This document shows positions 1-64,000 of a DNA stretch of 64,000 nt, one piece after another. The stretch is from the NCBI GenBank assembly GCA_963663635.2, contig CAXXMY010000017.1, positions 91,461-155,460 of the forward strand, given 5' to 3'. The notes beneath the pieces were generated by a model. The model was not told where the DNA came from. It made no database searches and worked only from the letters and a program-made list of their open reading frames with translations. A program made the translations under genes and the position numbers. How positions within the stretch are numbered: the stretch's first letter is position 1; each line of letters opens with the position of its first letter. Source of the stretch: Acidimicrobiales bacterium (GTDB lineage Bacteria; Actinomycetota; Acidimicrobiia; Acidimicrobiales; Poriferisodalaceae).

Positions 1-475
1 TGATGAGCACTATCGCGAAGCGCTCGCCGTCGTTGAGCAGCTTGCCGTGACGCTTCGAGCGTCGCTGCCAGATCATGTGGCCCTCGCCGTGACAGCCGAT
101 CACGGCATGGTGGAGGTGCTCGAGCCGCCGATCATGATCGAGCCCGAGATCGTGGCATTGACGAACGGCTGGTCCGGTGAGGCCAGGATGCTGTGGCTTC
201 ACGCCAACGCCGGCAGCGCTGCAGACCTCGTGGCGGCGTGCGGGCAGTACTCGTCGATGGCCGAGATCGCACCCGTGGAGCGAGTCCTCGACGAGATGTG
301 GCTGGGGCCACACGTCTCGGCAACTGCCCGCGACCGCATCGGTGACGTTGTCTTGGTGCCGCTTGGGACGGAGGCGTTCACGATGCCGGACGAGGATCGG
401 CCCCACCATCCGCTGATCGGTCGTCACGGCGGTTTGACCGCCGAGGAAATGAACGTGCCGTTTGTGGTGCTCTGA
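1..475 (+). CDS. alkaline-phosphatase-superfamily (nucleotide pyrophosphatase/phosphodiesterase-like) protein, C-terminal part; 5' end lies outside the window
   Basis: The reading frame is open from the window edge. Motifs TADHGM and GRHGGLT are typical of AP-superfamily active-site regions. Confidence 0.55.
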   Translation, partial: DEHYREALAVVEQLAVTLRASLPDHVALAVTADHGMVEVLEPPIMIEPEIVALTNGWSGEARMLWLHANAGSAADLVAACGQYSSMAEIAPVERVLDEMWLGPHVSATARDRIGDVVLVPLGTEAFTMPDEDRPHHPLIGRHGGLTAEEMNVPFVVL

Positions 476-546
476 CGCCCGCAATCTCGCCACGAAAGCC
501 TTGCTGCCCAACCGAATCAGCACCCGTTCTCGATAGCCTCGTCGCG

Positions 547-1047
547 ATGGTCGGCGATATCGCCCAAGGTCCAGAACACGCGGTGTTGTTGAACCGCGGG
601 TCGGTTGAAGAGGGCGGCGTCGCGGTCGAGGAAGAGCCCTTCGTGCCCGAGCCCGCAAAGCTCATGCGCATCGGCGGCATGATTCGCAAGCTTCTCGAGG
701 AAGTTCGGCATGCAGATCTCGACGAGGCTGGGCGCGATCGGATGCGGGACGTGTACTACCTCTCGGTCAGCGAGCTGTCCGAAGCCCTGTCCGAGTCGCT
801 TGCCGACGAGCTCAACCGTCTCGCACTGCCGTTTGACGAAGAGACCCCCACTGGCCCAGAGCTGAGAATCGCCCAAGCTCAGCTGGTGGGATGGCTCGAG
901 GGTCTCTTTCACGGCATTCAGGCGGCCGTCTCAGCCCAGCAGATGATGGCCGAGCGGCAATTGCGCAGCATGCGCGGCAATGCGCTCGAGGCCGGCTCAG
1001 GATCGACGCAGGATCCGCGTCCCGAGCGCGGCGGTGTCTACCTGTGA
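547..1047 (+). CDS. bpa: bacterial proteasome activator Bpa (PafE) family protein
   Basis: Strong resemblance to mycobacterial Bpa: PAKLMRIGGMIRKLLEEVR, ELRIAQAQLVGWLEGLFHGIQ, and a C-terminal G-x-YL tail (GGVYL). The exact start is uncertain. Confidence 0.85.
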   Translation: MVGDIAQGPEHAVLLNRGSVEEGGVAVEEEPFVPEPAKLMRIGGMIRKLLEEVRHADLDEAGRDRMRDVYYLSVSELSEALSESLADELNRLALPFDEETPTGPELRIAQAQLVGWLEGLFHGIQAAVSAQQMMAERQLRSMRGNALEAGSGSTQDPRPERGGVYL

Positions 1048-1188
1048 TCGGGGTGGCGTCCCCTCCGCGGCCATGGTGCCGTTCGTCAAGCGCCGCTCTT
1101 GCAAGGGGCGCGTTCGCGCGCCGGACTCAGGGGTTGGCCGTGGGGTTGACGGGCCTGCTCACAAGCACCTGACGGGGGCAATGAACCG

Positions 1189-1854
1189 ATGGCGCTCGAG
1201 GTAGAAACCAAGGATTGCACGGCGCTCAGCGACAGCGAGATCTCTGAGATGGCTGAATTGGTCAGCGGCGAGAGTGTGTACTTCGACGTCGGGCACCTCT
1301 CCAAGCAGCGCGACGCGTGGGTGCTGGTGACCCACGTCCGCGACGGGTCGCGGCTGGTTGCCTACGGCTTTTGCACCCTCGAACGAGTGGGCGGAGACCC
1401 GACGGTGCTCATGGGTGCGGGCGCGACCAAGCGATCTGCCCGCCGCGACAGCGCCTTGCGGGCGATGGTCAACAACCAGCTGCGCCGCGCCGTACTGGCA
1501 TTTCCCGACGAGGACGTGCTGGTGGCCGCACAGATGGCCGATGCAGCGGCCTTCACTGCCTTCAAGCCCCTCGATCGGGTGGTGCCGCGTCCGGGCTACG
1601 AGCCCAATGGCGAGGACCGGGCCTGGGGACGGCGTCTCGCCAAGCGATTCGACGTGCAGGGCGAGTACAAGGCCCGAGAATTCCGCGTGTACGGAGACGG
1701 CGGCCCCTCCTTCGTCTTGAACCACACTCCGGCGCGACCCGAGGCGGTCCCCGCCGGCGTCGCTGCGCTGTTCGATGGATACGACACTCAGAACGGCGAT
1801 GCGATGATCGCGTTCGGCTGGGCCAGCCGCGAGGACCTCGCGAAGCTCCTGTAG
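1189..1854 (+). CDS. hypothetical protein
   Basis: Long ORF with coding-like composition that fills the gap between neighbouring genes. No motif recognised. Confidence 0.45.
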   Translation: MALEVETKDCTALSDSEISEMAELVSGESVYFDVGHLSKQRDAWVLVTHVRDGSRLVAYGFCTLERVGGDPTVLMGAGATKRSARRDSALRAMVNNQLRRAVLAFPDEDVLVAAQMADAAAFTAFKPLDRVVPRPGYEPNGEDRAWGRRLAKRFDVQGEYKAREFRVYGDGGPSFVLNHTPARPEAVPAGVAALFDGYDTQNGDAMIAFGWASREDLAKLL

Positions 1855-1902
1855 CCGACGCCCGTACCGCCGGGACGAAGCTGCTTCTCCGCAAGCCGAG
1901 AA

Positions 1903-2547
1903 ATGGAATTCGCCGACCTCGTCCGCCGTCGACGGATGACCCGGGAATTCCTGGCGGATCCGGTCGACGACGCCGTGCTCGAACGAGTCTTCTCCGCCGC
2001 CAGTCGGGTGCCGTCTGCAGGGAATGCGCAGGGCTGTGACCTTGTCGTGCTGGTTGGCCCAGCCGAGACAGCCCGCTACTGGGATACGGCATTGCCCCCA
2101 TCGCGGCGGGAGACCTTCCGATGGAAAGGGTTGCTGGTGTGTCCGGTGCTGGTGACCGTATGGGCAGATCCGGCGGCCTATGTGGCCCGCTACGCCGAAG
2201 CGGACAAGCAGCGGACCGGGCTGGGTGCGGGCCCCGATGCCTGGTCCACGCCCTACTGGATCGTGGACGCGTCATTCGCAGCCATGGCGCTGCAGTACGC
2301 CGCATTGGACGAGGGACTCGGCGTGCTGTTCTTCGGCATGTTCGAACATGCGCCGACGGTCGCGGCAGCGCTGGGCGTGCCCACAGGTCACGAACCGATC
2401 GGCACCCTCGCGATCGGCTGGCCCGACGCCGGCCGGAGCGAGGTCCCCGGCGCAAGCGCCGGCCGGCAGCGGCGTCCGATGTTCAACGACGGGGACACGT
2501 CCGGATCGATGCGCCCGCTGGTGCACCGGGGCTGGTATCGGGCTTGA
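1903..2547 (+). CDS. nitroreductase family protein
   Basis: N-terminal RRRRMTREF and SAGNAQG motifs, and a length typical of the NADH-oxidase/flavin-reductase nitroreductase fold. Confidence 0.8.
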   Translation: MEFADLVRRRRMTREFLADPVDDAVLERVFSAASRVPSAGNAQGCDLVVLVGPAETARYWDTALPPSRRETFRWKGLLVCPVLVTVWADPAAYVARYAEADKQRTGLGAGPDAWSTPYWIVDASFAAMALQYAALDEGLGVLFFGMFEHAPTVAAALGVPTGHEPIGTLAIGWPDAGRSEVPGASAGRQRRPMFNDGDTSGSMRPLVHRGWYRA

Positions 2548-2717
2548 TCGCCCGGCGGCCGGTGCCCGGTGCGGCACTCCGGGCAGCGGGAGGGCTCGCT
2601 GCTACATTCGTGCTGCGGAGTTGTTGTGCATTGCCGGTGCGGGCCGGTGCCGGAGCTGTGTCGTGCCTGCTGAGCTGTTGCCGCGTGCGAGGTAGTTGCG
2701 AGAGAGGAACGCCTGCA

Positions 2718-3122
2718 GTGGCAGATCAGATGTCCATGGTGGAATACCTGATGCTGGGTGATGGCGACCCGCATCTGGTGGCCAACGTCTGCGATTCCTG
2801 TGGAACCACATTCTTGGACCGGCGCAACGCTTGCGCCGCCTGCGGGGCTCGGGACTTCTCCCAGAAACGGCTTTCCAACACCGGCGCCGTGCGGACGTTC
2901 ACGATCGTGCATCGAGCGGCCCGTGGCGTGCCGGCACCCTACGTCTCGGCGGTGATCGATCTCGACGGTGGCGGCCGGGTCAAGAGCAACATCGTCAATA
3001 TCGAGCCCACGCCTGAGAGGGTGAATCTCGGCATGCGAGTGCAGCTCGCCACCTACGTCACCGCAACCGACGACGACGGCACCGAAGCCGTCGCCTTCGG
3101 CTACGAACCCGAATCTGCCTGA
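2718..3122 (+). CDS. Zn-ribbon / OB-fold (DUF35) protein, partner of thiolase-like enzymes
   Basis: CDSCG...CAACG zinc ribbon followed by an OB-fold-like region. An AGAGAGGAA RBS precedes GTG 2718 (alternative ATG at 2730). The 333-aa ORF in the track is an upstream over-extension. Confidence 0.75.
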   Translation: MADQMSMVEYLMLGDGDPHLVANVCDSCGTTFLDRRNACAACGARDFSQKRLSNTGAVRTFTIVHRAARGVPAPYVSAVIDLDGGGRVKSNIVNIEPTPERVNLGMRVQLATYVTATDDDGTEAVAFGYEPESA

Positions 3123-3148
3123 CACCTGCTTCACCTAGGAGAATTCTC

Positions 3149-4360
3149 ATGAGCAACCAAGACCCCGTCTGGATCCTCGGCGCATCGATGACCAAGTTCG
3201 GTCGCTACGCCGACAAGGACCTCATCGACCTTGCCGCCCAAGCGTCGCTGGGGGCTCTCGACGACGGCGGCGTGACGATGGCCGAGATGGACGTGCTGGC
3301 CGCAGGATGTCTGTACGAAGCCAACGGAGGGGTCGGACAGCGGCTGCAGAAGCAGCTCGGCCAGACTGGCATTCCCGTGTTCAACGTGGCCAACGCCTGC
3401 GCCACCGGAGCGACGGCCGTGCGCACTGTCATGATGGCCATCAAGGCCGACGAGGCACAGATGGGGCTCGCCGTCGGCGTGGAGCAGATGGGCAAGATGG
3501 GCATGCTCGGTGCCGACCGCGCTGCCCGCTCCGACAAGCAGGTGTTCGAGCGCAAGGGCCGCTTCGGCTCCGTGGTCGGCACCGAGGGCCGGCTGGGCAC
3601 CAACATGATGCCCGGCGTCTTCGCACAGGCCGGCATGGAGTACGCCTATGAGAACGACGGCGTAGGTTTCGAGCAATTCGCCAAAGTGGCTCAAAAGAAC
3701 CACGAGCACTCGACGCTCAACCCGCTGGCGCAGTATCGCAAAGCGTTCACGCTGGAAGAAGTGATGGCATCCGAGGTAATCGCCTACCCCAACACGCTGC
3801 TGATGTGCTGCCCGACGGGTGATGGCTCGGCTGCGGTGGTGCTGGTTTCCGACGAGAAGCTGAGGACGCTGTCACGCGAGCAGCAGCGGCGGGCGGTCAA
3901 GGTCTCGGCGTCGGTGCTGACGTCGGATCCGTGGACTGAGGGTTGCCAGGTTCAGCCGGATGTGAACACCCTGACCCGCAACGCCGCCGATGCGGCCTAC
4001 GAGGCCTCGGGCGTGGATCCGGCCGATCTCGACTTGGTAGAGCTGCACGACTGCTTCGCCACGGCCGAGCTTCGTCACTACGACAACTTGCGGCTGTGCG
4101 AGCCTGGCGGCGCCGGCGACTGGATCGACAAGGGCGGCCCGTGGCGTGACGGCGAGATCCCCGTCAACGTGTCCGGGGGCCTGCTGTCCAAGGGACATCC
4201 GATCGGCGCAACCGGCGTGGCCAACCTGTTCGAGGTTGCTACGCATATACGTGGCGAGGCGGGCGACCGCCAGGTTCCCGACGCCAAGGTCGGTCTGGCG
4301 CACGTAATCGGACTCGGCTCCAGCTGCGGCGTGCACATCCTGGAGCGCTCGGGCCTCTAG
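3149..4360 (+). CDS. thiolase-like / SCP-x-type lipid-transfer thiolase
   Basis: Thiolase fold motifs (NVANACATGATA active-site Cys region; C-terminal GHPIGATG and GLGSSCG). Classic pairing with the upstream DUF35 gene. Confidence 0.85.
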   Translation: MSNQDPVWILGASMTKFGRYADKDLIDLAAQASLGALDDGGVTMAEMDVLAAGCLYEANGGVGQRLQKQLGQTGIPVFNVANACATGATAVRTVMMAIKADEAQMGLAVGVEQMGKMGMLGADRAARSDKQVFERKGRFGSVVGTEGRLGTNMMPGVFAQAGMEYAYENDGVGFEQFAKVAQKNHEHSTLNPLAQYRKAFTLEEVMASEVIAYPNTLLMCCPTGDGSAAVVLVSDEKLRTLSREQQRRAVKVSASVLTSDPWTEGCQVQPDVNTLTRNAADAAYEASGVDPADLDLVELHDCFATAELRHYDNLRLCEPGGAGDWIDKGGPWRDGEIPVNVSGGLLSKGHPIGATGVANLFEVATHIRGEAGDRQVPDAKVGLAHVIGLGSSCGVHILERSGL

Positions 4361-4534
4361 GCCGAGCGCGACCATCAGATACTGACGATCAAGCCTGTGC
4401 AGAATCCATGGGTTTCCGGTAGGAGGGTGTCCCTACTCTTGCACGAGGTCCAGCCTCTCCGGGTGGGAAGCGCCTTACGGACTCGGCCCTCACCCGGCTG
4501 AGGCTGGCCTCCACCACGAGTGTAGTTATGAAGC

Positions 4535-5422
4535 TCAGTCGTTGAACGCCTCAATTGTGGGCGTCAGTTCGTCGAGATGCTGCAGCGTCTCATCCGCCGA
4601 CGGCAGATCGAAATTCACCGGTGTGAACACGAACTGGCTGACTCCCGCTTCGGCGTAGGACTCGAGCCGGTCCATCCGCGGGCGTCCCCACACGTACAGC
4701 GTGATGGGGATGTCGTCTGCGTTCTCTCGACCCGCTTCGGCCGCCAGCCGCCGGAAGCGTGCGATCCCGCCGACGACGTCGGGCTTGCCGGTGAAGTTCA
4801 TCACGCCGACATCGATGGGACACCATTCGTCGGCGTATTCCGCTGCATGCTGGATGCCCAGCGGACCGGCATTGCCCAATGCGATGGGAACCGAACCGTT
4901 CGCCGGTTTGGGGTAGATCCACGACTCGCTGTGGCTGTCCCATCGGCCATCGAAGGCTGGAACTGGGTCGTGCGCCCAGATGGAACGCATGGCGGCCACT
5001 CGCTCGCGCATAGCGCCGTAGCGCTGGCGGAACGGCATGTCGGGCCGATGATCGGCAAGTTCCTCCACGTTCCAGCCGACGCCGATGCCGAGCACGACGC
5101 GTCCGTCCGACAGCACATCGGTTGAGGCAACCGTCTGGGCGAGGTCGATCAGGTCGTGTTGCAGGATGAGGCAGATGCCGGTGCCCAGCTTGATGGATGA
5201 GGTCCGCGCGGCTGCAACGCCCATCGATACAAACGGATCCATCATGTGGAGGTAGGTGCCCGGCAGCTGTCCGCCATTCGGATACGGGCTCTGGCGAGAT
5301 GTTGGGATATGAGTGTGCTCGGGGTACCAAACCGAGTAGTAGCCACGCTCTTCGAGTTCCTGGGCGAGGTCGCCCGGATCGATGCCGCCGAAATGATTGC
5401 CTGTGAGATACCCAAATTTCAT
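4535..5422 (-). CDS. LLM-class F420-dependent oxidoreductase
   Basis: MKFGY start, WYPEHTH and GIGVGWNVEE motifs of luciferase-like monooxygenase family F420 enzymes. Confidence 0.85.
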   Translation of the reverse strand: MKFGYLTGNHFGGIDPGDLAQELEERGYYSVWYPEHTHIPTSRQSPYPNGGQLPGTYLHMMDPFVSMGVAAARTSSIKLGTGICLILQHDLIDLAQTVASTDVLSDGRVVLGIGVGWNVEELADHRPDMPFRQRYGAMRERVAAMRSIWAHDPVPAFDGRWDSHSESWIYPKPANGSVPIALGNAGPLGIQHAAEYADEWCPIDVGVMNFTGKPDVVGGIARFRRLAAEAGRENADDIPITLYVWGRPRMDRLESYAEAGVSQFVFTPVNFDLPSADETLQHLDELTPTIEAFND

Positions 5423-5489
5423 GGCGCGCAGCTTAGGCAGTGGGTGTGCGCCGAGCCCGGGGCGGGGCAGGATCAGCCCCGGCGGTATC

Positions 5490-5539
5490 GATTGCGCGGC
5501 GGCTAGCCGTGACGGTGTTGATTGCGCCGCGGCTAGCCG
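5490..5539. repeat. two tandem copies (period 30 nt) of a 20-nt unit containing the palindrome GCGGCTAGCCGC; the second copy holds the SDR stop codon
   Basis: gattgcgcggcggctagccg at 5490-5509 and gattgcgccgcggctagccg at 5520-5539. Confidence 0.8.
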
Positions 5540-6327
5540 CGGCCGACGAGCGGCATGCCGTTGGCCATCACCGTCATCGTCAGCACGTTGGTGTCAGCTG
5601 GCAGCCCGGCCATGTAGAGCACCGCCCGAGCTACGTCGTCGACATGCATCAATGGCTCCGACCGCACCGTTCCGTCAGGCTGTAGCACGCCCGACGCCAT
5701 GGCCTCGGTCAGCGGCGATTCCGCATTGCCGATGTCGATCTGGCCGACGGTGATGTTGTTCTCGCGACCTTCGAGCGACAGGGCCTTGGTGAGACCGGTG
5801 ATCGCATGCTTGGTGGCGGTGTACGGAGACGAATAGGGGCGCGGTGTCTGCGCCGACACCGACCCGTTGTTGATGATGCGGCCGCCAGAGGGACGCTGTC
5901 GCTTCATCTGGGCAAAAGCGGCACGGGCGCAGAGCCACGAGCCGGTGAGATTCACGGCGACGGTCGCCAACCAGTCGTCGACCGGCAATTCGTCCACCGG
6001 CATCGGTCGGGTTCCCATGCCGGCGTTGTTGAACAGCAGGTCGACACGGCCGAACTGGTCTGTGGCCGCAGCGAACAGTGCATCGACCTGTTCGGGCTGC
6101 GAGACGTCAGCGGTGACAGCGAGCGCTTCACCCGCACACAGCCCCACTACCTCGTCGAGCAGCTTTGTGCGGCGGCCACAGATGACCACCTTCCAGCCGG
6201 CGGCCGAGAGCGCCAGCGCGCATGCCTTGCCAACGCCGGTGCCGCCTCCGGTGATGACCGCCAACCGGCCGCGAGCACCATCTTCGTTCGAAGCAGCACC
6301 TGTATCGCCTGCTTGTTGTGCGTTCAC
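5533..6327 (-). CDS. SDR family oxidoreductase
   Basis: TGGGTGVGKA Rossmann motif, NNAG, and the catalytic Y-x3-K region (YTATKHA). Proposed start is GTG 6327, preceded by GGAGGGAGG and overlapping the glnS stop as GTGA. Confidence 0.8.
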   Translation of the reverse strand: MNAQQAGDTGAASNEDGARGRLAVITGGGTGVGKACALALSAAGWKVVICGRRTKLLDEVVGLCAGEALAVTADVSQPEQVDALFAAATDQFGRVDLLFNNAGMGTRPMPVDELPVDDWLATVAVNLTGSWLCARAAFAQMKRQRPSGGRIINNGSVSAQTPRPYSSPYTATKHAITGLTKALSLEGRENNITVGQIDIGNAESPLTEAMASGVLQPDGTVRSEPLMHVDDVARAVLYMAGLPADTNVLTMTVMANGMPLVGRG

Positions 6328-8123
6328 GTGGCCTCCCTCCGTGGCTGCCTGCCGCCCCTCTCGGACCCCTGCTTGGCGCTCTGCTTGGGAGCTTGGGCCC
6401 GGCGCTTTTGGATGTTGGCCCACTCGTCGCGCAGGCCGACCGCGCGATGGAACAGCAATGCCGATTCGCTGTCGGTGCAGAAGTAGCCGAGCCGTTCGAA
6501 CTGCACGACCGCCCCACCGGCAACCTCCGCGATTGCCGGCTCGGCGACGGCATCGGTGACGATCTCGCGCGAGGCGGGGTGCACGTCGTCGAGCGGGTCT
6601 CCGGTGCGGTCACCTGGCAACTCGGCGTCGAAGAGCCGTTCGTAGAGCGCCGCGGTGATCGGCACGGCGTGCGCGGCGCTGACCCAGTGAATCGTTGCCT
6701 TGACCTTGCGGCCATCAGGCGCCTGGCCACCCGATGTCTGCGGGTCGTAGGTGCAGTGCACTTCGGTCACGTTCCCGTCGTTGTCAGTGACCGCATCGGT
6801 GCACCGCACCAAGTAGCCAGCCCGCAGCCGAACCTCCCGTCCTGGGGTCAACCGGAAGTACTTCGGCGGCGGATCGAGCCGGAAGTCGTCCTGCTCGATC
6901 CACAGCGTCCCGCTGAAGGGCACCTGTCTCGTGCCCGCTGCAGGGTTCTCGGGATTGTTGACCGCCTCCCGAAGCTCGGTGACGGGCACACCGTCGTCAT
7001 CGGTGGGCCAGTTGGTGATGACGAGCTTCAGTGGTCGCAGAACGGCCATGCGGCGAGGCGCTGTGGCATTCAGTTCCGTTCGCACGAACGATTCGAGCAA
7101 TTCGGGTGCGTGGCGGCTGTTGGTGCGTGCAACACCGATGTAAACGCAGAAGTCTCGAATTGCCGCCGGGGGATATCCGCGCCGCCGCAGGGCCCGCAAT
7201 GTCGGCAGCCGGGGATCATCCCAGCCGTCCACGTGCCCGCCCTCCACCAGGCGGCGCAGGACCCGCTTGGAGGTGACCGTGTGAGTCAGCTCCAATCGGG
7301 CGAATTCGGTCTGGTAGGGACGACCGCCGGTGTGGCCGAGCTCGTCGAGCGGCAGGTGATCCAGATACCAGTCGTACAGGGTCCGGTTGTCGCGGAATTC
7401 CAGCGTGCACAGCGAATGTGTGACGCCCTCGATGGCATCGCTCTGGCCGTGTGCCCAGTCGTAGGTGGGGTAGATGCACCAGCGGTCGCCGCTGCGGTAA
7501 TGGTGCTCGTGGCGGATGCGATACATCACCGGGTCGCGCATCTGCATGTTCTCGTGCTGCATGTCGATGCGAGCCCGCAGCACCCGGCTGCCGTCGGGAT
7601 GCTGGCCCGCCGCCATCTCCCGGAACAGGCGCAAGTTCTCTTCGATCGGCCGGTCGCGGGAGGGGCTGTCAGTGCCGGGGCGACCGAAGCCTCCGCGCCC
7701 GACTGAGATAGCTTCCGCGTCCTGATCCTCGATGTAGGCCAGGCCTCGTTCGATCAGCAGCTCGGCCCACGCGTACAGCTGCTCGAAGTAGTCAGAGGCG
7801 TAACGGATGTCTTGTGGTTCGAAGCCGAGCCAGGCAAGGTCTTCGACCATGGCATCGACGTACTCAGGACTCTCGGTGGCGGGGTTCGTGTCGTCGAAGC
7901 GCAAGAAGCAGCGCCCGCCGTACTCGGTGGCGACGGTGAAGTCGAGACAGATTGCTTTGGCATGCCCGATGTGGAGATACCCGTTGGGCTCGGGAGGGAA
8001 GCGGGTCTGGACCCGACCGGCGAACCGGTCGGAGGCGAGATCCGCCTCGACAAGATCCCGAATGAAGTCACGCCCGCTGCCGTCGCCCGATGAAGGGTTC
8101 GAAGCGGAAGAGCGGGAAGGCAC
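6324..8123 (-). CDS. glnS: glutamine--tRNA ligase
   Basis: Class I HIGH (NGYLHIGHAK) and KMSKS-like (VTSKR) motifs, plus RFDDTNP and other GlnRS-specific blocks. Has a basic C-terminal tail. Confidence 0.9.
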   Translation of the reverse strand: MPSRSSASNPSSGDGSGRDFIRDLVEADLASDRFAGRVQTRFPPEPNGYLHIGHAKAICLDFTVATEYGGRCFLRFDDTNPATESPEYVDAMVEDLAWLGFEPQDIRYASDYFEQLYAWAELLIERGLAYIEDQDAEAISVGRGGFGRPGTDSPSRDRPIEENLRLFREMAAGQHPDGSRVLRARIDMQHENMQMRDPVMYRIRHEHHYRSGDRWCIYPTYDWAHGQSDAIEGVTHSLCTLEFRDNRTLYDWYLDHLPLDELGHTGGRPYQTEFARLELTHTVTSKRVLRRLVEGGHVDGWDDPRLPTLRALRRRGYPPAAIRDFCVYIGVARTNSRHAPELLESFVRTELNATAPRRMAVLRPLKLVITNWPTDDDGVPVTELREAVNNPENPAAGTRQVPFSGTLWIEQDDFRLDPPPKYFRLTPGREVRLRAGYLVRCTDAVTDNDGNVTEVHCTYDPQTSGGQAPDGRKVKATIHWVSAAHAVPITAALYERLFDAELPGDRTGDPLDDVHPASREIVTDAVAEPAIAEVAGGAVVQFERLGYFCTDSESALLFHRAVGLRDEWANIQKRRAQAPKQSAKQGSERGGRQPRREAT

Positions 8124-8129
8124 GGCTCC

Positions 8130-9026
8130 TCAAGCGTCAACGGTGACGTGCGGCGGCGGCCAGACGCCCGCGACGATTCCGGTCTCAACCAAGTATCCGG
8201 TGATGCGCTCGAGGCGCCCGAGCAAGGCTTCGAATTCGTCGGCGGTCAGGGCTTCGGCGGCTGCGGACGACAGGCGGTCCGTGTCGTGCTCAACGGCTCT
8301 GCGTGCGGCGTTGCCGTCGGGGGTCTGCTCGCCGTCGGGGGTGATCCAGCCGCGATCGATAAGGCGATGGCACGCTGCGTCCCATTCTTCGGCGCTCCAG
8401 CCGCGAATCTTCTGGATGGTGGCGCCGTTGCCATGCCCCCCCGTGGTCATCATGACGTGGCATTCGACGGGATCCAGGTCGCCAGCTGCGAGCGCGATGT
8501 TGTGGCCGTCGAAGCGGAACTCGCGCAGCAGCGTGCAGCCGTGCCAGAGGTCCATGACGTCGCCCCCGGCATCGGCTCCGGGCCATGGCTCGTCGGCCCA
8601 TGCCGCATACAGCGGCCGGGCACCGATCGGCACACGGTCGGCGAAGCTGCGCAATGCCGCCGCGGCGCCAGAGATATCGTCCGGGTGTGGATAGTCGCCC
8701 AGAGACCGCAGCATGGCCGCTGTGGTCAGTTCCAGCTGACGGGCACGCACCGCATCGGGCGCCATGATGTCCCAGCACGATGGCATCGCCCGTTCCACCA
8801 TGCGTGGAGCGAAGTTGTAGAAGACCGCCGTCACGGTGGCGGCGCTGACCCTGCCCATCGGAGCCGAGCGGTAGGCGAAGTAGGCGTGCCACCAGCCCTT
8901 GAAGCCGTCGTCGTTGAAGCCGTAGATCTCCGGGGAGTAGTAGGCCACGGTATGGATCGGCTCGACCGTGCGGCCCAGCCGCCGGATCGGGCTGCGTCGG
9001 TCTTCAGTGCGGGGGATCTCGCCCAT
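8130..9026 (-). CDS. conserved actinobacterial hypothetical protein (possibly SCO6745-like family)
   Basis: Coding-like ORF. ATG 9026 is preceded by AAGGGAG. The family assignment is from memory only. Confidence 0.55.
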   Translation of the reverse strand: MGEIPRTEDRRSPIRRLGRTVEPIHTVAYYSPEIYGFNDDGFKGWWHAYFAYRSAPMGRVSAATVTAVFYNFAPRMVERAMPSCWDIMAPDAVRARQLELTTAAMLRSLGDYPHPDDISGAAAALRSFADRVPIGARPLYAAWADEPWPGADAGGDVMDLWHGCTLLREFRFDGHNIALAAGDLDPVECHVMMTTGGHGNGATIQKIRGWSAEEWDAACHRLIDRGWITPDGEQTPDGNAARRAVEHDTDRLSSAAAEALTADEFEALLGRLERITGYLVETGIVAGVWPPPHVTVDA

Positions 9027-9130
9027 CTGCGCTCCCTTGATGGAGATCGCCGCAATGGTATGGCGCGGCGGCCCTGACCGCAGTGCTGCGCACAATCCGC
9101 AGACTGGTGCACGGAACTACGGTTTCGCCC

Positions 9131-9601
9131 ATGACCATTCATGGAATGCACCACGAAGCCACCGTCGAGATCGCTGCCGCGCCCGACGCCGTGTACGGAT
9201 TGGTCTCGGACGTGCCGCGAATGGGGGAGTGGAGCCCCGAGAACGCCGGAGCCGACTGGACCAGCGGCACGCCAGGCGCCGAGGGCTCCATATTCGAAGG
9301 GCACAACCGCATCGGCGAGCGGGAATGGAGCGTGCCGTGCACGGTCACCGCAGCTCAGCCGGGCGAGTGCTTCGAGTGGGTGACCCGCCCTGAGGATCCC
9401 GAAGGCCCGTATGTGCGCTGGACCTACCGCATGACGCCCAATGAAGGTGGCGGTACGTCACTGACCGAGATCTGGGATGTCGTGACCCTGCCGCCGACGT
9501 TGCGATCGCTGAGCTCAGAGCAGCTGGCGGAGCGTGCCGATGTAGTCCGTGCCGGCATGGCCACGACCCTCGCTGCCATCAAGGCAGCCGCAGAGGGGTA
9601 G
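9131..9601 (+). CDS. SRPBCC (polyketide cyclase/dehydrase-like) family protein
   Basis: Size and the HEATVEIAAAPDAVYGLVSD...W pattern are typical of SRPBCC ligand-binding proteins. Confidence 0.7.
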   Translation: MTIHGMHHEATVEIAAAPDAVYGLVSDVPRMGEWSPENAGADWTSGTPGAEGSIFEGHNRIGEREWSVPCTVTAAQPGECFEWVTRPEDPEGPYVRWTYRMTPNEGGGTSLTEIWDVVTLPPTLRSLSSEQLAERADVVRAGMATTLAAIKAAAEG

Positions 9602-9613
9602 TGCTCGGGCTGC

Positions 9614-10672
9614 CTATGACTGGCAGCCGACGCCGTTGCCGTCCCGGTCGAGGCGGTACGGGTCCTCGCCGATGACCTTGACCATCACCGGCTTCTGGGC
9701 GGCGGTCAAATCGCCGCAGTTGATCGCATCGCCGGGAAGGTTCGGCAGGCAAGGTTCGTAGGCGGGGTGGCAGTCATTGCGGGCCTCGTCGTGATCCGGC
9801 GTCAGTGACGTTGTAGCTGCCGCCTGTGGATCGCTGAAGTTGAATTCGCCTCCGATGCACGAGTCGAGTGCGTCGTCCAGAACTCGTTGCTCGACGGCGT
9901 CCACAGCGAGATCCCAACGAGACTTCACGGCCACCCAATCTGATGCGTATTGGCACAGGTAGGCGTCCTCGGGGGGCCACCACTCCGCAGGATCCCGAGC
10001 GCTCTTGCTGCGGTTGGACGACGCCGTGACGGCAATGAGAGAGCGGGGATCGCCGAGGTCGTTGGCGAACCGGGTCCAGGTGTCGGCGGTCCACTGGTGC
10101 CCGCCGGACTCCCACGCCTCGGCAAGGGGCACCATGTGGTCAATGTCGAGGTCGGCTGCGGCTGTCACGCTGACGTTGTCGTACAGCGATAGCCACGTGC
10201 CGTCGGGGCGCCGTTCCGCTGCGAGGACGCGGTCTCGGGTGGAACCTCCATTGTTGTAGAGCCAGCCGCCGAACACGGCATCGCGGTCATAGCCCCGACG
10301 TTGCTCAGCTTCGACCCGTAATCGTTCGAACAGGCCGATGACACTGCGGCGACGTGCTAGATCTGCTGCCTCGGCTTCAGGGTCCCGAATGCTCGCATCG
10401 GGAAACGTGACCGGAGGCAGCACTTGTGTGTTGTCACCGACGGATTCCTGGCTCGCTGCATTCTGTGCGTCGTCGGACGAACCTGCCGAAGCCGGCGCGC
10501 CTGGCTCGTTCGTCGAGATGCTGGAGGATTCGATAGGACGCGCTGCATCCGATGGAACTCGGGTTGGGGTGGTGGTGGCGCAGGCTGCGGCGAGAGCCAG
10601 CCCGGCAGGCACGAGTCCCCACCGACGGAGTCTGACGCTCGTTGCGGTGTGGATCGGGTGACAGCACCGCAT
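9614..10672 (-). CDS. secreted lipoprotein nuclease candidate: DUF1524/HNH-type domain plus C-terminal Excalibur Ca-binding domain
   Basis: Signal/lipobox LALAAAC, DIDHMVPLAEAW and SNRSK motifs (GmrSD C-terminal-like HNH), and a C-terminal DRDGNGVGC Excalibur motif. Confidence 0.65.
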   Translation of the reverse strand: MRCCHPIHTATSVRLRRWGLVPAGLALAAACATTTPTRVPSDAARPIESSSISTNEPGAPASAGSSDDAQNAASQESVGDNTQVLPPVTFPDASIRDPEAEAADLARRRSVIGLFERLRVEAEQRRGYDRDAVFGGWLYNNGGSTRDRVLAAERRPDGTWLSLYDNVSVTAAADLDIDHMVPLAEAWESGGHQWTADTWTRFANDLGDPRSLIAVTASSNRSKSARDPAEWWPPEDAYLCQYASDWVAVKSRWDLAVDAVEQRVLDDALDSCIGGEFNFSDPQAAATTSLTPDHDEARNDCHPAYEPCLPNLPGDAINCGDLTAAQKPVMVKVIGEDPYRLDRDGNGVGCQS

Positions 10673-10840
10673 CTGTCGGAAAATGTAGGGACCCGGAGTC
10701 TTCGTGACGGATGCCGGGTCGAGTTCGATCAGATGACACCTACGCTTCGGAGCCCGAGCACTCGATCGGGGACCGCTATCGGCGGCTGCGGCCGGGGACT
10801 GCGGTCGGCGAGAGCACTGCGATCAAGGGGACGATGACTC

Positions 10841-11266
10841 ATGGACGCCATGGACTTTGGCAGCTTGAACTACTGGGCGATCATCGTGGCGGTGATCTTC
10901 AACCAAGTGCTGGGTGCGGCGTGGTACAGCACCCTGGCCAAGCCGTGGATGGCCGACGTGGGCCTGACCGACGACGACATGGCCGCGATGAAGGGAACCC
11001 ACAGGCAGTGGTCCCCCTATGTCGTCGCCATCGTGCTCGCGGCGGTGTTCACGTTCGCCTTGGCGTTGCTGGCGCAGGGGCTCGACGCTGACACGTTCGG
11101 CGAAGGGCTCGCCCTCGGTCTGCTGGCCGCAATCGGGTTCGTGGTCACGTCCCATGGCGTCAACTACACCTTTGAAGGCCGCAGCGTGCGCCTGCTGGCG
11201 ATCAACACCGGCTACCCGCTGATCTCCTACTGCGTGATCGGCGTCCTGCTCGCCCTCTGGCGTTGA
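10841..11266 (+). CDS. DUF1761 family membrane protein
   Basis: N-terminal NYWAIIVAVIFNQVLGAAWY and four hydrophobic segments. Confidence 0.7.
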   Translation: MDAMDFGSLNYWAIIVAVIFNQVLGAAWYSTLAKPWMADVGLTDDDMAAMKGTHRQWSPYVVAIVLAAVFTFALALLAQGLDADTFGEGLALGLLAAIGFVVTSHGVNYTFEGRSVRLLAINTGYPLISYCVIGVLLALWR

Positions 11267-11337
11267 GGCAGCCCTGGCAACACGGCGAACGGAGAACTAG
11301 GCCTCGGCGTGCTGTAGGCCCTCTGGCGATAGGACAC

Positions 11338-12897
11338 CTACAGACTGGCGATGTGGCGAAAGGCGGAGTATTTCGGCTGGTCGATCGCCACTTGGTGGGC
11401 CACCGAGGTGCGCAGGTAGTCGGCGAGGCCCCGGGTGTCGAGCGCCATGGACCCGTCTCGCAGTTGATGCACGAGTTTCCAGCGCAGGGCCGTGACCTGC
11501 TCGGTGATGTCGGCGTCGGCGACATGGCCATCGTCGGGAAGACTTTCGCTGGACCGCAGGCTCCCACCGTCCAGCAGCGCTACGAGCTGGTCCAGTTCGT
11601 AGCGCCGCAGCTGAGGGCCGATCAGCCGTTCGCGCAGCGCAATGTCGATGGAGTTGCCTGCAACGAGCGCCAGAAAATTGGTGCGGCCCTCGGTGTTTTG
11701 ACGGACCTCGCCATGCAGGAAGTCACGCACGCTCTCGAGTAGCTCATCCACCCGAGGCATGTCGCCCGCAGCAGTGCTTGCATCTGTGCCTGTCCTGGGG
11801 CGGCCGTCACTGCCGGTTTCCAGCAGTCCGAGCGTCGCCACTGCGGGCAGGAATTCCACTGAGCCGGGAATGATCAGGTTCACGCAGTCCAGCTGGCACT
11901 CAGAGCTGCGGCGACCGATGGCAGGCCGCTCAACCGTGGCGTCTGAACCCATCCGGTAGCGATCGGCCATTCCGAGGCACCCGACGGCCCACCAGAACGA
12001 GCCGAACACCTCCCAGAAGTGGACCCGTGCCCGATCGACAGGTGTGTCCGAGATGTCTTCGTAGCCGGCGAATAGGTCGTCGTAGTGCCCGAATCCTCCA
12101 ACAGGCAGGTGCCGTTGGCCGAAGCGCCACGAATTGGTGCACATCCAGCCCAAATCTCGCATCGGGTCGCCGATGTGGGCGGTCTCCCAGTCGAGGACGG
12201 CAATCAGTCCATCCGCGGGGTCCACCATCACGTTGCCGTTGCGGAAGTCGTTGTGCACCAGCGTCAGATCGATCAGTTCACTGCCGGCTAGGTGCTCTGC
12301 GAGCCAGCGAGCGGCGAAGTCGATCATGGGCTGCGGCGTGGGCATCTCCTGGTACCGGACCCAGGTCTCTGCGAGGTAGTCGGCTGGCTCGACGCGACGC
12401 AGAACCGGCGCCAAGCCAGTTGCGTCAACGTCGATCCCATGAATGCGAGCCATCTCCTGGCCGCACTGGAACGCGAGCTGTGAGCGCACATCGTCGAGCT
12501 CGGGAGCCCGAGCGATGCGAGCACCCAGCGTGACCCCGTCGAGCCATTCCATGATGAAGCCCGCACCGACGCCGTCGGCAGGGGCCAGCACGTAGAGCAC
12601 CTCGGGCTCAGGCACGCCCGCCGCACGAGCCGTGCTCATGCACCGAGCCTCGGCTTCGACGCCGGTGACGTTGTCGCCTTCGCGGTCCACGCCGTCAGGC
12701 CCTCGCCGCAGGCAGATGTCGAACACGCCGTCGGGGTCCGAGGAACGGCGACACCGAAGCCGATACGTCTCCATGCTCGCCCCGCCGCTGAGCCGCTCGG
12801 CCGAGATCAGCCCGTCACAGTCACCGATCTCGCGCCGCAGTACAGCGTCAAGAGCGTCGGCGAACTCGGGCAGCACGTGCTGGCGATCGTCGCTCAT
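11338..12897 (-). CDS. phosphotransferase (APH/choline-kinase-like) family protein with a C-terminal extra domain
   Basis: Kinase motifs LVHNDFRNGN and DWE. ATG 12897 lies just after the stop of the upstream gene; the 616-aa ORF in the track is over-extended. Confidence 0.75.
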   Translation of the reverse strand: MSDDRQHVLPEFADALDAVLRREIGDCDGLISAERLSGGASMETYRLRCRRSSDPDGVFDICLRRGPDGVDREGDNVTGVEAEARCMSTARAAGVPEPEVLYVLAPADGVGAGFIMEWLDGVTLGARIARAPELDDVRSQLAFQCGQEMARIHGIDVDATGLAPVLRRVEPADYLAETWVRYQEMPTPQPMIDFAARWLAEHLAGSELIDLTLVHNDFRNGNVMVDPADGLIAVLDWETAHIGDPMRDLGWMCTNSWRFGQRHLPVGGFGHYDDLFAGYEDISDTPVDRARVHFWEVFGSFWWAVGCLGMADRYRMGSDATVERPAIGRRSSECQLDCVNLIIPGSVEFLPAVATLGLLETGSDGRPRTGTDASTAAGDMPRVDELLESVRDFLHGEVRQNTEGRTNFLALVAGNSIDIALRERLIGPQLRRYELDQLVALLDGGSLRSSESLPDDGHVADADITEQVTALRWKLVHQLRDGSMALDTRGLADYLRTSVAHQVAIDQPKYSAFRHIASL

Positions 12898-12943
12898 GTC
12901 TGGGCGAACCTCTCCGCGACGGCGCATCCGGCCCTGAAGCGAC

Positions 12944-13840
12944 TCAGTCGTCCTTCTGCTGAGAGCCGAAGATCGTCGGCGGTCCCTTGCGTGACCAGTC
13001 GGGCGCCCCGTGCATCTGACGGCCATTGATGGTGAGCATCTGGGAAGACTCGCCGCCGCAGATGCGGCCGCCGCTCGCGCCGAGCACGCCGTTCGCACCG
13101 ACGTGGGAGATGGGGTAAGAGTCGATTGCCGAGTATGTCTGCAGCAGCAGGGGCCTGGGCCGTGGCGAATTGTTCGGCATCGAGCCATGCACCATGGCGC
13201 AGTTATGAACCGTCACCGAGCCTGCCGGTCCGCCGAGATACTCCATGGCGTCGATGTCGAGCCTGGCAGCGTCGTCGTCGCTCATTGCCCCGGCCCAGCT
13301 TCCGTCGGGCGTATACAGGTCGTACAGCGGCCCCAGATGGCTGCCGGGAAGCACGCCCATCGGGGCCATGTCGTCGTCGACGTCGAAGAGGTACATACCG
13401 ATCGTCAGCGGCGTGAAGTCGGTGTGGGGCCAGAATTGGATGTCCTGGTGCCACTTGACCTCCTCGCCGCCGTCAGACCACTTGAAGTTGAGCTTGGAAT
13501 GGTGGTACCGGACCGGGCCGCCAAGCAGCGCAGAGGCCAGCTGCGCCGGCGGACCCTCAAAGGTGAACCGGGCGTACGTCGGGTGCTGGTCCACGGGGGA
13601 GTTCAGGCGTCGCAGCCTCGGTGCGTCAGCAGTGTGCGTGGGTTCGAGATCGAACACCTTGCCCGGGGCGGTCTCCGCCCTGCTGGCTTCGATGAACTCT
13701 GTTGTGACGGCCCGCAGCTCATCGAGCCAATCGGCCCCGACAAAGCCAGGCAGGCACAAGTACCCATTCGCCTCATAGTCGGCCCTTTGTCGGTCCGAGA
13801 TGGGGCTGTCGGCGACCGGGGGAGCGTCCGCAAGCGTCAT
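12944..13840 (-). CDS. phytanoyl-CoA dioxygenase (PhyH) family Fe(II)/2-oxoglutarate oxygenase
   Basis: N-terminal Y..NGYL, WHQD facial-triad region, and a distal His (VHGS). Confidence 0.8.
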   Translation of the reverse strand: MTLADAPPVADSPISDRQRADYEANGYLCLPGFVGADWLDELRAVTTEFIEASRAETAPGKVFDLEPTHTADAPRLRRLNSPVDQHPTYARFTFEGPPAQLASALLGGPVRYHHSKLNFKWSDGGEEVKWHQDIQFWPHTDFTPLTIGMYLFDVDDDMAPMGVLPGSHLGPLYDLYTPDGSWAGAMSDDDAARLDIDAMEYLGGPAGSVTVHNCAMVHGSMPNNSPRPRPLLLQTYSAIDSYPISHVGANGVLGASGGRICGGESSQMLTINGRQMHGAPDWSRKGPPTIFGSQQKDD

Positions 13841-13913
13841 GGCCGAAACCGTACCGGTTCGTGCCCTCCTGAGTCACCGTGCGATGGCCGCCCCACGTTC
13901 TTAGGGTGAAGCC

Positions 13914-15221
13914 ATGGCAGCGGATCTCGTGATCACGGGGGGCCGGCTCACGGATGCAGCGAGGCCGATCGCCGCTGACCCTGTCGACGTCGTCATCGAC
14001 AACGGGCAGATCGTCGCCGTCGTGCCAGCGGGTGAAGCTGGCCCCGCCCGGCGCACCCTCGATGCCACCGACGCATGGGTGATGCCCGGTTTCGTGGATA
14101 TCCAGGTGCACTTCCGTACGCCGGGCGGCACCGAGAGCGAGGACATCACGTCGGGTGCGGCCGGCGCGGCGATGGGCGGCGTCACGGCATGCGTGATGAT
14201 GCCGAACACGAATCCGACGATCGACAGCCCCGACATGGTCCGCGAAGTGCTCTTGCTGGCCGAAGGCGCACCATGCGACGTGCGAGCATCCGCAGCGATC
14301 ACCGTGGGCCGACTGGGCGAGCGGCTCACCGATATGGCAGCGCTGCATTCTGCGGGCGTCAGGGTGTTCACCGACGACGGCGACTGTGTGGCCGACGACG
14401 TGCTCATGCAACGGGCGCTCGCCGCCACCGTCGGCCTGCCCGGCTCGGTCGTCAGCCAGCACGCCGAAGACCCGTCCATGGTTGCCGGGGGAGTCATCAA
14501 CGACGGTGCGGTCGCGCGGCGCCTAGGCCTTGCCGGCCGGCCAGCGGCGGCCGAGGAGAGCATCGTGCGGCGTGATCTTGCATTGGCGGCACAGACCGGC
14601 GGCCGGTACCACGTCTTGCACCTGTCCACGTCGGCTGCGATGGCACGAGTCTCGATTGCGAAGCGAAGCGGCATCAGGGCGACTGCCGAAGTCACTCCCC
14701 AGCATCTCGTCCTCACAGAGGACGACGTCGAGCGACTCGGCACGACCGGCAAGATGAACCCCCCGCTGCGCCTGCGCAGTGATGTGGAGGCATTGCGCCT
14801 CGGCATCTGCGACGGCACGCTCGACGCGGTCGCGACCGATCACGCGCCGCACCACCCCTCGCTCAAGGGCACAACGCTGCGAGATGCCGCTCCGGGCATG
14901 ACCGGCGTGGAGACGATGGCGTCGGTGATCTGGACAGAGCTCGTGGAAACGGGGGCGATGTCGCCCGCCCGTTTTGCCGAGGTGGTCTCTGTTGCGCCGG
15001 CACGCATCGCCGGCATTGCTCAGCACGGCCACCGCGTCGAAGCCGGGACGCCCGCCAATCTCGCAGTGTTCGATCCCGCCGAGCGCTGGACCGTCCACGC
15101 CAACGAGCTTCAGTCGCGCAGCCGCAACACGCCATGGGGAGGTCGCGAACTCACCGGCAGAGTGCGTCACACTGTGCTGGCCGGCGCCCCCGTGGTCGCT
15201 GACGGCGAACTCTGCTGCTGA
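13914..15221 (+). CDS. pyrC: dihydroorotase (cyclic amidohydrolase family)
   Basis: DIQVHFRTPG, MPNTNP, HLST and ATDHAPH motifs of class I dihydroorotases. Confidence 0.75.
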   Translation: MAADLVITGGRLTDAARPIAADPVDVVIDNGQIVAVVPAGEAGPARRTLDATDAWVMPGFVDIQVHFRTPGGTESEDITSGAAGAAMGGVTACVMMPNTNPTIDSPDMVREVLLLAEGAPCDVRASAAITVGRLGERLTDMAALHSAGVRVFTDDGDCVADDVLMQRALAATVGLPGSVVSQHAEDPSMVAGGVINDGAVARRLGLAGRPAAAEESIVRRDLALAAQTGGRYHVLHLSTSAAMARVSIAKRSGIRATAEVTPQHLVLTEDDVERLGTTGKMNPPLRLRSDVEALRLGICDGTLDAVATDHAPHHPSLKGTTLRDAAPGMTGVETMASVIWTELVETGAMSPARFAEVVSVAPARIAGIAQHGHRVEAGTPANLAVFDPAERWTVHANELQSRSRNTPWGGRELTGRVRHTVLAGAPVVADGELCC

Positions 15222-15231
15222 GACCCGGGAT

Positions 15232-15251
15232 CGGCCCCGAAGATGGGGCCG
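15232..15251. terminator. 7-bp GC hairpin between convergent genes (candidate bidirectional terminator)
   Basis: cggcccc-gaagat-ggggccg forms a perfect stem. There is no obvious U-tract. Confidence 0.4.
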
Positions 15252-15276
15252 CTCGGCTCAGCGGTGCGTCACGCTG

Positions 15277-16467
15277 CTACCAGGCGCCCGCCTCGCGCCA
15301 CCGTTCCAGGTCGTCCCATTCGACACCGGCCTCGAGCAGCACTTCCTCGGTGTGCTGGCCGAGTTCGGCGACTTGGTTACTGAAGCGCGTCGGAGTGTCG
15401 CTCATGGTGATCGGGCAGCCCACCCAGGTCTGTTCGCCCCACTCGTCGTGGTCGGCTTTGGCCAGATAGCCGTTGGCATAGGGCTGCTCGCTGGCCACAA
15501 CTTCGGAATGCGAGCGCACCGCGCAGAACCGCTGTTCTTCGGCCTCGAGCCGCTTCGACCATTCCTCGGTAGTGCGCGTCTGGAACACCTCGATGAAGAA
15601 CGCCCGCATCTCTGCGGCCACTTCCCGGCTCACGAAGTAGGCGTTGAACGTCGGATGGTCCACCATGTCGGGACGCTCGATGGCCCTGCACATGCCTGGC
15701 CATAGGTGCTCTGGGCAACCTGCCATGGCCAGGTAGCCGTCGGCGGTGGGGAAGATGCCGTACAGCGCATGCACGAGGGGGTGCCCGCCGTTGGAGCGGC
15801 CTGCTTCGTTGCCCGTGAGCAGCAGATGGGTGTACTCGACTGCTTGGAGCCAGATCTGCCCGCCCAGCAGGCTGACGTCGATTCGCTGACCCCGGCCCGA
15901 GCGCTCTCGGGCATACAAGGCAGCGATAATTCCTGTCTGGAGGTTCTGCGAGCCGCAGTGATCGGCCACCAGCGAGCCGTACATCGACAGCGGGCCGCCG
16001 TCATACCCGCTGGATGCAATCACGCCGCCTGAGGCCTGCCCTGCGATGTCGGCGCCTTCGCGCAGGGCATCAGGCCCGATGGGGCCCAGGAAGCTCCCCG
16101 CCGCCCAGATGATCCTGGGGTTCACTGCGGCGAGCTCGTCGTAGCTCAGACCCCACTCGTCGAGCGTGCCCGGTTTGAAGTTCGACAGCACTACGTCGGC
16201 GGTTTCCGCCAGGCGCAGGAAGGCCTCTCGTCCGGCCTCGACACGCAGATCCAGCGTCACGGATCGCTTGCCCCGATTGCAGGCGATGAACACCGACGTG
16301 TGGCCGTAATCCTCCAGCATGTCCACATGGCGTCCTACGTCGCCGATGCCCGGAAGCTCGATCTTGATGACGTCCGCGCCGAGGTCGTGCAGCATCTCGG
16401 CGGCCTGCGGGCCCTGCACCAGCGTGGACAGGTCCAACACGCGAATTCCGTCAAGTGCACCGGCCAT
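15277..16467 (-). CDS. CaiB/BaiF family (class III) CoA-transferase
   Basis: N-terminal LDGIRVLDLS..QGP...L.DLGADVIKIE signature. Confidence 0.85.
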   Translation of the reverse strand: MAGALDGIRVLDLSTLVQGPQAAEMLHDLGADVIKIELPGIGDVGRHVDMLEDYGHTSVFIACNRGKRSVTLDLRVEAGREAFLRLAETADVVLSNFKPGTLDEWGLSYDELAAVNPRIIWAAGSFLGPIGPDALREGADIAGQASGGVIASSGYDGGPLSMYGSLVADHCGSQNLQTGIIAALYARERSGRGQRIDVSLLGGQIWLQAVEYTHLLLTGNEAGRSNGGHPLVHALYGIFPTADGYLAMAGCPEHLWPGMCRAIERPDMVDHPTFNAYFVSREVAAEMRAFFIEVFQTRTTEEWSKRLEAEEQRFCAVRSHSEVVASEQPYANGYLAKADHDEWGEQTWVGCPITMSDTPTRFSNQVAELGQHTEEVLLEAGVEWDDLERWREAGAW

Positions 16468-16676
16468 GATTCCCCCTTCGCCACAGTGACGTCACCGTGA
16501 TACCCGATGATGGTACTGAGTGCCCTGGAATGGCCTGTCACAGCTTCGGGCGAGAGCCGGATCAGTACGTCGCTGCGCCAGCCAAGGCAGCGGCCGCCGC
16601 CTGAGCCGAGCCACACCGCTCAATGAACAAATGTTCCCAGGCAACAAACATCGTGGCTCGATTATATTGATCTGGC

Positions 16677-19600
16677 ATGCCAAGAATGTGGCACGACGAG
16701 CGTGGAAGACGGGCCGAGCCTTCCCGAGTCCCGCCCCGTGTCCGATCGCCTCGACTGCTCCTCTGCTGCGTTGCGGTGGCGCTCGCGTCACTCTCGGCAC
16801 CTACCGGTCGGGCATCTGCACAAATAGCTGCTGATGAGGGTTTGACGCTGGTTGTTGTGCTCGCCTCGTCATTGCCCGATGTGGGTTCGGCGGCGTCGCT
16901 GGTTGCAGCGGGCGTCGGTGATGCGGTGTTGCTGGCTGACTCGTCGACATCGCTGGGCGATGCTGCGGCGAACCTGGTACACGGGCGCCGGCCAGCTCAT
17001 TTCGTCCTCGTCGGAGGCGCGGCTGCTTTGGCCACCTCGATAGAACATGAGCTAGCTGAACTAGCGCCAGGCGCGACGACGGAACGGCTTGCCGGCGCTG
17101 ATCGCCTGGAGACCGCAGTACTGGCCGCCCGGCGCGCAGTCACCGACGCCAGCACAGTCGTGCTCGCACACGGCTGGTCGCTGCCGGACGTGGGCGTGGC
17201 GGCATCGGTGGTGGCGTCAGGCGGTGCTGACGTCGTGCTGTACACGGCCGGGAACGAGCTCGGGGTGACAACATCGCACGCACTAGGTGAGCTGTCGACG
17301 CGATCGATCGTTGCGGTCGGCGGAACGGCGGCGTTGCCAACCGCAGTGCTCGACGCCGCCGTCGCGGCTGCAGGCGCGACATCCCAGCGACGACTCGGCG
17401 GCGCGACCCGCATCGAGACAGCAGTTGCAGGCGCCAGGTTCGCAGCGGGCGACTGCGTAGCTGTGGCCGTCGTGGTCAATGGCTGGTCCGATGCCGATGT
17501 GGCCATCGCAGCCGCGCTCGGTGCCGCGCTCGACGACAGCGTCGTGCTGTACGCCCAGGCACCCGACGCACTCGGCGTCGCAACCGAATCAGCCATCGAA
17601 CGACTCGAGCCTGCGCACTTCGTAACTATCGGCAGCGACCAGTCATTGGCGGTCGGCTTGCGCAGCTCCATGAAGAAGGTGGCTCCGCTGCGACACCTCA
17701 CCAGCCCGGCACAGGCCACCCGTCATGCCCTCGACTACGCCAGCCGTTACGAATGCGACGAGGAGGACTTCGGCGGAAGCGGTGGTGGCGGCGGAAGCGG
17801 CGGCGGCAGCGGCGGGGGCAGCGGCGGGGCCAATCTGGTAGCTGACGACGACCTGGGGCGCATCGTGTTTGTCTCAGACGGTGACGGTGCGGCTCTCGTG
17901 GTCATAAGTACCGACGACGGCGAGATGCAGCGATTGACGTTCGGCCCGTCCGACGTTCACAACCCGAGATGGTCACCCGATGGAACTTCTGTCGTCTACG
18001 ACAAGGACGATGACGGTGACGGTGACTCGCAGATCTACACGGCGGATGCCGATGGCACTAACGCGGTGAAGCTGACCAGCAGCACGCATGACGACATCCT
18101 GCCGGTGTGGTCGCCGGACGGGTCCAGCATCTTGTACTTCAGCGGTAGCGGAGCCGAACAGCTGCGCGTCGTGGGTGCCGACGGCACCGGCGACCGGCTC
18201 GTCGCCAGCAACGTGCTGCTGTACAGGCATCGCACGGCCGCGTGGTCGCCCGACGGCATCAAGATCGCTTACACCGGCAGTCGCGAGGGTGGGCGGGCCG
18301 TTTTCATCGTGAACGCCGACGGTACCGGCCTCCAAGAGATCAATACGGACCTGTATGACTCGAACGGCTACGTGAGTTGGTCGCCCGACAGCCAGCGTCT
18401 CGCATACGACGGCGGCACCGATCCCGCCGGATCGCAGATCATTGTCACGACTCTGGCCGACGGCACCAGCGCCGCCTTGACCGCAGGGGGCTGGGACTCC
18501 CAACCCGCCTGGTCTCCCGACGGCACGTCCATCGCGTACGTGCACTACGACAGTGACTACTGGGCGCACGTGTACGTTATGGACGCAGACGGTACCGACT
18601 CCCGGCAAGTCACCAACGAACGGGCAGTTGCCGGTGAGCCATCGCGCTTTGTCGAGGTGCTGGAGTGGTCACCCGACAGTTCCCAGCTGGCGTACCGAGC
18701 TGCAGCCGAGCGCCGATTCGGCGATCTGTTCGTGATCGACGCCGATGGGACGGACCGGATCCAGCTGACTCACGACGCCAGGTCAAAGACCGGGTTGAGC
18801 TGGTCCACCGATGGCAGCAGCCTCCTGTTTACCGCCGACCCGGGCTCTGACATTTTCGTCGTACGTGAAGACGGGACCGGTCACGTTCGGCTGACTGATG
18901 ACTTCGGCGACGATACCGACCCGAAATGGTCCCCTAACGGCACCAAAATCGTCTACGTCACCAACGACGGCGACACCGAAATCGCCCTCATAAACGCCGA
19001 CGGCACCAACCCCGTACAGCTCACCAACAACAACACCGACGACACCGACCCGAAATGGTCCCCTAACGGCACCAAAATCGTCTACGTCACCAACGACGGC
19101 GACACCGAAATCGCCCTCATAAACGCCGACGGCACCAACCCCGTACAGCTCACCAACAACAACACCGACGACACCGACCCGAAATGGTCCCCTATCGGCA
19201 CCAAAATCGTCTACGTCACCAACGACGGCGACACCGAAATCGCCCTCATAAACGCCGACGGCACCAACCCCGTACAGCTCACCAACAACAACTTCCGCGA
19301 CTGGGATCCTGACTGGTCGCCCGACGGCGCAAAGTTTGCCTACACAAGCGCATCTGTGCCCGGTGACGTCGAGATCTTCACTATGAACGCCGACGGCAGC
19401 GGGATTCTGCAACTGACCGACGGCGCCTCTCACAGTTTCGGGCCGCTGTGGTCGCCCGACGGCGACAGGATCCTCTATAGCGAACGGCTGCTGTCGTTCG
19501 AATCGGCCGTGGTGCGGTCCGCCGACGGTGCCGACAAGAAGGATCTGGGATTCTTCACCGGACCGATCTGGGCGCGCGACGGCACCCGCGTCGTCTGCTC

Positions 19601-19724
19601 CGGTTCGTCCGTCGTCTACACCAGAACGTTCCTCACCTTGCTGGACCTCGTCGATGCTGCCGCCAGCATCGAGCTTGCGGAGGTTGGCTCGCAGCCGGAT
19701 TGGTCACCGGCGACACTGCCGTAG
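16677..19724 (+). CDS. secreted surface protein: signal peptide, 3 cell-wall-binding-repeat-2 (CWB2)-like modules, Gly/Ser linker, many PD40/TolB-type beta-propeller blades
   Basis: Signal peptide LLLCCVAVALASLSAP..ASA. Three repeats of the pattern ...ADALSAG-like / VGG.AAL / RL.GADR..TA. GGSGGGGGSGGGSGGGSGG linker. Recurrent WSPDG..I.Y...DG blades. Confidence 0.8.
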   Translation: MPRMWHDERGRRAEPSRVPPRVRSPRLLLCCVAVALASLSAPTGRASAQIAADEGLTLVVVLASSLPDVGSAASLVAAGVGDAVLLADSSTSLGDAAANLVHGRRPAHFVLVGGAAALATSIEHELAELAPGATTERLAGADRLETAVLAARRAVTDASTVVLAHGWSLPDVGVAASVVASGGADVVLYTAGNELGVTTSHALGELSTRSIVAVGGTAALPTAVLDAAVAAAGATSQRRLGGATRIETAVAGARFAAGDCVAVAVVVNGWSDADVAIAAALGAALDDSVVLYAQAPDALGVATESAIERLEPAHFVTIGSDQSLAVGLRSSMKKVAPLRHLTSPAQATRHALDYASRYECDEEDFGGSGGGGGSGGGSGGGSGGANLVADDDLGRIVFVSDGDGAALVVISTDDGEMQRLTFGPSDVHNPRWSPDGTSVVYDKDDDGDGDSQIYTADADGTNAVKLTSSTHDDILPVWSPDGSSILYFSGSGAEQLRVVGADGTGDRLVASNVLLYRHRTAAWSPDGIKIAYTGSREGGRAVFIVNADGTGLQEINTDLYDSNGYVSWSPDSQRLAYDGGTDPAGSQIIVTTLADGTSAALTAGGWDSQPAWSPDGTSIAYVHYDSDYWAHVYVMDADGTDSRQVTNERAVAGEPSRFVEVLEWSPDSSQLAYRAAAERRFGDLFVIDADGTDRIQLTHDARSKTGLSWSTDGSSLLFTADPGSDIFVVREDGTGHVRLTDDFGDDTDPKWSPNGTKIVYVTNDGDTEIALINADGTNPVQLTNNNTDDTDPKWSPNGTKIVYVTNDGDTEIALINADGTNPVQLTNNNTDDTDPKWSPIGTKIVYVTNDGDTEIALINADGTNPVQLTNNNFRDWDPDWSPDGAKFAYTSASVPGDVEIFTMNADGSGILQLTDGASHSFGPLWSPDGDRILYSERLLSFESAVVRSADGADKKDLGFFTGPIWARDGTRVVCSGSSVVYTRTFLTLLDLVDAAASIELAEVGSQPDWSPATLP
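18915..19290 (+). repeat. near-perfect tandem repeat, 129 bp x ~2.9, each unit encoding one 43-aa PD40 blade
   Basis: Units start at 18915, 19044 and 19173. The only difference seen is A>T at 19195 (Asn to Ile). Confidence 0.95.
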
Positions 19725-19789
19725 AGCGACTCGACCGTCAGTGTCCCTCCGCATACACGGCTGGGGACGGCGGCTGCGAGAATGGCACA

Positions 19790-20116
19790 GTGACGGGGAC
19801 CGCTGCAGCCACAGAGTCTGATCTGGACGAGGCCAGCGCCCGGTCGCTGCGGTTCTCGATCCTGATCTCCGCGATCCGCTGCACGCTCGCGTACGTGGTG
19901 CTCCCGTTCATCGCACCGATTATCGGGCTGGCTCCGGGCGTCGGTCCTGCTGTGGGCATACCCATTGCGCTGATCGCGCTGTGGGCGAACATCGCCAGCA
20001 TCAAGCGGCACTGGTTCTCAGATCACCGCTGGAAGTGGCCAGTGAGCGTGCTCAACGCCGGGATCATCGTGCTGCTGGTGATCCTGCTCACGCTCGACGC
20101 CCGGCAGCTGCTGTAG
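19790..20116 (+). CDS. small integral membrane protein (about 3 TM segments), function unknown
   Basis: Hydrophobic segments ILISAIRCTLAYVVLPFIAPIIGL, VGIPIALIALWANI, VLNAGIIVLLVILL. The start is ambiguous (TTG 19700 or GTG 19790). Confidence 0.45.
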   Translation: MTGTAAATESDLDEASARSLRFSILISAIRCTLAYVVLPFIAPIIGLAPGVGPAVGIPIALIALWANIASIKRHWFSDHRWKWPVSVLNAGIIVLLVILLTLDARQLL

Positions 20117-20298
20117 AGGCCGAAACAGCGAGGCCGTGGCCCAAGCAGCCCATGAGCGCAGCGAACAAGAGCGGGAGCCGCGGGGTGTCACCGCGCAGGG
20201 CCGCGCGTTTGGCACACTGGCTCAACATGCGGGTACATGTCCGAGCGGCTGCCGCCGCAGGCTCTGTGACGGCATGCCCTATCCCTGCGGTGACGCCG

Positions 20299-21513
20299 AT
20301 GCGCATTCTCTTTGCCGACAAGATGGACGCCGGACGCCTGGGCTGGCTCGAAGCTGCGGGCCACGTGTGCATCGTCAAGCCCGAGCTGACCGCTGACGAT
20401 CTCGCCGAGCACATCGCCGGAATCGAAGTCCTGGTCGTGCGCAGCACCGAGGTGAGGCGCACAGTGTTCAAGGCCGCCGATCGGCTCGCCATGGTGCTGC
20501 GCGCCGGCGCCGGAACCGACTCCATCGACTGTGACGCTGCCAGCAAGCTCGGTGTGTATGTCTGCAACGTGCCGGGACGCAACGCCGTGGCGGTTGCCGA
20601 ACTGACGATGGGCTTGCTGCTGGCCATCGACCGCCAGATTCCCAAGGCCACCTCGGATCTGCATGAGGGGCGCTGGAACAAGGCTCAGTACATGGGCGCC
20701 ACGGGTCTGAAAGGCCGGCGAATGGCCGTCGTGGGCATGGGTGCCATCGGCATCGAGGTAGCCCGCCGAGCAGCCGCTTTCGGCATCGAGGTAGCGGCGC
20801 TGTACCGCTCGGACCGTTCGGGCGAATTGCTCGCCGAAATGAAGCGTCTCGAAATCGAGATCGTTCCCGACTGGGACGCCCTGTTGGCCGGGGCCGACAT
20901 CGTCTCGCTGCACCTGCCCGCCACGCCCGACACGTGCGGCCTCGTTGACGAGAAGTTCCTGGCGAAGATGCCCGACGGCGCAATCCTGCTCAACACGTCG
21001 CGCGGCGAGATCGTGAACGAGCGGGCGTTGGTCGCAGCACTCGACGAACGCGGCATGCGGGCGGGGCTCGATGTGTTCCAGGGGGAGCCTCCTGGGGCCG
21101 ATTCGGACTGGTCGTCGCCGCTGGCATCGCATCCGCGCGTCACCGGGACCCATCACATCGGGGCTTCCACTGCGCAAGCTTCCGAGGACATCGCCGACGG
21201 CGTCGTGGAGGTCTTGGAGGCATTCTCGATCGGCGAAGTGCTGAACTGTGTCAATCGCGCGGAGCGGCCCCTGGGTCGCAGCACCATCGTGGTGCGCCAC
21301 CGTGATCAAGTCGGTGTGCTCGCGGGCATTTTGATGGCGCTGCGAGCCAGCGGGATCAACGTGTTGCAGATGCGCAACGAGATCCTTGCAGGACCCACGC
21401 ACCACGCCGCGGTTGCCACCATCAGCGTGTCGCGCCCGCCACCGCGCAAGGTGCTCGACGAATTGACCGAAATGGAAGCCGTCCACGGGGTGCGTTTCAT
21501 CAAGCCCTGTTGA
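20299..21513 (+). CDS. serA: D-3-phosphoglycerate dehydrogenase-like 2-hydroxyacid dehydrogenase with C-terminal ACT domain
   Basis: GxGxIG NAD motif (VVGMGAIGIEVA), catalytic R/E/H region (SRGEIV ... GTHHIGAST), ACT-like tail. ATG 20299; the 510-aa ORF in the track is over-extended. Confidence 0.7.
   Translation: MRILFADKMDAGRLGWLEAAGHVCIVKPELTADDLAEHIAGIEVLVVRSTEVRRTVFKAADRLAMVLRAGAGTDSIDCDAASKLGVYVCNVPGRNAVAVAELTMGLLLAIDRQIPKATSDLHEGRWNKAQYMGATGLKGRRMAVVGMGAIGIEVARRAAAFGIEVAALYRSDRSGELLAEMKRLEIEIVPDWDALLAGADIVSLHLPATPDTCGLVDEKFLAKMPDGAILLNTSRGEIVNERALVAALDERGMRAGLDVFQGEPPGADSDWSSPLASHPRVTGTHHIGASTAQASEDIADGVVEVLEAFSIGEVLNCVNRAERPLGRSTIVVRHRDQVGVLAGILMALRASGINVLQMRNEILAGPTHHAAVATISVSRPPPRKVLDELTEMEAVHGVRFIKPC
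21400..21513 (+). repeat. copy A (in-gene) of the triplicated serA 3' end
   Basis: About 114 nt that aligns with 24090-24203 and, partly, with 23858-23925. The 26-nt core ttgaccgaaatggaagccgtccacgg is identical in copies A and C. Confidence 0.85.
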
Positions 21514-21645
21514 CCCAGCCTCTCGGTTCGGCCTCCTCAGGACCCGAGCGGGTAGGTGTGTTGGTTAGTCGGGTGTCCAGCGGTTTCGGTGGTCGAGCGC
21601 GGCGCGGCACGGCTGTTCAGAATCAGCGACACCGCCGGGTGCAGC

Positions 21646-23580
21646 TCAGAAGTTTGCGAGGATGCGGCGGGCGACGTTGGCGGCGGTGTGGGTTCGGGTG
21701 CTGCCGGTGCGGCGGCGTACCGTCACTTCGCCGGGCGCAGCGTCAGAGATCGCTTCGCGCACGGCGTCGCTCACCGCTGAGCGGCCGCCCACGATGATGA
21801 CCTCACTCACCCGGTAGTCGCGAATCAGGGCCGCGGTGGCCTCGGGCAGCGCTCCCGCGGCGGTGTAGGCAACTGCTGCGTTGTCAGTGACCGCCGCCAA
21901 CGCAGCAGCAACACCCACATCAGGCGGCGACCAGCCGTTCGCGATCACCAACGTCACCCCATCAGGCGCAGCCGCAGGATCGCCCAGCACACGACGCGCC
22001 GACACCCCAGCAGTGTCGACCCGGTCCGCGCCGGTCAGCCGCAAGATGTTGGCCTCGTCCGCTGCTGCTGTCACGGCGTCCTGCACACCAGCACTCAGCG
22101 CAGCGGTGCCGCCCACGAGGATCACCCGCGCCACGTCGTAATCGCGCAACAACTCCGCAGTGCCATCAGGCAGGCTGCGCGCCTCGCTGTACGCCACCGC
22201 AGAACGGCCGCTGCGCGCAGCCAACGCAGCAGCAACACCGATGTCAGGCGGAGACCAGCCGTTCGCAATGATCAGCGTCACACGGCCGGCACCAGCAGGA
22301 CCAGCAGCGTTGCCCAGCACCCGACGCGCTGTGCCCGCCGCCGTGTCCACACGGTCAACACCCGAGACACGAGACACATCCGAACCCGACGAAGCCGCCA
22401 CGATCTGCGTGCGAACGTCACGCGACACCGCCGCGATGCCTCCCACGATGATCACCTCAGCAGGCAACGCCTCCCTCAACAGCACACTCGTCTCACCAGA
22501 CAGCACATCACCCGCCGTGTACACCACCACCGCACCAGAACTACGCGCCGCCAACACCGCCGCCACACCCACATCAGCCGGACTCCACCCATTCGCCACC
22601 ACGAACGTCGCGACACCCACATCGAAATCGCTGCTACCGCCACCGCCGCCGGAGCCGCCACCACCGCCGGTGCCACCACTGCCGGTGCCACCACTGCCGG
22701 TGCCACCACTGCCGGTACCACCAGTGCCAGTGTCCGGCGGATCGACAGCGTCCGGCGGATCGACAGCGTCCGCGGTGCGATCGGATGCAGCAGATTTTGC
22801 GAATCCATGGGCGTCGCTGTAGACGGCGACCGCGCGAATCTGGTAACCGCGGTCGTGCTCGGCGACCGTGTACTCGGTGTCGGTGACGTCAGGAATCGGG
22901 GTCCAGTCGCTGCCGTCGGTCGAGCGCTGCCATTCCCATTCGATTCGGTCGCTTTGCACACCGCCGTCAGGGTCGAGGAGGGTCGCTGACACGGTGTCGT
23001 CGGGCTCTGGCTGGTTCTTCGACAGCGTCACAGTGCCCGGTTCGTCTTCGTTGGTGACGGTGACCGTGACCATTTGGGAGAGCGTGTGCGAGTCCCCGAC
23101 CACTGCCTCGACGATGAGGTCGTAGACGTTGTCGCCGCCGTCATCCAGCGGATTCTCATGGTCGTGTGTGTCACCGGTAAACTGCAGTACGCCGTCGCTG
23201 GTGATCTCGAATTGCGAGGCGTCGACACCTTTCAGGTCCCGCTGGATGTCGCGGCCCTGAGCGTTTCTCACTGAGTACCGTGCCACGGCGCGGCTGCTGG
23301 TCTCAGGGTAATGCACTGTACTCAGGCCCGTCAGCGTGGGCGCTTCATCCACATCAGTGACGGTGATCGTCACCTGCTGGGTTGCGCTCGCGCCCGTCGG
23401 ATCAATCGCAGTCACTGCCACGCTCAACGTCGGCGTGGTCTCGTGGTCGGGAGGAACGCGGACGCTCAACTGGCCCGAACTCTGCTCGATGCTGACGTAG
23501 CGGACACCGGAGCCCGAGATGCGGTAGGTCAGAAAGTCACTGTCAGCATCAGAGGCCTCGACCGGGGGCGAACTCCATCG
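21646..23580 (-). pseudogene. 5'-truncated surface-protein gene: cadherin-like repeats, Gly/Ser/Thr linker, 3 C-terminal CWB2-like modules
   Basis: Has TVTDVDEAPT / TVTNEDEPG cadherin-like blocks and three ANGWSP.DVGVAAALAA...VGG.AAVS...R..G.DR..TA modules. There is no signal peptide. The coding frame continues upstream of the listed TTG into another cadherin-like repeat (SDADSDFLTYRISGSG) and then abuts a transposase remnant. Confidence 0.7.
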
Positions 23581-23647
23581 GTGGTTGCAAGTGAGTTGAG
23601 CGTAGATGTCGGCGGCTGATTGCCTGTGGTGGAGTCGGCGGGGTTGA

Positions 23648-23857
23648 TTAAGTCACAAAGAGCCCTCGGGCTTCGAAATTGGCGTAGTCGGTGAAGCCGT
23701 GAGCTGTGCGGCGCAGGACTTGGAGCAGGTTGTTGGTTCGGTCGATGCGTCCGTTGCTGGGCCGACGGGTGTGGTGCCAGCCCAAGATCTCGTCGCTCTA
23801 TGCCAAGAAGTCGCTGAACTCGGGCAGCAGCTGCGGTGCCGACGCGCGTGTGCCGCT
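23648..23857 (-). mobile_element. ISL3-family-like transposase C-terminal remnant (contains an in-frame TAG)
   Basis: The minus-strand translation ...LLPEFSDFLA*SDEILGWHHTRRPSNGRIDRTNNLLQVLRRTAHGFTDYANFEARGLFVT* matches the SNG..E..N......R.A.GF....N...R tail of ISL3 transposases. A second LLPEFSD-containing fragment lies at about 23926-24095. Confidence 0.5.
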
Positions 23858-23925
23858 GAACGAGTTGACCGAAATGGAAGCGGTCCACGGAGTACGCAGC
23901 TGACGCCGGGCGACGCCGCTCCTTA
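23858..23925 (+). repeat. copy B (partial, with internal deletion) of the serA 3' end plus its downstream flank
   Basis: gaacgagttgaccgaaatggaagcggtccacggagtacgc...gccgggcgacgccgctccttag aligns with copy C. Confidence 0.8.
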
Positions 23926-24089
23926 GAGGTGCCGTGGGGTTGCCAGCGGTTGCGGTGGTCGAGATGGCGATGATGAGGGTCCACGCGAGGGCGCGCCGAG
24001 GCGTCTCGTCGCAGAAGGTGTCGACGGTGTCGCTGAACTCGGGCAGCAGCCCGGTGCCGTAGAGATCGGCGAACCGGTCTCGCGCAAGC

Positions 24090-24203
24090 ATCATGCCGCC
24101 GTTGCCACCATCAGCGTGTCGCGCCGGCCGCCACGCAAGGTGCTCGACGAGTTGACCGAAATGGAAGCCGTCCACGGAGTACGCCTCATCAAGCCCTGCT
24201 GAG
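24090..24203 (+). repeat. copy C of the serA 3' end (would encode ...ATISVSRRPPRKVLDELTEMEAVHGVRLIKPC*)
   Basis: Aligns base for base with 21400-21513 with scattered mismatches, and ends at an equivalent stop codon. Confidence 0.85.
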
Positions 24204-24237
24204 CCGGGCGACGCGGGGCGCTCCTTAGCCTGAGCCG

Positions 24238-25527
24238 GTGCAGGCTCGGTCACCGCAGAGTCCGATGGTGCCTGTGCTCGTTGCCGGGAGCATCGTCACG
24301 GCTGCAACGCTCGGCGTGCGGGCCACGATGGGACTGTTCCCCGACGAGATCGACGCCACGCTGGGCGTTGGCATCGACACCGTCGGGCTGACCGTGGCCT
24401 TGCAGAATCTGATCTGGGGTCTGGGCCAGCCCATCGCCGGGGCCATCGCGGATCGGTTCGGCGCTGTTCGGGTCCTGTTCGTCGGAGCGGTGACGTACGC
24501 CGCCGGCTTGCTGGTCATGGCGACAGCTTCTGGCCCCGCGGGCCTGTATCCCGGCGGCGGGCTCGTGACGGGTCTCGGCATGTCTGCGGCCTCGTTTGCC
24601 GTCGTGCTTGCCGCAATGGGAAAGCTGATGGACCCGCAGCGACGCACGCTCGCGCTCGGGATCGCGACAGCCTTCGGATCGTTCGGCCATTTCCTGCTGG
24701 TGCCCCTCACCGGTGTGCTGATCGGCTCGCTCGGCTGGCGCACCGCGCTGGCGGTGTTGGCGATGGTGGCCGTCTCGATCGTTGCGGTGATACGACCCCT
24801 GCGCACTCCGCCCTCCGGCCCTCACAGCGGGTCCGACGCGGACACCATCGAGGCTGCACGCCACGACGAGCCGCTGCGAGCGGTGCTTGCGCGTGCGGCG
24901 CGTCACCGTGACTACGTGATACTCAACGCGGCCTTCTTCGTCTGCGGCTTCCATGTCACCTTCATCGGCGTCCACCTGCCCAAGTCCCTCACCGACGCGG
25001 GCCACAGCGCCCGGATCGCCACGCTGTCCTGGGCGTTGATCGGCCTGTTCAACATCGTGGGCGCCTTCGCTGCGGGCGTCCTCGGATCCCGAATCGACAA
25101 GAGCCGCCTGCTCAGCATCATCTATGTCTGCCGGGCCGCGGCGTTCGTGGGCTTGCTCTTGCTGCCGGCGACGCCGCTGGTGGCTCTGGGCTTCGGCGCT
25201 GTGGTCGGTCTCGTCTGGTTGGCCAGTGTCCCGCTGACCTCCGGGATCGTTCTGGGCCAATTCGGCGTGCGCAACGCCGGGACGCTGTTCGGGTTCGTCT
25301 TTCTGTGCCACCAGTTTGGGGCCTTCGCCGGATCGTACGGGGCTGGATTGCTGCGCGAGGCGACAGGCTCATACGACCTGTGGTGGTGGCTCGCCGCGCT
25401 GTTGGGAGTGGTGGCCGCGGTACTGCATTTGAGCATCTCCGACCAACTCGCGCCCCGCCCGGACGATCCTGCTCCCAAGCACGCCGGTGCCCGAATGCGA
25501 CTCCCCGGAGCTACTGCAACCGGGTGA
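24238..25527 (+). CDS. MFS transporter
   Basis: Twelve hydrophobic segments and an MFS-like loop motif (GAIADRFGAVRV). Start is GTG 24238 or ATG 24265. Confidence 0.75.
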   Translation: MQARSPQSPMVPVLVAGSIVTAATLGVRATMGLFPDEIDATLGVGIDTVGLTVALQNLIWGLGQPIAGAIADRFGAVRVLFVGAVTYAAGLLVMATASGPAGLYPGGGLVTGLGMSAASFAVVLAAMGKLMDPQRRTLALGIATAFGSFGHFLLVPLTGVLIGSLGWRTALAVLAMVAVSIVAVIRPLRTPPSGPHSGSDADTIEAARHDEPLRAVLARAARHRDYVILNAAFFVCGFHVTFIGVHLPKSLTDAGHSARIATLSWALIGLFNIVGAFAAGVLGSRIDKSRLLSIIYVCRAAAFVGLLLLPATPLVALGFGAVVGLVWLASVPLTSGIVLGQFGVRNAGTLFGFVFLCHQFGAFAGSYGAGLLREATGSYDLWWWLAALLGVVAAVLHLSISDQLAPRPDDPAPKHAGARMRLPGATATG

Positions 25528-26362
25528 CTGCGGCGTCTCGCCAGGCGATCGTGGACTCGATGGCGTTGAACGTGAACACATGCAGGCCAATGATGTTGAG
25601 CCGGTCGGCATTTGCTGCGAGCTTGTTGAGCAATGTGCTGGGGTCATAGCCGCCGGGCCGCATCAGCCGCGCGACAGCTCCACGGTTCTTGCGCAGGTAC
25701 CTCAGGGAGGCACCGATACCGAGGCGGGTGCCGATCCGCACCAGACGCGCTGGTTCGACTGCGCCAGGGATTCCGAGATGGACCGGCAGCACGAAGCCGC
25801 TGCGGCGCTCAGCAGCCAGCCAGTCCACAATCGAGCGCCCGTGGAAGCACATCTGCGTGGATGCGTGCCCTTCGATGCCTGCACTTCGCAGGATCGACTG
25901 CTTCGTGCGGAGTGCGCCATGCAGCACATCGTCTGCGATGAGGGCATGGCCTTCGGGGTAGGCGGTAACACCGATATGGGTCAACGAGTGATCGACATCG
26001 ACGAGCGATTCAAGCAGCGCGACAGCGCCGTCGAAAGGACCGGCGGGCGAGGTCACGTCGCCTCCGACAAGAAAGATCTCATTCAGGCCCAACTCAGCGA
26101 CGCGCCCCAACAGCTCTTGCAGATGCCCCCGGCTGCGGACCATGCGGGCCGCGATGTGGGGGACCGGGCGATGCCCGAGTGTGCACAGCTGCGCTGTCAG
26201 GTCCAGCGTGTCCTCGAGCGTCTTGGACGCTGAAGCTGTCACGGACACCGGAGCGGCCGCAGGCAAGTGCTGAAGCTGATCAGCGAGGTTCTTGAGAGGG
26301 ATCAGCTCCCACTGGGCTTCACTGAGGAGCCGACGCAGCGCCTCCCTGGTGCTTGCGGACAT
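25511..26362 (-). CDS. metF: 5,10-methylenetetrahydrofolate reductase
   Basis: MTHFR blocks (WELIPLK, ..HIAAR, FLVGGD, TAYPEGH, QMCF, GIPG) are conserved. The start is uncertain (ATG 26362 or ATG 26461). Confidence 0.8.
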   Translation of the reverse strand: MSASTREALRRLLSEAQWELIPLKNLADQLQHLPAAAPVSVTASASKTLEDTLDLTAQLCTLGHRPVPHIAARMVRSRGHLQELLGRVAELGLNEIFLVGGDVTSPAGPFDGAVALLESLVDVDHSLTHIGVTAYPEGHALIADDVLHGALRTKQSILRSAGIEGHASTQMCFHGRSIVDWLAAERRSGFVLPVHLGIPGAVEPARLVRIGTRLGIGASLRYLRKNRGAVARLMRPGGYDPSTLLNKLAANADRLNIIGLHVFTFNAIESTIAWRDAAVTRLQ

Positions 26363-26476
26363 CGAGGATCCGCGCCGTGAGGGCCGCACGAGTACGGCCG
26401 CGGAAACGCTCTTGGCCGCGGCAGCGCGACAGGCGCGCAAGGGGGTGAACATCAAAGCCATCGGGGCGGTTCTCGC

Positions 26477-28186
26477 TCAGCTCAGGCCGACGATCTCACC
26501 GTCGGCGTCGAGGTCGATGTGGCGGGCGGCCGGGTCACGACCGAGGCCGGGCATGGTGCGCATGTCGCCGCAGATCGGGTAGACGAAGCCGGCACCTACC
26601 GACGCACGCACCTCGCGAACCGGCAGCGTCCAGCCCGTCGGCGCACCCTTCAGCGAGGCGTCGGACGAGATGGACAGGTGCGTCTTCGCGATGCACACGG
26701 GCAAGTTTCCGAAGCCGTTGCGTTCGTAGCTGTCGAGCTCACGGTTCGCCCGGGCGGTGTAGCTCACGTCGGCGGCGCCGTACACATTCGTCGCGACGGC
26801 GTGGATCTTGTCGCGCAGCGGAATGTCATCGGGATACAGCACAGCAAAGTCCGTCGGCTCCTCTGCGGCTTCGGCCACTGCGGTGGCGAGCTCGGCTGCG
26901 CCTGCTCCGCCGTCCGCAAAATGGGTGCATCGGGCCGAGCGGGCGCCGTACTCGGCTGCGATCTCGGCGATGGCGTCCAGATCGACCCCGTGATCGCCGG
27001 GAAATTCGTTGATGGCCACAACGGGTGACACGCCATGCATCCGCACGTTCTCGAGCTGCTTGCGCAGGTTGTCGCCGCCGGCGTGGACTTCGTCGGGATT
27101 GGCCTCGAGCAGGGCCGGGGGCAAGGGTCGTCCCGCGACGATTCGATGGTTGCCCGAATGCGCCTTGAGGCCCCGCACGGTTGCCACGATGACGGCCGCG
27201 TCTGGAGAGACGCCCGAATAGCGGCACTTGATGTTGAAGAAGCGCTCGGCGCCCATGTCGGCGCCGAATCCGGCCTCGGTCAGCAGGAAATCGGACGTGT
27301 GGATGCCGATGCGATCGGCCACGATCGAGGAGTTTCCCGTGGCGATGTTTCCGAAGGGCCCCGTGTGCACGAGCGCCGGCGTGCCTTCGAGGGTCTGCAT
27401 CAGGTTCGGCTTGATGGCCTCTCGCAGCAGCACTGCCATCGAGCCGGCAGCACCGATGTCCTCGGCGGTGACCGGTTCGCCCGAGGGGGTGTAGCCCAGC
27501 ACGATGCGGCCGAGGCGGGCGCGCAGATCCTCCATCGAGGTGCACAGCGCCAGGGTCGCCATCACTTCCGACGCAGCGGTGATATCGAAACCCGACTCGC
27601 GGGGGATGCCGTCGAGCCGGCCGCCCAGACCGATCGTGATATTGCGCAGCGCTCGGTCGTTGACGTCGAGCACTCGTCGCCAGGTGATGTTGTGGATGTC
27701 CAGGCTGGGTTCGCTGCCGTGATACAGGTGCGCATCCAGCATTGCTGCACAGAGGTTGTGCGCGGCGGTCACGGCGTGCATGTCGCCGGTGAGGTGCAGG
27801 TTGAACAGGTCCATCGGCACGACCTGGCTGTAACCGCCGCCGGCTGCGCCTCCCTTGATGCCGAACGTCGGACCCATCGACGGCTGGCGGATCGCGATGG
27901 TTGCGGTCCGGCCGATGTGGGCGAATGCCTGCCCCAGACCGACCGTGGTTGTCGTTTTTCCTTCGCCGAGCGGGGTCGGCGTGATGGCCGTCACAACCAC
28001 GTACCGGCCGCGCGGGCGATCAGCCATGGCCTCGATGGCTTCGAGACCGACCTTGGCCACACCGTGTCCGTACAGCTCCAAGAATTCCGACGGGATGCCC
28101 GCGTCATCGGCAATCTCGGTGAGCGGTCGAATTGTCGCCGCAGAGGCGATCTCCAGATCGCTCGGAAATCCACTTGCCGTGGTCAT
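26477..28186 (-). CDS. fhs: formate--tetrahydrofolate ligase
   Basis: SDLEIA N-terminus, P-loop TPLGEGKTTTTVGL, length about 570 aa. ATG 28186 is preceded by AAGGGG. Confidence 0.9.
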   Translation of the reverse strand: MTTASGFPSDLEIASAATIRPLTEIADDAGIPSEFLELYGHGVAKVGLEAIEAMADRPRGRYVVVTAITPTPLGEGKTTTTVGLGQAFAHIGRTATIAIRQPSMGPTFGIKGGAAGGGYSQVVPMDLFNLHLTGDMHAVTAAHNLCAAMLDAHLYHGSEPSLDIHNITWRRVLDVNDRALRNITIGLGGRLDGIPRESGFDITAASEVMATLALCTSMEDLRARLGRIVLGYTPSGEPVTAEDIGAAGSMAVLLREAIKPNLMQTLEGTPALVHTGPFGNIATGNSSIVADRIGIHTSDFLLTEAGFGADMGAERFFNIKCRYSGVSPDAAVIVATVRGLKAHSGNHRIVAGRPLPPALLEANPDEVHAGGDNLRKQLENVRMHGVSPVVAINEFPGDHGVDLDAIAEIAAEYGARSARCTHFADGGAGAAELATAVAEAAEEPTDFAVLYPDDIPLRDKIHAVATNVYGAADVSYTARANRELDSYERNGFGNLPVCIAKTHLSISSDASLKGAPTGWTLPVREVRASVGAGFVYPICGDMRTMPGLGRDPAARHIDLDADGEIVGLS

Positions 28187-28292
28187 ACTGCGCACCCCTT
28201 GTGCCACGCTTATCGATACGGCCGTGCAGCCGGATCGTGCCCCTTCAGCGTCGATTTGATCGTGTTCCAGCGTTACCGTAACGCGCTAGTCT

Positions 28293-28315
28293 GTTCCGCT
28301 GAGCGGAACTGTTCC
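28293..28315. promoter_or_regulatory. palindromic operator candidate in the fhs / dehydrogenase divergent promoter (site 1 of 3)
   Basis: gttccgctgagcggaac (a perfect 7-3-7 inverted repeat) overlaps ggaactgttcc (5-1-5). The reverse complement matches 33738-33760 at 21 of 23 positions. Confidence 0.6.
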
Positions 28316-28420
28316 ATCATACAGAACACGGGTGGCCTGATCGGTCACCTTTGCATGCCGTACTCTGGCGGCGCCCAGAGGCGAATTTCGGTTGCATGCT
28401 TGTCTTTGGAGGGGGTTGGC

Positions 28421-30943
28421 ATGAGCGAGTTTCCTGAAAGGGCCGACTGTGTCGTCATCGGTGCCGGAATCGTTGGCAACTGCTTGGTCGGGCATCTCAG
28501 CGACCTGGGCTGGACTGACATCGTTCTGCTCGACAAGGGACCGCTGCCCAACCCGGGCGGCTCCACTGGCCATGCCTCGAACTTCATCTTCCCGATCGAT
28601 CACTCCAAGGAGATCGTCGATCTCACCGTCGAGAGCCAGCGGCAGTACGAGGCGCTCGGCCTGCAGAACACCTGCGGGGGGCTCGAGGTGGCCCGTTCGC
28701 CTGAACGTCTCGAGGAGTTCCGCCGGCGCATGACCTCGGCCAAGTGCTGGGGGATCGAGTCAGAGCTGCTCACCGTCGACGAGGTCGTCGAGATGGTGCC
28801 CTTCATCGACGCCAGCGTCATTCTGGGCGGGTTCTATACGCCCAGCGTGTCCGCAGTGGACTCCCTGGAAACGGGCACGCAAATGCGCAAGCGGGCCCAG
28901 GACGCTGGGCACCTGTCGGTGCATGCGAATACCGAGGTGCTCGACATCGAGACCGCCCCGGGGCCCAACGGGCCGCGGGTTGCCGCCGTGGTGACCGACA
29001 AGGGGCGCATCGAGTGCTCCACGGTGGCCATCGCCTGCGGCGTGTGGAGCTCCAAGCTCGCGGAGATGGCGGGGGCGACGATCCCGTTGACGCCCGCCGT
29101 GCACCAGATGGTCGATGTCGGCCCCTTCGACGTCCTGGTGGAGACCAATCAAGAGCTGGCCTATCCGATCGTTCGGGACATGGACACGTTCTGCTATGAG
29201 CGTCAATCCGCCGGTTCCATGGAAGTGGGCAGCTACGCCCACCGGCCGATCCTGCACCGCGTCACCGACATACCGTCCAACGAGGAAGCGGCGCTGAGCC
29301 CCACGGAGCTGCCGTTCACGCCCGACGACTTCGACGAACAGCTCGAACAGGCCATCGAGCTGATGGAGTTCCTGGGCGACGGCGAGATCAAATACGCCAT
29401 TAACGGTCTGCTGTCGCTCACGCCCGACGCAGCCCCGGTGCTCGGACCCACTGTCGAGGTGGAGAACCTGTGGTCAGTAGCTGCGGTCTGGGTCAAGGAG
29501 GGCCCGGGCGTCGGCCGCCTGGTCGCCGAGTGGATGACCTACGGCTACCCGCGACTGACCGACCCGCACGGCTCAGATGTGACGAGGTTCTACCGCCAGG
29601 ACCGCAACGTTCACCACATCGAAGCCCGGGCCGACGAGCACTTCAACAAGACGTACGGCATCGTGCACCCCCGTGAGCAATGGGCGAGCCGACGCAATGT
29701 GACGTGCGGTCCCGCCAAGGCTCGCACCGACGACCTCGGCGCGTTCTATTTCGAGGCTGGCGGCTGGGAACGGCCGCACTGGTATGAGTCCAACGCAGAT
29801 CTCGTGGAGCGCTACGGGATCTCGGGACGCACGCACGAATGGGACGCCCGCTGGTGGAGCCCTATCACCGAGGCCGAACACCTGCACCTGCGTGAGCACT
29901 GCGGGCTGGTGGACGTCTCGCCGTTTCAGGTCTTCGAGGTGTCCGGCCCCGGGGTCGTGCCCTACATCGAGCACATGGTGGTCAACAAGTGCGACCTGCC
30001 CGTCGGCCGTTCGATCTACACGCCCGTGCTCACGCCCGATGGCGGATTTCGATCCGACCTCACCATCGTCCGGCTCGCGCAGGACCGGTTCCGCATCGCC
30101 ACCGGTGCGTTCGACGGCGGCCGTGACGAATACTGGTTCCGGCACAACCTGCCCGGCGACGGCGTGGCGTTCGAGAACCGCACCGAGGCGCTCGCTACCT
30201 ATGGCGTGTGGGGACCCAACGCAGTCGCGTTGCTGCAAACCCTGACCGAGACGGATCTCTCACAGGAAGCGTTCGGTTACGGGCAGGTCCGCAACGTCCT
30301 GCTGTCGGGCATCCCGACGCAGATGCTGCGCATCTCCTACGTCGGCGACGCCGGATTCGAGATCTATTGCGCCACCAGCGCCGGCCTGGCGCTGTGGGAC
30401 GCAATCTCGCAGGCCGGGCGAGACTTCGAGCTGCGCCCCGTCGGCGCCGGGGTGTATGGCACCACCGGCCGTCTCGAGAAGGGCTACCGGCTCATGGGCG
30501 CCGAGCTCGAGAGCGAGTACAACCCGGTAGAGGCCGGCCTCGCACGGCCCAAGGTGAAGGCGGCCGACTTCATCGGCAAGGATGCCTACCTTGCCGCACG
30601 CGAGGCAGATCAAGCCGCGGTGCTCGTCATGCTGGCGTTCGAGAGCCTGCAGTGCGCCGATGGCTACGACCGGTTCCCGATGGGAGCAGGCAACGAGCCG
30701 GTGCTGACGCCCGCCGGAGATCGGATCACCGATTCCCACGGGCGAGTCAGCAAGTTGACCACGGCGGGCAACGCTCCGTCCGTTGGCGCCTATCTCGCGA
30801 TGGCCTACCTGCCCACTGAGCTGGCCACGGTCGGCACCGAGCTCGCAGTGATGTACCAGAACGAGCTCTATCCGGTGACAGTTGGCGCCACGGGAGCGAA
30901 CCTGGCACTGTTCGATCCGGCTGACAGCCGGATAAAGGCCTGA
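28421..30943 (+). CDS. dimethylglycine/sarcosine dehydrogenase-like FAD oxidoreductase fused to a GcvT-type folate-binding aminomethyltransferase domain
   Basis: N-terminal VVIGAGIVGN FAD motif. C-terminal GcvT-like region (SPFQVFEVSGP, YTPVLTPDGG, GDAGFEIY). 840 aa. ATG 28421 is preceded by GGAGGGGG. The first 462 codons of the 1302-aa ORF in the track are antisense to fhs. Confidence 0.85.
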   Translation: MSEFPERADCVVIGAGIVGNCLVGHLSDLGWTDIVLLDKGPLPNPGGSTGHASNFIFPIDHSKEIVDLTVESQRQYEALGLQNTCGGLEVARSPERLEEFRRRMTSAKCWGIESELLTVDEVVEMVPFIDASVILGGFYTPSVSAVDSLETGTQMRKRAQDAGHLSVHANTEVLDIETAPGPNGPRVAAVVTDKGRIECSTVAIACGVWSSKLAEMAGATIPLTPAVHQMVDVGPFDVLVETNQELAYPIVRDMDTFCYERQSAGSMEVGSYAHRPILHRVTDIPSNEEAALSPTELPFTPDDFDEQLEQAIELMEFLGDGEIKYAINGLLSLTPDAAPVLGPTVEVENLWSVAAVWVKEGPGVGRLVAEWMTYGYPRLTDPHGSDVTRFYRQDRNVHHIEARADEHFNKTYGIVHPREQWASRRNVTCGPAKARTDDLGAFYFEAGGWERPHWYESNADLVERYGISGRTHEWDARWWSPITEAEHLHLREHCGLVDVSPFQVFEVSGPGVVPYIEHMVVNKCDLPVGRSIYTPVLTPDGGFRSDLTIVRLAQDRFRIATGAFDGGRDEYWFRHNLPGDGVAFENRTEALATYGVWGPNAVALLQTLTETDLSQEAFGYGQVRNVLLSGIPTQMLRISYVGDAGFEIYCATSAGLALWDAISQAGRDFELRPVGAGVYGTTGRLEKGYRLMGAELESEYNPVEAGLARPKVKAADFIGKDAYLAAREADQAAVLVMLAFESLQCADGYDRFPMGAGNEPVLTPAGDRITDSHGRVSKLTTAGNAPSVGAYLAMAYLPTELATVGTELAVMYQNELYPVTVGATGANLALFDPADSRIKA

Positions 30944-30957
30944 ACGGGTAGGCGAGC

Positions 30958-31761
30958 ATGCGCATCCTGGTCTGCGTGAAGCGAGTCCCGTCGCCGGGAT
31001 CGCGCATCAACGTGACCGACGACGGCCAGCAGGTGGACTCCGCGCATCTCGGCTTCACCACAAGCCCGCACGAGGAATGCGCTGTCGAGGAAGCGGTGCA
31101 GCTCATCGAGCGTGTCACCGCCAGCGACAGCGACAACAACGAAGACCACGCAGTTGTGGTGCTCACGCTCGGGCCCGAAGCCGCTGGCGAGCAGCTGCGC
31201 TACGCGGCGAGCGTCGGGGCCACGGGCTTCGCGCTCGTCGAAGCGGAAGGCGGCCTGGATTGGGACCCCCAACGGACCGCGACTGCGATCACTGGCGCGG
31301 TGCGGTCACTGGAAGCCGATGAAGGCCCGTTCGACCTCATCCTGTTCGGCAATGAATCGGCCGACGGCGGCAACTTCCAGGTCGGCATCAGGGTGGCGCA
31401 TGCGCTCGGTCGTCCCATCGTGAACGGCATCAAGGGCATCGACTCGCGGCCCGACGGCGGCTTTGTCGCACGGCGAGAGACCGACGCCGGCTACGAGGTC
31501 TACGAGCTCGATGCTCCGTGCGCCCTCGGCGTCAAGGAAGGCATCAACCTGCCCCGGTATCCGACGATGAAGGGGCGGCTGGCATCGCGCAAAGCCCACA
31601 TCGCGACGCTCGACAGCGCAAGCGCGGCTGCTGCGGGCGGACAGACGCGTGTGCGGCTCCACCGACCGCCCGAACGCGCGAGCACGACCGTTGTGCTGGG
31701 CGACAGCGCAGCAGCGGCCCCCGCCGTTGTGGACCTGCTTGATGAGCTCGGTGTGCTGTGA
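30958..31761 (+). CDS. etfB: electron transfer flavoprotein subunit beta
   Basis: MRILVCVKRVP start and overall EtfB pattern. Confidence 0.9.
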   Translation: MRILVCVKRVPSPGSRINVTDDGQQVDSAHLGFTTSPHEECAVEEAVQLIERVTASDSDNNEDHAVVVLTLGPEAAGEQLRYAASVGATGFALVEAEGGLDWDPQRTATAITGAVRSLEADEGPFDLILFGNESADGGNFQVGIRVAHALGRPIVNGIKGIDSRPDGGFVARRETDAGYEVYELDAPCALGVKEGINLPRYPTMKGRLASRKAHIATLDSASAAAAGGQTRVRLHRPPERASTTVVLGDSAAAAPAVVDLLDELGVL

Positions 31762-32759
31762 CCGGTGTTGCCGTCCTCGTGGACCACGACCGAGGGACCC
31801 TCTCGGGAGGCGCCCTCGAAGCACTCACCGCTGCACGCTCGCTCGCGCAAGCGCTCGAAACGACCGTCGAAGCGGTGGTGCTCGGCGATACGGCGCTGTT
31901 CGAATCGCATGGGGCCGATCTTGTGGCCGCATGCGGCGCATACGGCGCTTCCGTCGTGCACCGTGGCATCGGTGACCTGCTCGCTGACTACGGACCCGAT
32001 GCCTGGGGCGCAGCGCTCAGTTCGTTCGTGGAGGCCGAGCGGCCTGTCGCGGTGACCTCGGTGGGCACCGACCGCGGCGCAGAGGCCATGGCACAGCTGG
32101 CCGCCCGGGCCGACCTGCCGCTGGTCGCCAACTGCGTGACGGTCACGCCCGCTGCGCAGAACTGGCAGATCACGCGCGTCCAATGGGGCGGTTCGCTGCT
32201 CGAGGACGTGACCCTCGAGGCGTCATTGCCGCTGGTGACCTTTGCGCACCATTCGGTCGAGGCTGAACCTGCCGACAATGCTGACGAGCCCACAGTGCGC
32301 GACTTCGAACCCGAACTGGGCCCCGACGCGGAACGAACGCTGGTACGCGACCGGGTGACGCTGACCGAAGGCGTGACGCTGGCGACCGCCTCAGTGGTGG
32401 TCTCGGGGGGGCGCGGCGTGGGATCAGCCGACGGTTTCGCCGCACTTGAGGAACTGGCTGAGCTGCTCGGCGGTCGCGTCGGGTGTTCGCGCGCGGTCAC
32501 CAACAACGGGTGGCGCAATCACGCCGATCAGGTGGGACAGACCGGCACCCGCATCGCGCCCGAGATCTACATAGCGTGCGGCATCTCGGGTGCCATCCAG
32601 CACTGGGTCGGCGCCATGGGCTCGAAGAACATCCTGGCGATCAACATCGATCCCGAAGCCAACATGGTCACCAAGGCCGGGTACGCGGTGATCGCGGACC
32701 TGCACAAGGTTGTGCCAGCCGTCTGCGACGAAATCAGGCGCCGCCGCGACCGCCCGTGA
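31758..32759 (+). CDS. etfA: electron transfer flavoprotein subunit alpha
   Basis: C-terminal FAD-binding block YIACGISGAIQHWVGAMGSKNILAINIDPEA. Its GTG start overlaps the etfB stop (GTGA). Confidence 0.9.
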   Translation: MTGVAVLVDHDRGTLSGGALEALTAARSLAQALETTVEAVVLGDTALFESHGADLVAACGAYGASVVHRGIGDLLADYGPDAWGAALSSFVEAERPVAVTSVGTDRGAEAMAQLAARADLPLVANCVTVTPAAQNWQITRVQWGGSLLEDVTLEASLPLVTFAHHSVEAEPADNADEPTVRDFEPELGPDAERTLVRDRVTLTEGVTLATASVVVSGGRGVGSADGFAALEELAELLGGRVGCSRAVTNNGWRNHADQVGQTGTRIAPEIYIACGISGAIQHWVGAMGSKNILAINIDPEANMVTKAGYAVIADLHKVVPAVCDEIRRRRDRP

Positions 32760-32770
32760 TTGCCGGCGGC

Positions 32771-32794
32771 GCGCAGAGGTCACGACCTGCGCGG
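32771..32794 (+). terminator. 7-bp hairpin just after etfA (candidate terminator)
   Basis: cgcgcag-aggtcacgac-ctgcgcg. No U-tract. Confidence 0.3.
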
Positions 32795-32906
32795 TGACGG
32801 CACTTGCTTCCCGCTCTAGTTCGCTGCGCTCACGGGCCGCTCGGGCCACGGCCTCGCTGCCGATCGCTTTGTGCGCCCGCCTTTCGCTGCGGTTCCGCTC
32901 GGCCTC

Positions 32907-33662
32907 CTACGGGCGGGCCAGTGCCCGACCCGAGAGGTGGTTGGAGAGGTTTGCTGCGGCTTCGATGAGTGCGAGGCCGATGTCGTGGGTTCGGTTCGGG
33001 TCGGGAAACCGGTAGGCCGGGCCGTGGACGTGCAGTGCGGCGACGACCTCGCCGTCAGCGTCAAACACGGGTGCCGCCACCGAGTTGATACCAGGTGCGA
33101 ACTCCTCGTACACCCAGACGTAACCGGCGCTGCGAACCTGAGTCAGCCGTACTGCGAGCGCAGCGGCATCGGTCACGCTGTTCGCAGTGGTGGCCTCCAG
33201 CCCGCCGGCTACGTACTGCGCAATGACGTCTTCGGGCAAATGGGCCAGCCACACCAGTCCGGAGGGCACGAGGTGCATCGGGCAGTACTCGCCGATCCAC
33301 GAGCGCACCTGCACTTCGGATTCGTGCTCTACCTGGTCGAGGTAGTACACGGTCCGGTCCACACGAACGCTGACGCCTGCGGTCTCGGCCATCTGGTTGA
33401 CAAGGCCATGCAGGTGGGGTCGTGCCGCAACCACAAGGCCTCGCTCATCGCCAGAGGCACCCACGATGTCGATGAGTCCCGGGCCGATCCGGTAATCCCC
33501 GCCCGCGTCGTCCTGGGCCACCGCGCCGACGGCTTCCAATGACGTCAGCAGCCGCGCGACGGTGCTCTTCGGCAGGCCGACCTGATCGGCTACGTCGGTG
33601 ACGCCCTGCGGACCGACAGCCAATGCCCGCAGAACCGCAAATGCGCGACAAATCGACTGCAC
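32907..33662 (-). CDS. IclR family transcriptional regulator
   Basis: N-terminal wHTH (SICRAFAVLRAL....GVTDVADQVGLPKSTVARLLTSL) and a C-terminal IclR effector domain of about 250 aa in total length. Confidence 0.85.
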   Translation of the reverse strand: MQSICRAFAVLRALAVGPQGVTDVADQVGLPKSTVARLLTSLEAVGAVAQDDAGGDYRIGPGLIDIVGASGDERGLVVAARPHLHGLVNQMAETAGVSVRVDRTVYYLDQVEHESEVQVRSWIGEYCPMHLVPSGLVWLAHLPEDVIAQYVAGGLEATTANSVTDAAALAVRLTQVRSAGYVWVYEEFAPGINSVAAPVFDADGEVVAALHVHGPAYRFPDPNRTHDIGLALIEAAANLSNHLSGRALARP

Positions 33663-33737
33663 CGCCTCAAAGCTAGCCCTTGCGCGGTCGGCATTCGACA
33701 GAAGTGCTCTCGGTTGGTGTCTCGCGTGCCGTATTGT

Positions 33738-33760
33738 GGAACTGTTCTGCTCAGCGGAAC
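33738..33760. promoter_or_regulatory. operator candidate in the iclR / formate dehydrogenase divergent promoter (site 2 of 3)
   Basis: ggaactgttctgctcagcggaac. The preceding attgtggaactgt (33733-33745) is identical to 49286-49298. Confidence 0.6.
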
Positions 33761-33866
33761 GCTATGAGGGCGACTAGGCTTCAGGCTGGAGCCGGAGCCG
33801 TACGATCTGGTTTTGCAGAGCATTCATTGGGGGCAATCAGTGAGGGCTTTGCACTCGGGAGGGACG

Positions 33867-35855
33867 ATGCCACGCCGAACCACTCGGCGGCGAGACAGCC
33901 GCAACGAAGCGCTGCCTCGGCTGGAAACGCCACTCGTACGAGACGGCGGCGTGTTGCGTCAGGCGACTTGGGCTGATGCCCTCGATCAGGCTGCAACGGG
34001 CCTCGGGGCCGCCACCCAGCAGCACGGTGCAGGCGGCGTCGGCATGTTCTCGTGCTCGAAGAGCACCAACGAGATGAACTACGCAGCCCAGAAGTTCATG
34101 CGGACGGTGCTGCGCTCCAACAACATCGACTCGTGTAATCGCACCTGACACGCTCCGTCCGTCGTCGGTCTGGCGACAGTGTTCGGTCTCGGAGGCGGGA
34201 CGTGCTCCTACCAAGAGATCACCGAGACCGATCTGGTTCTGCTGTGGGGCTCAAATGCCCGCGAAGCACACCCGATCTTCTTTCACCACCTCATGCGGGG
34301 GCTCGACCGCGGCGCCGCGATGTTCGCGATCGACCCGCGCCGAACCTCGTCGGCGGAGTTCGCCGATGTCTGGCTCGGCATCGACGTCGGCAGCGACATC
34401 GCACTGGCGAACGCCGCGGGCCGAGAGATCATCAGCGCTGGTCTGCACAATCGCGAGTTCATCGATCGGGCCACCACCGGCTTTGACGCGTATGCCGCGT
34501 CGGTAGAGGAATACACGCTTGACGAAGGCGAGCGCCGCACGGGCGTCCCCGCCGACGTCATTGCCGAGATGGCACATGCCTATGCCACCGCGCCCACAGC
34601 GCAGATCCTGTGGACACTCGGCATCACCGAGCACCACACCGCCGTGGAGAACGTGCTGTCGCTGTGCAATCTGGCTCTGCTGACCGGCCACGTGGGCCGC
34701 CGCGGCTCGGGTTTGGTGCCGCTGCGAGGTCAGAACAACGTCCAAGGCGGTGGCGACATGGGCGCGCTGCCCGACCGACTGCCCGGATTCCAATCCCTGA
34801 CGGACGCCGATGTTCGGGCGAAGTTCGAGGCCAGCTGGGGCTGCGAGCTGAATCCGGTGCCCGGCAACCACCTCACCAAGATGTTCGAGGCCATGGAGGA
34901 CGGCGAGCTGCGGGCGCTCTACGTCATCGGAGAGAACCCCGCCGACTCCGAGGCCAACGTGGCCCACGCCCGCAAGCTGCTCGAAGGCCTCGACTTCCTC
35001 GTCGTGCAGGACATCTCCTTGACGCGCACCGCACGCATGGCCGACGTGGTACTGCCCGCCGCAGCCGGCTGGTCGTCATCTGAAGGCACCGTCACCTCGT
35101 CGGAGCGACGAGTGCAGCGGGTGCGTGCTGCGGTGCCGCCCCAAGGCGACGCCCGCGACGATGTGCAGATCATCGGCGATCTGGCTCGGCGGATGGGTGC
35201 TCCGTGGCCGGCCGCGTCGGCCGCAGAGCTGTGGGAAGAACTGCGCTCGCTGTCGCCGATGCACGGTGGCATGACCTGGGAGCGGTTGGAGTCCGAGGGC
35301 GGCCTGCAATGGCCGTGCCCTGATGAGGAGCACCCGGGCACCGAGTTCCTGCACGCGTGGCTCTGGGAGCCCGACCTTGCAGGGCACGAACCCGCGCCGT
35401 TCACGCTCAACGAAGATCGGCCTCCTGCTGAGTCTCTCAGCGAGGAGTTCCCGCTTCGCCTGACAACCGGCCGTGTGCTCGACTCCTACAACACCGGTGC
35501 ACAGTCCGCCGGCTATCCCTCACCGATCAGATCGGGCACTGCCATCGAGTTGAGCCGTGCTGATGCTGCGACCTACGGAATCGCGGACGGGGATTCGGTG
35601 CGAGTCACCTCTCCTCGGGGCTCGGTGGTCATGGAGGCATCCATCACTGCCAGCGTGCGCCCAGGACTCGTGTTCACGACGTTCCATTTCCCCGAGCTCG
35701 TGGACCTGAACGTGCTGACCAACGACGTGTGGGACCCACGCAGCGGCACGGCTGAATTCAAGGCGGCTGCGGTGCGCATCGAACCGCTGTCGAGCGCGGC
35801 CAGCCAACGAACTGGCGGCGGAACGAGTGCAGCAGCAGGTGGTGGCGGTGGCTGA
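33867..35855 (+). CDS. fdhA: formate dehydrogenase catalytic (molybdopterin) subunit, C-terminal portion of a canonical FdsA/FdhA, with in-frame TGA 34146-34148 read as selenocysteine
   Basis: ORFs 33813-34148 and 34179-35855 share one frame and are separated only by the TGA. The context NNIDSCNRT-U-HAPSVVGLATVFG aligns with E. coli FdhF NNVDCCARV-U-HGPSVAGL. The downstream molybdopterin-oxidoreductase blocks are intact. ATG 33867 is preceded by GGGAGGGA. Confidence 0.8.
34161..34177 (+). promoter_or_regulatory. SECIS-like hairpin 12 nt downstream of the UGA
   Basis: GUCG-U-C GGUCU(G) G-CGAC forms a stem with a bulged U and a GGUCU apical loop. This is the same architecture as the E. coli fdhF SECIS apex (GGU-U-GC AGGUCU GCACC). 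Confidence 0.6.
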
Positions 35856-37755
35856 CCTGCGTTTCTCCGACGCCGAGCCCACTGCGACAGAACGCCGAGC
35901 AGTGATGGAGGCGCTCGAGACTGCGACCGACAACGGGATGTCCGCACAGTATTCCCCGCAGCCCGCACCGGCGCCCGGTAAGCCCACAATGGCCCAGAGC
36001 GAGATTGCGAACGGGTCGGTGTCGCCTTCAGGTGAGATGCGATCTGGCGTCGCGGCCGTTGTGGTCGTGCACCCGCGTGTGGTGCGAGGCGGAACCCGGC
36101 GGCGCAAGCGGCTGCGGCACCTGCTGTTGCCGGCGCTGCACGCCTTGCAACGGGAGGCGGGGTGGATCTCCCCAGGCGGGCTGAACTTCGTGGGACGCCA
36201 GCTTGGAGTGCCCCCGGCCGAGGCCTATGGCGTCGCAACGTTCTACGACATGTTCGCCACAGAGCAGCCCACGCATGCTGAGAGTGTCTGTCACGTGTGC
36301 GTCGACCCGATCTGCGCGCTCGCCGGTGCGAGCGATCTAGCGGAGCAATTGCGCTCGCAAGGCCGCCAAGTCCATCTCGGGCCGTGCCTGGGCCAGTGTG
36401 AGCGTGCTCCCGCCACGTTCATCCAAGGCCGCGGCGAACCTGACCGGGTGCCTGCCGATGCCAATGAGTCGAATTCGCTCGTTGCAAGCGTGACAGCGGA
36501 CGCTCCCGGCGCCCCGTCTCTGCTGCGACGCATGCTCACCGACGATGTGGGCCGGCCGCCTTCTGCTGAGAGCTTCACCATGGACGCCTACCAGCTGCGC
36601 GGCGGGGGAGAGGCCCTCACGGCGGCGCTGCGAATGGGCCCCGACGACGTCATCTCTGCGGTCACCGCTGCTGGACTCTCGGGCCGCGGGGGTGCTGCGT
36701 TCCCCACCGGCATCAAATGGCGAGCGGTTGCAGACGGCAGCGGCCCGAAGCATGTCGTGGCCAACATCGACGAATCAGAGCCTGGCACGTTCAAGGATCG
36801 GCTGTTGTGCGAACGCGATCCGCTGGCCGTGATCGAGTCGATTGCGGTCGCAGGCTTGGTGGTGGGCGCAGAGCACGGATGGATCTACATCCGGGGCGAG
36901 TACCCGCTGGCCACCCAGCGCCTCCGAGAGGCCATCACCGCCGCACGTGTGCACGGCTGGCTTGGCGACGACGCCGCAGGCTCGGGCCAGCGCTTCGACA
37001 TCGAGCTGCGCAGAGGCGCCGGCGCCTATATCTGTGGCGAGGAAACGGCCCTGTTCAACTCACTCGAAGGATTCCGGGGCGAGCCTCGCAACAAGCCTCC
37101 GTTCCCGACCACGAACGGGCTGTTCGGTCGACCGACCGTGGTCAACAATCCCGAGACGCTGCTCAATGTGTCCGAGATTCTCAGAATCGGCCCCGATGGG
37201 TATCGCAGCGTGGGAACGCAAGGCTCGCCGGGCGCGAAGCTGTTCTGCCTGTCGGGGCATATCGGCCGCCCAGGGCTGTACGAGGCGCCGTTCGGCATGC
37301 GGCTCGGCGATCTGCTGGAACTGGCCCACGGAGTGCAGGGCACGCTGCGAGCGGTGCTGCTCGGCGGTGCGGCCGGGAGCTTCGTGGGGCCAGAGGCGCT
37401 GGAGCTGCCGCTGTCGCTCGAGGACACCCGCGCTGCGGGAACGACGCTGGGCTCGGGACCGGTGATGGTGTTCAATGACAGTGCCGACATGAGCGCTGTG
37501 GTGCAGCGGTTGGCGCAGTTCTTTCGGGACGAGTCGTGCGGACAGTGCGTGCCGTGCCGTGTCGGAACGGTGCGCCAGCACGAGATCGTCACCCGCATTC
37601 GCGACAGGGGCGCCGCATCGGGGCGTGAACTCGAATTGATCTCCGACATCGCAGCCGCGATGGGAGACGCCTCGATATGCGGCCTCGGCCACACCGCAGC
37701 GTCCGCCGTGGTCTCGGCGCTGCGGCTCGGCTTGCTGGAGGATGCAACGACATGA
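35827..37755 (+). CDS. fused NuoE-like (2Fe-2S) and NuoF-like (FMN/NAD/4Fe-4S) diaphorase subunit of NAD-dependent formate dehydrogenase (FdsG-FdsB fusion)
   Basis: NuoE block: YGVATFYDMF ... CVDPIC ... GPCLGQCERAP. NuoF blocks: GLSGRGGAAFPTGIKW, ESEPGTFKDR, CGQCVPCRVG. Candidate GTG starts lie at 35827-35848 and overlap the upstream stop. Confidence 0.85.
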   Translation: MQQQVVAVADLRFSDAEPTATERRAVMEALETATDNGMSAQYSPQPAPAPGKPTMAQSEIANGSVSPSGEMRSGVAAVVVVHPRVVRGGTRRRKRLRHLLLPALHALQREAGWISPGGLNFVGRQLGVPPAEAYGVATFYDMFATEQPTHAESVCHVCVDPICALAGASDLAEQLRSQGRQVHLGPCLGQCERAPATFIQGRGEPDRVPADANESNSLVASVTADAPGAPSLLRRMLTDDVGRPPSAESFTMDAYQLRGGGEALTAALRMGPDDVISAVTAAGLSGRGGAAFPTGIKWRAVADGSGPKHVVANIDESEPGTFKDRLLCERDPLAVIESIAVAGLVVGAEHGWIYIRGEYPLATQRLREAITAARVHGWLGDDAAGSGQRFDIELRRGAGAYICGEETALFNSLEGFRGEPRNKPPFPTTNGLFGRPTVVNNPETLLNVSEILRIGPDGYRSVGTQGSPGAKLFCLSGHIGRPGLYEAPFGMRLGDLLELAHGVQGTLRAVLLGGAAGSFVGPEALELPLSLEDTRAAGTTLGSGPVMVFNDSADMSAVVQRLAQFFRDESCGQCVPCRVGTVRQHEIVTRIRDRGAASGRELELISDIAAAMGDASICGLGHTAASAVVSALRLGLLEDATT

Positions 37756-37765
37756 GCACACCCCG

Positions 37766-38710
37766 ATGAGCGAAGCAATGGCCGCGACGCCAGCCACCCA
37801 GACACCGGCCTTGGGGATTCCAGCATCAGAGTCCCCGGCCTCGGAAACCCGGGCAGTCACCTTGACCGTGGACGGTGCAGAAGTCTCGGTGCCCGCTGGG
37901 CAGACCGTGCTCGCAGCGTGCAACGCGGCGGGTGTTTCGACTCCCACGATCTGCTGGGCGCCCAATCTCACACCGGTCAACGTCTGCCGAGTGTGCGTGG
38001 TGGAGCTCGAAGGCTCCCGGACCCTGGTGCCCGCCTGCTCTCGGCCCGCAGAAGACGGCATGGCGATCAGCACGGACTCCGAACGGGTGCGCCACAGCCG
38101 CCGGATGGTGCTGGAGTTCCTCGGTTCTGCCAACGATCTCAGCCAGGCCACCGAGATCAACGACTGGTCTGCGGAGTACGGCGCCGACCCGGATCGCTAC
38201 GACATGGCTGAGCGGGTCGACGAGCCCGTGCGCGTTCAGGACGAGCTGTACATCCGGGATTACGACCGCTGCGTCCTTTGCTACAAGTGCGTCGAGGCCT
38301 GCGGTGACGACGCCCAGCACACGTTCGCGATCGCAGTGGCGGGACGCGGCTTCGGCGCCCGCATCCGCACCGAGTACGACATCGAACTTCCAGAATCGGC
38401 GTGCGTGTATTGCGGGAATTGTGTCGCTGTTTGTCCGACCGGGGCCTTGCAGTTCCGAACCGAATTCGATCTTCGAGCCGTGGGGGAGTGGCGCCCCGAT
38501 TCCCAGACCGTCACCCGCACCGTCTGCTCGTACTGCGGCGTCGGCTGCAATCTCGACCTTCACGTCCAGGACGAACGCATCGTGACGGTCACCTCGCCCG
38601 CTGACCACTCGGTTACGAGCGGCCATCTGTGCATCAAGGGGCGATTCGGATGGCAGTACGTCCACGCCCCCGCCTTCGAGCCCCCAGCGCCTGACGCAGC
38701 GGGGCAATAG
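37766..38710 (+). CDS. formate dehydrogenase alpha subunit, N-terminal Fe-S portion (2Fe-2S, 4Fe-4S ferredoxin motifs, Mo-bisPGD 4Fe-4S cap) encoded as a separate gene
   Basis: CRVCVVE, CVLCYKCVEAC, CVYCGNCVAVCPTGAL, CSYCGVGCNL and GHLCIKGRFG motifs. It ends right after GRFGWQYVH, which is where the gene at 33867 picks up (RLETPLVR). Confidence 0.8.
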   Translation: MSEAMAATPATQTPALGIPASESPASETRAVTLTVDGAEVSVPAGQTVLAACNAAGVSTPTICWAPNLTPVNVCRVCVVELEGSRTLVPACSRPAEDGMAISTDSERVRHSRRMVLEFLGSANDLSQATEINDWSAEYGADPDRYDMAERVDEPVRVQDELYIRDYDRCVLCYKCVEACGDDAQHTFAIAVAGRGFGARIRTEYDIELPESACVYCGNCVAVCPTGALQFRTEFDLRAVGEWRPDSQTVTRTVCSYCGVGCNLDLHVQDERIVTVTSPADHSVTSGHLCIKGRFGWQYVHAPAFEPPAPDAAGQ

Positions 38711-38731
38711 CGGCCAGGGCATCGCCAGGCC

Positions 38732-40099
38732 ATGTCGGCGACGGAGCCGACTTCCGAACGGGTCTCCCGTCGGGAGCGAGCGTTGGGGCGCGCCCGCCAG
38801 ACGGCGTCGGAGGCCATGCCCCGCATCGAGCGCGTGTCAGCGTCGGCATCGCCCGAACCCCTCGTCGGCGGACCGGCGCTGGAATCGCGAGCTGCCCGCA
38901 GCACGGCGCTGTTCATCGGCATTGCACTGCTGATGGCCGGCAACGGCCTGCAGAACACCTTGCTGGGGGTCCGCGCCGAGTCCGAAGGCTTCGGTTCGAC
39001 GGTTTCGGGCCTGGTCATGGCGATGAACTTCGTGGGCTTCTTGGTCGGCGCGGCACTGGCGCCTCGGTTCCTGCGCCAAGTTGGCCACGTCCGGGTGTTC
39101 GCAGCATTGGCCTCCGCAGGCAGCAGCGTGGTGCTGGTGCAGGCGGTGTTCATCCACCCAATCGTGTGGGGTCTGGGTCGGTTCAGCTGGGGCGTGTGCT
39201 TCGCGGGACTGATCGTCGTCGCCGAGACCTGGCTCAACGAGCTGGCCACCAATGAGAACCGGGGACGCGTCCTAGCTCGCTACATGGTGATCACGATGGG
39301 CGCCATCGCGACTGGCCAGCTGTTGGTGGCGACTGCGGACACCAATGGCTTCGTGCTGTTCGCCGTCGCCTCGGTGCTCGTATCGGCGGCGCTCGTGCCG
39401 ATGTCGCTGTCGGCATCGAGCAGCCCCGCTATCGTCGCACCCGAGCCTCTGGGACTGCGGACGCTGTTCCGCACCGCGCCCACTGGCGTGGTGGTGGTGT
39501 TTCTCGTCGGCGGGGCGCTCGGATCCATTTCCGCTATCGGTCCCGTGTATGCGTCGGCACGGGGGCTGTCACCTGTGCAGGTGGCGATGTTCGTCGCTGC
39601 CCCGATGATCGGCAGCCTGTTCGGTCAGATGCCTCTGGGACGTCTGTCAGACCGGATTCCTCGACGAGCCGTGATCGTGGTTGCGTCCGCGGCTGCCGGC
39701 ACGATGTGCCTGCTGATGCTCGCACTCGACGAGCGTGGCCTCGCCGGCATCGTGGTGATGGCGGTGATGGGTGCGTTTGCCTACCCCGTGTACTCGCTCG
39801 CGGTTGCCCAGACGAACGACTGGCTGCGGCACACGCAGCGAGCCAGTGCGAGCGCTCTGTTGGTGCGCATGAACGGCATCGGAGCTACCACGGGACCGAT
39901 TTGTGCGGCAATCGGCATGTCGGTGACGCTGAACGCCTTCTATTTCGTGATGGCAGCAGCGCACGTGCTGATCGTGCTGTTCGTCTTGGCCAGGGTTCTC
40001 TTGGTGGCCGGGCCGACCGTCGCAGATCAGGGTTCGTTCCATCCGATCCCTGCGCGGGCTTCTGCGAGCGTCGCGGCCCTGTTGCGGCGGCGGCGATGA
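38732..40099 (+). CDS. MFS transporter
   Basis: Multiple TM segments and MFS-like spacing. The start is uncertain. Confidence 0.7.
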   Translation: MSATEPTSERVSRRERALGRARQTASEAMPRIERVSASASPEPLVGGPALESRAARSTALFIGIALLMAGNGLQNTLLGVRAESEGFGSTVSGLVMAMNFVGFLVGAALAPRFLRQVGHVRVFAALASAGSSVVLVQAVFIHPIVWGLGRFSWGVCFAGLIVVAETWLNELATNENRGRVLARYMVITMGAIATGQLLVATADTNGFVLFAVASVLVSAALVPMSLSASSSPAIVAPEPLGLRTLFRTAPTGVVVVFLVGGALGSISAIGPVYASARGLSPVQVAMFVAAPMIGSLFGQMPLGRLSDRIPRRAVIVVASAAAGTMCLLMLALDERGLAGIVVMAVMGAFAYPVYSLAVAQTNDWLRHTQRASASALLVRMNGIGATTGPICAAIGMSVTLNAFYFVMAAAHVLIVLFVLARVLLVAGPTVADQGSFHPIPARASASVAALLRRRR

Positions 40100-40125
40100 C
40101 GTCGCCCGGGTTGTAGGCAGCGACG

Positions 40126-40950
40126 GTGGGAGCGCTCTTTGGTCTGCTGACCTCAGGCGCCATCGGGGTCAGCGACCTGTTCGGGCGCCGAGTGGTGATG
40201 CGGTGCCACGTGCTGTCCGCAATGGTGATGTTCCAAGGCACCGCCGCTGTCGTCGCGCTCGCCCTCGTGCCCTTCGTGCCCGGCTCGTTCGCGAGCGACG
40301 ATTTTGTGCGCGGCCTGGTTTCAGGCCTTGGCCTGGGCACAGGTCTTGCCTGCTACTACACATCGCTGGATCGGGCTGGCTCGGCGGTGGCAGCACCGAT
40401 CGTCGCCACGCTGTCAGCCGTCATCCCGTTCGCCTACACGACGCTGCGGGGCCACGACCTGACCCTGGTTGCCATCATCGGCGCCGCAGTCGCCTTCGGT
40501 GGGCTCGCACTGGTCACCGCCGGGGGGACACGAGGCGCCAACGTGCTGGCAGGGACGGCATGGGCGCTGGTGTCCGGCATCTCGTACGGCGTTGGGCTCG
40601 GAGTTCTCGTGGATCTCTCCGAGACTTCCGGCGCCTGGCCGGGATTCGGGCAACGGCTCACCTCAGTGGCCGCCATGGCTGCGCTAGTCGTCGTCCGGCG
40701 CGTGCCGATGCTGCCGCCGTTCGATGTCATGGGATTCGCGATGCTGACCGGTGTCGCGAGTGCATCGGCGACGATCTTCTACATCGTCGGCATCTGGTTC
40801 GACGCCCCCGCAACGGTGGTCGGCGCTTCAATGTTCCCGGTGATGAGCGTCATCGTCGGTCGGGTCAGCTACCACGATTCCATCAACATGCGCCAAGCCA
40901 TCGGCATCGCCGCCGCTGTCATTGGCGTCACAGCCGTCGTGGCGACGTGA
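40126..40950 (+). CDS. DMT/EamA-like permease
   Basis: About 9-10 hydrophobic segments in a two-fold repeat organisation. Confidence 0.6.
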   Translation: MGALFGLLTSGAIGVSDLFGRRVVMRCHVLSAMVMFQGTAAVVALALVPFVPGSFASDDFVRGLVSGLGLGTGLACYYTSLDRAGSAVAAPIVATLSAVIPFAYTTLRGHDLTLVAIIGAAVAFGGLALVTAGGTRGANVLAGTAWALVSGISYGVGLGVLVDLSETSGAWPGFGQRLTSVAAMAALVVVRRVPMLPPFDVMGFAMLTGVASASATIFYIVGIWFDAPATVVGASMFPVMSVIVGRVSYHDSINMRQAIGIAAAVIGVTAVVAT

Positions 40951-40987
40951 ATGCCGTGGCGCTCAAACGCCCCTGTCGGGCGATGGG

Positions 40988-43040
40988 TCAGGGCTCTTCG
41001 TGTATGCGCACGGTGTAGCTGCCGTCTTGCTCGGCGAGCACGGCCACCCGGTAACCCAGCACGCTGAGCGAATCCCCCGTCTGAAGCAGCGGGTACCCCT
41101 CAATCGTGCGGTCCTCGTCGCCTGCAACCTTGAGCGGTAGCGAGTGCAGGCCTGAATCGACGGTGTACACGAGGACGCGAACGGCACCCACTGGTCCCGT
41201 TCGACGTTGCGTCGTGCCTCGACGACGATCACCCTGCGATTGTCGACCGACACCGCCGCCATGAGCGTGTCGTTGCCCTGCAGCGCCTCGGGGTCAATAT
41301 GGACCAAGGCATCGGGCTCTTCGATGCAGCTGTAGATCGACAGACCCATGATCCCGAAGTCGGACGCGACGAGCACCGTGCCGTCCTTGCGCTCGGGCCG
41401 TTCGCTGTGGCCATCGCCGTCCAGGTCGGCCAAGCCGAAGATGTGCAACAGCTCGAGTGCTGCGGCCCAGCCATTGGCGGTGATCTGGCGAGTCTCAGTG
41501 TGGTGCGTCACGTTCATGCGCATCGTGGGCACGGTCCGACCGCCGACGTCAATGTTGCCGGTCGCAGTGGCGATCGAGAATTGATCGCCCGGGAAGATCG
41601 TCATGACCGCGTCAATGTCGGAGAAATCGAGCTTGCCGGCGCTCGCGTCTTCGAGGTATTCCTCCATGTAGGGGACGCTCTCGGCGACTTCGGCATGGGT
41701 GCTGTGGCGAGCTTGCGTGTTGGGGAAATCGACGAAGAGCACCGCCAGCCGAACGGTGCCCACAGCAGAGGGCGACCACACGGGCGAGTAGCCCCAGGAG
41801 TTCGTCGCTGTGATCTGTGTGAGGCTCTTGCCCGAGGCATCCATCGTCATGAGGTACGTGCCGTGATCGCCGTGATCGCCCGGGCCGCTGTCGTCGAAGA
41901 ATCGCCTGAATGCGATCGTTGAGCCATCGGGTGACCAGGACACACCCCGGTCGTGAAAGGTGCCGTCGGTCAGTTGCTTCTTGCCGCTGCCATCGATGTT
42001 GATGACCCAAATGCTGGCACGCCAATCTCCATCGCCGTGCTGCTCGAATGCGTAGGCGATCTTGTTTCCGTCGGGTGACCACGCGAGGTAGAAAGCCGAT
42101 TGGTCTGGCAGCAGTTGAGTGGGCGGGTCGGTCGCCGCACCGCCGCATGAGCCGGCGGGAAGCGCTGCTGGCGCTGTGCCATCGTCGGTGTTGCCGCTGC
42201 TGTCGCCATCGCCTGTGTCGACCGTGGTGATCGGCCTGCCGAGATACTCGGACAGTGCCGCGTCGGAAACGGCTGCGTTGCCGCCGAACACCGTGAGCTC
42301 GATGCCGTCGCTGCCGACGGCAGTTCGTGCCGAATCCATGAACCCAGCCGTCTCGACGGGTATGGCCTGCGGATCGACCAGCACCAACGGTGCACACAGA
42401 CGTGCAAGCAACGGACCGGCACTGAACGAGTAGAACGGCACGCGCGCCCTGGCCAAGCCGATGTGCTTCCGGCCGAAGCAGTCGCCGGCCGAAGCGTCGC
42501 CGTAGCGACCTTGCACTAGCTCGGCAGCCTTGATGGCTGTGTCGTAACGGGTGGCTCCGGCCAGCCGGGTCACGGTCACGCCGAGCCCGGTGAGCGAGTC
42601 CTCGACCCCCGCGCTTAACGCAGCAGTGCCGCCCATCAGCACCACATGGTCCACAGATGCGCTGCTGAGATAGGAGACCACCTCGGGATGCAGTCGGTCT
42701 CGCGGGGTCAGCAGCACCGGATGGCTGCCGCGCGCTGAGAATGGTCCTGCTACGAGCGCGTCGGCGAAGACCTCTCCGCTGGCCACAACAGCAGTCCGGC
42801 CCAGCCCGCTCATGACGCCGACGTCGCCCGGGTCGCTGGACCTGCTGCGCAGGAATCGCCCGAGCTTGCGCGCAACAGCTGCACCGGTGGCGTACCGATC
42901 GGCCCCCGAAACCCGTTCGGACGAAATGCCGAGCGACGACAGTGCGTCGGTAACGCTGTCGCTGACGCGGGCATCTGGATCTGAATCAGGCGCCTGGGTG
43001 TCGATGACCAGCACGTTCGAGACCCCGGTGAGATTCCGCC
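40988..43040 (-). pseudogene. decayed surface-protein gene: starts mid-CWB2 repeat (no signal peptide), then PD40 blades, an M6 (InhA)-like metallopeptidase-like domain and a C-terminal beta-rich domain; frameshift near 41185-41200
   Basis: The coding-like sequence begins immediately after the mttB-like stop, within a repeat. The C-terminal part continues in ORF 40988-41191 in another frame. The HExxH position reads LELLH. Confidence 0.6.
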
Positions 43041-43051
43041 CAGTGTGAGAG

Positions 43052-44593
43052 CTACACGAGAGCGTCGGGTTCCTCGGCCTTGCGGCGGGCGATGTAGTCG
43101 CGGAGCTCCTCATCGATGGCGTCATCGATCGGCGGTGCTTCGTAGTCCGCCAGCATTCGCTTCCACACCACATTGGCGCGTTGGGCCGCGTCGAGCGAGC
43201 CGTCGTCGGACCAACGCTCGAAGCTGTTGTTGTCTGCGATGGAGGACTGATAGAAGGCCGACTCGAAGTTCTCCAACGTGTGCGCGTGTCCCAGGAAATG
43301 GTTGCCGTGAGGGTTCGTGAGGAACGCTTCGACGGCCTGCCCGTTGGGCGACATGTCGATGCCCTTGGCGTAGACCTCCATCATTCCGAGCTGGTCTGCG
43401 TCCATAATGAGCTTCTCGTAGCTCAGTGCCAGGCCACCCTCGAGCCATCCCGCTGCGTGCAGCACGAAGTTCACGCCCGCTGACATCGTGGGCAGCAGCG
43501 TGGATGCCGATTCGTACGCCGCCTGCGCATCGGGAGCTTTGGAGGACGTGAACTGCCCGCCGGAACGGAACGGCAGTCCGACGCGCCGCGCGAGCTCTGC
43601 CATGACGTAGATGGCCAAGCCCGCCTCGGGCGTGCCGAACGTCGGGGCTCCGGTCGCCATCGACATCGATGAGGCGAATGTTCCAAAGATCACCGGTGCG
43701 CCCGGGCGCACCAGCTGGCAGAACGCCATGCCCGACAGCGCCTCGGCCAGGCACTGTGCTGCCAGTGCAGCCACCGTGACCGGCGACATCGCCCCCGCCA
43801 AGATGAACGGCGAGATGACGCATGCCTGGTTGTGCCGTGCATAGACCTCAGCGGACTCCAGCATCGTCGCATCCCAGCGCAGCGGGGACGACGCATTGAT
43901 GAGGCTGGTGAGCACCGTGCGGTCGCCCAGATCACCACCGAACGCGATACGGCACAGCTCGACCGAATCCTCGGCTCGCTTCGCAGCGGTGACCGAGCCC
44001 ATGAGCGGCTTGTCGCTGTACCGCAGATGGGAATACACCATGTCGAGGTGGCGCTTGTTCACCGGCACATCCACCGGCTCGCACACGGTGCCGCCGCTGT
44101 GGTGCAGGTGGGGGAGCATCCACGTCAGCTTCACCACGTTCTCGAAGTCGGCCAGCGTGGCGTAGCGACGACCCTCGTCGAGGTCGGTCACGAACGGCGA
44201 TCCGTAGTTCGGCGCAAATACCGTCGCGTCGCCGCCGATCGGCACGGACCGCGCCGGGTTTCGGGCGTGCTGAATGTATGTGGAGGGCGCGTTTTCTTGG
44301 ACGATCTGCCGGCACATTCCGCGGGGAAATCGGACGAGCTCCCCATCGACATCGGCACCCGCGGCGCGCCACAGCTCCAACGCACGGGGGAATTCCTGAA
44401 AGGCGATGCCCACCTCGGACAGGATCGTCTCGGCATTCGCCTCGATCTGGGCCAGGCCGGCCTCGTCCAGCACACTGACCGGCGGCAGCCTGCGGGTCAG
44501 GTGCGTGTTGGTGACGGCGTCACTGGCCGCCCGCCTGGCCTGGCGGGCCGCCCTGCCGCCTTCTCGTCGTCGTGTCCGCTGGCTCATGTTCAC
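43052..44593 (-). CDS. MttB-superfamily methyltransferase, non-pyrrolysine type (quaternary amine:corrinoid methyltransferase candidate)
   Basis: Full-length uninterrupted ORF of 513 aa with MttB-family blocks (VLDEAGL..I...A..IL.E.G, GSPFV.D, GGTVCEP, SPLRWD, INFVLHAAGWLEGGL). No in-frame TAG. Start is GTG 44593 or ATG 44587. Confidence 0.8.
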   Translation of the reverse strand: MNMSQRTRRREGGRAARQARRAASDAVTNTHLTRRLPPVSVLDEAGLAQIEANAETILSEVGIAFQEFPRALELWRAAGADVDGELVRFPRGMCRQIVQENAPSTYIQHARNPARSVPIGGDATVFAPNYGSPFVTDLDEGRRYATLADFENVVKLTWMLPHLHHSGGTVCEPVDVPVNKRHLDMVYSHLRYSDKPLMGSVTAAKRAEDSVELCRIAFGGDLGDRTVLTSLINASSPLRWDATMLESAEVYARHNQACVISPFILAGAMSPVTVAALAAQCLAEALSGMAFCQLVRPGAPVIFGTFASSMSMATGAPTFGTPEAGLAIYVMAELARRVGLPFRSGGQFTSSKAPDAQAAYESASTLLPTMSAGVNFVLHAAGWLEGGLALSYEKLIMDADQLGMMEVYAKGIDMSPNGQAVEAFLTNPHGNHFLGHAHTLENFESAFYQSSIADNNSFERWSDDGSLDAAQRANVVWKRMLADYEAPPIDDAIDEELRDYIARRKAEEPDALV

Positions 44594-44686
44594 TCACTCA
44601 TTGGTTTGCATCGTCGTGTATTCGATCTTGTGTACCGGGTCTCGCCTGCCTTGAGACCACAACACTTGAGGCGACTTGCCTGCGCA

Positions 44687-46804
44687 TCACCGGCTCCGTC
44701 GGTGCCGGGAACGTCGTCGGGCGCTCGTGTCGGAGGGCGTGCGCGCATCAGCGCCCACCGGAACTGTGCGATCAGGCAGCTCGATTGCAGTGCCAAGCAG
44801 CGGATTCGACGCTGTCGCATGCGGGAGCGCCATCGCGGACACGAACAGCTCCTGAAATCGCGGCTCGGTTGCTGTCTCGATCTTGCGGATTTCTCTGACG
44901 ACGGACTCCATCTCAGCGCGCTGAGCGCCCGAGAGCAGCGCACGCACGGCACCTGTTCCGGCCGCATTGCCCACCGAGCGCACCGCTTCGGGCTTGCAGT
45001 CACCGATCAGCCCCAACACCATGGCGCGCACAGGGTCGATGTGGGCACCGAACGCTCCCGCGAGCTGGACCTGCTGGGGAGACCCGATGCTGGCGCGCTC
45101 GCACAACAGATCGATGCCCGCACGCAACGCCGCTTTGGCCAGCTGCACTGCCCTGACGTCGTTCTGGGTGACCGTGATGGTCGGACCGGCGCTGTGGGGG
45201 GGCGGCTCGTAGACCACGTAAGAAAACGTACGACCGTCGGCGATCACCCGCGCCGAGCGCTCGTCGGACGCCGGCGGCGCAGCGATGACTCCCTGCGCCG
45301 AGAGCACTCCGGCGAGGAACATCTCCGCGATCACTTCGATGATGCCCGAGCCGCAGAGGCCGGTGACGCCGGCGGCCGCGGAGCGCGAGCCGACAGCCAC
45401 CACGCGTTCCACCGCATCGTCGAAGCCGGGCTCGTCGGACCACAGCTCACAGCCAATCACCCGAAAGCGCGGCGCCCATGTCTGCGGGTCGATGCGCACG
45501 CGCTCGATTGCACCAGGGGTGGCTCGCAGCCCGCAGCTGATTTGCGCTCCCTCGAACGCGGGCCCTGTCGGACTCGACGCAGCCCACAAGCCCGCCGAGC
45601 TGCCCAGCACGATCTCGGCATTGGTGCCGACGTCGACCAGCAACGTGATTTCGTCGCTTCGATGAGGGCCGCCGGCGAGCACCGCGGCGGCGGTGTCGGC
45701 GCCCACGTGCCCCGCAATGGCGGGCCCGACATACACGCGTGCGGCCGGGCACGGAAGCCCGAGGTGGGGACCTTCGACTTCCACCGGGGCATCGGTGGCG
45801 AGCGTGAACGGCGCCTGCCCCAGCGGAGTGGGATCGATGCCCAAGGCGATGTGGATCATGATCGGGTTCCCGACCAGGACCACCTCGACCACCGTGCCGG
45901 GATCAGCCCCGGCATCGGTGCACAGTTCGACGACGAGCTCGGCGAGTGCATTACGCACGAGCGCGGTGAGCTCCGCATCGCCGCCGGGGTTCATCATCAC
46001 GTAGGACACCCGGCTCATCAGGTCCTCGCCGAGCCGGATCTGAGGATTCATGCGTCCCGCCGAGGTCAGCACCTCGCCGGTATGCAGATCGACGAGGTGG
46101 CCGGCCAGCGTGGTGGATCCGATGTCGACGGCGATGCCCAGCGCCGCGGTGACAACTCCCGGCCATACCGCCGCCAGTAAGCCGGTGCGGTTCAGGGGTC
46201 CTGCGCCGCTCCAGCGCACAGCGGCAGTGACGAGACCATCGCCCGCTGCGACGGCGCTATGGAGTCCTCCCAGCACCGACGGCAGCGTGCCGCTGACTCC
46301 GACGTTCCATTCGGCGCGCAGCTGCTCGATGACGATCTGGGCGAGGCCACGGCGCTCGTCCAGCGTCGGCGCCGCAATGTTGACCGCGTGCAGCGTGGTC
46401 ATCGGGTCCAGCACGATGTCGCCGACATCGATCGACTTGCGCACCACTGGACCGTGCAGCTGACTTTGCGGGGGAACGTCAAGCACGGCATCGGAGCGAA
46501 TGGCGGCTTGGCAGCCCAAACGTGCCGTCGACTCGAGCGGTCGGCGGCCCGCATAGGCAGCCTCGGTCTCATTCGAACCGCTGAGGGCGGCAGCGGTGGC
46601 TTCGATTGCCCACTTGGGGAACGATCCCAGCGACGGCACAACTTGGCACCGGCCGCAGATGCCGCGGCCGCCGCAGACGCTGTCGAGGTCAACGCCGAGC
46701 ATCCGAGCCGCGTCGAGCACAGTGGTGCCTTGCGTCACGGCACCCGAACGCCCCGACGGCGTGAACACGACGCGTGCTTCCCGAGCGTTCGATCCCGGCG
46801 TCAT
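44687..46804 (-). CDS. RACo-type reductive activator of corrinoid enzymes (N-terminal plant-type 2Fe-2S ferredoxin plus ASKHA ATPase/DUF4445)
   Basis: C-x4-C-x2-C ferredoxin motif (CGGRGICGRCQV ... LGCQA), then an ASKHA-like region (DIGSTT, VDVGTNAEI, GPAFEG). Start is ATG 46804 or ATG 46864. Confidence 0.8.
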   Translation of the reverse strand: MTPGSNAREARVVFTPSGRSGAVTQGTTVLDAARMLGVDLDSVCGGRGICGRCQVVPSLGSFPKWAIEATAAALSGSNETEAAYAGRRPLESTARLGCQAAIRSDAVLDVPPQSQLHGPVVRKSIDVGDIVLDPMTTLHAVNIAAPTLDERRGLAQIVIEQLRAEWNVGVSGTLPSVLGGLHSAVAAGDGLVTAAVRWSGAGPLNRTGLLAAVWPGVVTAALGIAVDIGSTTLAGHLVDLHTGEVLTSAGRMNPQIRLGEDLMSRVSYVMMNPGGDAELTALVRNALAELVVELCTDAGADPGTVVEVVLVGNPIMIHIALGIDPTPLGQAPFTLATDAPVEVEGPHLGLPCPAARVYVGPAIAGHVGADTAAAVLAGGPHRSDEITLLVDVGTNAEIVLGSSAGLWAASSPTGPAFEGAQISCGLRATPGAIERVRIDPQTWAPRFRVIGCELWSDEPGFDDAVERVVAVGSRSAAAGVTGLCGSGIIEVIAEMFLAGVLSAQGVIAAPPASDERSARVIADGRTFSYVVYEPPPHSAGPTITVTQNDVRAVQLAKAALRAGIDLLCERASIGSPQQVQLAGAFGAHIDPVRAMVLGLIGDCKPEAVRSVGNAAGTGAVRALLSGAQRAEMESVVREIRKIETATEPRFQELFVSAMALPHATASNPLLGTAIELPDRTVPVGADARTPSDTSARRRSRHRRSR

Positions 46805-46817
46805 CGCCAGGGCCTCG

Positions 46818-47753
46818 CTATCCAGTGCGCGCCTGGCGACCGCCGCGACGTCGCGGCCGCTCACCCGGTGCAGTGCCTCCCGACGCTGTGCCGCCGGCTC
46901 TTTGAGTGTTCCTGATCCTGTACTCCGCGATCCACGCGGCGCAGTTCTGATCGTTGCCCGCGAGAACGTCGCCGGCCATCACCGCGGCCTTTACTTCGGC
47001 GTGGAGCGGGTTCATAATGGCCGATGTCATTCCGGCTCCGATGGCCATAGCCAGGTACGTGCCGGTAATGATGTTGCGATTCGGCAAGCCGAAGCTGACG
47101 TTGGATGCACCGCACGTGGTGTTGACGCCCAGCTCATCGCGCAGGCGACGCACAAGGTGAAAGACCTGACGACCTGCTGTTGCCATTGCGCCGATTGGCA
47201 TCACCAACGGATCCACCACGACGTCGTGTGCGGGAATGCCGTAATCCGAAGCAGCATTGACGATGCGGCGTGCCACCTCGAAACGGACATCGGGATCCAT
47301 GCTGATGCCAGTCTCGTCATTGGAGATGGCCACGACTGCGGCACCGGCGCGCGCCACCAGCGGCAGCACGCGTTCCATCACCTCTGCCTCGCCGGTCACA
47401 GAGTTGATGAGCGGCTTGCCGACGTAGGCATCCACGCCGGACTCGAGGGCCTCGATCACGGACGAGTCGATGCAGAGGGGCACGTCGGTCACCGACTGCA
47501 CCAGCTTCACCGCCGACGCCAGCAGAGCGGGCTCGTCAGCGAGCGGCACACCCGCATTCACGTCAAGCATGTGAGCGCCGGCAGCAACTTGTGCGAGGGC
47601 ATCGGCCTCCACCCGGCTGAAGTCGCCCGCACGCATTTCTTCGGCAAGCAGCTTGCGACCCGTCGGGTTGATGCGTTCGCCGATCATCACGAACGGCCGG
47701 TCGAAGCCGATGACGACGTCACGGGTTGCAGAACTGATGACGGTGTCGGTCAT
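46818..47753 (-). CDS. methyltetrahydrofolate:corrinoid methyltransferase (pterin-binding, MtrH/AcsE/MetH-like)
   Basis: IGERINPTG, DVNAG, INSV and GASNVSFGLP pterin-binding-domain blocks. Its ATG overlaps the upstream stop (ATGA at 47750-47753). Confidence 0.85.
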   Translation of the reverse strand: MTDTVISSATRDVVIGFDRPFVMIGERINPTGRKLLAEEMRAGDFSRVEADALAQVAAGAHMLDVNAGVPLADEPALLASAVKLVQSVTDVPLCIDSSVIEALESGVDAYVGKPLINSVTGEAEVMERVLPLVARAGAAVVAISNDETGISMDPDVRFEVARRIVNAASDYGIPAHDVVVDPLVMPIGAMATAGRQVFHLVRRLRDELGVNTTCGASNVSFGLPNRNIITGTYLAMAIGAGMTSAIMNPLHAEVKAAVMAGDVLAGNDQNCAAWIAEYRIRNTQRAGGTASGGTAPGERPRRRGGRQARTG

Positions 47754-48472
47754 GCGAGCATCTCGGCGCGCTCGCGCCGCGACGGCGCCGCGACGCTCAC
47801 CATGGTGTCGCGAAGCTCGCCGTAGCCCGTCTCGACGATCACCAGCGGAAGGCCGAGGCGCTCGGCTCCCGCTCGTGCACATGCCTCGACGCGGACTCGT
47901 TCAGTCTCGTCGAGCGTCTGGGTCAGCAGGACGACTCGCTCGTAGTTGCCGAAGTACATCTCTGCGAGCTCGGGGTGCGCCTCGATGCCCAAGCCCTTCC
48001 ACACGAGCAGGTCAAAGTGACGCGCGAGGTAGTCGGTCAGGTAGAAGGTTGCGGGCTCGGCATCGTGCATTGCGGCGAAGCGGCCTGCGCCTGCGTAGAA
48101 CTCATAGCAGTGCGCTCCCGGCATCATCGACATCCGCGGTCCTTCGCCGGCTGCGTGCGCGGCCTCGAACTCTCGGCAGAGGTCCTCGAGCGATCCAGCG
48201 GTTCCGCAGTCGGCATACCCCAGCAGGATCTGTGCGTACGACTTGCCCTGCTTGCGGAGTCGGGCCAGCCGCTCGCGAACCGCGCCGGCAATCAACGCCG
48301 GGCGATTGTGCAGCTTGGCGGGCAGACATTCCACGTCGACGTTGACGAGACCGTGGTGGCGCACCACCGCTTGCATCTCGTTGACCAACGCGCCGCACCC
48401 AAGGACCAGAGTGCGCTCGACGTCCCCTTCGGCGTAGGGCATCGTCGCCAGCGGAGCGCTCATTGAAGTCAC
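47750..48472 (-). CDS. DUF1638 domain protein (recurrent neighbour of corrinoid methyltransferase genes; function unknown)
   Basis: LGCGAL...LHNRP...LGYADCGT pattern. Embedded in the operon with 1-4 nt gene junctions. Confidence 0.7.
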   Translation of the reverse strand: MTSMSAPLATMPYAEGDVERTLVLGCGALVNEMQAVVRHHGLVNVDVECLPAKLHNRPALIAGAVRERLARLRKQGKSYAQILLGYADCGTAGSLEDLCREFEAAHAAGEGPRMSMMPGAHCYEFYAGAGRFAAMHDAEPATFYLTDYLARHFDLLVWKGLGIEAHPELAEMYFGNYERVVLLTQTLDETERVRVEACARAGAERLGLPLVIVETGYGELRDTMVSVAAPSRRERAEMLA

Positions 48473-48473
48473 C

Positions 48474-49226
48474 TCAGGTTGCAGCGGCGCGGCGCGCCCG
48501 GATCAGATCGGTGGCGGTCTCCGAGGCGACTGCAGCGTCGCGGCAGTACGCATCCGCGCCGACTGCTTCGCCGAACTCCTGGTTCAACGGCGCCCCGCCC
48601 ACAATCACCAAATAGTCGTCACGCAAGCCCTTCTCGATGAGGGTGTCGACCACCACTTTCATGTAGGGCATCGTCGTAGTGAGCAGCGCCGACATGCCCA
48701 AGATGTCGGGTCGGTGCTCGTCGAGGGCTGCGAGGAACTGGTCGATGTCGGTATTGATGCCCAGGTCCACGACTTCGAAGCCGGCTCCTTCGAGCATCAT
48801 CCCGACGAGGTTCTTGCCGATGTCGTGGATATCGCCCTTGACGGTTCCGATGACGATCTTTCCGATGGGCTCCGCTCCGGTCTCGGCAAGCAGCGGACGC
48901 AGAATCGCCATGCCTGCCTTCATCGCGTTCGCCGCGAGAAGCACTTCGGGCACGAAGAGGATCCCGTCCCGGAAGTCGATCCCGACGATGCGCATGGCCT
49001 CAACGAGTGCCTCGTTGAGCACCTTGTCAGCCCCCCAGCCGCGGCCCAGCAGCAAATTGGTGCCCTCCACGATTTCGGGTCCGAGACCGTCGTAGAGATC
49101 ATCGTGCATCTGGGCAATGAGATCGTCGTCGTCGAGTTGAGAGAGATCGATCTCCTCGTCGACGTCGGCATCGGTTGTGCCGAGTGTTGACGTGTCGGCC
49201 ACGCCCCGTCCCCTCGTCATCGCCAT
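48474..49226 (-). CDS. corrinoid (cobalamin-binding) protein, MtgC/MtbC-like
   Basis: B12-binding cap helix region plus the DxHxxG motif (GDIHDIGKN) and the SALLTTT / GGAPL blocks. ATG 49226 is preferred; the longer ORF would run through the operator motif. Confidence 0.85.
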   Translation of the reverse strand: MAMTRGRGVADTSTLGTTDADVDEEIDLSQLDDDDLIAQMHDDLYDGLGPEIVEGTNLLLGRGWGADKVLNEALVEAMRIVGIDFRDGILFVPEVLLAANAMKAGMAILRPLLAETGAEPIGKIVIGTVKGDIHDIGKNLVGMMLEGAGFEVVDLGINTDIDQFLAALDEHRPDILGMSALLTTTMPYMKVVVDTLIEKGLRDDYLVIVGGAPLNQEFGEAVGADAYCRDAAVASETATDLIRARRAAAT

Positions 49227-49278
49227 AGCGAAGTCAAGCCGATCTCGACCCAACCCGCCGTGAGAAACCAATTTTATG

Positions 49279-49300
49279 GTTCCGCATTGTGGAACTGTGC
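49279..49300. promoter_or_regulatory. operator candidate upstream of the corrinoid-protein operon (site 3 of 3)
   Basis: gttccgcattgtggaactgtgc. It shares attgtggaactgt with site 2, and the downstream gcgttacggta resembles cgttaccgtaacg next to site 1. Confidence 0.5.
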
Positions 49301-49415
49301 CGCACAACGGCACAAAGCGTTACGGTATCACGAACCTCGCTCAAACGGCGACATCCCGAAGCAGCCCATTGCGCCCACGCCGGACGGGCTCAGCGCTTGC
49401 GCAACGAGGCGATCT

Positions 49416-51128
49416 TCAGGGCGAAATTGCGTTCACGGCGGCGACCACGTGCTCTGCGGTCTCACCGACTTCGATCAGTTGCGTCTCGCCGGTCAGGCGT
49501 TCGGTCAGCTCGAGCTTCCCCTGTGCGAGGCTCCGAGCCCCGACAGTGACCCGGAAGGGGATGCCGACCAACTCTGCGTCAGCCAACTTCACTCCGGGAC
49601 GGAGAGCGCGGTCGTCATAGATGCAGTCGATGTTCCGACGCTGCAATTCGGCGTACAACACCTCGCCGACGCTGGACTGCGCGGCGTCGGCGGGATCGAG
49701 CACCGTCACGACGACGTGAAATGGCGCAATGGCCACGGGCCAGCACAGTCCGCGGTCGTCGTAGTGCGTCTCGGCCACGGCTGCCATCGCCCGGCCGATG
49801 CCGATGCCGTAGCTGCCCATGATCGGCGTGCGTGCGATGCCGTCGGTGTCGAGCACCGACACGCCCATTGCCTCGGCGTACCGGCGCCCAAGCTTGAAGA
49901 TGTGACCGGCTTCGATGCAGCGGACGATCTCGAGCGCTGCTCCGCACTCAATACACGCTTCACCCGCCGACACCTCGCGGAGATCCGCCCAGCGCGGGCC
50001 GACAAGGTCACGTTCGACGTCAACACCTCGATAGTGCCAATCGTCGGAATTCGCGCCGGTCGTCATCGACCGCCGTCCTCGCAACGCTACGTCGGCATAG
50101 ACCGGCAGGTGATCGACGCCGAGGGCCCCCAAGCTGCCTGGATTGGCACCGAGCCCGGCGACGGTCTCGGCGGCCGACGCCGGCCGAATGTCGGCGGCAC
50201 CGGTGTGATCCGCAAGCTTCTGCAGATTCAGCTGGTGGTCTCCCCGCAGCGCAACGAGGGTGACTTCGCCGTCCAGCACCATCACCATCGTCTTGATCTG
50301 CCGGGAGGCCTCTGCGCCGCCGTCAAAGTCGCTGAGCTGGGCAATAGTCCGCACGCCAGGGGTGGGGAATCGCTCGGGGGCAGGACCCGACGGCGGATCG
50401 TCGACTGGCGGCACCGCAGCACGCGCCCGCTCGACATTGGCCCGGTAACTGCACGCTCCGCAGCGAGCGACGTCGTCCTCACCTGCAGGAGAAGCGACCA
50501 TGAATTCGACGCTGGCAGAGCCGCCCATGGCACCCGAAGAGGCCTCCACCGCCATGGCGTCCAGCCCGAGCCGCTCGAAAATCCGCAGATAGGCCTCGCG
50601 GTGTGCCTCGAACGAGACATCAAGGCCGGATTCGTCGATGTCGAAGCTGTAGGAGTCCTTCATTACGAATTCGCGAACCCGCAGCAGGCCGCTCTTGGGC
50701 CTGGGCTCGTCGCGAAATTTGGTCTGGATCTGGTACCACGTCTGAGGCAGCTCACGATACGAGCTCATCTCCGCAGCCAGCAGCGCGAAGACTTCCTCGT
50801 GGGTCATGCCCAACACGACGTCGACATCGTTTCGGTCTCGCAGCCGGAACATCTCCGCACCCATGACGTCCCACCGGCCGCTGCGCTGCCACAGCGTTGC
50901 CGGGTGCATCGCAGGGAGCAAGAACTCCTGTGCACCCATGGCGTCCATTTCGGCTCGGACGATGTCGGCCACTCTGCGATGAACGCGCAGCCCCAGCGGC
51001 AGCAAGCTGTAGTGGCCGGAGTGCAGCTGGCGGATGAAGCCGGCGCGAACGAGCAGCCGATGGCTGGCGGCTTCGGCGTCTGCGGGCGGCTCGCGCAGCG
51101 TGGGTATGAACGAATCAGACCATCGCAT
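49416..51128 (-). CDS. proS: proline--tRNA ligase
   Basis: Class II aaRS motifs and ProRS-specific blocks (FIPTLRE, RAGFIRQ, FRDE.RP..GL.R.REF, a bacterial-type insertion domain, and a C-terminal anticodon-binding domain). Confidence 0.9.
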   Translation of the reverse strand: MRWSDSFIPTLREPPADAEAASHRLLVRAGFIRQLHSGHYSLLPLGLRVHRRVADIVRAEMDAMGAQEFLLPAMHPATLWQRSGRWDVMGAEMFRLRDRNDVDVVLGMTHEEVFALLAAEMSSYRELPQTWYQIQTKFRDEPRPKSGLLRVREFVMKDSYSFDIDESGLDVSFEAHREAYLRIFERLGLDAMAVEASSGAMGGSASVEFMVASPAGEDDVARCGACSYRANVERARAAVPPVDDPPSGPAPERFPTPGVRTIAQLSDFDGGAEASRQIKTMVMVLDGEVTLVALRGDHQLNLQKLADHTGAADIRPASAAETVAGLGANPGSLGALGVDHLPVYADVALRGRRSMTTGANSDDWHYRGVDVERDLVGPRWADLREVSAGEACIECGAALEIVRCIEAGHIFKLGRRYAEAMGVSVLDTDGIARTPIMGSYGIGIGRAMAAVAETHYDDRGLCWPVAIAPFHVVVTVLDPADAAQSSVGEVLYAELQRRNIDCIYDDRALRPGVKLADAELVGIPFRVTVGARSLAQGKLELTERLTGETQLIEVGETAEHVVAAVNAISP

Positions 51129-51354
51129 CCGATGCAGGATAAGCGGGGGAGCGATGACGGCAAAGCGTTGTGATGGCCTCGGGGCCCGCTACCCTCAACC
51201 CCCGACACCGATGGCCGCGCGTCGACCGCGCGGTCTCGGCCACGGACCGGGGCAGCAAATGTCCCCTTCGGGTCCTGCATCGGCGGCTCGGGTGAAGCGC
51301 AATTGCGGCTCGAGCGGACGTTGCGGTTGCTCTCCCGGTCGACTCCTTGACGCG

Positions 51355-54300
51355 ATGAGCGACGAACACTCACTGACACGTACGGCGAAACAACCCGCGC
51401 GAGCGGCTCTGGCTGCCGCGACCGCGGACGCGAGCGCCCGCAACGGGCGCTCGGATGCCGCGCGCCCAGAGCGCACCGCCAACGGAGCGATGATCTCGGC
51501 GTTGGCCTCGATGCGGTGGCACGAAATCGCTCGACTGGTGTGGTCTGAGGCACACCGAACAGCGGGACTGCTGGAAGTCGCAACGCTCGAGACCGACCCG
51601 ACGCGCTGGGAACGGGTGCTGCTCGACTTGCTCGAACAGACCGAGGAGTCGCTCGCTTCAGCACGCCGGCTTCCCCGTGGCGTGCGCCGGCAGGTCGTCC
51701 GGGACTTCGAGAGCGATCTCGAAGAACTGGCCGATGCCTACCGTCGCCTGACCGGGCTCGACGCGACCGAATCGACCGACGAATCCGCCCAAGCGCACGA
51801 AGTTGACGCCCTTGCCGCTGACGTTTCGACGCCTCCAGCTGAGCCGGCGGCACTCCAGCTGTCGTGGCAGCCGGGTCGGATCGTGGCCTGGGCTGCTGGT
51901 GCCGGCAGCGAACCCGAGCGCACCGAACGCATCATTGACCGGCTCGCGGCCTCGGGCGCTCCTGACCGCGTGTGGCGACCACATCCCGCACTCAAGCTCC
52001 CTGGTGGTCACACGGCCGAGGCGCTCGTGGCTGACGTCGGCGATGTCCTGGGCTGGCTCGTGGCGCTCGAGGGTCCGCTCGCCGTTCCAGGGTCATCTGA
52101 AACCGGCAAGCTGCCCGTCGGCGAGACGACGGCGACGGGGATGGTCGCCGGACCGACCCTGACCGCCGACGAGTCGCTTCACGGCAACGAATCACTGAAT
52201 TCCACGGCCGATGACTCCGACGCCGACCAGCTCATGGGTGCAAGTGCCGCATGGCTGCGTTTTGCCGCGACCGTCGCCGTCGAGCTCGTCGCTGGGGGCC
52301 GGGCCGTTCCCCGACTCCACCGCACACGCAAGCGACGCAACCGCAAACGACCCGACACGGCTGAGTTTTCGGTGCAGTGGCAGCCTGCGGCATTGGACAC
52401 CGAAAAGTTCGAGCAGCTCGTAGGGACACTGCCCGGTGCCGTCGCCGCATCCGAGCCCAAAACCGAGCCTCGCGCAGTCGTCCAGTCGGCGCTCGTGGGC
52501 ATGGTTGACGCGATCATGACAAGCGCCGCACGTCGCCTGGACGTCCCCGCAGCCTCGCCCGAGCCGCGCAGCCGCGCAGAGATGGCAGAAGCGTTCCTCG
52601 CACATCTGGACGGCACGCGGTTCACCGGGTCCGCCACGCACGGTTCAGATCTGGCGCGACGAATCGAGCAATGGGCCCGTCCGGTCACCAGTGCATCGCG
52701 ACAATCGCTCGTCGTTCAGTTGGACGAACCTGACGATGCAGGCGCATGGCATCTGCGAGTCCTCGCACTCAACCCAGAGGGCGCGCGCGAGCCCGTCGAG
52801 GTTGCGATGGTGAGCGGTGTGAGCACACATCGCACCGATGTACGCGACCAGCTCACCCGGCTCGAACGACTGCTGCCGGTTCTGATGCGCCCCGGCGGCA
52901 AGCGCCGCGGCGAAGTGATCCTGAGCCAGGACGAGGCCTGGGAGCTGATGTCGGTCATCGGGCCGGCATTGCAATCAGCCGGCTTCGGAGTGCGCGTCCC
53001 GGATCTGTCGCGTGATCGTCCCGCGCCGTCCCTCCGGCTGACTGCGCAGGAGTCCGGCGGCAGCGCCCTCGGCGCCCAGCAGCTCACCGCAGTGAGCTGG
53101 ACGGCCGTGTTCGGCGATGTGGAGCTGAGCATGGACGAGATCCACGATCTCGCTTCCCAAGCCCGGCCACTCGTGCGCGATAAGGGCAAGTGGATCGCCC
53201 TCGACCATGCAGACCTTGCCGAGGCCGCCGCCGCGCTGGCCGAACGTGCCGATGTCAACGCGCTGACTGGCTCCCAGATGCTTCGCCAGGTACTGGGTCT
53301 CGAGGGTCCCGCAGTGCGCGGTGGCATCACCATTTCGGGCAGCGGATGGGCCGCTGACCTTCTGCGTGCAGCCACGGCGATCCCCGCTGCGCCTCGACGC
53401 TCTCCGGACGGCTTCGTGGGAGAGCTCCGCAACTATCAGGCCGACGCCGTCGCCTGGCTCGAGTTCCTCGACAGCGCTGGCCTCGGCGGCTGCCTCGCCC
53501 TCGATATGGGGCTCGGCAAGACGCCCACCGTGCTTGCACGACTGGCCGAAGATCACAGAGCTGGCCCCGCGATGGTCATCGCTCCGCCCGCTGTGGTGGG
53601 GAATTGGGCCGCGGAAGCGGCACGATTCACACCTGGCTTGAAGATCGCTGTTCACCACGGCCCGTCACGGCGTGCTCCCGAGGAACTGGCGCTGTCGTTG
53701 CGCGGCTCCGCCGGCCGCCTCAGCGTCAACGGTTCCGGCCCCGGCGCCGCAGACGAGATCGACCTCGTGATCACGACGTACGGGACAGCCGTACGAGACA
53801 TCGAAGCGCTGTCGGACGTCGTCTGGGACCGGATCATCGTCGACGAGGCACAAGTCATCAAGAACCACACCAGTGAGACGGCCAAGCAGCTGCGACGCCT
53901 CAATGCACGCAGCCGCCTCGCACTCACCGGCACTCCCATCGAGAACGGCTTGGGCGACCTGTGGTCCATCATGGACTTCTGCAATCCGGGACTGGTGGGA
54001 GCCCGAGCGCCCTTCATCGCACAGCTGCAGCGTCCCGGCGATGCCCGAGGCGCAGCAGAATCGGCGTTGCATGTGCTGAACGGCGTGCTCGTGTTCCGGC
54101 GCACGAAATCCGAGCCCCAAATCGCTGCAGAGCTTCCCGATCGCATCGACGAGCTCGCGCACTGTGCCATGACACCCGAACAGATCGGCCTCTATCAGGC
54201 CGTGCTCGACCAGCTGATCGTCGACACCGCCGAGAGCGAGCATGCGGGCGACAGGCGCAAGGGCGCTGTTCTGGCAGCGATCACAGCTCTCAAACAAATC

Positions 54301-54966
54301 TGCAACCACCCGCTCAACTTCCGCCCCGCCGGCGAAGACACCCGGATCGAGGGCCGCAGCGGCAAGCTCGACCGCTTGAACGAGATTCTCGAGGCCGTCT
54401 TCGCTTCGGGGGAGCGGGCTTTGGTCTTCACCCACTTCGCCACCTGGGGTGAACGACTGGCCGGTTATCTCTCGGCGCGAACCGGGTACGACATCGACTG
54501 CTACCACGGCGGCCTCGGCCGTACGGCCCGGGACCGCATGGTGAAGAGATTCCAGACCGAAGAGGGGCCGGGCGCCATGGTGTTGTCGCTCAAGGCTGGC
54601 GGCACTGGTTTGAATCTGACCGCTGCGAGCCATGTCGTGCTCTATGACCGATGGTGGAATCCCGCTGTGGAGGACCAGGCGCGTGATCGCGCCTGGCGAA
54701 TCGGTCAGACCCGCACTGTCATCTGCCACCGGCTGGTCTGCCCCGGAACCGTCGACGAACGAGTCGAGGAGGTGGTTGCCGGCAAGCGTCGCATCGCCGA
54801 CATGGTGCTGCCGAAATCGAGCTCCATCGGAGATCTTGACGCCGAGCAACTGCGCCACGCCCTCGGCATCGACACTGGCGCACTCCTGACTGATGACCTC
54901 GAGAATGCCGACGCCGTCCGAGCCGAGCTCAAAGCTGCAGGCGTCGGCGGCGCAGGAGCGCTATGA
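51355..54966 (+). CDS. SNF2-family helicase (HelZ-like) with a long N-terminal accessory region
   Basis: LRNYQ..AV.WL, DMGLGKT, DEAQ.IKN, and helicase-C blocks (LKAGGTGLNLT, DRWWNPAVE.QA.DRA.RIGQ). The start was chosen downstream of the divergent proS and is uncertain. Confidence 0.8.
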   Translation: MSDEHSLTRTAKQPARAALAAATADASARNGRSDAARPERTANGAMISALASMRWHEIARLVWSEAHRTAGLLEVATLETDPTRWERVLLDLLEQTEESLASARRLPRGVRRQVVRDFESDLEELADAYRRLTGLDATESTDESAQAHEVDALAADVSTPPAEPAALQLSWQPGRIVAWAAGAGSEPERTERIIDRLAASGAPDRVWRPHPALKLPGGHTAEALVADVGDVLGWLVALEGPLAVPGSSETGKLPVGETTATGMVAGPTLTADESLHGNESLNSTADDSDADQLMGASAAWLRFAATVAVELVAGGRAVPRLHRTRKRRNRKRPDTAEFSVQWQPAALDTEKFEQLVGTLPGAVAASEPKTEPRAVVQSALVGMVDAIMTSAARRLDVPAASPEPRSRAEMAEAFLAHLDGTRFTGSATHGSDLARRIEQWARPVTSASRQSLVVQLDEPDDAGAWHLRVLALNPEGAREPVEVAMVSGVSTHRTDVRDQLTRLERLLPVLMRPGGKRRGEVILSQDEAWELMSVIGPALQSAGFGVRVPDLSRDRPAPSLRLTAQESGGSALGAQQLTAVSWTAVFGDVELSMDEIHDLASQARPLVRDKGKWIALDHADLAEAAAALAERADVNALTGSQMLRQVLGLEGPAVRGGITISGSGWAADLLRAATAIPAAPRRSPDGFVGELRNYQADAVAWLEFLDSAGLGGCLALDMGLGKTPTVLARLAEDHRAGPAMVIAPPAVVGNWAAEAARFTPGLKIAVHHGPSRRAPEELALSLRGSAGRLSVNGSGPGAADEIDLVITTYGTAVRDIEALSDVVWDRIIVDEAQVIKNHTSETAKQLRRLNARSRLALTGTPIENGLGDLWSIMDFCNPGLVGARAPFIAQLQRPGDARGAAESALHVLNGVLVFRRTKSEPQIAAELPDRIDELAHCAMTPEQIGLYQAVLDQLIVDTAESEHAGDRRKGAVLAAITALKQICNHPLNFRPAGEDTRIEGRSGKLDRLNEILEAVFASGERALVFTHFATWGERLAGYLSARTGYDIDCYHGGLGRTARDRMVKRFQTEEGPGAMVLSLKAGGTGLNLTAASHVVLYDRWWNPAVEDQARDRAWRIGQTRTVICHRLVCPGTVDERVEEVVAGKRRIADMVLPKSSSIGDLDAEQLRHALGIDTGALLTDDLENADAVRAELKAAGVGGAGAL

Positions 54967-55391
54967 GTTCGCGCAGACGTCGCAAGACATCGCGCACGCG
55001 CCGCCTCGATGGCAACGATGCGCAGCAGCGCCAGGCTGCTCACGCCGCCATGTCGTTCTGGCACGGACGAGTGAATGCAGCCAACGCGCCGGGCAATGGC
55101 TCCGACGGCACGTCGCCGGCCGATACTTCCGGGAAAGCAGCATCCGAAGCATCCCAGTCGCAGGACCAGGTCCCCCCGGACACCGCGCCGCCCCTGGTTT
55201 TCGACAGGCCACGGCGGATCACCGTCACCGCCGATCCCACGTCGACGGTCCGCTCGCTCGGGAAGCCACCGCTGGCGGGGCGCGAGGTCGTCGCCGAGCA
55301 CTACTTCGAGGCCGTCTACAAGCGGGCAGTTGCGATGGCAGGAGCCCTCGCGGCAGCCGGCGATCTCCTCGCCGACGACGACTCAGCCTGA
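54963..55391 (+). CDS. hypothetical protein, translationally coupled to the helicase (ATGA overlap)
   Basis: Its ATG overlaps the helicase stop. It has an Arg-rich N-terminus, a low-complexity middle and a conserved-looking C-terminal region. No family recognised. Confidence 0.45.
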   Translation: MSSRRRRKTSRTRRLDGNDAQQRQAAHAAMSFWHGRVNAANAPGNGSDGTSPADTSGKAASEASQSQDQVPPDTAPPLVFDRPRRITVTADPTSTVRSLGKPPLAGREVVAEHYFEAVYKRAVAMAGALAAAGDLLADDDSA

Positions 55392-55423
55392 GCGCCGCCG
55401 GGCACGGGCGTTTGGCGAAGGCG

Positions 55424-56146
55424 CTAGCCGGCGGCCTCGGGGTCGAATCCGACTTCCTTGCCGCGGTTGATGCTGACCCAGTCGCGGGCCTCCAAGTACG
55501 GCTTGAACGTCTCGTAGATCGCCCGCTCGTCATCAGCCATCTTGGGCCGCTGAACTTCGTACAGGCGTGGGAACTCCAGCCAGCCCACCACAAGGTCCCA
55601 CATCCGCAGCGCTGCATCGCCCGTGGGGGGCTCGAGCAGCACCGGACCGAAGATGGCCTTGTCGTCGAAGAAGAGCGTCGGAACGCCGAAGCCGCCCGAG
55701 TCGATCACTCTTTGGTGCTCGGCCTTGATCTCATCGTGGGTGGTCTCATCGGAGATGGACACATCGACAACGTCGGGATCGGCACCGATCTCTCGCAGCA
55801 GATGCCGGGCAACGTCAGGGTTGTGGGGGCGATTGCCGTCGACATGCAAGGCACGTCCCGATGCGGCGTACCACTTGTCGAGCATGTCCATGGAGTCGCG
55901 GCGCAGGATTGCCCCGATCCGCATCATCGACCAGCCGTAGCTCCACTCGCGTTCCCACGGGTGCCTCTTGCCTTCGCGCAGGTTCACCTCTTCGAGGCTG
56001 AAGAACTTCCAGTTGACCTGCAGGCCGAGCCGGTCTCGTACATCTCTCATCCACAGCGACGTCTGATATGCCCACGGGCACATCACGTCGAAGTGGAAAT
56101 CGACCTCCATCGGGCCGGTGTAGCTATCTGCGTCAATGGTTCTCAT
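55424..56146 (-). CDS. DsbA-family thioredoxin-fold protein (mycoredoxin-2 / Rv2466c-like), CPWA active-site variant
   Basis: FDVMCPWAYQ motif near the N-terminus and GGFGVPTLF later in the sequence. Confidence 0.7.
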   Translation of the reverse strand: MRTIDADSYTGPMEVDFHFDVMCPWAYQTSLWMRDVRDRLGLQVNWKFFSLEEVNLREGKRHPWEREWSYGWSMMRIGAILRRDSMDMLDKWYAASGRALHVDGNRPHNPDVARHLLREIGADPDVVDVSISDETTHDEIKAEHQRVIDSGGFGVPTLFFDDKAIFGPVLLEPPTGDAALRMWDLVVGWLEFPRLYEVQRPKMADDERAIYETFKPYLEARDWVSINRGKEVGFDPEAAG

Positions 56147-56214
56147 CCCGACATCCTCTCAGGGGGATACGTCAATTGCTCAAGCGTCCTCACCCGACCG
56201 CTCAGCCTCGGCGC

Positions 56215-56264
56215 GCCAACGCGGCCGCTCAGCCGCGCCTTGCCAACGCGGCCGCTCAGCCGCG
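56215..56264. repeat. two tandem copies (period 27 nt) of gccaacgcggccgctcagccgcg; the second copy contains the stop codon of the deacylase gene
   Basis: Copies at 56215-56237 and 56242-56264, with a weaker third copy upstream at about 56197-56214. Confidence 0.8.
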
Positions 56265-57992
56265 GCCGTGCCGCAGCAGTCGGCCGGGAGTGGCGCCGGT
56301 GCAGTCGCCGGACTCGAACGTGACCTCGCCGTTCACGATGATCTGGTCGTAGCCCTTGGCCCGTTGCACACGGCGCCATTCGTTGCCGGGAAGGTCGAAC
56401 TCGACGTTCCCGATCCAGGGCGGATCGATCTCGAGCTCTTCCATGTCATAGACCACGACGTCGGCGGCGGAGCCCTCTCGCAGCGTTCCACGGTCCTTGA
56501 AGCCGGCCGCGTGGGCTGCCAGCGCCGAGAGGCGGTAGTGGGCTTCTTCCAGCGTCACGGTGCCCTCATCACGCACCAGCCAGGTCAAGAAGTCGGTGGT
56601 GTAGGAACCGCCGCTGAAGAACTTGGTGTGCGCTCCGCCGTCTGACACGCCGGGGATGGCGTACGGCGACTGCATCATCTCGCCCATGAATTCGGCATTC
56701 GAACCCTTGTCAGGACCGAGGAACTCAACGTTGAGATCACCCTGCAGCGACAGATCCAGCATCACCTCAATGGGGTGCTTGCCCTGCTCTTGCGCCAGAT
56801 CGCCGACGGATCGGCCCACGTACTGCTGCATGTCGGCTTGCCGGTTCACGCCCTGGACAACGAGGCCCTTGGGGTTGCCGCCGACACCGGCCTGAATGAC
56901 CTGCAGGCGCCGGTCGGCTTCGGCGGCTTCGTCCACAAGTGCGGCGCGCAACTCGGGATCGGACATCTTGGCGATCTTCTCTTCCTTGGTGCCCGTGGTC
57001 ACGGTGCGCCAAGCGGGGGAGGCGTCATAGAGGTTCCAGTGCTCGAGCGTGAAGGCAAATCCCGCCCGGCCGGTGCCGCACTGGGCGTAGATCGGCAGCT
57101 CCTGGTTCCAGCACTTGTCGATCCAGCGCAGCGGGCGCCGGTGCACCTCAGGGTCCTTGCGTGCGGGCGCTACCACGTTGTGCAGGATCGGGCGCTGGGC
57201 GGTTGCCGCAAGCACCTCGAGGAACTTGATGTCCGATCGGATATCACCGGTGCCCTGCGTAATCTGGATAAAGCCCTCGTCACGTTCTGCGAGCACCCGA
57301 GCGAGGTTCAAGATGTCCTCGTCGCTCATGATGTCGGTGACCATGGGGGAGCCGTCGTAATCTGCCTGCACGCTGTCGGGGCCGAGCCGTTGGATGGAGA
57401 ATCCGCACAGCCCGGCATCCATGCCTTCGTGCAGCAGACGAGCCATCTCCTTGCGCTCGGCCTCTGAGGCAGGCTCGCCCGCCTTGGCCTTCTCGAGCCC
57501 CATCACATAGGTCATCAGCGATGCGGTCGGCATGTACTGGATGACATTGACGCCCTTCGGGGCCCGGTCGAGCGAATCGAGATACTCCGGAATGGTCTCC
57601 CAGTCCCAGTCCATGCCCAGCCGCATGGACTCGTACGGAATCGCTTCGGTGCGAGTCATGGTCAGCATGGAGCGGTCACGGAAATCCGGCTTCACCGGTG
57701 CGAAGCCGAAACCGCAGTTGCCCAGCACCACCGAAGTCACACCGTGGTAGCCCGAGATCGTGCACCACGGATCCCAGCGAATCTGGGCGTCGTAATGGGT
57801 GTGAAGGTCGACGAATCCGGGGGCGACGATCTTGCCCGAGGCGTCGATCACCCGCTCCGCAGTGCCTCGGGGGCGACCGCCGAGCTGGGCCACCTTGCCG
57901 TCTTTGATCCAGACGTCGCCCTTGTAGCGCGGCACTCGCGTGCCGTCCACGATCGTGCCGCCCTTGATGTGAATGTCGTATTCGCTGCTCAT
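56256..57992 (-). CDS. N-acyl-D-amino-acid deacylase (D-aminoacylase) family amidohydrolase
   Basis: I.GG.IVDG, PGF.D.HTHYD, and a family-typical length of about 578 aa. ATG 57992 is preferred. Confidence 0.8.
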   Translation of the reverse strand: MSSEYDIHIKGGTIVDGTRVPRYKGDVWIKDGKVAQLGGRPRGTAERVIDASGKIVAPGFVDLHTHYDAQIRWDPWCTISGYHGVTSVVLGNCGFGFAPVKPDFRDRSMLTMTRTEAIPYESMRLGMDWDWETIPEYLDSLDRAPKGVNVIQYMPTASLMTYVMGLEKAKAGEPASEAERKEMARLLHEGMDAGLCGFSIQRLGPDSVQADYDGSPMVTDIMSDEDILNLARVLAERDEGFIQITQGTGDIRSDIKFLEVLAATAQRPILHNVVAPARKDPEVHRRPLRWIDKCWNQELPIYAQCGTGRAGFAFTLEHWNLYDASPAWRTVTTGTKEEKIAKMSDPELRAALVDEAAEADRRLQVIQAGVGGNPKGLVVQGVNRQADMQQYVGRSVGDLAQEQGKHPIEVMLDLSLQGDLNVEFLGPDKGSNAEFMGEMMQSPYAIPGVSDGGAHTKFFSGGSYTTDFLTWLVRDEGTVTLEEAHYRLSALAAHAAGFKDRGTLREGSAADVVVYDMEELEIDPPWIGNVEFDLPGNEWRRVQRAKGYDQIIVNGEVTFESGDCTGATPGRLLRHGRG

Positions 57993-58193
57993 TGCGTGCC
58001 CCCGCATCATCCGAATTGGCTATAGGCGCGCAGACACCGCGCTCAAGCCGCATTTTCAAGGTACTCGCGCACTGGGGTGTTCGCCGGGGCGATGCCTGCC
58101 AGTTGTCACCTGCGGCCCATGGCCTCCGGCCCGTTTGCTTGGCGGCAGCGCGTTGGGGCAAGAATGTGACCGCGAGGTTCGGCGAGGTTCATT

Positions 58194-58850
58194 GTGAAGA
58201 TCTTGAGGAGAACGGTCCTGATTATCGGCCTCATGGCCACGCTGATCTCAGCCTGTTCCTCTGAGCCCGACGCTGCCGACGACTTGGCGGCAGCGGTGGA
58301 AGCACTCGAGGAGATTGCGGCCCAGACCGAAGACCCAGACGAAGCCGCCCAGCTACGAGAGTTGGGGGCGGTGACTGCTGAGTTGGCCGACATGGTGGCG
58401 AATTCCGATGGCGAGACCGATCTGATCGAGCTGGCCGAACTGGGGGATTTGCTGAACCGGCAGATCGAAGCACTCGAAGCGTTCGATGAGCCTGAGGTGC
58501 TCGCCGATCTCAGGGCACTGGCGGCGATCATCTCGTTGATGACGACACTGCCGGAGGAAGTCGAAGCCCGGGACATCGTGGACATGCTGAGGATCACGGG
58601 CGACCAGATCGATGAGAAGCTCGGCTCGGGATTCCTGACGACTGCGCCCGATGGCGACAGTGTCGCAGTCTCGGTGGGCTCGCTTCATTCATGCCGGTTG
58701 AGCCGCAACGGCAAGGCGGCCTGTTGGGGCGTCAATCTGGACGGGCCGACAAAGATTCCCGACACCGAATTCGACTCACTGTCAGCTGGCGGGGAGCACT
58801 CATGCGGACTCACCGCCGCCGGTGCCGTGCAGTGCTGGGGCAATAGCTAG
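58194..58850 (+). CDS. lipoprotein with an acidic helical region and only about 1.5 RCC1-like blades at the C-terminus (probably truncated)
   Basis: Signal peptide plus lipobox LISAC. Ends with SVGSLHSCRL..NGKAACWG and SAGGEHSCGLTAAGAVQCWG, then a stop. Confidence 0.6.
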   Translation: MKILRRTVLIIGLMATLISACSSEPDAADDLAAAVEALEEIAAQTEDPDEAAQLRELGAVTAELADMVANSDGETDLIELAELGDLLNRQIEALEAFDEPEVLADLRALAAIISLMTTLPEEVEARDIVDMLRITGDQIDEKLGSGFLTTAPDGDSVAVSVGSLHSCRLSRNGKAACWGVNLDGPTKIPDTEFDSLSAGGEHSCGLTAAGAVQCWGNS

Positions 58851-58952
58851 GCGCCCGCGATGGCCGTCGCTGCGCTCCAGCGCGGCTGAAGGCAAGCCTG
58901 CGGATCCGCTGCCGCCGATCAGTCGGCACCGCACCATAGGCTCCGACCCCGT

Positions 58953-59822
58953 TTGGCGGAAGCGGAGCAACCGATGCGGGGTCCCGGCCCAAAATCGAAC
59001 ACGACGGCATTTGCACTGGCGCTGTCAGCCGTTGTCGCCATCGGCATGCTCGTCGTGTACGCAGTCGGCTGCGGCATCTTGGATGATGGCGACAATTCCT
59101 TGAACAGGGTCCAGGCTTCGGCCCGAACGCGGGCGTTCCCGCCCACAGAAGACGGCATCGGAGCCACACGGAGCTCAATTACCGAACCGCCGCTCTTGCT
59201 CGAATCAGCACAGCCACCGACCTCGTCTCGCCGGAACGGGGTCGCAAGCAACCTGGTGGGGGAGCACCCGGGGCTGCCTTCCTCGCCCATCGAGACCGCC
59301 GTCGTGCTGATCGAACCGAGCGAGGATTTTCGCCGCACTGTCGTACCCGGGACACCGTTGGAATGCGACCGATTTCGTCCACTGGTCAAGGACATCGGCG
59401 AATGGGACCCGGACATCGTCCTTGCGTTCGTTTGGAGGGAATCGCTCTGCAACGAATCGGCGGTGTCCGAGACGAACGACTGGGGTCTTTTGCAGCTCAA
59501 TGCCACTTGCTGGGCCGGGAAAGGCATCGACGGTCTCCCGAACGTCAGAACGCTGCCCGACGGCATAGACGTCAACGATCTGCGTTGCGACGGCACAACA
59601 CTCGCTTCACCGGCCGCCCAATGGTGCTTTCACGCGAAAGAGCAGGCTCTGCGCACCGGTCGCCGACCCGAATCGCCGTGCGACGCGTGGCTCGATCCCG
59701 CAACGAACATCGAGACCGCGTACGAGATCTGGCGGGCCGGAGGCTGGCGGCCGTGGTGTTTCGATGACACCAGTCGCTCCACACCCGCCTGCGAGGCCGC
59801 CGCACAAGCACGCCAGGGGTAG
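58953..59822 (+). CDS. membrane-anchored lytic transglycosylase (SLT domain) protein
   Basis: N-terminal TM segment (FALALSAVVAIGMLVVYAV) and an SLT catalytic block (WRESLCNESAVSETNDWGLLQLN). Confidence 0.6.
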   Translation: MAEAEQPMRGPGPKSNTTAFALALSAVVAIGMLVVYAVGCGILDDGDNSLNRVQASARTRAFPPTEDGIGATRSSITEPPLLLESAQPPTSSRRNGVASNLVGEHPGLPSSPIETAVVLIEPSEDFRRTVVPGTPLECDRFRPLVKDIGEWDPDIVLAFVWRESLCNESAVSETNDWGLLQLNATCWAGKGIDGLPNVRTLPDGIDVNDLRCDGTTLASPAAQWCFHAKEQALRTGRRPESPCDAWLDPATNIETAYEIWRAGGWRPWCFDDTSRSTPACEAAAQARQG

Positions 59823-59908
59823 GAGGCACAGCGCCCGCTCGCGTCGACTCGGGCGGGGACATCCTCGGCCCGAACGCTCAACTTTACATAATGTCTATTA
59901 TCGGCGTT

Positions 59909-60035
59909 TCATTCGACGCCCCGGCGAACTGAGCCCCAGCAGGCCACGGTGCCATCGGTTCGGATACCGCATGTCAAGTTGCCGCCGACGTCGATGGCGG
60001 TGAATCCGGCGGCCGGTACAGCGAACCCTGCTGCG
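59909..60035 (-). pseudogene. orphan 3' fragment of an RCC1-repeat gene
   Basis: The minus-strand translation ends ...GFTAIDVGGNLTCGIRTDGTVACWGSVRRGVE*. The upstream part of that ORF is antisense to vapB and does not look coding. Confidence 0.5.
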
Positions 60036-60050
60036 GGCAGTGTCGTGGGA

Positions 60051-60299
60051 TTGGTATATCTGTGTAATAGAGATGCATATATACGCGAATGCGTAACCAA
60101 ACGGCTGATCGACATCGACGACGCGCTGCTAGCGGAGATCCGGAGCGTGACCGGTGCTGCCACCATGAAAGAAGCCGTGAACACCGCACTGCGGCACCTT
60201 GTCGAGAGCGAACTGCGCATGCGTCATGTGCGCCGACTTGTAGATCTCGCGGGCACTGACATTGCCGACGGCGATGTCATGGCGGCTGCATGGCGCTGA
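60051..60299 (+). CDS. vapB: type II antitoxin, VapB (DUF2191-like) family
   Basis: RLIDIDDALLAEIRSVTGAATMKEAVNTALRHLV matches the ribbon-helix antitoxin pattern. It overlaps vapC by 10 nt. The start is uncertain (TTG 60051 or GTG 60045). Confidence 0.65.
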   Translation: MVYLCNRDAYIRECVTKRLIDIDDALLAEIRSVTGAATMKEAVNTALRHLVESELRMRHVRRLVDLAGTDIADGDVMAAAWR

Positions 60300-60706
60300 G
60301 GCCGCAGTTCATCGCCGACAAGAGCGCTCTGGCGGGGCTTAACCGTGCCGAGGTGGCCGAGCTTCTCGGGCCGTTGATCGTTGAGGGCCGGGTTGCCACG
60401 TGCCCGATCATCGACCTCGAGATGCTCTACAGCGCCCGCTCTCACGCTGACTACGAAGCGACTCTGGCCGAGCGCCGTGCGATGCCGTCGGTTCCCATTA
60501 ACGAGGCAGTCACGTACCGGGCAATTGACGTCCAGCACCGACTCGCACGCCGCGGCCACCATCGGCTCGCGCTTGCTGACCTGCTCATCGCAGCCGCAGC
60601 CGAGCTCAACGACCTCACCGTTATCCACTACGACGCCGACTATGACCGTATTGCCGAAATCACCGGCCAGCCGACCGACTGGGTCGCTCCCCGCGGCTCG
60701 CTCTGA
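60290..60706 (+). CDS. vapC: PIN-domain toxin VapC
   Basis: About 138 aa, with conserved acidic positions (FIADKS, DLEMLY, LADLLIAA, HYDADYD). Confidence 0.75.
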   Translation: MALRPQFIADKSALAGLNRAEVAELLGPLIVEGRVATCPIIDLEMLYSARSHADYEATLAERRAMPSVPINEAVTYRAIDVQHRLARRGHHRLALADLLIAAAAELNDLTVIHYDADYDRIAEITGQPTDWVAPRGSL

Positions 60707-60758
60707 GCCTCAACAGCACCCACGAATCCTGCCAGCGACCGGCAGATACGCTGGCTTC

Positions 60759-61733
60759 ATGGCCGCACGGGCCCCCAGCCTCGATACTGCACGACTCGCT
60801 GCCGACGAACTTGCCGCTGCGGGGGTGGGACGGGTGCTGCTGTTCGGCTCACTCGCCCGAGGCGATGAACACGCACGCGACGTCGACCTCGTGGCCATCT
60901 ACGACGATCTCGGCGACTACAGCGAGCGCTGGAATCGACGTTGCGAACTGGTGCGCCGTGCCGAGGCCGCTGCGGGGTGCTCCGTCGATCTGCTGGTCAC
61001 CGACGCCCCCGAGTGGGCGGTTCGCACCGAGCGAGTGCCGTGCTCGCTGGAAGCCCACATCGACACCTACGCCTTGCTGCTCGCGGACAGCGATGCACAC
61101 GTCGACATCCACTGGGACAAGGAGATCGGTTTGCCCGACAACGCCACCGCCGAGGTGCAGGCCCGTCACCGTGACACGACCGTCGCCGTTTCCAGGCTCA
61201 CCGACGCGCTCCGTGTCGGGGACAACGAACTCGACGCCATCGGCGACGGCGACACCGAGGCGTTCGTCTCAGCTGAGGAATGGCGCTTCGCCGGCGCCTG
61301 CGCCCAAGCGCACCTCGTTGTCGAATGCGGTGCCAAGACCATGATTGCCTTGGCCACCAACACCGCGCCACCCCGCAGCCACAACATCGACACGCTCGTC
61401 GACCTTTTACCGACCGATGAACGCAACCTCTGGGCAGTGCTTACCGCCCACATTGATACCGCAGAGTTCCACCAATGGCGCCAAGGTGGCACCTACACCG
61501 CAGATCTGCCGATCGACGGATTCGACGAGGACTACCTCGCCACTGTGGCCACCGTCGCACTCAATGTGGCCGCCCACGTGACCCGCCACTGCGCCGCCGC
61601 CGGTATCGACGCCACTCAAGTCCACCTCAGCACCCGCAGCGAACGCCGCCTGCGCACCGCACTCGAAGGCCCCCTGCGAGTCGAAACCGACCACCCGATC
61701 CGCCACCCCGCCACCACCGAAGACTCCGGGTAA
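60759..61733 (+). CDS. single-chain fusion of a minimal nucleotidyltransferase (MNT) domain and a HEPN domain
   Basis: NTase motif LFGSLARGDEHARDVDLV. HEPN-like helices AQAHLVVECGAKTMIAL and PRSHNIDTLVDLL. ATG 60759 lies after the vapC stop; the 450-aa ORF in the track is over-extended. Confidence 0.65.
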   Translation: MAARAPSLDTARLAADELAAAGVGRVLLFGSLARGDEHARDVDLVAIYDDLGDYSERWNRRCELVRRAEAAAGCSVDLLVTDAPEWAVRTERVPCSLEAHIDTYALLLADSDAHVDIHWDKEIGLPDNATAEVQARHRDTTVAVSRLTDALRVGDNELDAIGDGDTEAFVSAEEWRFAGACAQAHLVVECGAKTMIALATNTAPPRSHNIDTLVDLLPTDERNLWAVLTAHIDTAEFHQWRQGGTYTADLPIDGFDEDYLATVATVALNVAAHVTRHCAAAGIDATQVHLSTRSERRLRTALEGPLRVETDHPIRHPATTEDSG

Positions 61734-61813
61734 ATCGGCCGCGTCAACCATTGTCGCACAGCCGAAGCCTGCGCCCGCAGCTCCGCTCGGGAACGCTTCC
61801 GGGTGATCTTGGC

Positions 61814-63970
61814 TCAGATGTCGAGGGCATGGCCGTAGTCGCGGCTGTGCTTGATGATGAACGCTCGGCGCGGTGCGACTTCGGCGCCCATCATGACGGA
61901 GAACGCCTCTTGGGCTTGTGCCAGGGCCGCTTTGGCGTCGCCGAGGCTGATCTTGCGCAGGATCCTGGACTCCGGATTCAGCGTCGTTTCAAAGAGCTCG
62001 TCGTCGTCCATCTCACCGAGCCCCTTGAAGCGGGTGAGCCGGTACCTCCGGTTTGCTGCGTCGAGCTCGGTGACGAGCGCTGCCCGCTCTGCCTCGGAGT
62101 ACACGAACTTCTTTTGTGTGCCGATGCTGAACGCGTGTGTCGGCGGCTGCGCTGCGTACACACGCCCAGCGGCCAGCAGCGGCCGCATGTAGTGGTAGAT
62201 GAGCGTCAGGACGAGGCATCGGATGTGGCTGCCGTCCACATCTGCGTCGGCGAGCAGGATGAGGCGCTCATAGCGGCACGCGTCGAGGTCAAACGCAGCA
62301 CCCGAACCCGCACCAAGCGCGGTGAACAGCGCCGTGGCTTCCGCATTGTCGAGCACCGCCTTCAAGGTTCCCTTGCCGGCGTTGACAACCTTGCCGCGAA
62401 GCGGCAGCACCGCTTGCCACGCGCTGTCACGTGACCGCTTTGCCGGGCCGGCGGCGGAGTCACCTTCCACGATCAGCAATTCGCCCGCCGGATGCAGCCG
62501 GCAGTCGGCCAGCTTGGCCGGGAGTCCGGTAGTGCCCAGAGATGCCGCCTTGCGTTTCTGATCGAGCGCCCGACGCGCCTCAACACGGTTCACCACCGCG
62601 CTAGCGAGCTTGTCGATCAGCGCACGCACATGGACCTTTTTCGAGTCCGCCGCGCTGCCGTCAAACCACGCACGCAGCCCTTCGCGCACCACATTGGCCA
62701 CGATCCGCTGTACCTGCGGAGTCCCCAGATCGCGCTTGGTCTGGCCCCGGAACTGGGGCTCAGGCAACGTGGCCCGCACCACGGCGACAAGCCCCTCTTG
62801 CGCATCCTCTCGCTGTGCACGGGCATCGTCGCGCAGGCGCCGCAGCTTGCGCGGGTCGGCATCGGCCAGCGCTGAGTTCGCCGCTGTCGTGAGTGCTCGT
62901 TCGAATCCGGCGATGTGCGTGCCGCCCTCGGGTGTCGGGATGGTGTTCACGAACCCGACAATGCGGCTGCTGTAGGTCTGCGTCCAGCGAAGTGCCACCT
63001 CGACCTCGCACTGGCGCACGACGTCGGTGAGCTTGCCGTCCACGGGCACCCGCTCGGTGAACTCCTCCGAGCCGGTCAAACGGATGAGCCCGGTGACCGG
63101 TTCGTCATCGCCGCACAGCTTGTCGACGAAATCCGCCAAGCCGCCGGCAGAGACAATCTCTTCGACAACCGGCGGATCCGCCCGGCGATCGGCCAAGGTG
63201 ATCTTGACCTTGGGAACCAGGAAGCAAACCTGCTCGATGCGTTCGCGCACCTCGTCGAAATCCACCTCTGCGGCCGGGTCGAAAATCCCGGTGTCGGGCC
63301 AGAACTGCACGCGGGTACCCGTGCGTCCCGCCGGCACACGCCCGATCCGCTTGAGCTTGTGGCCAGCGCGGAAGCGGCCGGCGCTGTCGGTATGTCCGGC
63401 GATTCGATCCTTGAATTCCAGGCGGTGCGTGGCGCCATTGCGGTTCACGTCCACAACGAGCTTGCTCGATAGCGCGTTCACGACCGAGGCGCCGACGCCG
63501 TGCAGTCCCCCGGAAGCTCCGTATGCCCCATTGCCGAACTTCCCGCCGGCGTGCAACTCGGTGAACACCACTTCGAGGGCGGTGATGTTGTCGTGCTTGA
63601 CGTCGACGGGGATCCCGCGCCCCCGGTCGGTGACCTCATAGGAGCCGTCGTCATGCAGCGTGATGTCGATGACGCGACCGTGGCCGGCGGCGGCCTCGTC
63701 AACGGCGTTGTCGATGATCTCCCACAGCAGGTGCACGAGACCTGCCGAGCCCGTGCTGCCGATGTACATCCCCGGCCGCTTGCGCACGGCCTCGAGCCCT
63801 TCGAGCACCTCGATGGCGCTGGCGTCGTAGGCAGCTGCGGCACTGGGAGTCCCAGCGACCCCAGAGGGCTCGGACGTAGCATCGCGATCAGCTTCGTCTG
63901 CCATCGTGCGGGGCGTTCCTTCCGTCGCTGCGCGGGCGCCTGCGCCAACCGGCGTGAGGGCCGTTGTCAT
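61814..63970 (-). CDS. type IIA DNA topoisomerase subunit B (GyrB/ParE family)
   Basis: LEGLEAVRKRPGMYIG, the GHKL ATPase blocks, Toprim EGDSA, and a PLRGK..N / ...LDI tail. It is not followed by a gyrA-like gene, so a ParE-like role is possible. Confidence 0.85.
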   Translation of the reverse strand: MTTALTPVGAGARAATEGTPRTMADEADRDATSEPSGVAGTPSAAAAYDASAIEVLEGLEAVRKRPGMYIGSTGSAGLVHLLWEIIDNAVDEAAAGHGRVIDITLHDDGSYEVTDRGRGIPVDVKHDNITALEVVFTELHAGGKFGNGAYGASGGLHGVGASVVNALSSKLVVDVNRNGATHRLEFKDRIAGHTDSAGRFRAGHKLKRIGRVPAGRTGTRVQFWPDTGIFDPAAEVDFDEVRERIEQVCFLVPKVKITLADRRADPPVVEEIVSAGGLADFVDKLCGDDEPVTGLIRLTGSEEFTERVPVDGKLTDVVRQCEVEVALRWTQTYSSRIVGFVNTIPTPEGGTHIAGFERALTTAANSALADADPRKLRRLRDDARAQREDAQEGLVAVVRATLPEPQFRGQTKRDLGTPQVQRIVANVVREGLRAWFDGSAADSKKVHVRALIDKLASAVVNRVEARRALDQKRKAASLGTTGLPAKLADCRLHPAGELLIVEGDSAAGPAKRSRDSAWQAVLPLRGKVVNAGKGTLKAVLDNAEATALFTALGAGSGAAFDLDACRYERLILLADADVDGSHIRCLVLTLIYHYMRPLLAAGRVYAAQPPTHAFSIGTQKKFVYSEAERAALVTELDAANRRYRLTRFKGLGEMDDDELFETTLNPESRILRKISLGDAKAALAQAQEAFSVMMGAEVAPRRAFIIKHSRDYGHALDI

Positions 63971-64000
63971 CAGAATCGGTACTCCCCCAGCGCCACGATC

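Follow-up and report, generated by a model that had tools for sequence, protein, structure and literature searches.

The window analysed here, a stretch of 64 kb, is from a member of the Acidimicrobiia, and its closest proteins (95–99% identity) carry the label Candidatus Poriferisodalis, a genus associated with sponges. A preliminary description of this DNA had placed at 25511–49313 a set of genes for demethylating a quaternary amine, probably glycine betaine, and for oxidizing the C1 units released. Each gene that it named was found near the position assigned to it, and all of them matched Pfam or NCBIfam models. The locus comprises the following features.

24238–25527, plus strand: MFS1, a transporter of the oxalate/formate-monocarboxylate group (Pfam MFS_1), at the left end of the locus
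25511–26461, minus strand: divergent MTHFR-like protein ("MetF"; weak Pfam MTHFR match, 26.3 bits, cut-off 24)
26477–28207, minus strand: Fhs, formate-tetrahydrofolate ligase (Pfam FTHFS, 806 bits; NF010030, 778 bits, cut-off 652)
28293–28327: Operator 1, two 17-bp palindromes in tandem, GTTCCGCTGAGCGGAAC-T-GTTCCATCATACAGAAC, in the fhs–DMGDH intergenic region
28421–30943, plus strand: DMGDH/DMGO-family flavoenzyme with a GcvT folate domain (Pfam DAO, FAO_M, GCV_T, GCV_T_C)
30958–31761, plus strand: EtfB, electron transfer flavoprotein beta subunit (Pfam ETF)
31758–32759, plus strand: EtfA, electron transfer flavoprotein alpha subunit (Pfam ETF, ETF_alpha)
32907–33662, minus strand: IclR-family regulator (Pfam HTH_IclR, IclR_C)
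33726–33760: Operator 2, tandem GTGCCGTATTGTGGAAC-T-GTTCTGCTCAGCGGAAC, in the iclR–FDH intergenic region
33868–35855, plus strand: FDH catalytic molybdopterin subunit, without N-terminal Fe-S domains (Pfam Molybdopterin, Molydop_binding; TIGR01591, 522 bits)
34161–34177, plus strand: SECIS-like hairpin with a 6-bp stem and a GGUCU loop, beginning 12 nt past the in-frame TGA (pairing in orthologues)
35827–37755, plus strand: NuoE/NuoF-type fusion, NAD(H)/FMN diaphorase subunit of FDH (Pfam 2Fe-2S_thioredx, Complex1_51K, NADH_4Fe-4S)
37742–38710, plus strand: FDH Fe-S subunit (Pfam; 2Fe-2S, two 4Fe-4S, Molybdop_Fe4S4), encoded after the diaphorase
38732–40099, plus strand: MFS2 transporter (Pfam MFS_1), co-oriented downstream of FDH
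40126–40950, plus strand: EamA-family (DMT) transporter (Pfam EamA), co-oriented downstream of FDH
43052–44587, minus strand: MttB-superfamily methyltransferase, non-pyrrolysine, MtgB-like, 511 aa (Pfam MTTB, 732 bits)
44687–46864, minus strand: RACo/RamA-type reductive activase of the corrinoid protein, with an N-terminal 2Fe-2S ferredoxin domain and an ASKHA ATPase (Pfam Fer2, RACo_linker, Raco_middle, RACo_C_ter)
46818–47753, minus strand: MtgD/MtgA-like pterin-binding methylcorrinoid:tetrahydrofolate methyltransferase (Pfam Pterin_bind; NF005719, 353 bits, cut-off 259)
47750–48472, minus strand: DUF1638 protein (Pfam DUF1638, 79 bits)
48474–49226, minus strand: MtgC-like corrinoid (B12-binding) protein (Pfam B12-binding_2, B12-binding)
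49279–49313: Operator 3, tandem GTTCCGCATTGTGGAAC-T-GTGCCGCACAACGGCAC, upstream of mtgC

The regulator and the three transporters (MFS, MFS and EamA) are present as described, and so is a PhyH gene at 12944–13873. Likewise, the genes called across the whole window include neither folD nor a sarcosine oxidase or other dedicated sarcosine enzyme. One correction concerns an unrelated CWB2/PD40 surface-protein gene (Pfam), which lies inside the interval from 40963 to about 43000 on the minus strand.

The open reading frame of the MttB homologue is uninterrupted, and the protein is therefore without pyrrolysine, as had been proposed. Its PDB matches include 4YYC (E = 2e-196), MtgB (2QNE/9YCE, about 1e-113) and the pyrrolysine-containing MttB (6e-32). 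Among the characterized enzymes compared, its identity is 42% to D. hafniense MtgB versus 21–22% to MtcB and MtyB, and it groups with MtgB, not with MtcB or MtyB, in a neighbor-joining tree covering these three kinds of enzyme. The betaine site of MtgB has been defined experimentally (PMC13080624). Three of its four betaine-binding residues, Y97, R312, and H348, are kept in the homologue and in all 81 of its orthologues (at least 60% identity), while Y97 is changed in MttB paralogues. The fourth, F356, is a glycine with a tryptophan four residues upstream, and the pocket therefore differs from that of characterized MtgB. The homologue is also about 60% identical to an S. meliloti protein that equals the 4YYC chain in length. 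This orthologue belongs to an mtgB-mtgC-DUF1638-MTHFR-mtgD-ASKHA-bmt cluster with a betaine/proline ABC transporter nearby, and the cluster has been proposed as a betaine demethylase (PMC12478193). On these comparisons, demethylation of glycine betaine is the most likely activity of the MttB homologue.

In the same operon, the ATG of the MtgD-like gene (47753) overlaps the stop codon of the DUF1638 gene (ATGA), an alternative start of the activase at ATG 46804 is possible, and the start of mtgC was set at ATG 49226 because Operator 3 occupies the sequence upstream (49279–49313). The corrinoid protein contains the DxHxxG motif as GDIHDIGKN; all NCBIfam MtgC models score under their own cut-offs for it, the top one (NF047996) reaching 206 bits (cut-off 370). 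DUF1638 has been linked with corrinoid reactivation in published systems, and its R. pomeroyi homologue, SPO2162, is induced on betaine (PMC12478193).

The best PDB match of the DMGDH-like enzyme is Arthrobacter dimethylglycine oxidase (1PJ5, E = 1e-128), with human and rat DMGDH at about 1e-82, and the enzyme keeps both the GAGIVG motif and the histidine that binds FAD covalently (His48 of DMGO). The gene reported as MetF encodes a divergent MTHFR relative. The protein scores 40 bits against TIGR00676 (cut-off 294), and its best PDB match is 7XG9 (E = 4e-33, versus 3e-6 for canonical MetF). 7XG9 is S6MTHFR, a type-4 enzyme that oxidizes methyl-THF (PMC11868366), but only one of the seven residues highlighted for such enzymes is kept. 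The gene recurs adjoining mtg clusters.

An NAD-type formate dehydrogenase is present as stated, with the correction that its alpha subunit is encoded by two separate genes and that an in-frame TGA interrupts it. The molybdopterin subunit matches FdhF and FdsA in the PDB, and the Fe-S subunit, equivalent to the FdsA N-terminus, aligns with residues 17–303 of the NAD-dependent FDH alpha subunits 9WXB/6TG9. Matches of the NuoE/NuoF fusion include FdsB (6TG9_B, 6VW7_B) and the fused Fdh1B (7E5Z_B). The TGA (34146–34148, context CNRT-TGA-HAPSVVGL) is kept in four related loci (L008, L011, L013, and L077), is TGC in Cys homologues, and probably encodes selenocysteine. Across five orthologues the SECIS-like hairpin is 100% paired; two changes, each on one side of the stem, preserve pairing, and no double compensatory change occurs. 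Its full-length match to Rfam SECIS_3 is weak (16.4 bits, E = 0.28). The gene order Mo/NuoEF/FeS recurs in the same four loci and in about 20 metagenome loci.

For MFS1, which is kept upstream of MetF-Fhs in eight related loci, the NCBIfam models that match best are those for L-lactate and oxalate/formate MFS proteins, none of which reaches its cut-off; it is possibly a carrier of formate or another organic acid. In many Acidimicrobiia loci, some of which lack FDH, MFS2 is 0.2–6 kb away from MttB; it is the best candidate importer of the substrate. The EamA gene is kept next to MFS2/MttB in six loci. These transporter types differ from the classical betaine carriers, which belong to the BCCT or ABC families.

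The tandem sites number exactly three in the 64 kb, one per block promoter region (shuffle mean 0.43 even at a looser threshold), and operator sites are kept at orthologous positions in relatives (0.06 per locus in shuffles). The Operator 1 site is kept about 150 bp upstream of DMGDH in 13 loci. At the position of Operator 2, ten loci carry a perfect single site, GTGCCACATnGTGGAAC, and one metagenome locus (L082) a tandem, while Operator 3 is found as a tandem upstream of mtgC in ten loci. The preliminary description had called the blocks promoter-linked, and the presence of a single tandem operator in each of the three promoter regions strengthens this reading; as the operator is also kept in relatives, the blocks are predicted to form one regulon. 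An IclR homologue lies adjacent in many related loci, and a perfect-scoring site stands directly upstream of iclR in L008 and L013. The IclR regulator is a candidate for binding the tandem sites and probably controls the blocks, a link that we infer, as we do its effector.

About 50 of 80 genome loci, spread over several phyla, contain the block MttB-RACo-MtgD-DUF1638-MtgC, and DMGDH-EtfBA, the MetF-like gene, Fhs or FDH adjoins it in many of them. Among 80 DMGDH-anchored metagenome loci, EtfB follows the DMGDH orthologue in 74, EtfA is present in 65, and MttB lies within 10 kb in 31. L082 and the window are collinear between MFS1 and EamA, and three further loci show a packed arrangement, MetF-Fhs-MttB-RACo-MtgD-DUF1638-MtgC/IclR-DMGDH-EtfBA. 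The clustering of the blocks exceeds chance, since dozens of independent genomes and contigs carry this set of genes in one place and a specific operator is common to the three blocks.

Collectively, these results make it likely that the locus encodes one co-regulated catabolic module for betaine demethylation and C1 oxidation in an aerobic, sponge-associated member of the Acidimicrobiia. Glycine betaine would serve as an energy source and would probably also supply C1 units and nitrogen. After uptake, probably by the conserved MFS2 carrier, the MtgB-like enzyme would convert betaine to dimethylglycine by moving one methyl group onto Co(I) of the MtgC-like corrinoid protein, and the pterin-binding MtgD-like enzyme would pass the methyl group to tetrahydrofolate; corrinoid inactivated by oxidation would be re-reduced by the RACo/RamA activase with DUF1638. 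The DMGDH/DMGO-like flavoenzyme would oxidize dimethylglycine to sarcosine, with its GcvT domain handing over the C1 unit as methylene-THF and with electrons passing to EtfAB, and may also use sarcosine, less well. Methyl-THF would be oxidized to methylene-THF by the divergent MTHFR-like protein, 10-formyl-THF would be made by a FolD encoded elsewhere, and Fhs would free formate with a yield of ATP. Formate would then be oxidized to CO2 by the cytoplasmic, NAD-linked and probably selenocysteine-containing FDH. The same tandem palindromic operator lies on the three transcription blocks, which would probably be under the control of the IclR-family regulator encoded mid-locus. The route from betaine through dimethylglycine to C1 oxidation, as first proposed, is thus the best-supported reading, given homology, pocket residues, conserved synteny and the shared operator, with betaine as the predicted substrate. 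The claim that a single locus takes every C1 unit to CO2 is not supported, as the window is without folD and without an enzyme assigned to sarcosine.

The same architecture could serve another MttB substrate, such as proline betaine, choline/phosphocholine, carnitine, gamma-butyrobetaine or an N-methyl compound of the sponge host, with the DAO-GcvT enzyme acting on the matching tertiary or secondary amine instead of dimethylglycine. Substrates have diversified among MttB-family paralogues (PMC8604678, PMC13080624) and sponges are reported to be carnitine-rich (PMC9999580); the altered F356 position and transporters unlike classical betaine carriers point the same way, and the characterized enzymes covered by the tree are MtgB, MtcB and MtyB. 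However, MtgB is the nearest characterized enzyme and the other three cage residues are all kept, the partner dehydrogenase is closest over its full length to dimethylglycine oxidase/dehydrogenase with the FAD-attachment histidine kept, the S. meliloti orthologue adjoins bmt and the betaine/proline transporter, and the MttB-DMGDH adjacency recurs across several phyla. We therefore regard another substrate as unlikely.

It is highly improbable that the main role of MtgC, MtgD, RACo and DUF1638 is that of a split cobalamin-dependent methionine synthase like the one in Phaeobacter inhibens, with the nearby C1 genes supplying methyl-THF instead of oxidizing it. MtgD-type enzymes are reversible, and in R. 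pomeroyi methionine synthesis depends on MtgC and MtgD, both of them bifunctional (PMC12478193), but the window holds no homocysteine-binding MtgE/Bhmt-type gene, the operon ends with an MttB methyl-donor subunit, and its operator is common to DMGDH-ETF, Fhs-MetF and FDH, a catabolic set that misfits an exclusively anabolic role, although the module may serve both ends. The absence of folD, the interrupting CWB2/PD40 gene and the separation of the blocks in many genomes would suit chance neighbors or general C1 housekeeping, in which FDH, Fhs and MetF belong to ordinary formate and folate metabolism. Against this, the same tandem operator stands at the three promoter regions, nowhere else in the 64 kb, and is kept in relatives, and the blocks recur jointly in different orders in independent lineages; there is very little chance that this explanation is correct.

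The betaine module favored here has close published counterparts. The architecture had been considered unusual for an aerobe, a claim that fails because aerobic corrinoid betaine demethylation of the MtgBCD type, with RamA, DUF1638, a dedicated MetF2 and folate-linked C1 oxidation, was published in September 2025 (PMC12478193); moreover, the full locus is common among marine metagenomes. In that study, aerobic marine bacteria are the hosts of the route, dimethylglycine and sarcosine genes are co-located with mtg genes in aerobes, and 5% of ocean mtgC reads are attributed to Actinomycetota (PMC12478193). What is new here is the tandem 17-bp palindromic operator, shared by all three promoter regions.

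Genes were called by third-position GC in the window, which has about 66% G+C, and were annotated with Pfam and NCBIfam. The profiles recovered each gene that the preliminary description had named, and its statement that neither folD nor a sarcosine oxidase is encoded in the window agreed with the annotation, in which neither was present among the genes of the 64 kb. The locus has the following features.

24238-25527, plus strand: MFS transporter (MFS1), identified with Pfam
28207-25511, minus strand: Fhs and a MTHFR-like (MetF-like) gene, divergent from the DMGDH-EtfBA genes
28293-28327: tandem operator 1, in the promoter region of the first block
28421-32759, plus strand: enzyme with DAO, FAO_M, and GcvT domains (the DMGDH-like enzyme), followed by EtfB and EtfA, identified with Pfam
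32907-33662, minus strand: IclR regulator
33726-33760: tandem operator 2, in the promoter region of the formate dehydrogenase (FDH) block
33868-40950, plus strand: three FDH genes followed by MFS (MFS2) and EamA transporters, divergent from IclR
40963 to about 43000, minus strand: CWB2/PD40 surface-protein gene lying within the interval, with no relation to the pathway
49226 to 43052, minus strand: tightly packed mtg operon encoding an MtgC-like corrinoid protein, DUF1638, a pterin-binding methyltransferase (MtgD), a RACo/RamA activase, and an MttB-family protein
49279-49313: tandem operator 3, in the promoter region of the mtg operon

The three blocks share one predicted operator. It is a pair of palindromes, each 17 bp long with the pattern GTKCC-N7-GGMAC and with starts 18 bp apart, and it is found in all three promoter regions and nowhere else in the 64 kb; these exactly three tandems compare with 0.43 in shuffled sequence even at a looser threshold. 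The element is also kept in relatives: ten Acidimicrobiia loci have it in front of mtgC, and thirteen metagenome loci have it about 150 bp upstream of the DMGDH gene. Between iclR and fdh, eleven metagenome loci and the genome loci L008 and L013 carry it either once, as a perfect site, or in tandem. Shuffled controls of the relatives gave 0.06 tandems per locus. Because the tandem lies at all three promoter regions and is conserved in relatives, the three blocks can be read as a single predicted regulon, which supports the earlier view that they are promoter-linked, with one site per promoter region. As in IclR-family regulons, a palindromic operator common to the promoters is found near the regulator gene, and the natural candidate for the regulator that would bind it is the IclR protein. 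A second perfect palindrome, GCGTTACCGTAACGC, lies at 28270-28284, 9 bp upstream of operator 1, and a half-copy of it, GCGTTACGGTA, adjoins operator 3 at 49316-49326. The palindrome and its half-copy may represent a second regulatory site. Rfam at gathering thresholds gave zero matches of any kind in the 64 kb, so no cobalamin, THF, or glycine riboswitch controls the locus.

Gene order in other organisms provides a further line of evidence. The MttB-RACo-MtgD-DUF1638-MtgC block is retained in about 50 of the 80 genome loci anchored on MttB, which come from Acidimicrobiia, Chloroflexia, Thermoleophilia, and Gamma- and Alphaproteobacteria, and in many MttB-anchored loci DMGDH-EtfBA, the MetF-like gene, Fhs, or FDH is located no more than 10 kb away. 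In metagenome loci anchored on the DMGDH-like protein, EtfB is directly 3' of DMGDH in 74 of 80, and MttB is close by in 31 of 80. One of these loci (L082) shows the gene order of the window from MFS1 through EamA, the arrangement MetF-Fhs, DMGDH-EtfBA, IclR, and FDH-MFS2 is common to about 15 marine contigs, and three others (L115, L118, and L125) have a single compact cluster of MetF-Fhs-MttB-RACo-MtgD-DUF1638-MtgC and IclR-DMGDH-EtfBA. Chance co-location of the blocks was considered and rejected on the shared operator together with the recurrent synteny. The gene association is real, on synteny around MttB, synteny around DMGDH, and the shared operator.

Several contigs (L121, L124, L130, L136, L139, L144, L145, L147, L150, L151, and L155-L159) show a variant arrangement in which DMGDH-EtfB-EtfA is followed by an MttB paralogue, sharing 38-40% identity with the MttB of the window, and then by a second DAO/GcvT enzyme (27% identical), at about 14.5-18.6 kb in loci with full flanks, where the DMGDH match starts at 10001. 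This variant suggests a related module for another methylated amine, or for successive demethylations. In many Acidimicrobiia (L003-L022), even in loci lacking FDH, the uncharacterized transporter MFS2 (38732-40099) again lies within 0.2-6 kb of MttB. It may import betaine or some other quaternary amine and is not related to the betaine carriers of the BCCT and ABC types.

Other observations concern the surroundings of the pathway genes. MFS1 and the MetF-like gene converge, and their 3' ends share 17 bp (25511-25527). Three genes for CWB2-repeat (cell-wall-binding) proteins lie at 16671-19724, 21646-23469, and 40963-43173, and two of the proteins also have PD40/beta-propeller repeats. One of the three genes separates EamA from MttB and has no homologue there in the marine relatives L008 and L013. 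These may be surface proteins of the symbiont. The closest relatives by MttB protein in a scan of species-representative genomes are Acidimicrobiales MAGs, at 88% identity. A large protein search gave 95-96% identical proteins labelled Candidatus Poriferisodalis sp., a member of Acidimicrobiia in the phylum Actinomycetota, and a 99% identical metagenome protein; exact-sequence lookup was without a match, the nearest cluster being 99% identical. The presence of PhyH (12944-13873) and a luciferase-like monooxygenase in the window fits an O2-using organism. We found no prior literature description of this system in Poriferisodalis or other Acidimicrobiia.

The methyltransferase belongs to the non-pyrrolysine branch of the MttB superfamily. 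Its PF06253 TIM-barrel domain matches positions 1-499 of the 500-position profile with 732 bits, and the reading frame is continuous with no in-frame UAG, and thus no pyrrolysine. Among solved structures, 4YYC is closest to it (E 2e-196), followed by MtgB of Desulfitobacterium hafniense (2QNE/9YCE, about 1e-113) and, far behind, pyrrolysine-containing MttB (6e-32). The betaine site of D. hafniense MtgB is formed by Y97, R312, H348, and F356; Y97 makes an aromatic cation-pi contact with the quaternary nitrogen, and R312 and H348 bind the carboxylate (2026 JBC study, PMC13080624). The window protein has the tyrosine within APNYGSPF and the arginine and histidine within LPFRSGG and FVLHAAG, and all three residues are present in 81 of 81 orthologues of at least 60% identity, although R312 is also kept in members that do not use betaine and is therefore not betaine-specific (PMC13080624). 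F356 is replaced by glycine, with tryptophan at the I352 equivalent four residues earlier (HAAGWLEGGL), a combination also found in 4YYC and all orthologues. In paralogues close to the main cluster (L022 19013-20524, L062 7849-9351, L069 17948-19459, and L073 1126-2610), the arginine, histidine, and tryptophan are kept and the Y97 equivalent is alanine, serine, or glycine; this position may mark substrate specificity within the clade that occurs in aerobes. The phylogenetic placement envisaged in the preliminary description was carried out in part: an approximate neighbor-joining tree, which included MtcB and MtyB sequences machine-read from a supplement and left out MtpB, MthB, and R. pomeroyi MtgB1/2, put the MttB orthogroup nearest MtgB (42% identity) and far from MtcB and MtyB (21-22%). 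From these sequence comparisons, we infer glycine betaine as the substrate.

The partner proteins have the expected domains. The corrinoid protein contains a B12-binding_2 cap and a B12-binding Rossmann domain with the DxHxxG motif of the lower ligand as GDIHDIGKN. It scores below the cut-offs of the NCBIfam glycine betaine-specific MtgC models (206 bits versus 370 for NF047996 and 165 versus 310 for NF047995), which fits the MtgC of aerobes, reported in 2025 to be phylogenetically distinct (PMC12478193). The MtgD/AcsE-like protein has a pterin-binding domain and scores 353 bits with NF005719 (cut-off 259). The activase has all the Pfam domains of RACo/RamA (2Fe-2S ferredoxin, linker, middle, and ASKHA C-terminal) and falls below the cut-offs of the NCBIfam AcsV and RamA equivalog models. 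An exclusively anabolic role of these genes, as a split methionine synthase, was rejected on the lack of mtgE in the locus.

The DAO-GcvT enzyme is full length, with DAO, FAO_M, GCV_T, and GCV_T_C domains and the covalent-FAD histidine. Its closest relative is the Arthrobacter dimethylglycine oxidase (E 1e-128), followed by mammalian DMGDH. The EtfBA genes directly downstream in 74 of the 80 loci imply an ETF-reducing dehydrogenase, as in mammals, and not an oxidase that reduces O2. Supported by this context, the enzyme is a putative dimethylglycine and/or sarcosine dehydrogenase with ETF as the acceptor. The MetF-like protein is divergent, barely passing Pfam and failing TIGR00676, and is nearer to the methyl-THF-oxidizing S6MTHFR (7XG9, E 4e-33) than to reductive MetF (1V93/3APT, about 3e-6). 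The signature of type-4 MTHFRs comprises L48 and P49 in loop b2-a3, F215 and C219 in helix a8, and P268 and F269 in loop b8-a11, with R78 also highlighted (PMC11868366). In the alignment with 7XG9, the window protein has S, A, I, L, T, and F at the six signature positions, so that just F269 is kept, and methionine at R78. Type-4 membership is not established by this alignment.

The formate dehydrogenase, described earlier as NAD-type, holds up as such by homology. It has a NuoE/NuoF diaphorase, a NuoG-like Fe-S domain, and a Mo-bisPGD domain with the motif CNRT-U-HAPS, as in NAD-dependent Mo/W enzymes, the domain complement being that of FdsABG and Fdh1AB. The alpha subunit is not a single polypeptide. 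It is split at the Fe4S4/molybdopterin junction into a Mo gene (33868-35855) and an Fe-S gene (37742-38710), and the order is catalytic half, NuoE/F fusion (35827-37755), and N-terminal Fe-S half. This split and order recur in L008, L011, L013, L077, and about 20 metagenome loci. An in-frame TGA (34146-34148) occupies the catalytic position in the motif CNRT-U-HAPSVVGL and is conserved in the four Acidimicrobiia orthologues (L008, L011, L013, and L077); Inquilinus homologues have TGC, a cysteine codon, at that position. A hairpin at 34161-34177, starting 12 nt past the TGA, has a 6-bp stem and a GGUCU loop and is fully paired in 5 of 5 sequences. Its stem shows no double compensatory change, the two substitutions in L077 falling in different pairs, each one-sided and pair-preserving. 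The Rfam SECIS_3 match is weak (16 bits), the fold of the 69 nt after the TGA is non-significant (z-score 0.72), and RNAalifold predicts another, longer structure with zero covariation. There are no tRNA genes, including tRNA-Sec, and no sel genes within the 64-kb window. Taken together, these sequences make the TGA a probable, though not proven, selenocysteine site.

The preferred reading of these assignments is the route of the preliminary description. The MttB-family protein would use betaine to methylate the corrinoid protein, MtgD would make methyl-THF, and oxidized corrinoid would be repaired by RACo with DUF1638. The next methyl group would be removed as methylene-THF by the DMGDH-like enzyme with ETF. 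Methyl-THF would be oxidized by the MTHFR-like enzyme, and a FolD encoded elsewhere, followed by Fhs and FDH, would complete the oxidation to CO2 and yield ATP and NADH. We infer the directions of the reactions, as well as the sarcosine step. A more far-reaching and rather doubtful proposal is that, in marine and sponge-associated Acidimicrobiia, the whole betaine methyl-oxidation route forms one IclR-type regulon, defined by the tandem GTKCC-N7-GGMAC operator, with a selenocysteine FDH that has a split and permuted alpha subunit and a divergent single-subunit MTHFR that lacks the type-4 signature and possibly passes methyl-THF electrons to the co-encoded ETF, the latter two not being described in proteobacterial systems. 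If true, electron transfer from the MTHFR-like protein to ETF would answer the question of the physiological acceptor of methyl-THF-oxidizing MTHFRs.

Both in the sea and in animal hosts, glycine betaine plays a major part as an osmolyte and as a nutrient currency. In many aerobic Proteobacteria, the B12-dependent route, and not BHMT or GbcAB, was reported in 2025 to be the main means of betaine demethylation (PMC12478193). The locus leaves the known biochemistry unchanged and extends this pathway to Acidimicrobiia, both sponge symbionts and abundant pelagic lineages in TARA-type contigs. Its unusually complete and compact form provides a convenient template for annotation and heterologous reconstitution, and the predicted operator opens regulation in uncultured organisms to direct testing. 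If the FDH is a selenoprotein, as is probable, a dependence on selenium, along with B12, enters the nutritional picture of these bacteria.

The preliminary description was largely right about function and co-regulation, given the homology, synteny, and operator, and wrong about rarity: the architecture that it called unusual in an aerobe has been published (Mausz et al., PNAS September 2025, PMC12478193), and the metagenome loci examined here show it to be common in the sea. That study showed that aerobic R. pomeroyi induces MtgB1/2, MtgC, MtgD, RamA, DUF1638, MetF2, and folate C1-oxidation enzymes on betaine, that in marine Alpha-, Gamma-, and Deltaproteobacteria the mtg genes frequently lie together with those for the dimethylglycine and sarcosine steps, and that 5% of ocean mtgC reads are from Actinomycetota (PMC12478193). 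The locus is an Acidimicrobiia example of this known MtgBCD-type system.

Compared to the MtgBCD systems of R. pomeroyi and other marine and soil Proteobacteria, the window has a common set of MttB-family MtgB, corrinoid protein, pterin-binding methyltransferase, ASKHA/RACo protein, DUF1638, and a dedicated MTHFR paralogue; the host is aerobic in both, and downstream dimethylglycine/sarcosine and folate C1-oxidation genes are often co-located (PMC12478193). The window differs in its actinomycetotal host, in lacking mtgE at the locus, and in having all modules, including Fhs and FDH, in one 24-kb stretch with one predicted operator. The S. meliloti orthologue cluster, also discussed in the 2025 paper (PMC12478193), contains genes for a cobalamin-binding protein, DUF1638, MTHFR, methyl-THF:cobalamin methyltransferase, an ASKHA protein, and bmt, with a betaine ABC transporter near, and its mtgB product (525 aa, the same as the 4YYC chain) shares about 60% identity with the window MttB. 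In S. meliloti (L081 5437-7112), the MTHFR beside mtgD is a two-gene pair, the second annotated as "MTHFR C-terminal domain-containing," like MetF/MetV of acetogens, whereas the window has a single divergent MTHFR-like gene.

Compared to MtgB/MtgC/MtgA of D. hafniense (2QNE/9YCE; PMC13080624), the window has the same non-pyrrolysine TIM-barrel with Y97, R312, and H348 kept, a cognate corrinoid protein, and a methyl-THF-forming partner. It differs in the F356 and I352 positions, in its corrinoid protein falling below the MtgC models, and in an aerobic host that would take methyl-THF to CO2 and not into anaerobic metabolism. The ligM-metF-ligH genes of Sphingobium lignivorans SYK-6 (PMC11868366) likewise combine a THF-dependent demethylase that makes methyl-THF with a dedicated MTHFR relative beside a formyl-THF ligase gene, and among solved structures their type-4 S6MTHFR stands closest to the window MTHFR-like protein; the window demethylase, however, is corrinoid-dependent and of the MttB type, and six of the seven highlighted MTHFR residues differ. 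The FDH has the same cofactor domains (NuoE-like 2Fe-2S, NuoF-like FMN/NAD, NuoG-like Fe-S, and Mo/W-bis-PGD) as FdsABG of Rhodobacter capsulatus and Cupriavidus necator and Fdh1AB of Methylobacterium, and departs from them in the halves of its alpha subunit, which stand in reverse order around the diaphorase gene, and in its active-site TGA codon. Finally, the DMGDH-like enzyme shares the full-length DAO and GcvT architecture, covalent-FAD histidine, and dinucleotide-binding motif with Arthrobacter globiformis DMGO (1PJ5) and mammalian DMGDH (5L46 and 4PAB), and differs in being encoded with EtfBA directly downstream.

Follow-up and report, generated by a model that had tools for sequence, protein, structure and literature searches.

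What do the inverted repeats between fhs and a divergently transcribed dimethylglycine/sarcosine-dehydrogenase-like gene (dmgdh) stand for, and which protein reads them? The question arises in a 64-kb stretch of DNA (hereafter the window) from a sponge-associated actinobacterium, of which a preliminary description had been made. According to that description, the spacer holds nested palindromes whose core recurs in two other promoters of the cluster and marks the binding site of a common regulator, the IclR-family protein encoded nearby being the proposed binder. Here we set out what the site consists of, where else it occurs, which protein it probably serves and how that protein might act.

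The answer is a predicted double binding site of a kind already well known, a sound though rather ordinary result whose textbook mechanism will not surprise the specialist. What the operator offers is the marking, from sequence alone, of a conserved regulon in uncultured Acidimicrobiia. The linked genes together make up a complete route from N-methyl groups to CO2, and the predicted regulon includes a corrinoid-dependent MttB-family methyltransferase without an assigned substrate. The operator also yields testable predictions on autoregulation and candidate inducers, and provides a 35-bp probe for further members.

Anatomy of the predicted operator in the fhs/dmgdh spacer

Direct reading of the spacer recovers all four elements of the preliminary description where it had placed them: cgttaccgtaacg at 28271-28283, gttccgc-tga-gcggaac at 28293-28309, ggaac-t-gttcc at 28305-28315, and the outer arms cgtgttc at 28261-28267 and gaacacg at 28324-28330. 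The sequences of the nested palindromes thus stand; their anatomy does not, as the elements resolve into two adjacent boxes plus a promoter-like hexamer instead of four palindromes. Site 1 is a pair of 17-bp boxes, A and B (Table 1), with 1 bp between them and their centres 18 bp apart, which places four GTTCC/GGAAC half-sites across 35 bp. The element ggaac-t-gttcc is the seam, formed by the right half-site of box A and the left half-site of box B, and the core of the right outer arm is the right half-site of box B, the fourth of the site. Box A is kept in the fhs/dmgdh spacers of relatives when these are aligned, and 15 of the 22 non-redundant dmgdh-side spacers have box B without a single change, with diverged flanks.

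Other readings of the same elements were discarded. The outer arms do not form a long-range inverted repeat, conservation being limited to their GTTC cores: in the alignment, close relatives retain GTTC(C/G) at the position of the left core and do not retain the extended cgt...acg complementarity. The GTTCC pentamer at this place may be an auxiliary third box. That cgttaccgtaacg is the palindromic site of a second regulator was ruled out by the absence of the palindrome from all relatives, which have AGTTACTGTTCCG, AGTTACCCTTCCG or GCTACTGTTCCC at its position and retain only a TAC-N2-T core. Nor is ggaac-t-gttcc an IclR group-2 site (TGRAACAN1-2TGTTYCA), the spacing being wrong: the gap from GGAAC to GTTCC at the junction is 1 nt at all sites, and the group-2 motif requires 3-4 nt between its inward-facing GRAAC/GTTYC. 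The spacer itself is 234 nt long and not 213 nt as formerly given, because the orthologues (569 aa) favour ATG 28186 over GTG 28207 as the fhs start.

Table 1. Predicted operator boxes, promoter-like hexamers and genes of the window. Scores are from a weight matrix built on other genomes; mismatches are counted against GTTYCRYW3RYGRAAC.
Feature	Positions	Strand	Score (bits)	Mismatches	Remarks
Extra half-site-like pentamer	28264..28268				GTTCC, core of left outer arm
-10-like hexamer, site 1	28274..28279	+			TACCGT inside cgttaccgtaacg, 13 nt upstream of box A, toward dmgdh
Site 1, box A	28293..28309		21.2	1	GTTCCGCTGAGCGGAAC, perfect inverted repeat
Site 1, box B	28311..28327		22.1	2	GTTCCATCATACAGAAC
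Site 2, tandem operator	33726..33760				two boxes
Site 2, first box	33726..33742		20.6	1	
Site 2, second box	33744..33760		20.2	2	
Site 3, tandem operator	49279..49313				two boxes
Site 3, first box	49279..49295		26.9	0	
Site 3, second box	49297..49313		10.4	3	
Hexamer at iclR	33670..33675	-			TAGCTT, 7 nt upstream of iclR GTG
-10-like hexamer, site 3	49322..49327	-			TACCGT, TGA before the hexamer, 8 nt upstream of site 3
iclR	32907..33662	-			IclR-family transcription factor, Pfam HTH_IclR + IclR_C
Target operon, fhs-metF	25511..28186	-			fhs 26477-28186; metF-like 25511-26461
Target operon, dmgdh-etfBA	28421..32759	+			dimethylglycine/sarcosine-dehydrogenase-like dmgdh 28421-30943; etfB 30958-31761; etfA 31758-32759
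Probable target operon, formate dehydrogenase	33867..38710	+			alpha subunit 33867-35855, selenocysteine TGA 34146-34148; NuoE/F-like 35827-37755; NuoG-N-terminal-like Fe-S subunit 37742-38710
Genes after the formate dehydrogenase operon					MFS 38732-40099; EamA 40126-40950
Target operon, corrinoid/MttB	43052..49202	-			MtgC-like corrinoid protein 48474-49202; DUF1638 47750-48472; methyl-THF:corrinoid methyltransferase 46818-47882; RamA-like activase 44687-46864; non-Pyl MttB-family methyltransferase 43052-44593

Recurrence in the window and in other genomes

Read as its reverse complement, 28293-28315 matches 33738-33760 at all but 2 of 23 positions, and the match continues into the flank, both as claimed before, the whole common unit being 35 bp long. 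A search with the degenerate 23-mer GGAACWGTTCYGCTCAGCGGAAC, allowing up to three mismatches, found it at only two places in the 64 kb and nowhere in 100 shuffles, which bears out the view that such similarity goes beyond chance. Of the two other promoters announced in the heading of the preliminary description its text had given just one, and the second has now been located as site 3, upstream of the minus-strand corrinoid-protein/MttB methyltransferase operon. Site 2 sits between iclR and the selenocysteine formate dehydrogenase operon, 63 nt upstream of the iclR start. The centres of the paired boxes are 18 nt apart at all three sites, and the distal box of site 3 is weak. A weight matrix made from 41 boxes, all from other genomes, which gives GTTCC-R-Y-(A/T-rich)3-R-Y-GGAAC, finds in the window, at 10 bits or more, exactly the six boxes of the three sites, five of them at 20-27 bits; the next-best match reaches 8.6 bits at 53109, within an SNF2-like ORF (51034-54966). 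The same matrix detects no further site, down to 8 bits, ahead of the serA-like gene (19981-21513) or of the window's MFS genes.

Alignments of 19 fhs/dmgdh and 17 iclR-upstream spacers, many of them from closely related genomes and not independent, show the operator as a conserved island of 35 bp between diverged flanks. Among related Acidimicrobiia, including Ca. Poriferisodalis, it stands before iclR, fhs-metF, dmgdh-etfBA, corrinoid or mttB genes. Its upstream distance to the iclR start is 53 or 63 nt in all but one of 17 non-redundant spacers, the exception, at 16 nt, coming from an outlier with 54% identity (L105); the distance to dmgdh is 34-122 nt in 22 non-redundant spacers, the window included, and that to the fhs start 27-134 nt in relatives, also where dmgdh is not adjacent (L040, L097, L008). 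The operator tracks the iclR orthologue and its neighbour genes down to 57% protein identity: distant genomes (57-64% IclR identity; L006-L008) retain boxes before iclR, fhs or dmgdh. It is absent from the fhs/dmgdh spacer of L004. Tandem operators precede corrinoid-protein homologues in L038 and L100, and in Ilumatobacter-type genomes the operator is found about 120 nt upstream of mttB. When 75 metagenome corrinoid loci were scored, the 300 nt upstream contained a box of 12 bits or more in 15 of them, and in 13 of these 15 the arrangement was tandem at 18 nt; the background rate is 2 boxes per 188 kb.

The preliminary description had also named a genome-wide search as the check on whether the motif is a generic repeat. 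Scanning the genomes of 185,579 species with a 28-nt pattern that leaves the fourth half-site, RYRGNAC, free returned at least 123 matches in at least 118 stretches. Among the matches listed, 51 have a homologue of iclR, fhs, dmgdh, mttB, a corrinoid gene or metF no more than 400 nt away, and 43 of these 51 also carry the free fourth half-site. The other 72 matches listed include 12 with the fourth half-site, on contigs that nearly all bear an Acidimicrobiia label, fhs/metF being close by in some; a Microthrix label and a Flavobacteriales label (this contig probably misbinned) occur once each. The remaining 60 matches listed come from assorted phyla, lack the fourth half-site and look like chance. 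In complete chromosomes of relatives (e.g. NZ_OZ244925.1, NZ_OZ242344.1, NZ_OZ241975.1) the matches listed comprise only the iclR and fhs/dmgdh sites. Because the operator is thus essentially confined, among the matches listed, to this gene set in Acidimicrobiia, it is not a generic repeat. Long ORFs beside some extra operator matches (L030, L084, L091, L014 downstream) are likely to be high-GC artefacts and were excluded.

Relation to known IclR-family operators

The boxes are of a published kind. Group 1 of the IclR-family sites, in its GTT-11-AAC subgroup, has the consensus GTTYCRYW3RYGRAAC (Suvorova & Gelfand 2021, PMC8222616); this motif is used by 54 IclR orthologous groups, and tandem sites with 18-22 nt between centres, ascribed to tetramer binding, occur in 94 orthologous groups (PMC8222616). 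Our weight matrix of 41 boxes reproduces the published consensus, from which the six boxes of the window depart at none to three positions (Table 1). All three window sites fall within the tandem range at 18 nt; the orthologous sites chosen by the search pattern have this spacing by construction, and a check that does not depend on the pattern comes from the metagenome sites upstream of corrinoid genes, 13 of 15 of which, located with the weight matrix, are tandem at this spacing. The presumed cognate iclR gene is nearby and has a site in its own upstream region.

The likeness to the sites of PMC8222616 extends to the odd-length 17-bp palindrome, the GTTYC half-site, the R-Y step followed by a W3 centre, and the tandem placement upstream of the regulator's own gene and of neighbouring operons. 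There are also differences. The spacing is at the short end of a tandem class that has mainly 19-21 nt, and the distal boxes of the Poriferisodalis lineage have a GC-richer centre (CTGAG) in place of W3. The set of genes, namely corrinoid/MttB methyltransferase, DMGDH-ETF, fhs-metF and selenocysteine formate dehydrogenase, is unlike those described there, and the main text of PMC8222616 does not name Acidimicrobiia, the taxon of the MAGs considered here. One run of consecutive entries in its Supplementary Table 3 gives FolD, PurU, SoxD/G, MetF, FTHFS, FolC and FixA/B as regulated COGs and, to the extent of these entries, a related C1 regulog may already be catalogued in that table.

The nearest solved structure to the window protein is that of TtgV of Pseudomonas putida (2xrn, and 2xro with the same sequence; E 1.5e-20 over residues 2-197), an IclR-family repressor; the sequence relationship is distant, and TtgV regulates an efflux pump, with aromatic compounds as its signals. 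To our knowledge, the TtgV operator is not of the GTTCC-N7-GGAAC type. The layout (A/G)TTCC-N7-GGAA(T/C) is shared with two actinobacterial IclR-type regulators, GenR of Corynebacterium glutamicum (ATTCC-N7(5)-GGAAT) and NpdR of Rhodococcus (GTTCMRYATMRTGAWS) (Table 1 of PMC8222616), which, unlike the window regulon, control the catabolism of aromatic compounds. BhcR, regulator of the beta-hydroxyaspartate cycle, belongs to the same family and is the top NCBIfam match of the window protein, although its regulated genes are unrelated; all best NCBIfam matches are under the cut-off, and as the BhcR model (NF045644) gives 147.2 bits where its cut-off is 350, the protein is no BhcR orthologue. The three-box operators of PcaU, PobR and HmgR combine a palindrome with an external direct-repeat half-site, of which the GTTCC-like pentamers upstream of box A, at 28264-28268 and 28279-28283, are reminiscent. 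Both are partly conserved, the second being GTAAC in the window and GTTCC in relatives. Unlike in those operators, they are irregularly spaced, at 15 and 14 nt, and share their stretch with the conserved TAnnnT hexamer, so that the region also fits a promoter -10 element.

The probable binding protein, its possible mode of action and the alternatives

The tandem site is very probably the operator of the IclR protein of the window. The earlier suggestion of a common regulator, probably this predicted binder, is supported by the fit to the consensus, the site before iclR itself and the co-occurrence of operator and gene; as the group-1 motif is common to many IclR paralogues, the assignment to this particular protein rests on co-localisation and the own-gene site. 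By analogy with the family, one IclR dimer would sit on each box, making a tetramer per operator, as for TtgV, a tetramer of which occupies its long operator (PMC8222616 citing Lu et al. 2010), and IclR would also control its own gene. It is improbable that the boxes are bound by some other regulator, be it an IclR paralogue encoded at another place or a factor unrelated to the family, with iclR merely one of its targets. A motif common to 54 IclR orthologous groups does not by itself identify its protein (PMC8222616). Next to the corrinoid operon, moreover, Ilumatobacter-type loci encode a second IclR paralogue, of 42% identity, and a GntR gene lies between dmgdh and fhs in L008. Set against this, the operator precedes this iclR orthologue in the 17 non-redundant spacers, moves with it in rearranged gene orders (L006-L008) and co-varies with it in presence; the recognition helix LPKSTVARLL, invariant in orthologues down to 57% identity, is invariant wherever the motif is; and the boxes, as far as we know the GntR consensus, do not resemble a GntR site. 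Readings that dispense with a regulator fare worse. The half-site is a short pentamer and the pattern has many chance matches in other phyla, yet we give next to no credence to coincidence or to a dispersed repeat of the REP/MITE kind, for those other-phyla matches listed lack the fourth half-site, the shuffles failed to reproduce the match, and the window has just three sites, all in promoter spacers of functionally linked operons. It is also highly improbable that the palindromes work as nucleic-acid structure, as an RNA hairpin, attenuator or riboswitch in 5' leaders or as a DNA cruciform. Box A could indeed form a perfect 7-bp GC-rich stem with a 3-nt loop, and the predicted fold of 28255-28335 pairs all the noted arms at -25.4 kcal/mol, but this fold is unremarkable (z = -1.55; 11 of 200 shuffles fold as well), the whole window has no Rfam match at the gathering threshold, and no terminator-like sites were found at the three sites. 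Only 9 of 56 distinct boxes are perfect palindromes, and the pairs 5/13, 6/12 and 7/11 are broken in 18, 24 and 19 of the 56, without compensation. The variation follows the R/Y pattern of each half-site, so that half-site sequence is conserved and pairing is not, and the element is present in both orientations relative to its target genes.

As to the mode of control, a sigma-70 consensus promoter scan returned nothing at any of the three sites, and the choice between repressor and activator therefore rests on TAnnnT hexamers only. TAnnnT is the usual form of the actinobacterial -10 element. Of the 22 non-redundant dmgdh-side spacers, 20 contain such a hexamer with its first base 8 to 19 nt before the operator, 14 of them at -19; in the window, an 11-mer that includes TACCGT, TACCGTAACGC, is common to sites 1 and 3 only and was not found in relatives. 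With a -10-like hexamer 8-13 nt upstream (1-13 nt in relatives), the operator would extend from about the transcription start to about +40. On these grounds we lean slightly towards repression: IclR would repress the dmgdh and corrinoid promoters, and a small-molecule effector would relieve the repression, the candidates being a methylated amine (glycine betaine, dimethylglycine, sarcosine), formate or a folate species. The iclR promoter is arranged differently, for in 16 of 17 non-redundant spacers TAnnnT stands 7 nt ahead of the start codon. Its position predicts a leaderless iclR mRNA, and the operator lies about 54-88 nt (64-98 in the window) upstream of this predicted start, which puts it near -54 to -88 and further upstream than any -35 element; the mode of control at this promoter is uncertain. 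On the same operator the same protein might instead act as an activator, or as a dual regulator, that recruits RNA polymerase from upstream at some promoters, which we hold to be rather unlikely overall. PcaU, PobR and GenR recruit RNA polymerase from an upstream position, and activators are part of the IclR family. The 53 or 63 nt between operator and iclR start would suit this arrangement, as would the fact that the spacing varies between lineages by exactly 10 bp, one helical turn, so that a bound protein would stay on the same side of the helix with respect to the promoter. By contrast, dmgdh and the corrinoid operon have the conserved -10-like hexamer upstream of the operator and not downstream, and in some relatives the gap from the operator to the dmgdh start codon is just 34-39 nt, which leaves little space for a full promoter between the two.

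The proposed regulon

Since the operator is shared by three promoters, one protein would co-ordinate all three gene sets of the window. The route that they would serve begins with the removal of N-methyl groups, followed by their transfer to tetrahydrofolate, oxidation to formate and oxidation of formate to CO2. All close relatives have the formate dehydrogenase gene on the other side of site 2 from iclR, in divergent orientation.

More tentatively, and as a possibility that we would not yet call probable, we speculate that IclR is the master regulator of an undescribed, class-wide "methyl-group oxidation" regulon in Acidimicrobiia, including the Ca. Poriferisodalis sponge symbionts. It would comprise four modules: a non-pyrrolysine MttB/corrinoid quaternary-amine demethylase, DMGDH-ETF, a folate C1 branch (fhs and metF, with folC and serA in other lineages) and the selenocysteine formate dehydrogenase. 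The effector would then be a metabolite of the C1 pool, such as a folate species or formate, and not the growth substrate. Literature searches found no papers on Poriferisodalis, on IclR-MttB-glycine betaine, on IclR-DMGDH-FTHFS or on MttB in sponge Acidimicrobiia. If the class-wide regulon is real, it would give, from genome data, a handle on the substrate of the MttB-family protein and on the use of methylated amines in uncultured symbionts.

The operator in other lineages also precedes serA-like genes, a DUF1015 gene and an ORF that we take to be folC-like.

Architecture of the proposed operator

Three intergenic regions of the cluster have in common a 35-bp unit, recovered by aligning sites 1, 2 and 3, that consists of two 17-bp palindromic boxes with one base between them and centres 18 bp apart, so that each unit carries four GTTCC/GGAAC half-sites. 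When the window sequence was re-read, every element that the preliminary description had listed between fhs and the dehydrogenase gene was found in place, and, as had been claimed, 28293-28315 in reverse complement matches 33738-33760 with 2 mismatches in 23 positions. The nested arrangement proposed for these elements is replaced here by two adjacent boxes: box A of site 1 accounts for the perfect inverted repeat, the ggaac-t-gttcc element is the seam between the right half-site of box A and the left half-site of box B, and the right "outer arm", gaacacg, is the right half-site of box B plus three bases; the left arm contains one more GTTCC pentamer (28264-28268).

A degenerate form of the 23-mer, with up to three mismatches allowed, occurs at two places only in the 64-kb window (28293-28315 and 33738-33760), and none of 100 dinucleotide-preserving shuffles contains a match. 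Site 3 was found by a relaxed search of the window and is presumably the second of the two other promoters to which the heading of the preliminary description referred.

Predicted operators and neighbouring genes in the window
Feature	Position	Strand	Content
Site 1, toward dmgdh	28293-28327		box A GTTCCGCTGAGCGGAAC (28293-28309), gap T, box B GTTCCATCATACAGAAC (28311-28327)
Site 2, toward iclR	33726-33760		box A GTTCCGCTGAGCAGAAC, gap A, box B GTTCCACAATACGGCAC
Site 3, toward corrinoid gene	49279-49313		box A GTGCCGTTGTGCGGCAC, gap A, box B GTTCCACAATGCGGAAC
fhs, left of site 1	26477-28186	minus	followed by a metF-like gene
dmgdh, right of site 1	28421-30943		DAO/FAO_M/GCV_T protein, dimethylglycine/sarcosine-dehydrogenase type; then etfB, etfA
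iclR, flanking site 2	32907-33662	minus	IclR-family regulator
Formate dehydrogenase alpha, other side of site 2	33867-35855
Operon downstream of site 3			MtgC-like corrinoid protein, DUF1638, methyl-THF:corrinoid methyltransferase, RamA-like reductive activase, MttB-family methyltransferase

Fit to the IclR family

Suvorova and Gelfand distinguished two types of IclR-family motif, with a "GTT-11-AAC" subgroup of group 1 that has the consensus GTTYCRYW3RYGRAAC in 54 orthologous groups, and reported, for 94 groups, sites in tandem at distances of 18-22 nt, an arrangement that they attributed to tetramer binding (PMC8222616). The six boxes of the window depart from the published consensus by zero to three mismatches, and the weight matrix to which other genomes contributed 41 boxes reads G-T-T-C-C-R-Y-(A/T-rich)3-R-Y-G-G-A-A-C. 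The nearest solved homologue of the window's IclR protein is TtgV, for which the same survey cites tetramer binding (PMC8222616); the protein's HTH recognition helix, LPKSTVARLL, does not vary among homologues that range from 100% to 57% identity. There is good support for the proposal that the sites are a common IclR operator, and binding by the regulator is predicted from sequence. The operator is a further case of a well-described kind, and the supplement of the survey may already list a related C1 regulog (PMC8222616). As a group-2 site, the ggaac-t-gttcc junction is a misfit, because that motif requires 3-4 nt between half-sites (PMC8222616).

Conservation and distribution

Gene order is the same in four other genomes with IclR homologues 75-87% identical, and at 57-64% identity the clusters are rearranged but related. 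In close relatives the 35-bp unit forms a near-identical island within spacers that have elsewhere diverged with indels; distant relatives keep boxes of the form GTTCCRCAWYGYGGAAC, single or tandem, upstream of iclR, fhs or dmgdh, and Ilumatobacter-type genomes have the same operator about 120 nt upstream of mttB. The relative L004 (IclR identity 75%) still has the operator in front of iclR, but no box could be recognised in its fhs/dmgdh spacer (15185-15411), where the site may have diverged strongly or regulon loss may have occurred. In L002, the deposited 306-aa IclR protein (P0004, 10001-10921) has a 55-residue N-terminal extension that is translated operator and spacer (…LFHRAEQFHNTVQ…); judged by that reading, its annotated start is almost certainly wrong.

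Occurrence at many unrelated loci had been named as the mark of a generic repeat, which would have spoken against a common regulator site. The pattern GTTCC-N7-RGAAC-N-GTTCCA-NN-AT, which leaves the fourth half-site free, was scanned against one genome for each of 185,579 species and gave at least 123 matches in at least 118 stretches. Of the 123 matches listed, 51 have a homologue of iclR, fhs, dmgdh, mttB, the corrinoid protein gene or metF no more than 400 nt away, and 43 of these 51 read RYRGNAC at the free half-site, a heptamer with a chance frequency of 1/512 by our own calculation. Twelve of the other 72 listed matches also read RYRGNAC, almost all from Acidimicrobiia-type contigs, several of which place the match beside serA-like genes, a folC-like ORF, DUF1015 or dmgdh genes; the remaining 60, from many phyla, are without it. 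A sample independent of the scan pattern comprised 75 metagenome loci with a corrinoid protein 70-84% identical: in 15 of them a box scoring 12 bits or more stands in the 300 nt upstream, and 13 of the 15 are tandem with a spacing of exactly 18 nt, against a background of 2 boxes per 188 kb of the same loci.

Because of this comparative evidence from conservation, scan and corrinoid loci, a generic repeat is excluded among the matches listed, as is chance similarity, which the shuffles also contradict. That the palindromes serve as RNA or DNA structure is unlikely, given that there is no Rfam match, that the fold z-score is -1.55, and that perfect palindromes make up only 9 of 56 boxes, with broken inner pairs left uncompensated. 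Binding by a different IclR paralogue is disfavoured by the consistent position of the site upstream of this iclR gene. Two Ilumatobacter-type loci (L039, 24-755; L120, 6561-7295) have, in addition, an IclR paralogue that shares 42% identity with the window protein and is divergent from the corrinoid operon; there the tandem operator lies between ramA and mttB, and either paralogue is a candidate binder.

In more distant Acidimicrobiia (L044, L052, L053, L081, L108, L117) the same tandem operator precedes a serA-like gene (2-Hacid_dh + ACT), with a divergent ORF in L053, L081 and L108 that is folC-like by sequence reading but has no Pfam match; in L074 and L084 it stands before a DUF1015 gene. 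No box reaching 8 bits was found upstream of the serA-like gene of the window itself (19981-21513). L055, binned as Flavobacteriales, holds two operators (4527-4561 and 6657-6691) that account for three pattern matches, one operator matching on both strands, and is probably a misbinned Acidimicrobiia contig.

Promoter geometry

The additional palindrome cgttaccgtaacg of the preliminary description is not conserved: relatives read AGTTACTGTTCCG, AGTTACCCTTCCG or GCTACTGTTCCC there, and the 13-mer has no other occurrence in the fetched sequence. The conserved part of the region is a hexamer TAnnnT (TACCGT at 28274-28279), the usual actinobacterial -10 form; 20 of 22 non-redundant dmgdh-side spacers have one that begins 8-19 nt ahead of the operator, and at site 3 TACCGT, there following TGA, likewise stands 8 nt before the operator. 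A generic sigma-70 scan returned nothing at sites 1, 2 and 3. If the hexamers are promoters, the operator would lie over about +1 to +40, the geometry of a repressor. Only the TAnnnT core is accounted for in the 11-mer TACCGTAACGC, which occurs in this genome's sites 1 and 3 only (28274-28284 and 49317-49327), and not its remaining common bases; it lies 8 nt from the operator at site 1 and 3 nt at site 3.

In 16 of 17 spacers TAnnnT stands 7 nt before the iclR GTG, which predicts a leaderless mRNA and would thus put the operator at about -54 to -88, a geometry ambiguous between repression and activation. Most relatives have 53 nt between the operator and the iclR start; the window (33663-33725), L001 and L090 have exactly 63 nt. 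This insertion of 10 bp, one helical turn, would leave the operator on an unchanged face of the helix with respect to the promoter of the predicted leaderless mRNA.

Gene context and pathway

The window genome is high-GC and of Gram-positive type, with CWB2 cell-wall-binding domains, and it is closest to Acidimicrobiia MAGs, of which many carry the label Candidatus Poriferisodalis. The interest of the operator is that it marks out a regulon in uncultured sponge-associated Acidimicrobiia and gives a handle on an MttB-family enzyme and its substrate; the ORF of this enzyme is uninterrupted (non-pyrrolysine). From the family names we infer a route from N-methyl groups through methyl-THF, formyl-THF and formate to CO2. 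A complete corrinoid methyltransferase system (43052-49202, minus strand) is present in a genome that also has an ETF-linked DMGDH.

An in-frame TGA (34146-34148) within the motif CNRT-U-HAPSV makes it very probable that the alpha subunit of the formate dehydrogenase is a selenoprotein. In most of the relatives examined gene callers break it at this point, giving pieces of about 81-103 aa and about 544-577 aa; in L008 it is called as a single 632-aa product. The NuoG-like Fe-S domain of the subunit's N terminus is encoded apart from it, by the third gene downstream (37742-38710).

Large CWB2 proteins are encoded at 40963-43173, 16677-19724 and 21646-23469, two of the three also with PD40 beta-propeller repeats. 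The first is inserted between EamA and mttB, a position from which it is absent in L001, L002, L004 and L005; L002 has two small unrelated ORFs there, and L005 has a different CWB2 gene (11094-13376) inserted between iclR and etfA. CWB2 genes seem to move into and out of the cluster.

Follow-up and report, generated by a model that had tools for sequence, protein, structure and literature searches.

The TGA at positions 34146-34148 of the window, that is, of the whole stretch of 64,000 nucleotides analysed here, which comes from a sponge-associated actinobacterium, is very probably decoded as selenocysteine (Sec) by means of a hairpin located further downstream in the mRNA. Judging from sequence comparison, the gene would code for the catalytic subunit of an NAD-linked formate dehydrogenase (FDH). 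In the first-pass annotation a single selenoprotein gene with a SECIS element of the fdhF type was put forward instead of two ORFs, and this proposal is upheld by the occurrence of TGA in all homologous loci compared, by dN/dS values, frozen synonymous sites, base-pair covariation and a homologue with Cys at this position, as well as by sel genes found beside the FDH genes in other loci of the family, in three of them together with tRNA-Sec. The feature is real and of an ordinary, well-known kind. FdhA is the most widespread bacterial selenoprotein (PMC5029168), and a Sec codon in this gene does not overturn current understanding.

The catalytic gene and its in-frame TGA

In the mechanical ORF list the gene is represented by two pieces, 33813..34148 and 34179..35855, which share an identical frame. 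Translation of 33813-35855 in this single frame reads NNIDSCNRT*HAPSVVGL around the codon, with the next stop only at 35853-35855; the sequence at the codon is AAT CGC ACC TGA CAC GCT CCG TCC GTC GTC GGT CTG GCG ACA. The start chosen in Table 1, ATG 33868, is also that of the 93-aa fragment annotated in contig L001, which is 99% identical, and is preceded by GGGAGGG, which probably serves as the ribosome-binding site. As had been anticipated in the first-pass annotation, gene callers split such genes: annotations of related contigs contain one piece of 93-103 aa and another of 557-560 aa, and of the best 120 database homologues nearly all have a length of 526-577 aa and start past the TGA.

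Table 1 Features of the FDH locus in the window
Feature	Coordinates	Strand	Remarks
IclR-family regulator, divergent, directly upstream of the FDH genes	32907..33662	-	Pfam HTH_IclR, IclR_C
Catalytic (Mo/W-bis-PGD) subunit of formate dehydrogenase, predicted	33868..35855	+	662 codons, read through TGA 34146; own TGA stop 35853-35855
In-frame TGA, proposed selenocysteine codon	34146..34148	+	Corresponds to Sec140 of E. coli FdhF; catalytic His codon next
Active-site peptide expected if Sec is inserted			CNRT-U-HAPSVVGLATVFGLGGGTCSYQEITETDLVLLWGSNAR
SECIS apical hairpin, putative	34161..34177	+	GTCGTCGGTCTGGCGAC, 17 nt; begins 12 nt past UGA, within codons V-V-G-L-A-T
Stem of the hairpin	34161-34166 with 34172-34177	+	GUCGUC with GGCGAC, 6 bp
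Loop of the hairpin	34167-34171	+	GGUCU
Diaphorase subunit, NuoE-like [2Fe-2S] fused to NuoF-like FMN/NAD(H)-binding and [4Fe-4S] domain	35905..37755	+	Pfam, NCBIfam
Iron-sulfur subunit, corresponding to the N-terminal, NuoG-like portion of normal FdsA	37742..38710	+	Alternative start 37766

The protein read through the TGA contains the Pfam domains Molybdopterin (PF00384, 5.7e-66) and Molydop_binding (PF01568, 7.7e-27), with the Molybdop_Fe4S4 N-terminal domain missing from this polypeptide. The NCBIfam model TIGR01591 (Fdh-alpha) is matched at profile positions 51-672 only and at 629.8 bits, below its curated cut-off of 666.25. Among solved structures the highest-scoring one is FdhF of Thermoanaerobacter kivui (7qv7_S of entry 7QV7, E 7.8e-142); the full protein also matches E. 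coli FdhF (1aa6_A, E 1.2e-127) and FdsA (6tg9_A, E 1.3e-124), and its N-terminal 295 residues match 1aa6_A with an E value of 1.1e-70. In the alignment to 1aa6_A the segment 'nnidscnrtChapsvvgl' stands against 'nnvdccarvXhgpsvagl', which puts the codon on Sec140, in agreement with the placement suggested in the first-pass annotation. Compared residue by residue, the active-site trio U140, H141 and R333 of FdhF is matched in full, the Arg333 motif being LRGQNNVQG in the window and VRGQNNVQG in FdhF.

Conservation was assessed in 84 homologous loci picked via protein similarity: the window itself, contigs L001-L003, and 80 genomes that each represent a different Acidimicrobiia species and have protein identities of 66-89%. 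The active-site codon is TGA in 84/84 loci and TAG in none of them. When the gene is treated as a single frame and compared with its nearest relatives, dN/dS is 0.05-0.13 on either side of the TGA, which is indicative of purifying selection, and the peptide HAPSVVGLA lying between the TGA and the downstream 'start' is invariant in all 84 loci, with the following Thr kept in 93%.

These observations bear on the possibility that the TGA is a genuine stop and that the enzyme is made of two separately translated polypeptides, one comprising the N-terminal 93 aa and the other, of about 558 aa, initiated at GTG 34179. Gene callers do locate a downstream start codon, and a split alpha subunit is already tolerated in this family, where the Fe4S4 domain resides on another protein. 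However, TAG is common as a stop here and yet never takes the place of the TGA; the ten virtually invariant codons from the TGA to GTG 34179 (HAPSVVGLAT, including the catalytic His) would go untranslated; and the predicted downstream starts vary among homologues (MFGLGGG... vs MVGLATV...). Besides, a metal ligand would be removed exactly where homologues have Cys or Sec, and the conserved hairpin described below would be left without a role, which makes a two-polypeptide enzyme extremely improbable.

A continuous protein would also be obtained without selenium if Cys or Trp were inserted by a near-cognate tRNA or by a mis-acylated tRNA(Sec), or if UGA were reassigned as a sense codon; Cys does work in homologues, and nothing direct speaks for this route. 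The genetic code is taken to be standard because UGA terminates 24/35 Pfam-supported ORFs of the window (TAG terminates 11/35), including the FDH gene itself at 35853, and this rules out reassignment. Moreover, TGC or TGT would be expected somewhere among the 84 loci if Cys were enough, a SelB-type hairpin with the loop letters and the offset of E. coli fdhF is conserved past the codon, and selB, selA, selD and selC adjoin the FDH genes of family members, so that selenium-free read-through is hardly credible. Insertion of Sec at a UGA that is otherwise an ordinary stop codon is the reading followed below.

The hairpin downstream of the TGA

The first-pass annotation had also pointed to a stem with a GGUCU loop 12 nt downstream of the TGA, and this segment does fold as a stem-loop (Table 1), with the RNAalifold consensus supporting both the 6-bp stem and the GGUCU loop. 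GGUCUG is found 18 nt past the UGA, at an offset equal to that in E. coli fdhF, the fdhF sequence having been verified in 5420/5426 E. coli genomes. Because the hairpin is no more stable than dinucleotide shuffles, with z values of -0.9 (26 nt) and +0.8 (50 nt) that are not significant in this GC-rich context, folding energy was set aside and comparative evidence used instead.

Codon entropy is below 0.1 bit at codons +5 to +9 after the TGA (GTC GTC GGT CTG GCG), compared to the gene mean of 1.52, and these are the sole 5 of the 210 conserved four-fold-or-more codons of the gene to fall below this value; as the invariant peptide forces part of the nucleotide conservation, independent evidence comes only from third positions and covariation. 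Pairing was counted in 150 distinct sequences, which include 108 further TGA loci from metagenomes, and of the resulting 900 cells of the 6-bp stem 99.9% are paired. Two pairs show double-sided changes and there are nine extra pair types among these sequences: C-G is replaced by G-C (7 sequences), G-C by A-U and U-A, and U.G by C-G or U-A, the other three stem pairs displaying wobble variants. The observed values were reached by 0/500 shuffles, and slid controls fall to 16-85% paired. In the loop, G, G, C and the final U never vary, and the central U is kept in at least 90% of the 150 sequences.

One part of the original drawing has to be given up, namely the bulged U. This U pairs with G, and the pair covaries to C-G in 35 sequences and to U-A in 4; the bulged-U model misses these changes and has 5 unpaired cells at its fifth pair. 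An extended lower stem of the E. coli kind was likewise rejected, RNAalifold over 50 and 63 nt retaining the apical 6 bp only.

The comparison with a Cys orthologue suggested in the first-pass annotation was provided by locus L084 (protein P0105), which is 60% identical and has TGC at the codon aligned to the TGA. This gene writes VVGL as GTG GTC GGC CTC, by which the loop motif and two stem pairs are lost. The site is more than a chance occurrence: when both strands were scanned for an open-frame TGA with a GG[U/G]C[U/C] loop on a stem of 5 bp or more placed 8-30 nt downstream, TGA 34146 was the sole match in the 64 kb of the window. In 1.58 Mb of related loci the scan recovered the FDH sites and five other matches, apparently spurious and off-frame; no further selenoprotein genes with such a hairpin were detected in the window or in these loci.

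Decoding would follow the mechanism of other bacteria: the UGA would occupy the ribosomal A site while the hairpin loop 12 nt downstream is offered to the C-terminal domain of SelB, which presumably binds it and would then hand over Sec-tRNA(Sec), competing with release factor 2. At 35853-35855 the gene has a second UGA, which is followed by no such hairpin and would lead to termination.

Operon, genomic setting and selenocysteine genes

Taken together, the three genes at 33868-38710 would encode a three-subunit, NAD-linked, metal-dependent formate dehydrogenase with selenocysteine as a ligand of the Mo/W centre, beside the catalytic His. The diaphorase gene starts at 35827 in the mechanical ORF list and at ATG 35905 in the gene call of the 99% relative L001; its product possesses the Pfam domains 2Fe-2S_thioredx, Complex1_51K and NADH_4Fe-4S and matches the NCBIfam models nuoF_fam (1.8e-121) and nuoE_fam (4.2e-17). 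The iron-sulfur subunit includes one 2Fe-2S domain, two 4Fe-4S domains and, at its C-terminus, the Molybdop_Fe4S4 domain absent from the catalytic subunit (Pfam Fer2_4, Fer4_7 and Molybdop_Fe4S4, the last at residues 256-308), and TIGR01591 profile positions 1-50 are found on its residues 260-309. The alpha subunit is split in such a way that its Fe4S4 domain is encoded two genes downstream of the catalytic gene. The order A-B-C (catalytic subunit, NuoEF fusion, iron-sulfur subunit) is kept wherever a related locus extends far enough to reveal it, with the exception of L110, where the order is B-C-A and the genes are still separate.

Electrons would pass from formate through the Sec-Mo/W site to the Fe4S4 cluster on the separate iron-sulfur protein, then along the Fe-S chain of this protein to the FMN of the NuoE/NuoF fusion and on to NAD+, which is suggested as the acceptor by the domain content. 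The neighbourhood contains a dimethylglycine-dehydrogenase-like gene and genes for ETF, formate-THF ligase, MTHFR, an MttB-family methyltransferase, a corrinoid protein and RACo, and because of this setting it is reasonable to suggest that the enzyme removes formate that arises when methyl groups of glycine betaine and related compounds are oxidised. The divergent IclR-family gene holds an unchanged position in L001-L003 and, judging from its context, may regulate the FDH genes.

No tRNA-Sec, selA, selB or selD was found in the 64-kb window by ARAGORN, Rfam, Pfam searches of 39 ORFs and tblastn, for which E. coli SelA, SelB and SelD sequences served as queries, and none within 10 kb of the FDH genes in 83 related Acidimicrobiia loci (about 20 kb each). 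Within this FDH family, the metagenomic loci L104, L110 and L179 share the context and the hairpin, and in all three tRNA-Sec (Rfam RF01852, 69-72 bits) and sel genes adjoin the FDH genes: selD, selA and selB in L110 and L179 and selB in L104, all above NCBIfam cut-offs. A fourth such locus, L132, contains a partial selD. With SelB of L104 as the query, the named matches among the best 120 are mostly from Rhizobiales (Nitrobacteraceae and relatives), and with SelB of L179 mostly from Chloroflexota or Limnocylindrales; no SelB of Acidimicrobiia was reached in this way, only Rhizobiales-like and Chloroflexota-like proteins being present among the best 120.

SelA and SelB have been annotated in most bins of sponge symbionts, including the Acidimicrobiia bin76, and are lacking from the annotation of the sponge Acidimicrobiia bin134, which is about 90% complete (PMC5649159, Table S4). 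All 84 of 84 complete genomes of Actinomarina, also of the class Acidimicrobiia, carry selA, selC and selD together with a divergent selB scoring below the annotation threshold (bioRxiv 10.64898/2026.04.03.716425), and about 40% of 244 mycobacterial genomes possess the Sec machinery and a Sec-FDH (PMC13449736). The statement in the first-pass annotation that selenoprotein FDHs are uncommon in Actinobacteria was therefore too strong. A literature search on selenium in Ca. Poriferisodalis or Aldehydirespirator returned nothing.

The lack of sel genes and tRNA-Sec in the window and in the vicinity of the gene in 83 relatives would also be compatible with a relic, that is, a non-functional pseudogene that stops at 34146 in a genome that has lost its Sec machinery. 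The bin without SelA and SelB (PMC5649159, Table S4) would fit such a loss, and SECIS-bearing FDH pseudogenes are known in mycobacteria (PMC13449736). Nevertheless, decay is expected to bring frameshifts, other stop codons or Cys replacements, whereas the TGA, the hairpin and the entire three-gene operon are intact in 84/84 loci from several families, both flanks of the TGA remain under the selection described above, and the synonymous sites of the hairpin are still frozen. A relic is thus very unlikely, and a functional selenoprotein gene is assumed in what follows.

A wider reading can be offered tentatively, as a possibility that we take seriously and stop short of favouring. The window gene may belong to a large subfamily of NAD-linked Sec-FDHs in which the alpha subunit is split exactly after the Fe4S4 domain and the order is permuted (catalytic subunit, NuoEF fusion, iron-sulfur subunit), situated in sponge-symbiont Acidimicrobiia within a glycine-betaine/methyl-group oxidation island. 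The minimal bulge-less 17-nt SECIS is near-identical in Acidimicrobiia, in a locus with a Nitrobacteraceae/Rhizobiales-like SelB and in a locus with a Chloroflexota-like SelB, which would point to the enzyme having been transferred horizontally more than once along with its recoding signal. Among curated NCBIfam models none scores above its cut-off for this split subfamily, and no description of it was found.

If this is true, the carbon metabolism of the symbionts would be partly selenium-dependent through the FDH of the methyl-group oxidation island. In any case, the organisms carrying the gene would require selenium and a Sec-decoding system, which fits an earlier report of selA and selB enrichment in sponge symbionts. 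The catalytic subunit is mis-called as two fragments or as a truncated protein in most public records of the clade, so metabolic reconstructions of sponge-associated and other Acidimicrobiia will overlook a functional formate dehydrogenase. The comparative data also provide a clean, covariation-backed minimal bacterial SECIS (6-bp stem, GGUCU loop, 12 nt from UGA), from which SECIS predictors for GC-rich genomes could gain.

Comparison with known systems

The mycobacterial Sec-FDH, also from Actinomycetota, is a single selenoprotein with the SECIS directly past the UGA and an adjacent selC-selA-selB/selD cluster; horizontal transfer of FDH and sel genes has been inferred for it, and its annotation fails because UGA is the dominant stop codon (PMC13449736). 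In mycobacteria the sel genes are thus close to the FDH gene, in contrast to the Acidimicrobiia loci with none within 10 kb.

E. coli FdhF is of the same superfamily as the window protein and shares with it the Sec position followed by His, the Arg333 motif and the peptide H-A/G-P-S-V-V/A-G-L, but its polypeptide includes the Fe4S4 domain, and its electrons go to the hydrogenase-3 complex instead of an NAD-reducing module. In the fdhF SECIS a U is bulged and an A-U pair closes the GGUC tetraloop, the hairpin being part of a longer 40-nt stem, whereas the window element has a continuous stem with a U.G wobble, a GGUCU loop and no conserved lower stem. The minimal E. coli SECIS is presumably a 17-nt apical hairpin 11-12 nt past the UGA, much like the window hairpin at 12 nt. 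The SECIS of Moorella thermoacetica fdhA, which codes for an NADP-linked tungsten FDH of a Firmicute, has been co-crystallised with the winged-helix domains of SelB; we take it to have a continuous stem and a GGUCU-type loop without the E. coli bulge, which would be the drawing adopted here for the window. A text search for the Moorella sequence returned nothing of use.

In HylABC-FdhF2 and HDCR-type enzymes (T. kivui FdhF, 7QV7), as in the window, the catalytic subunit is separate from the NuoG-like, NuoF-like or other Fe-S subunits; unlike in the window, the catalytic subunit retains the Fe4S4 domain. The alignment of the window protein to 7qv7_S begins at residue 63 of the latter, which means that this domain is lacking from the window protein.

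FdsABG/FdsGBA of Rhodobacter capsulatus (6TG9/6TGA) and Cupriavidus necator and Fdh1AB of Methylobacterium extorquens (7E5Z, 7VW6) combine NuoE-, NuoF- and NuoG-like modules with an FdhF-like catalytic domain, as the window enzyme does, and a role in C1 metabolism is a further likely point in common. The NuoF-like and NuoE-like modules of the FdsABG type are encoded with the catalytic subunit in the window as a single fused protein, which we take to resemble Fdh1B of M. extorquens, but the NuoG-like Fe-S region is not fused to the catalytic domain and forms a separate downstream gene. The alpha subunits of FdsABG and Fdh1AB use Cys, not Sec, and each is one polypeptide of about 950-1000 aa, to which the window protein aligns only from about residue 308 (FdsA) or 372 (Fdh1A). 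Compared to FdsABG, the alpha subunit of the window is cut after the Fe4S4 domain, with the Fe-S part encoded last in the order A-B-C.

The in-frame TGA of the catalytic gene

When translated in a single frame, the region 33813-35855 codes for a formate dehydrogenase (FDH)-like protein with the sole interruption in NNIDSCNRT*HAPSVVGL, and it is present in the mechanical ORF list as two same-frame pieces, 33813..34148 and 34179..35855. The codons in question are AAT CGC ACC TGA CAC GCT CCG TCC GTC GTC GGT CTG GCG ACA, with the TGA at window positions 34146-34148. In the tool alignment the internal TGA falls on Sec140 of E. coli FdhF (PDB 1aa6_A), and the adjoining His and the Arg333 motif are kept. 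The residue-level alignment was made with the N-terminal 295 residues (E = 1.1e-70), while the full-length read-through protein matches 1aa6_A with E = 1.2e-127. The single-frame translation and the alignment to Sec140 confirm the in-frame TGA at the FDH active site noted in the first-pass annotation, and, judging from sequence comparison, this UGA very probably encodes selenocysteine (Sec). The likely start codon is ATG 33868; GGGAGGG lies just before it, and the 93-aa gene call in a contig of 99% identity is in agreement. TGA is used twice by the catalytic gene, namely as the putative Sec codon and as the terminator at 35853-35855.

Thousands of homologues were obtained in a protein search with the read-through query; almost every one of the top 120 has a length of 526-577 aa and spans about 82% of the query, meaning that it starts just past the TGA. 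In the contigs looked up, the called fragment pair consists of a protein of 93-103 aa followed by one of 557-560 aa, so both observations bear out the prediction that gene callers would split the gene.

A scan with one genome per species yielded 80 loci, nearly all labelled as Acidimicrobiia or lower Acidimicrobiia taxa, the nearest being Candidatus Poriferisodalis (89% identity) and the others including Ca. Aldehydirespirator, Microthrixaceae and Ilumatobacteraceae. The codon is TGA, in the context CNRT*HAPSVVGL, in 84/84 loci (the window and 83 related Acidimicrobiia loci), which were picked by protein similarity, the codon not being a criterion. The 35 Pfam-supported ORFs of the window end in TGA (24/35) or TAG (11/35) and never in TAA (0/35), so UGA is an ordinary stop in this organism, and its reassignment as a sense codon is excluded by this stop-codon usage. 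With TAG in regular use, one would expect a plain stop codon here to have changed to TAG in part of the lineages, yet none of them shows this. Both pieces on either side of the TGA are under purifying selection (dN/dS 0.05-0.13 versus the nearest relatives). The main alternative to the Sec reading, a decaying relic of a selenoprotein gene, is quite unlikely in view of this low dN/dS and of the intact operon in 84 loci.

The hairpin downstream of the TGA

The sequence GTCGTCGGTCTGGCGAC (TGA+15 to +31, window 34161-34177) is found unchanged in 76/84 loci. Over the hairpin, the codon entropies of V-V-G-L-A-T, in which every residue is four- or six-fold degenerate, are 0.09, 0, 0, 0, 0.09 and 0.5 bit, compared to 1.3-1.9 bit in the adjoining codons. 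Entropy below 0.1 bit is confined to five of the gene's 210 conserved four-fold-or-more codons, the consecutive codons +5 to +9, and these frozen synonymous sites show selection on RNA rather than protein.

A metagenome contig scan for diversity, with a pattern fixing only C-N-R-T-TGA-H-A-P, added 108 TGA loci, and pairing is kept in all their hairpin variants. In an alignment of 150 distinct 48-nt segments (A1), with pairs counted for a 6-bp stem and a 5-nt loop, 99.9% of 900 cells are paired; none of the 500 shuffles matched the observed pairing values (0/500), and sliding the 3' partner by 1-3 columns as a control lowered the paired cells to 16-85%. Stem changes comprise C-G to G-C (seven sequences), G-C to A-U, U-A and G.U, U.G to C-G (35 sequences) or U-A (four), and U-A to U.G (25), with single wobble variants in the other two pairs. 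The loop letters G, G, C and U never vary, and the central U is replaced by G in four sequences. The fdhF-like SECIS hairpin had originally been drawn with a bulged U, a version that scores below the continuous 6-bp stem and has five cells unpaired at its fifth pair, so the best drawing is GUCGUC/GGCGAC with a U.G wobble and the GGUCU loop. No extended lower stem is conserved in the consensus fold, and the folding energy on its own carries no information in so GC-rich a sequence.

The Cys homologue P0105 (locus L084, 60% identical) has TGC at the Sec position and codes for the same VVGL by GTG GTC GGC CTC, codons that abolish the GGUCU loop together with two pairs of the stem. No other credible site with TGA and hairpin turned up when the window and 1.58 Mb of DNA from related loci were scanned for the motif. 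In a 2.2-kb farmland-soil contig (L085, 410-460), CGA (Arg) replaces TGA and the hairpin is kept as GTCGTCGGTCTGACGAC, in which G13 is changed to A and the wobble becomes U-A; this CGA is probably a recent (inactivating) change or an assembly/sequencing error. If TGA 34146 were a true stop and the enzyme were assembled from two polypeptides, the virtually invariant HAPSVVGLAT including the catalytic His would stay untranslated, the metal ligand would be lost, and the exclusive TGA use and the hairpin would have no explanation, which makes such an arrangement exceedingly improbable.

The split enzyme and its C1 neighbourhood

According to Pfam, the catalytic protein contains Molybdopterin and Molydop_binding domains without the Fe4S4 domain. 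It matches NCBIfam TIGR01591 at profile positions 51-672 with 629.8 bits, below the 666.25 cut-off. Positions 1-50 are matched by residues 260-309 of the third protein, encoded two genes further downstream, and these complementary matches define the exact point at which the alpha subunit is divided within window 33868-38710. No curated NCBIfam model was above its cut-off for the catalytic or the Fe4S4-bearing part. Every related locus of sufficient length has the order catalytic - NuoEF - Fe-S, the Cys homologue and metagenomic locus L104 among them; in metagenomic locus L110 the order is NuoEF - Fe-S - catalytic, with the genes still separate. Among solved structures, the nearest are T. kivui HDCR FdhF, M. 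hungatei Fdh, E. coli FdhF, R. capsulatus FdsA and M. extorquens Fdh1A. From the domain content, the TIGR01591 split, the gene order and these structures we infer an NAD-linked formate dehydrogenase, in which electrons would pass from the Sec-Mo/W site to the separate Fe-S protein, then to FMN and NAD+.

Features of the window and sel genes of related metagenomic loci
Locus	Position	Strand	Feature	Remarks
Window	9614-10672	-	GmrSD_C-type endonuclease-domain protein	
Window	16677-19724		Large protein	CWB2 (cell-wall-binding) domain and PD40/beta-propeller repeats
Window	21646-23469	-	Large protein	CWB2 only
Window	35905-37755		NuoE-NuoF fusion	Next gene after catalytic; Pfam
Window	37742-38710		NuoG-like Fe-S protein (third protein)	2Fe-2S, two 4Fe-4S, C-terminal Molybdop_Fe4S4; Pfam
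Window	40963-43173	-	Large protein	CWB2, Tricorn-like, PD40 known from the counterpart in L001 (99% identical locus)
Window	51034-54966	+	SNF2-family helicase with DUF3670	1310 aa
L104	1-8660		tRNA-Sec, selB	Beside FDH genes
L110	1-6317		selD, tRNA-Sec, selA, start of selB	Beside FDH genes
L179	1-8515		selB, selA, tRNA-Sec, selD	Beside FDH genes
L132			Partial selD	Beside FDH genes

The FDH genes are surrounded by a methyl-group/C1 oxidation neighbourhood (window 25511-49313), syntenic in L001-L003, with genes coding for MTHFR, formate-THF ligase, a DAO/GCV_T (dimethylglycine-dehydrogenase-like) protein, ETF beta and alpha, an IclR regulator, MFS and EamA transporters, an MttB-family methyltransferase, RACo, a pterin-binding methyltransferase and a B12-binding corrinoid protein. 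It resembles a glycine betaine demethylation island; these C1 genes suggest methyl-group oxidation of glycine betaine-type compounds as the putative formate source. The mechanical DAO/GCV_T ORF (27035-30943, 1302 aa; 840 aa called in the 99% relative) is inflated due to an open upstream frame over the opposite-strand formate-THF ligase gene. The neighbourhood is interrupted by one of the three large proteins, all of which may be surface or S-layer-associated. The GmrSD_C-type and SNF2-family genes may have a role in defence or repair, unrelated to the FDH finding.

Selenocysteine machinery and known systems

The Sec machinery is the weak point of the Sec reading. The window contains no tRNA genes and no Rfam matches, no SelA, SelB or SelD was detected by Pfam among the 39 ORFs scanned, and neither tRNA-Sec nor sel genes were found in the 83 related Acidimicrobiia loci (~20 kb each). 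A homology search with the L104 and L179 SelB queries did not reach SelB on FDH-bearing chromosomes. Sel genes do adjoin the FDH genes in four metagenomic loci with the same FDH context and hairpin (see the table), as confirmed by the curated models TIGR00474, TIGR00475 and TIGR00476, all above cut-offs, and the tRNA-Sec of L104, L110 and L179 scores 69-72 bits with Rfam RF01852 (threshold 47). The named matches listed for SelB are mostly Rhizobiales (Nitrobacteraceae and relatives) for L104 and mostly Chloroflexota or Limnocylindrales for L179, which points to a Nitrobacteraceae/Rhizobiales-like and a Chloroflexota-like source organism, respectively. These differing affinities, together with the near-identical SECIS, suggest a horizontal spread of FDH and SECIS across phyla.

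The literature lends indirect support to the Sec reading. SelA and SelB occur together in most sponge-symbiont bins, including Acidimicrobiia bin76 but not bin134 (PMC5649159, Table S4), and 84/84 complete genomes of Actinomarina (class Acidimicrobiia) possess selA, selC and selD, with a divergent selB scoring below the annotation threshold (bioRxiv 10.64898/2026.04.03.716425). In mycobacteria, the Sec machinery is present along with a single Sec-FDH in about 40% of 244 genomes (PMC13449736), and no bacterial selenoprotein is more widespread than FdhA (822 organisms; PMC5029168).

No published mention of Sec-FDH in sponge-associated Acidimicrobiales was found. FDH alpha subunits that contain Sec, with a SECIS right behind the UGA, are textbook knowledge, as the mis-annotation of such genes is a known problem in its own right. 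What is mildly new is the split alpha subunit with its parts encoded in permuted order, as well as the minimal, bulge-less SECIS, near-identical in loci whose SelB resembles different phyla. In the E. coli fdhF SECIS, the sequence of which was verified in 5420/5426 E. coli genomes, GGUCUG is located 18 nt from the UGA, the same distance as here.
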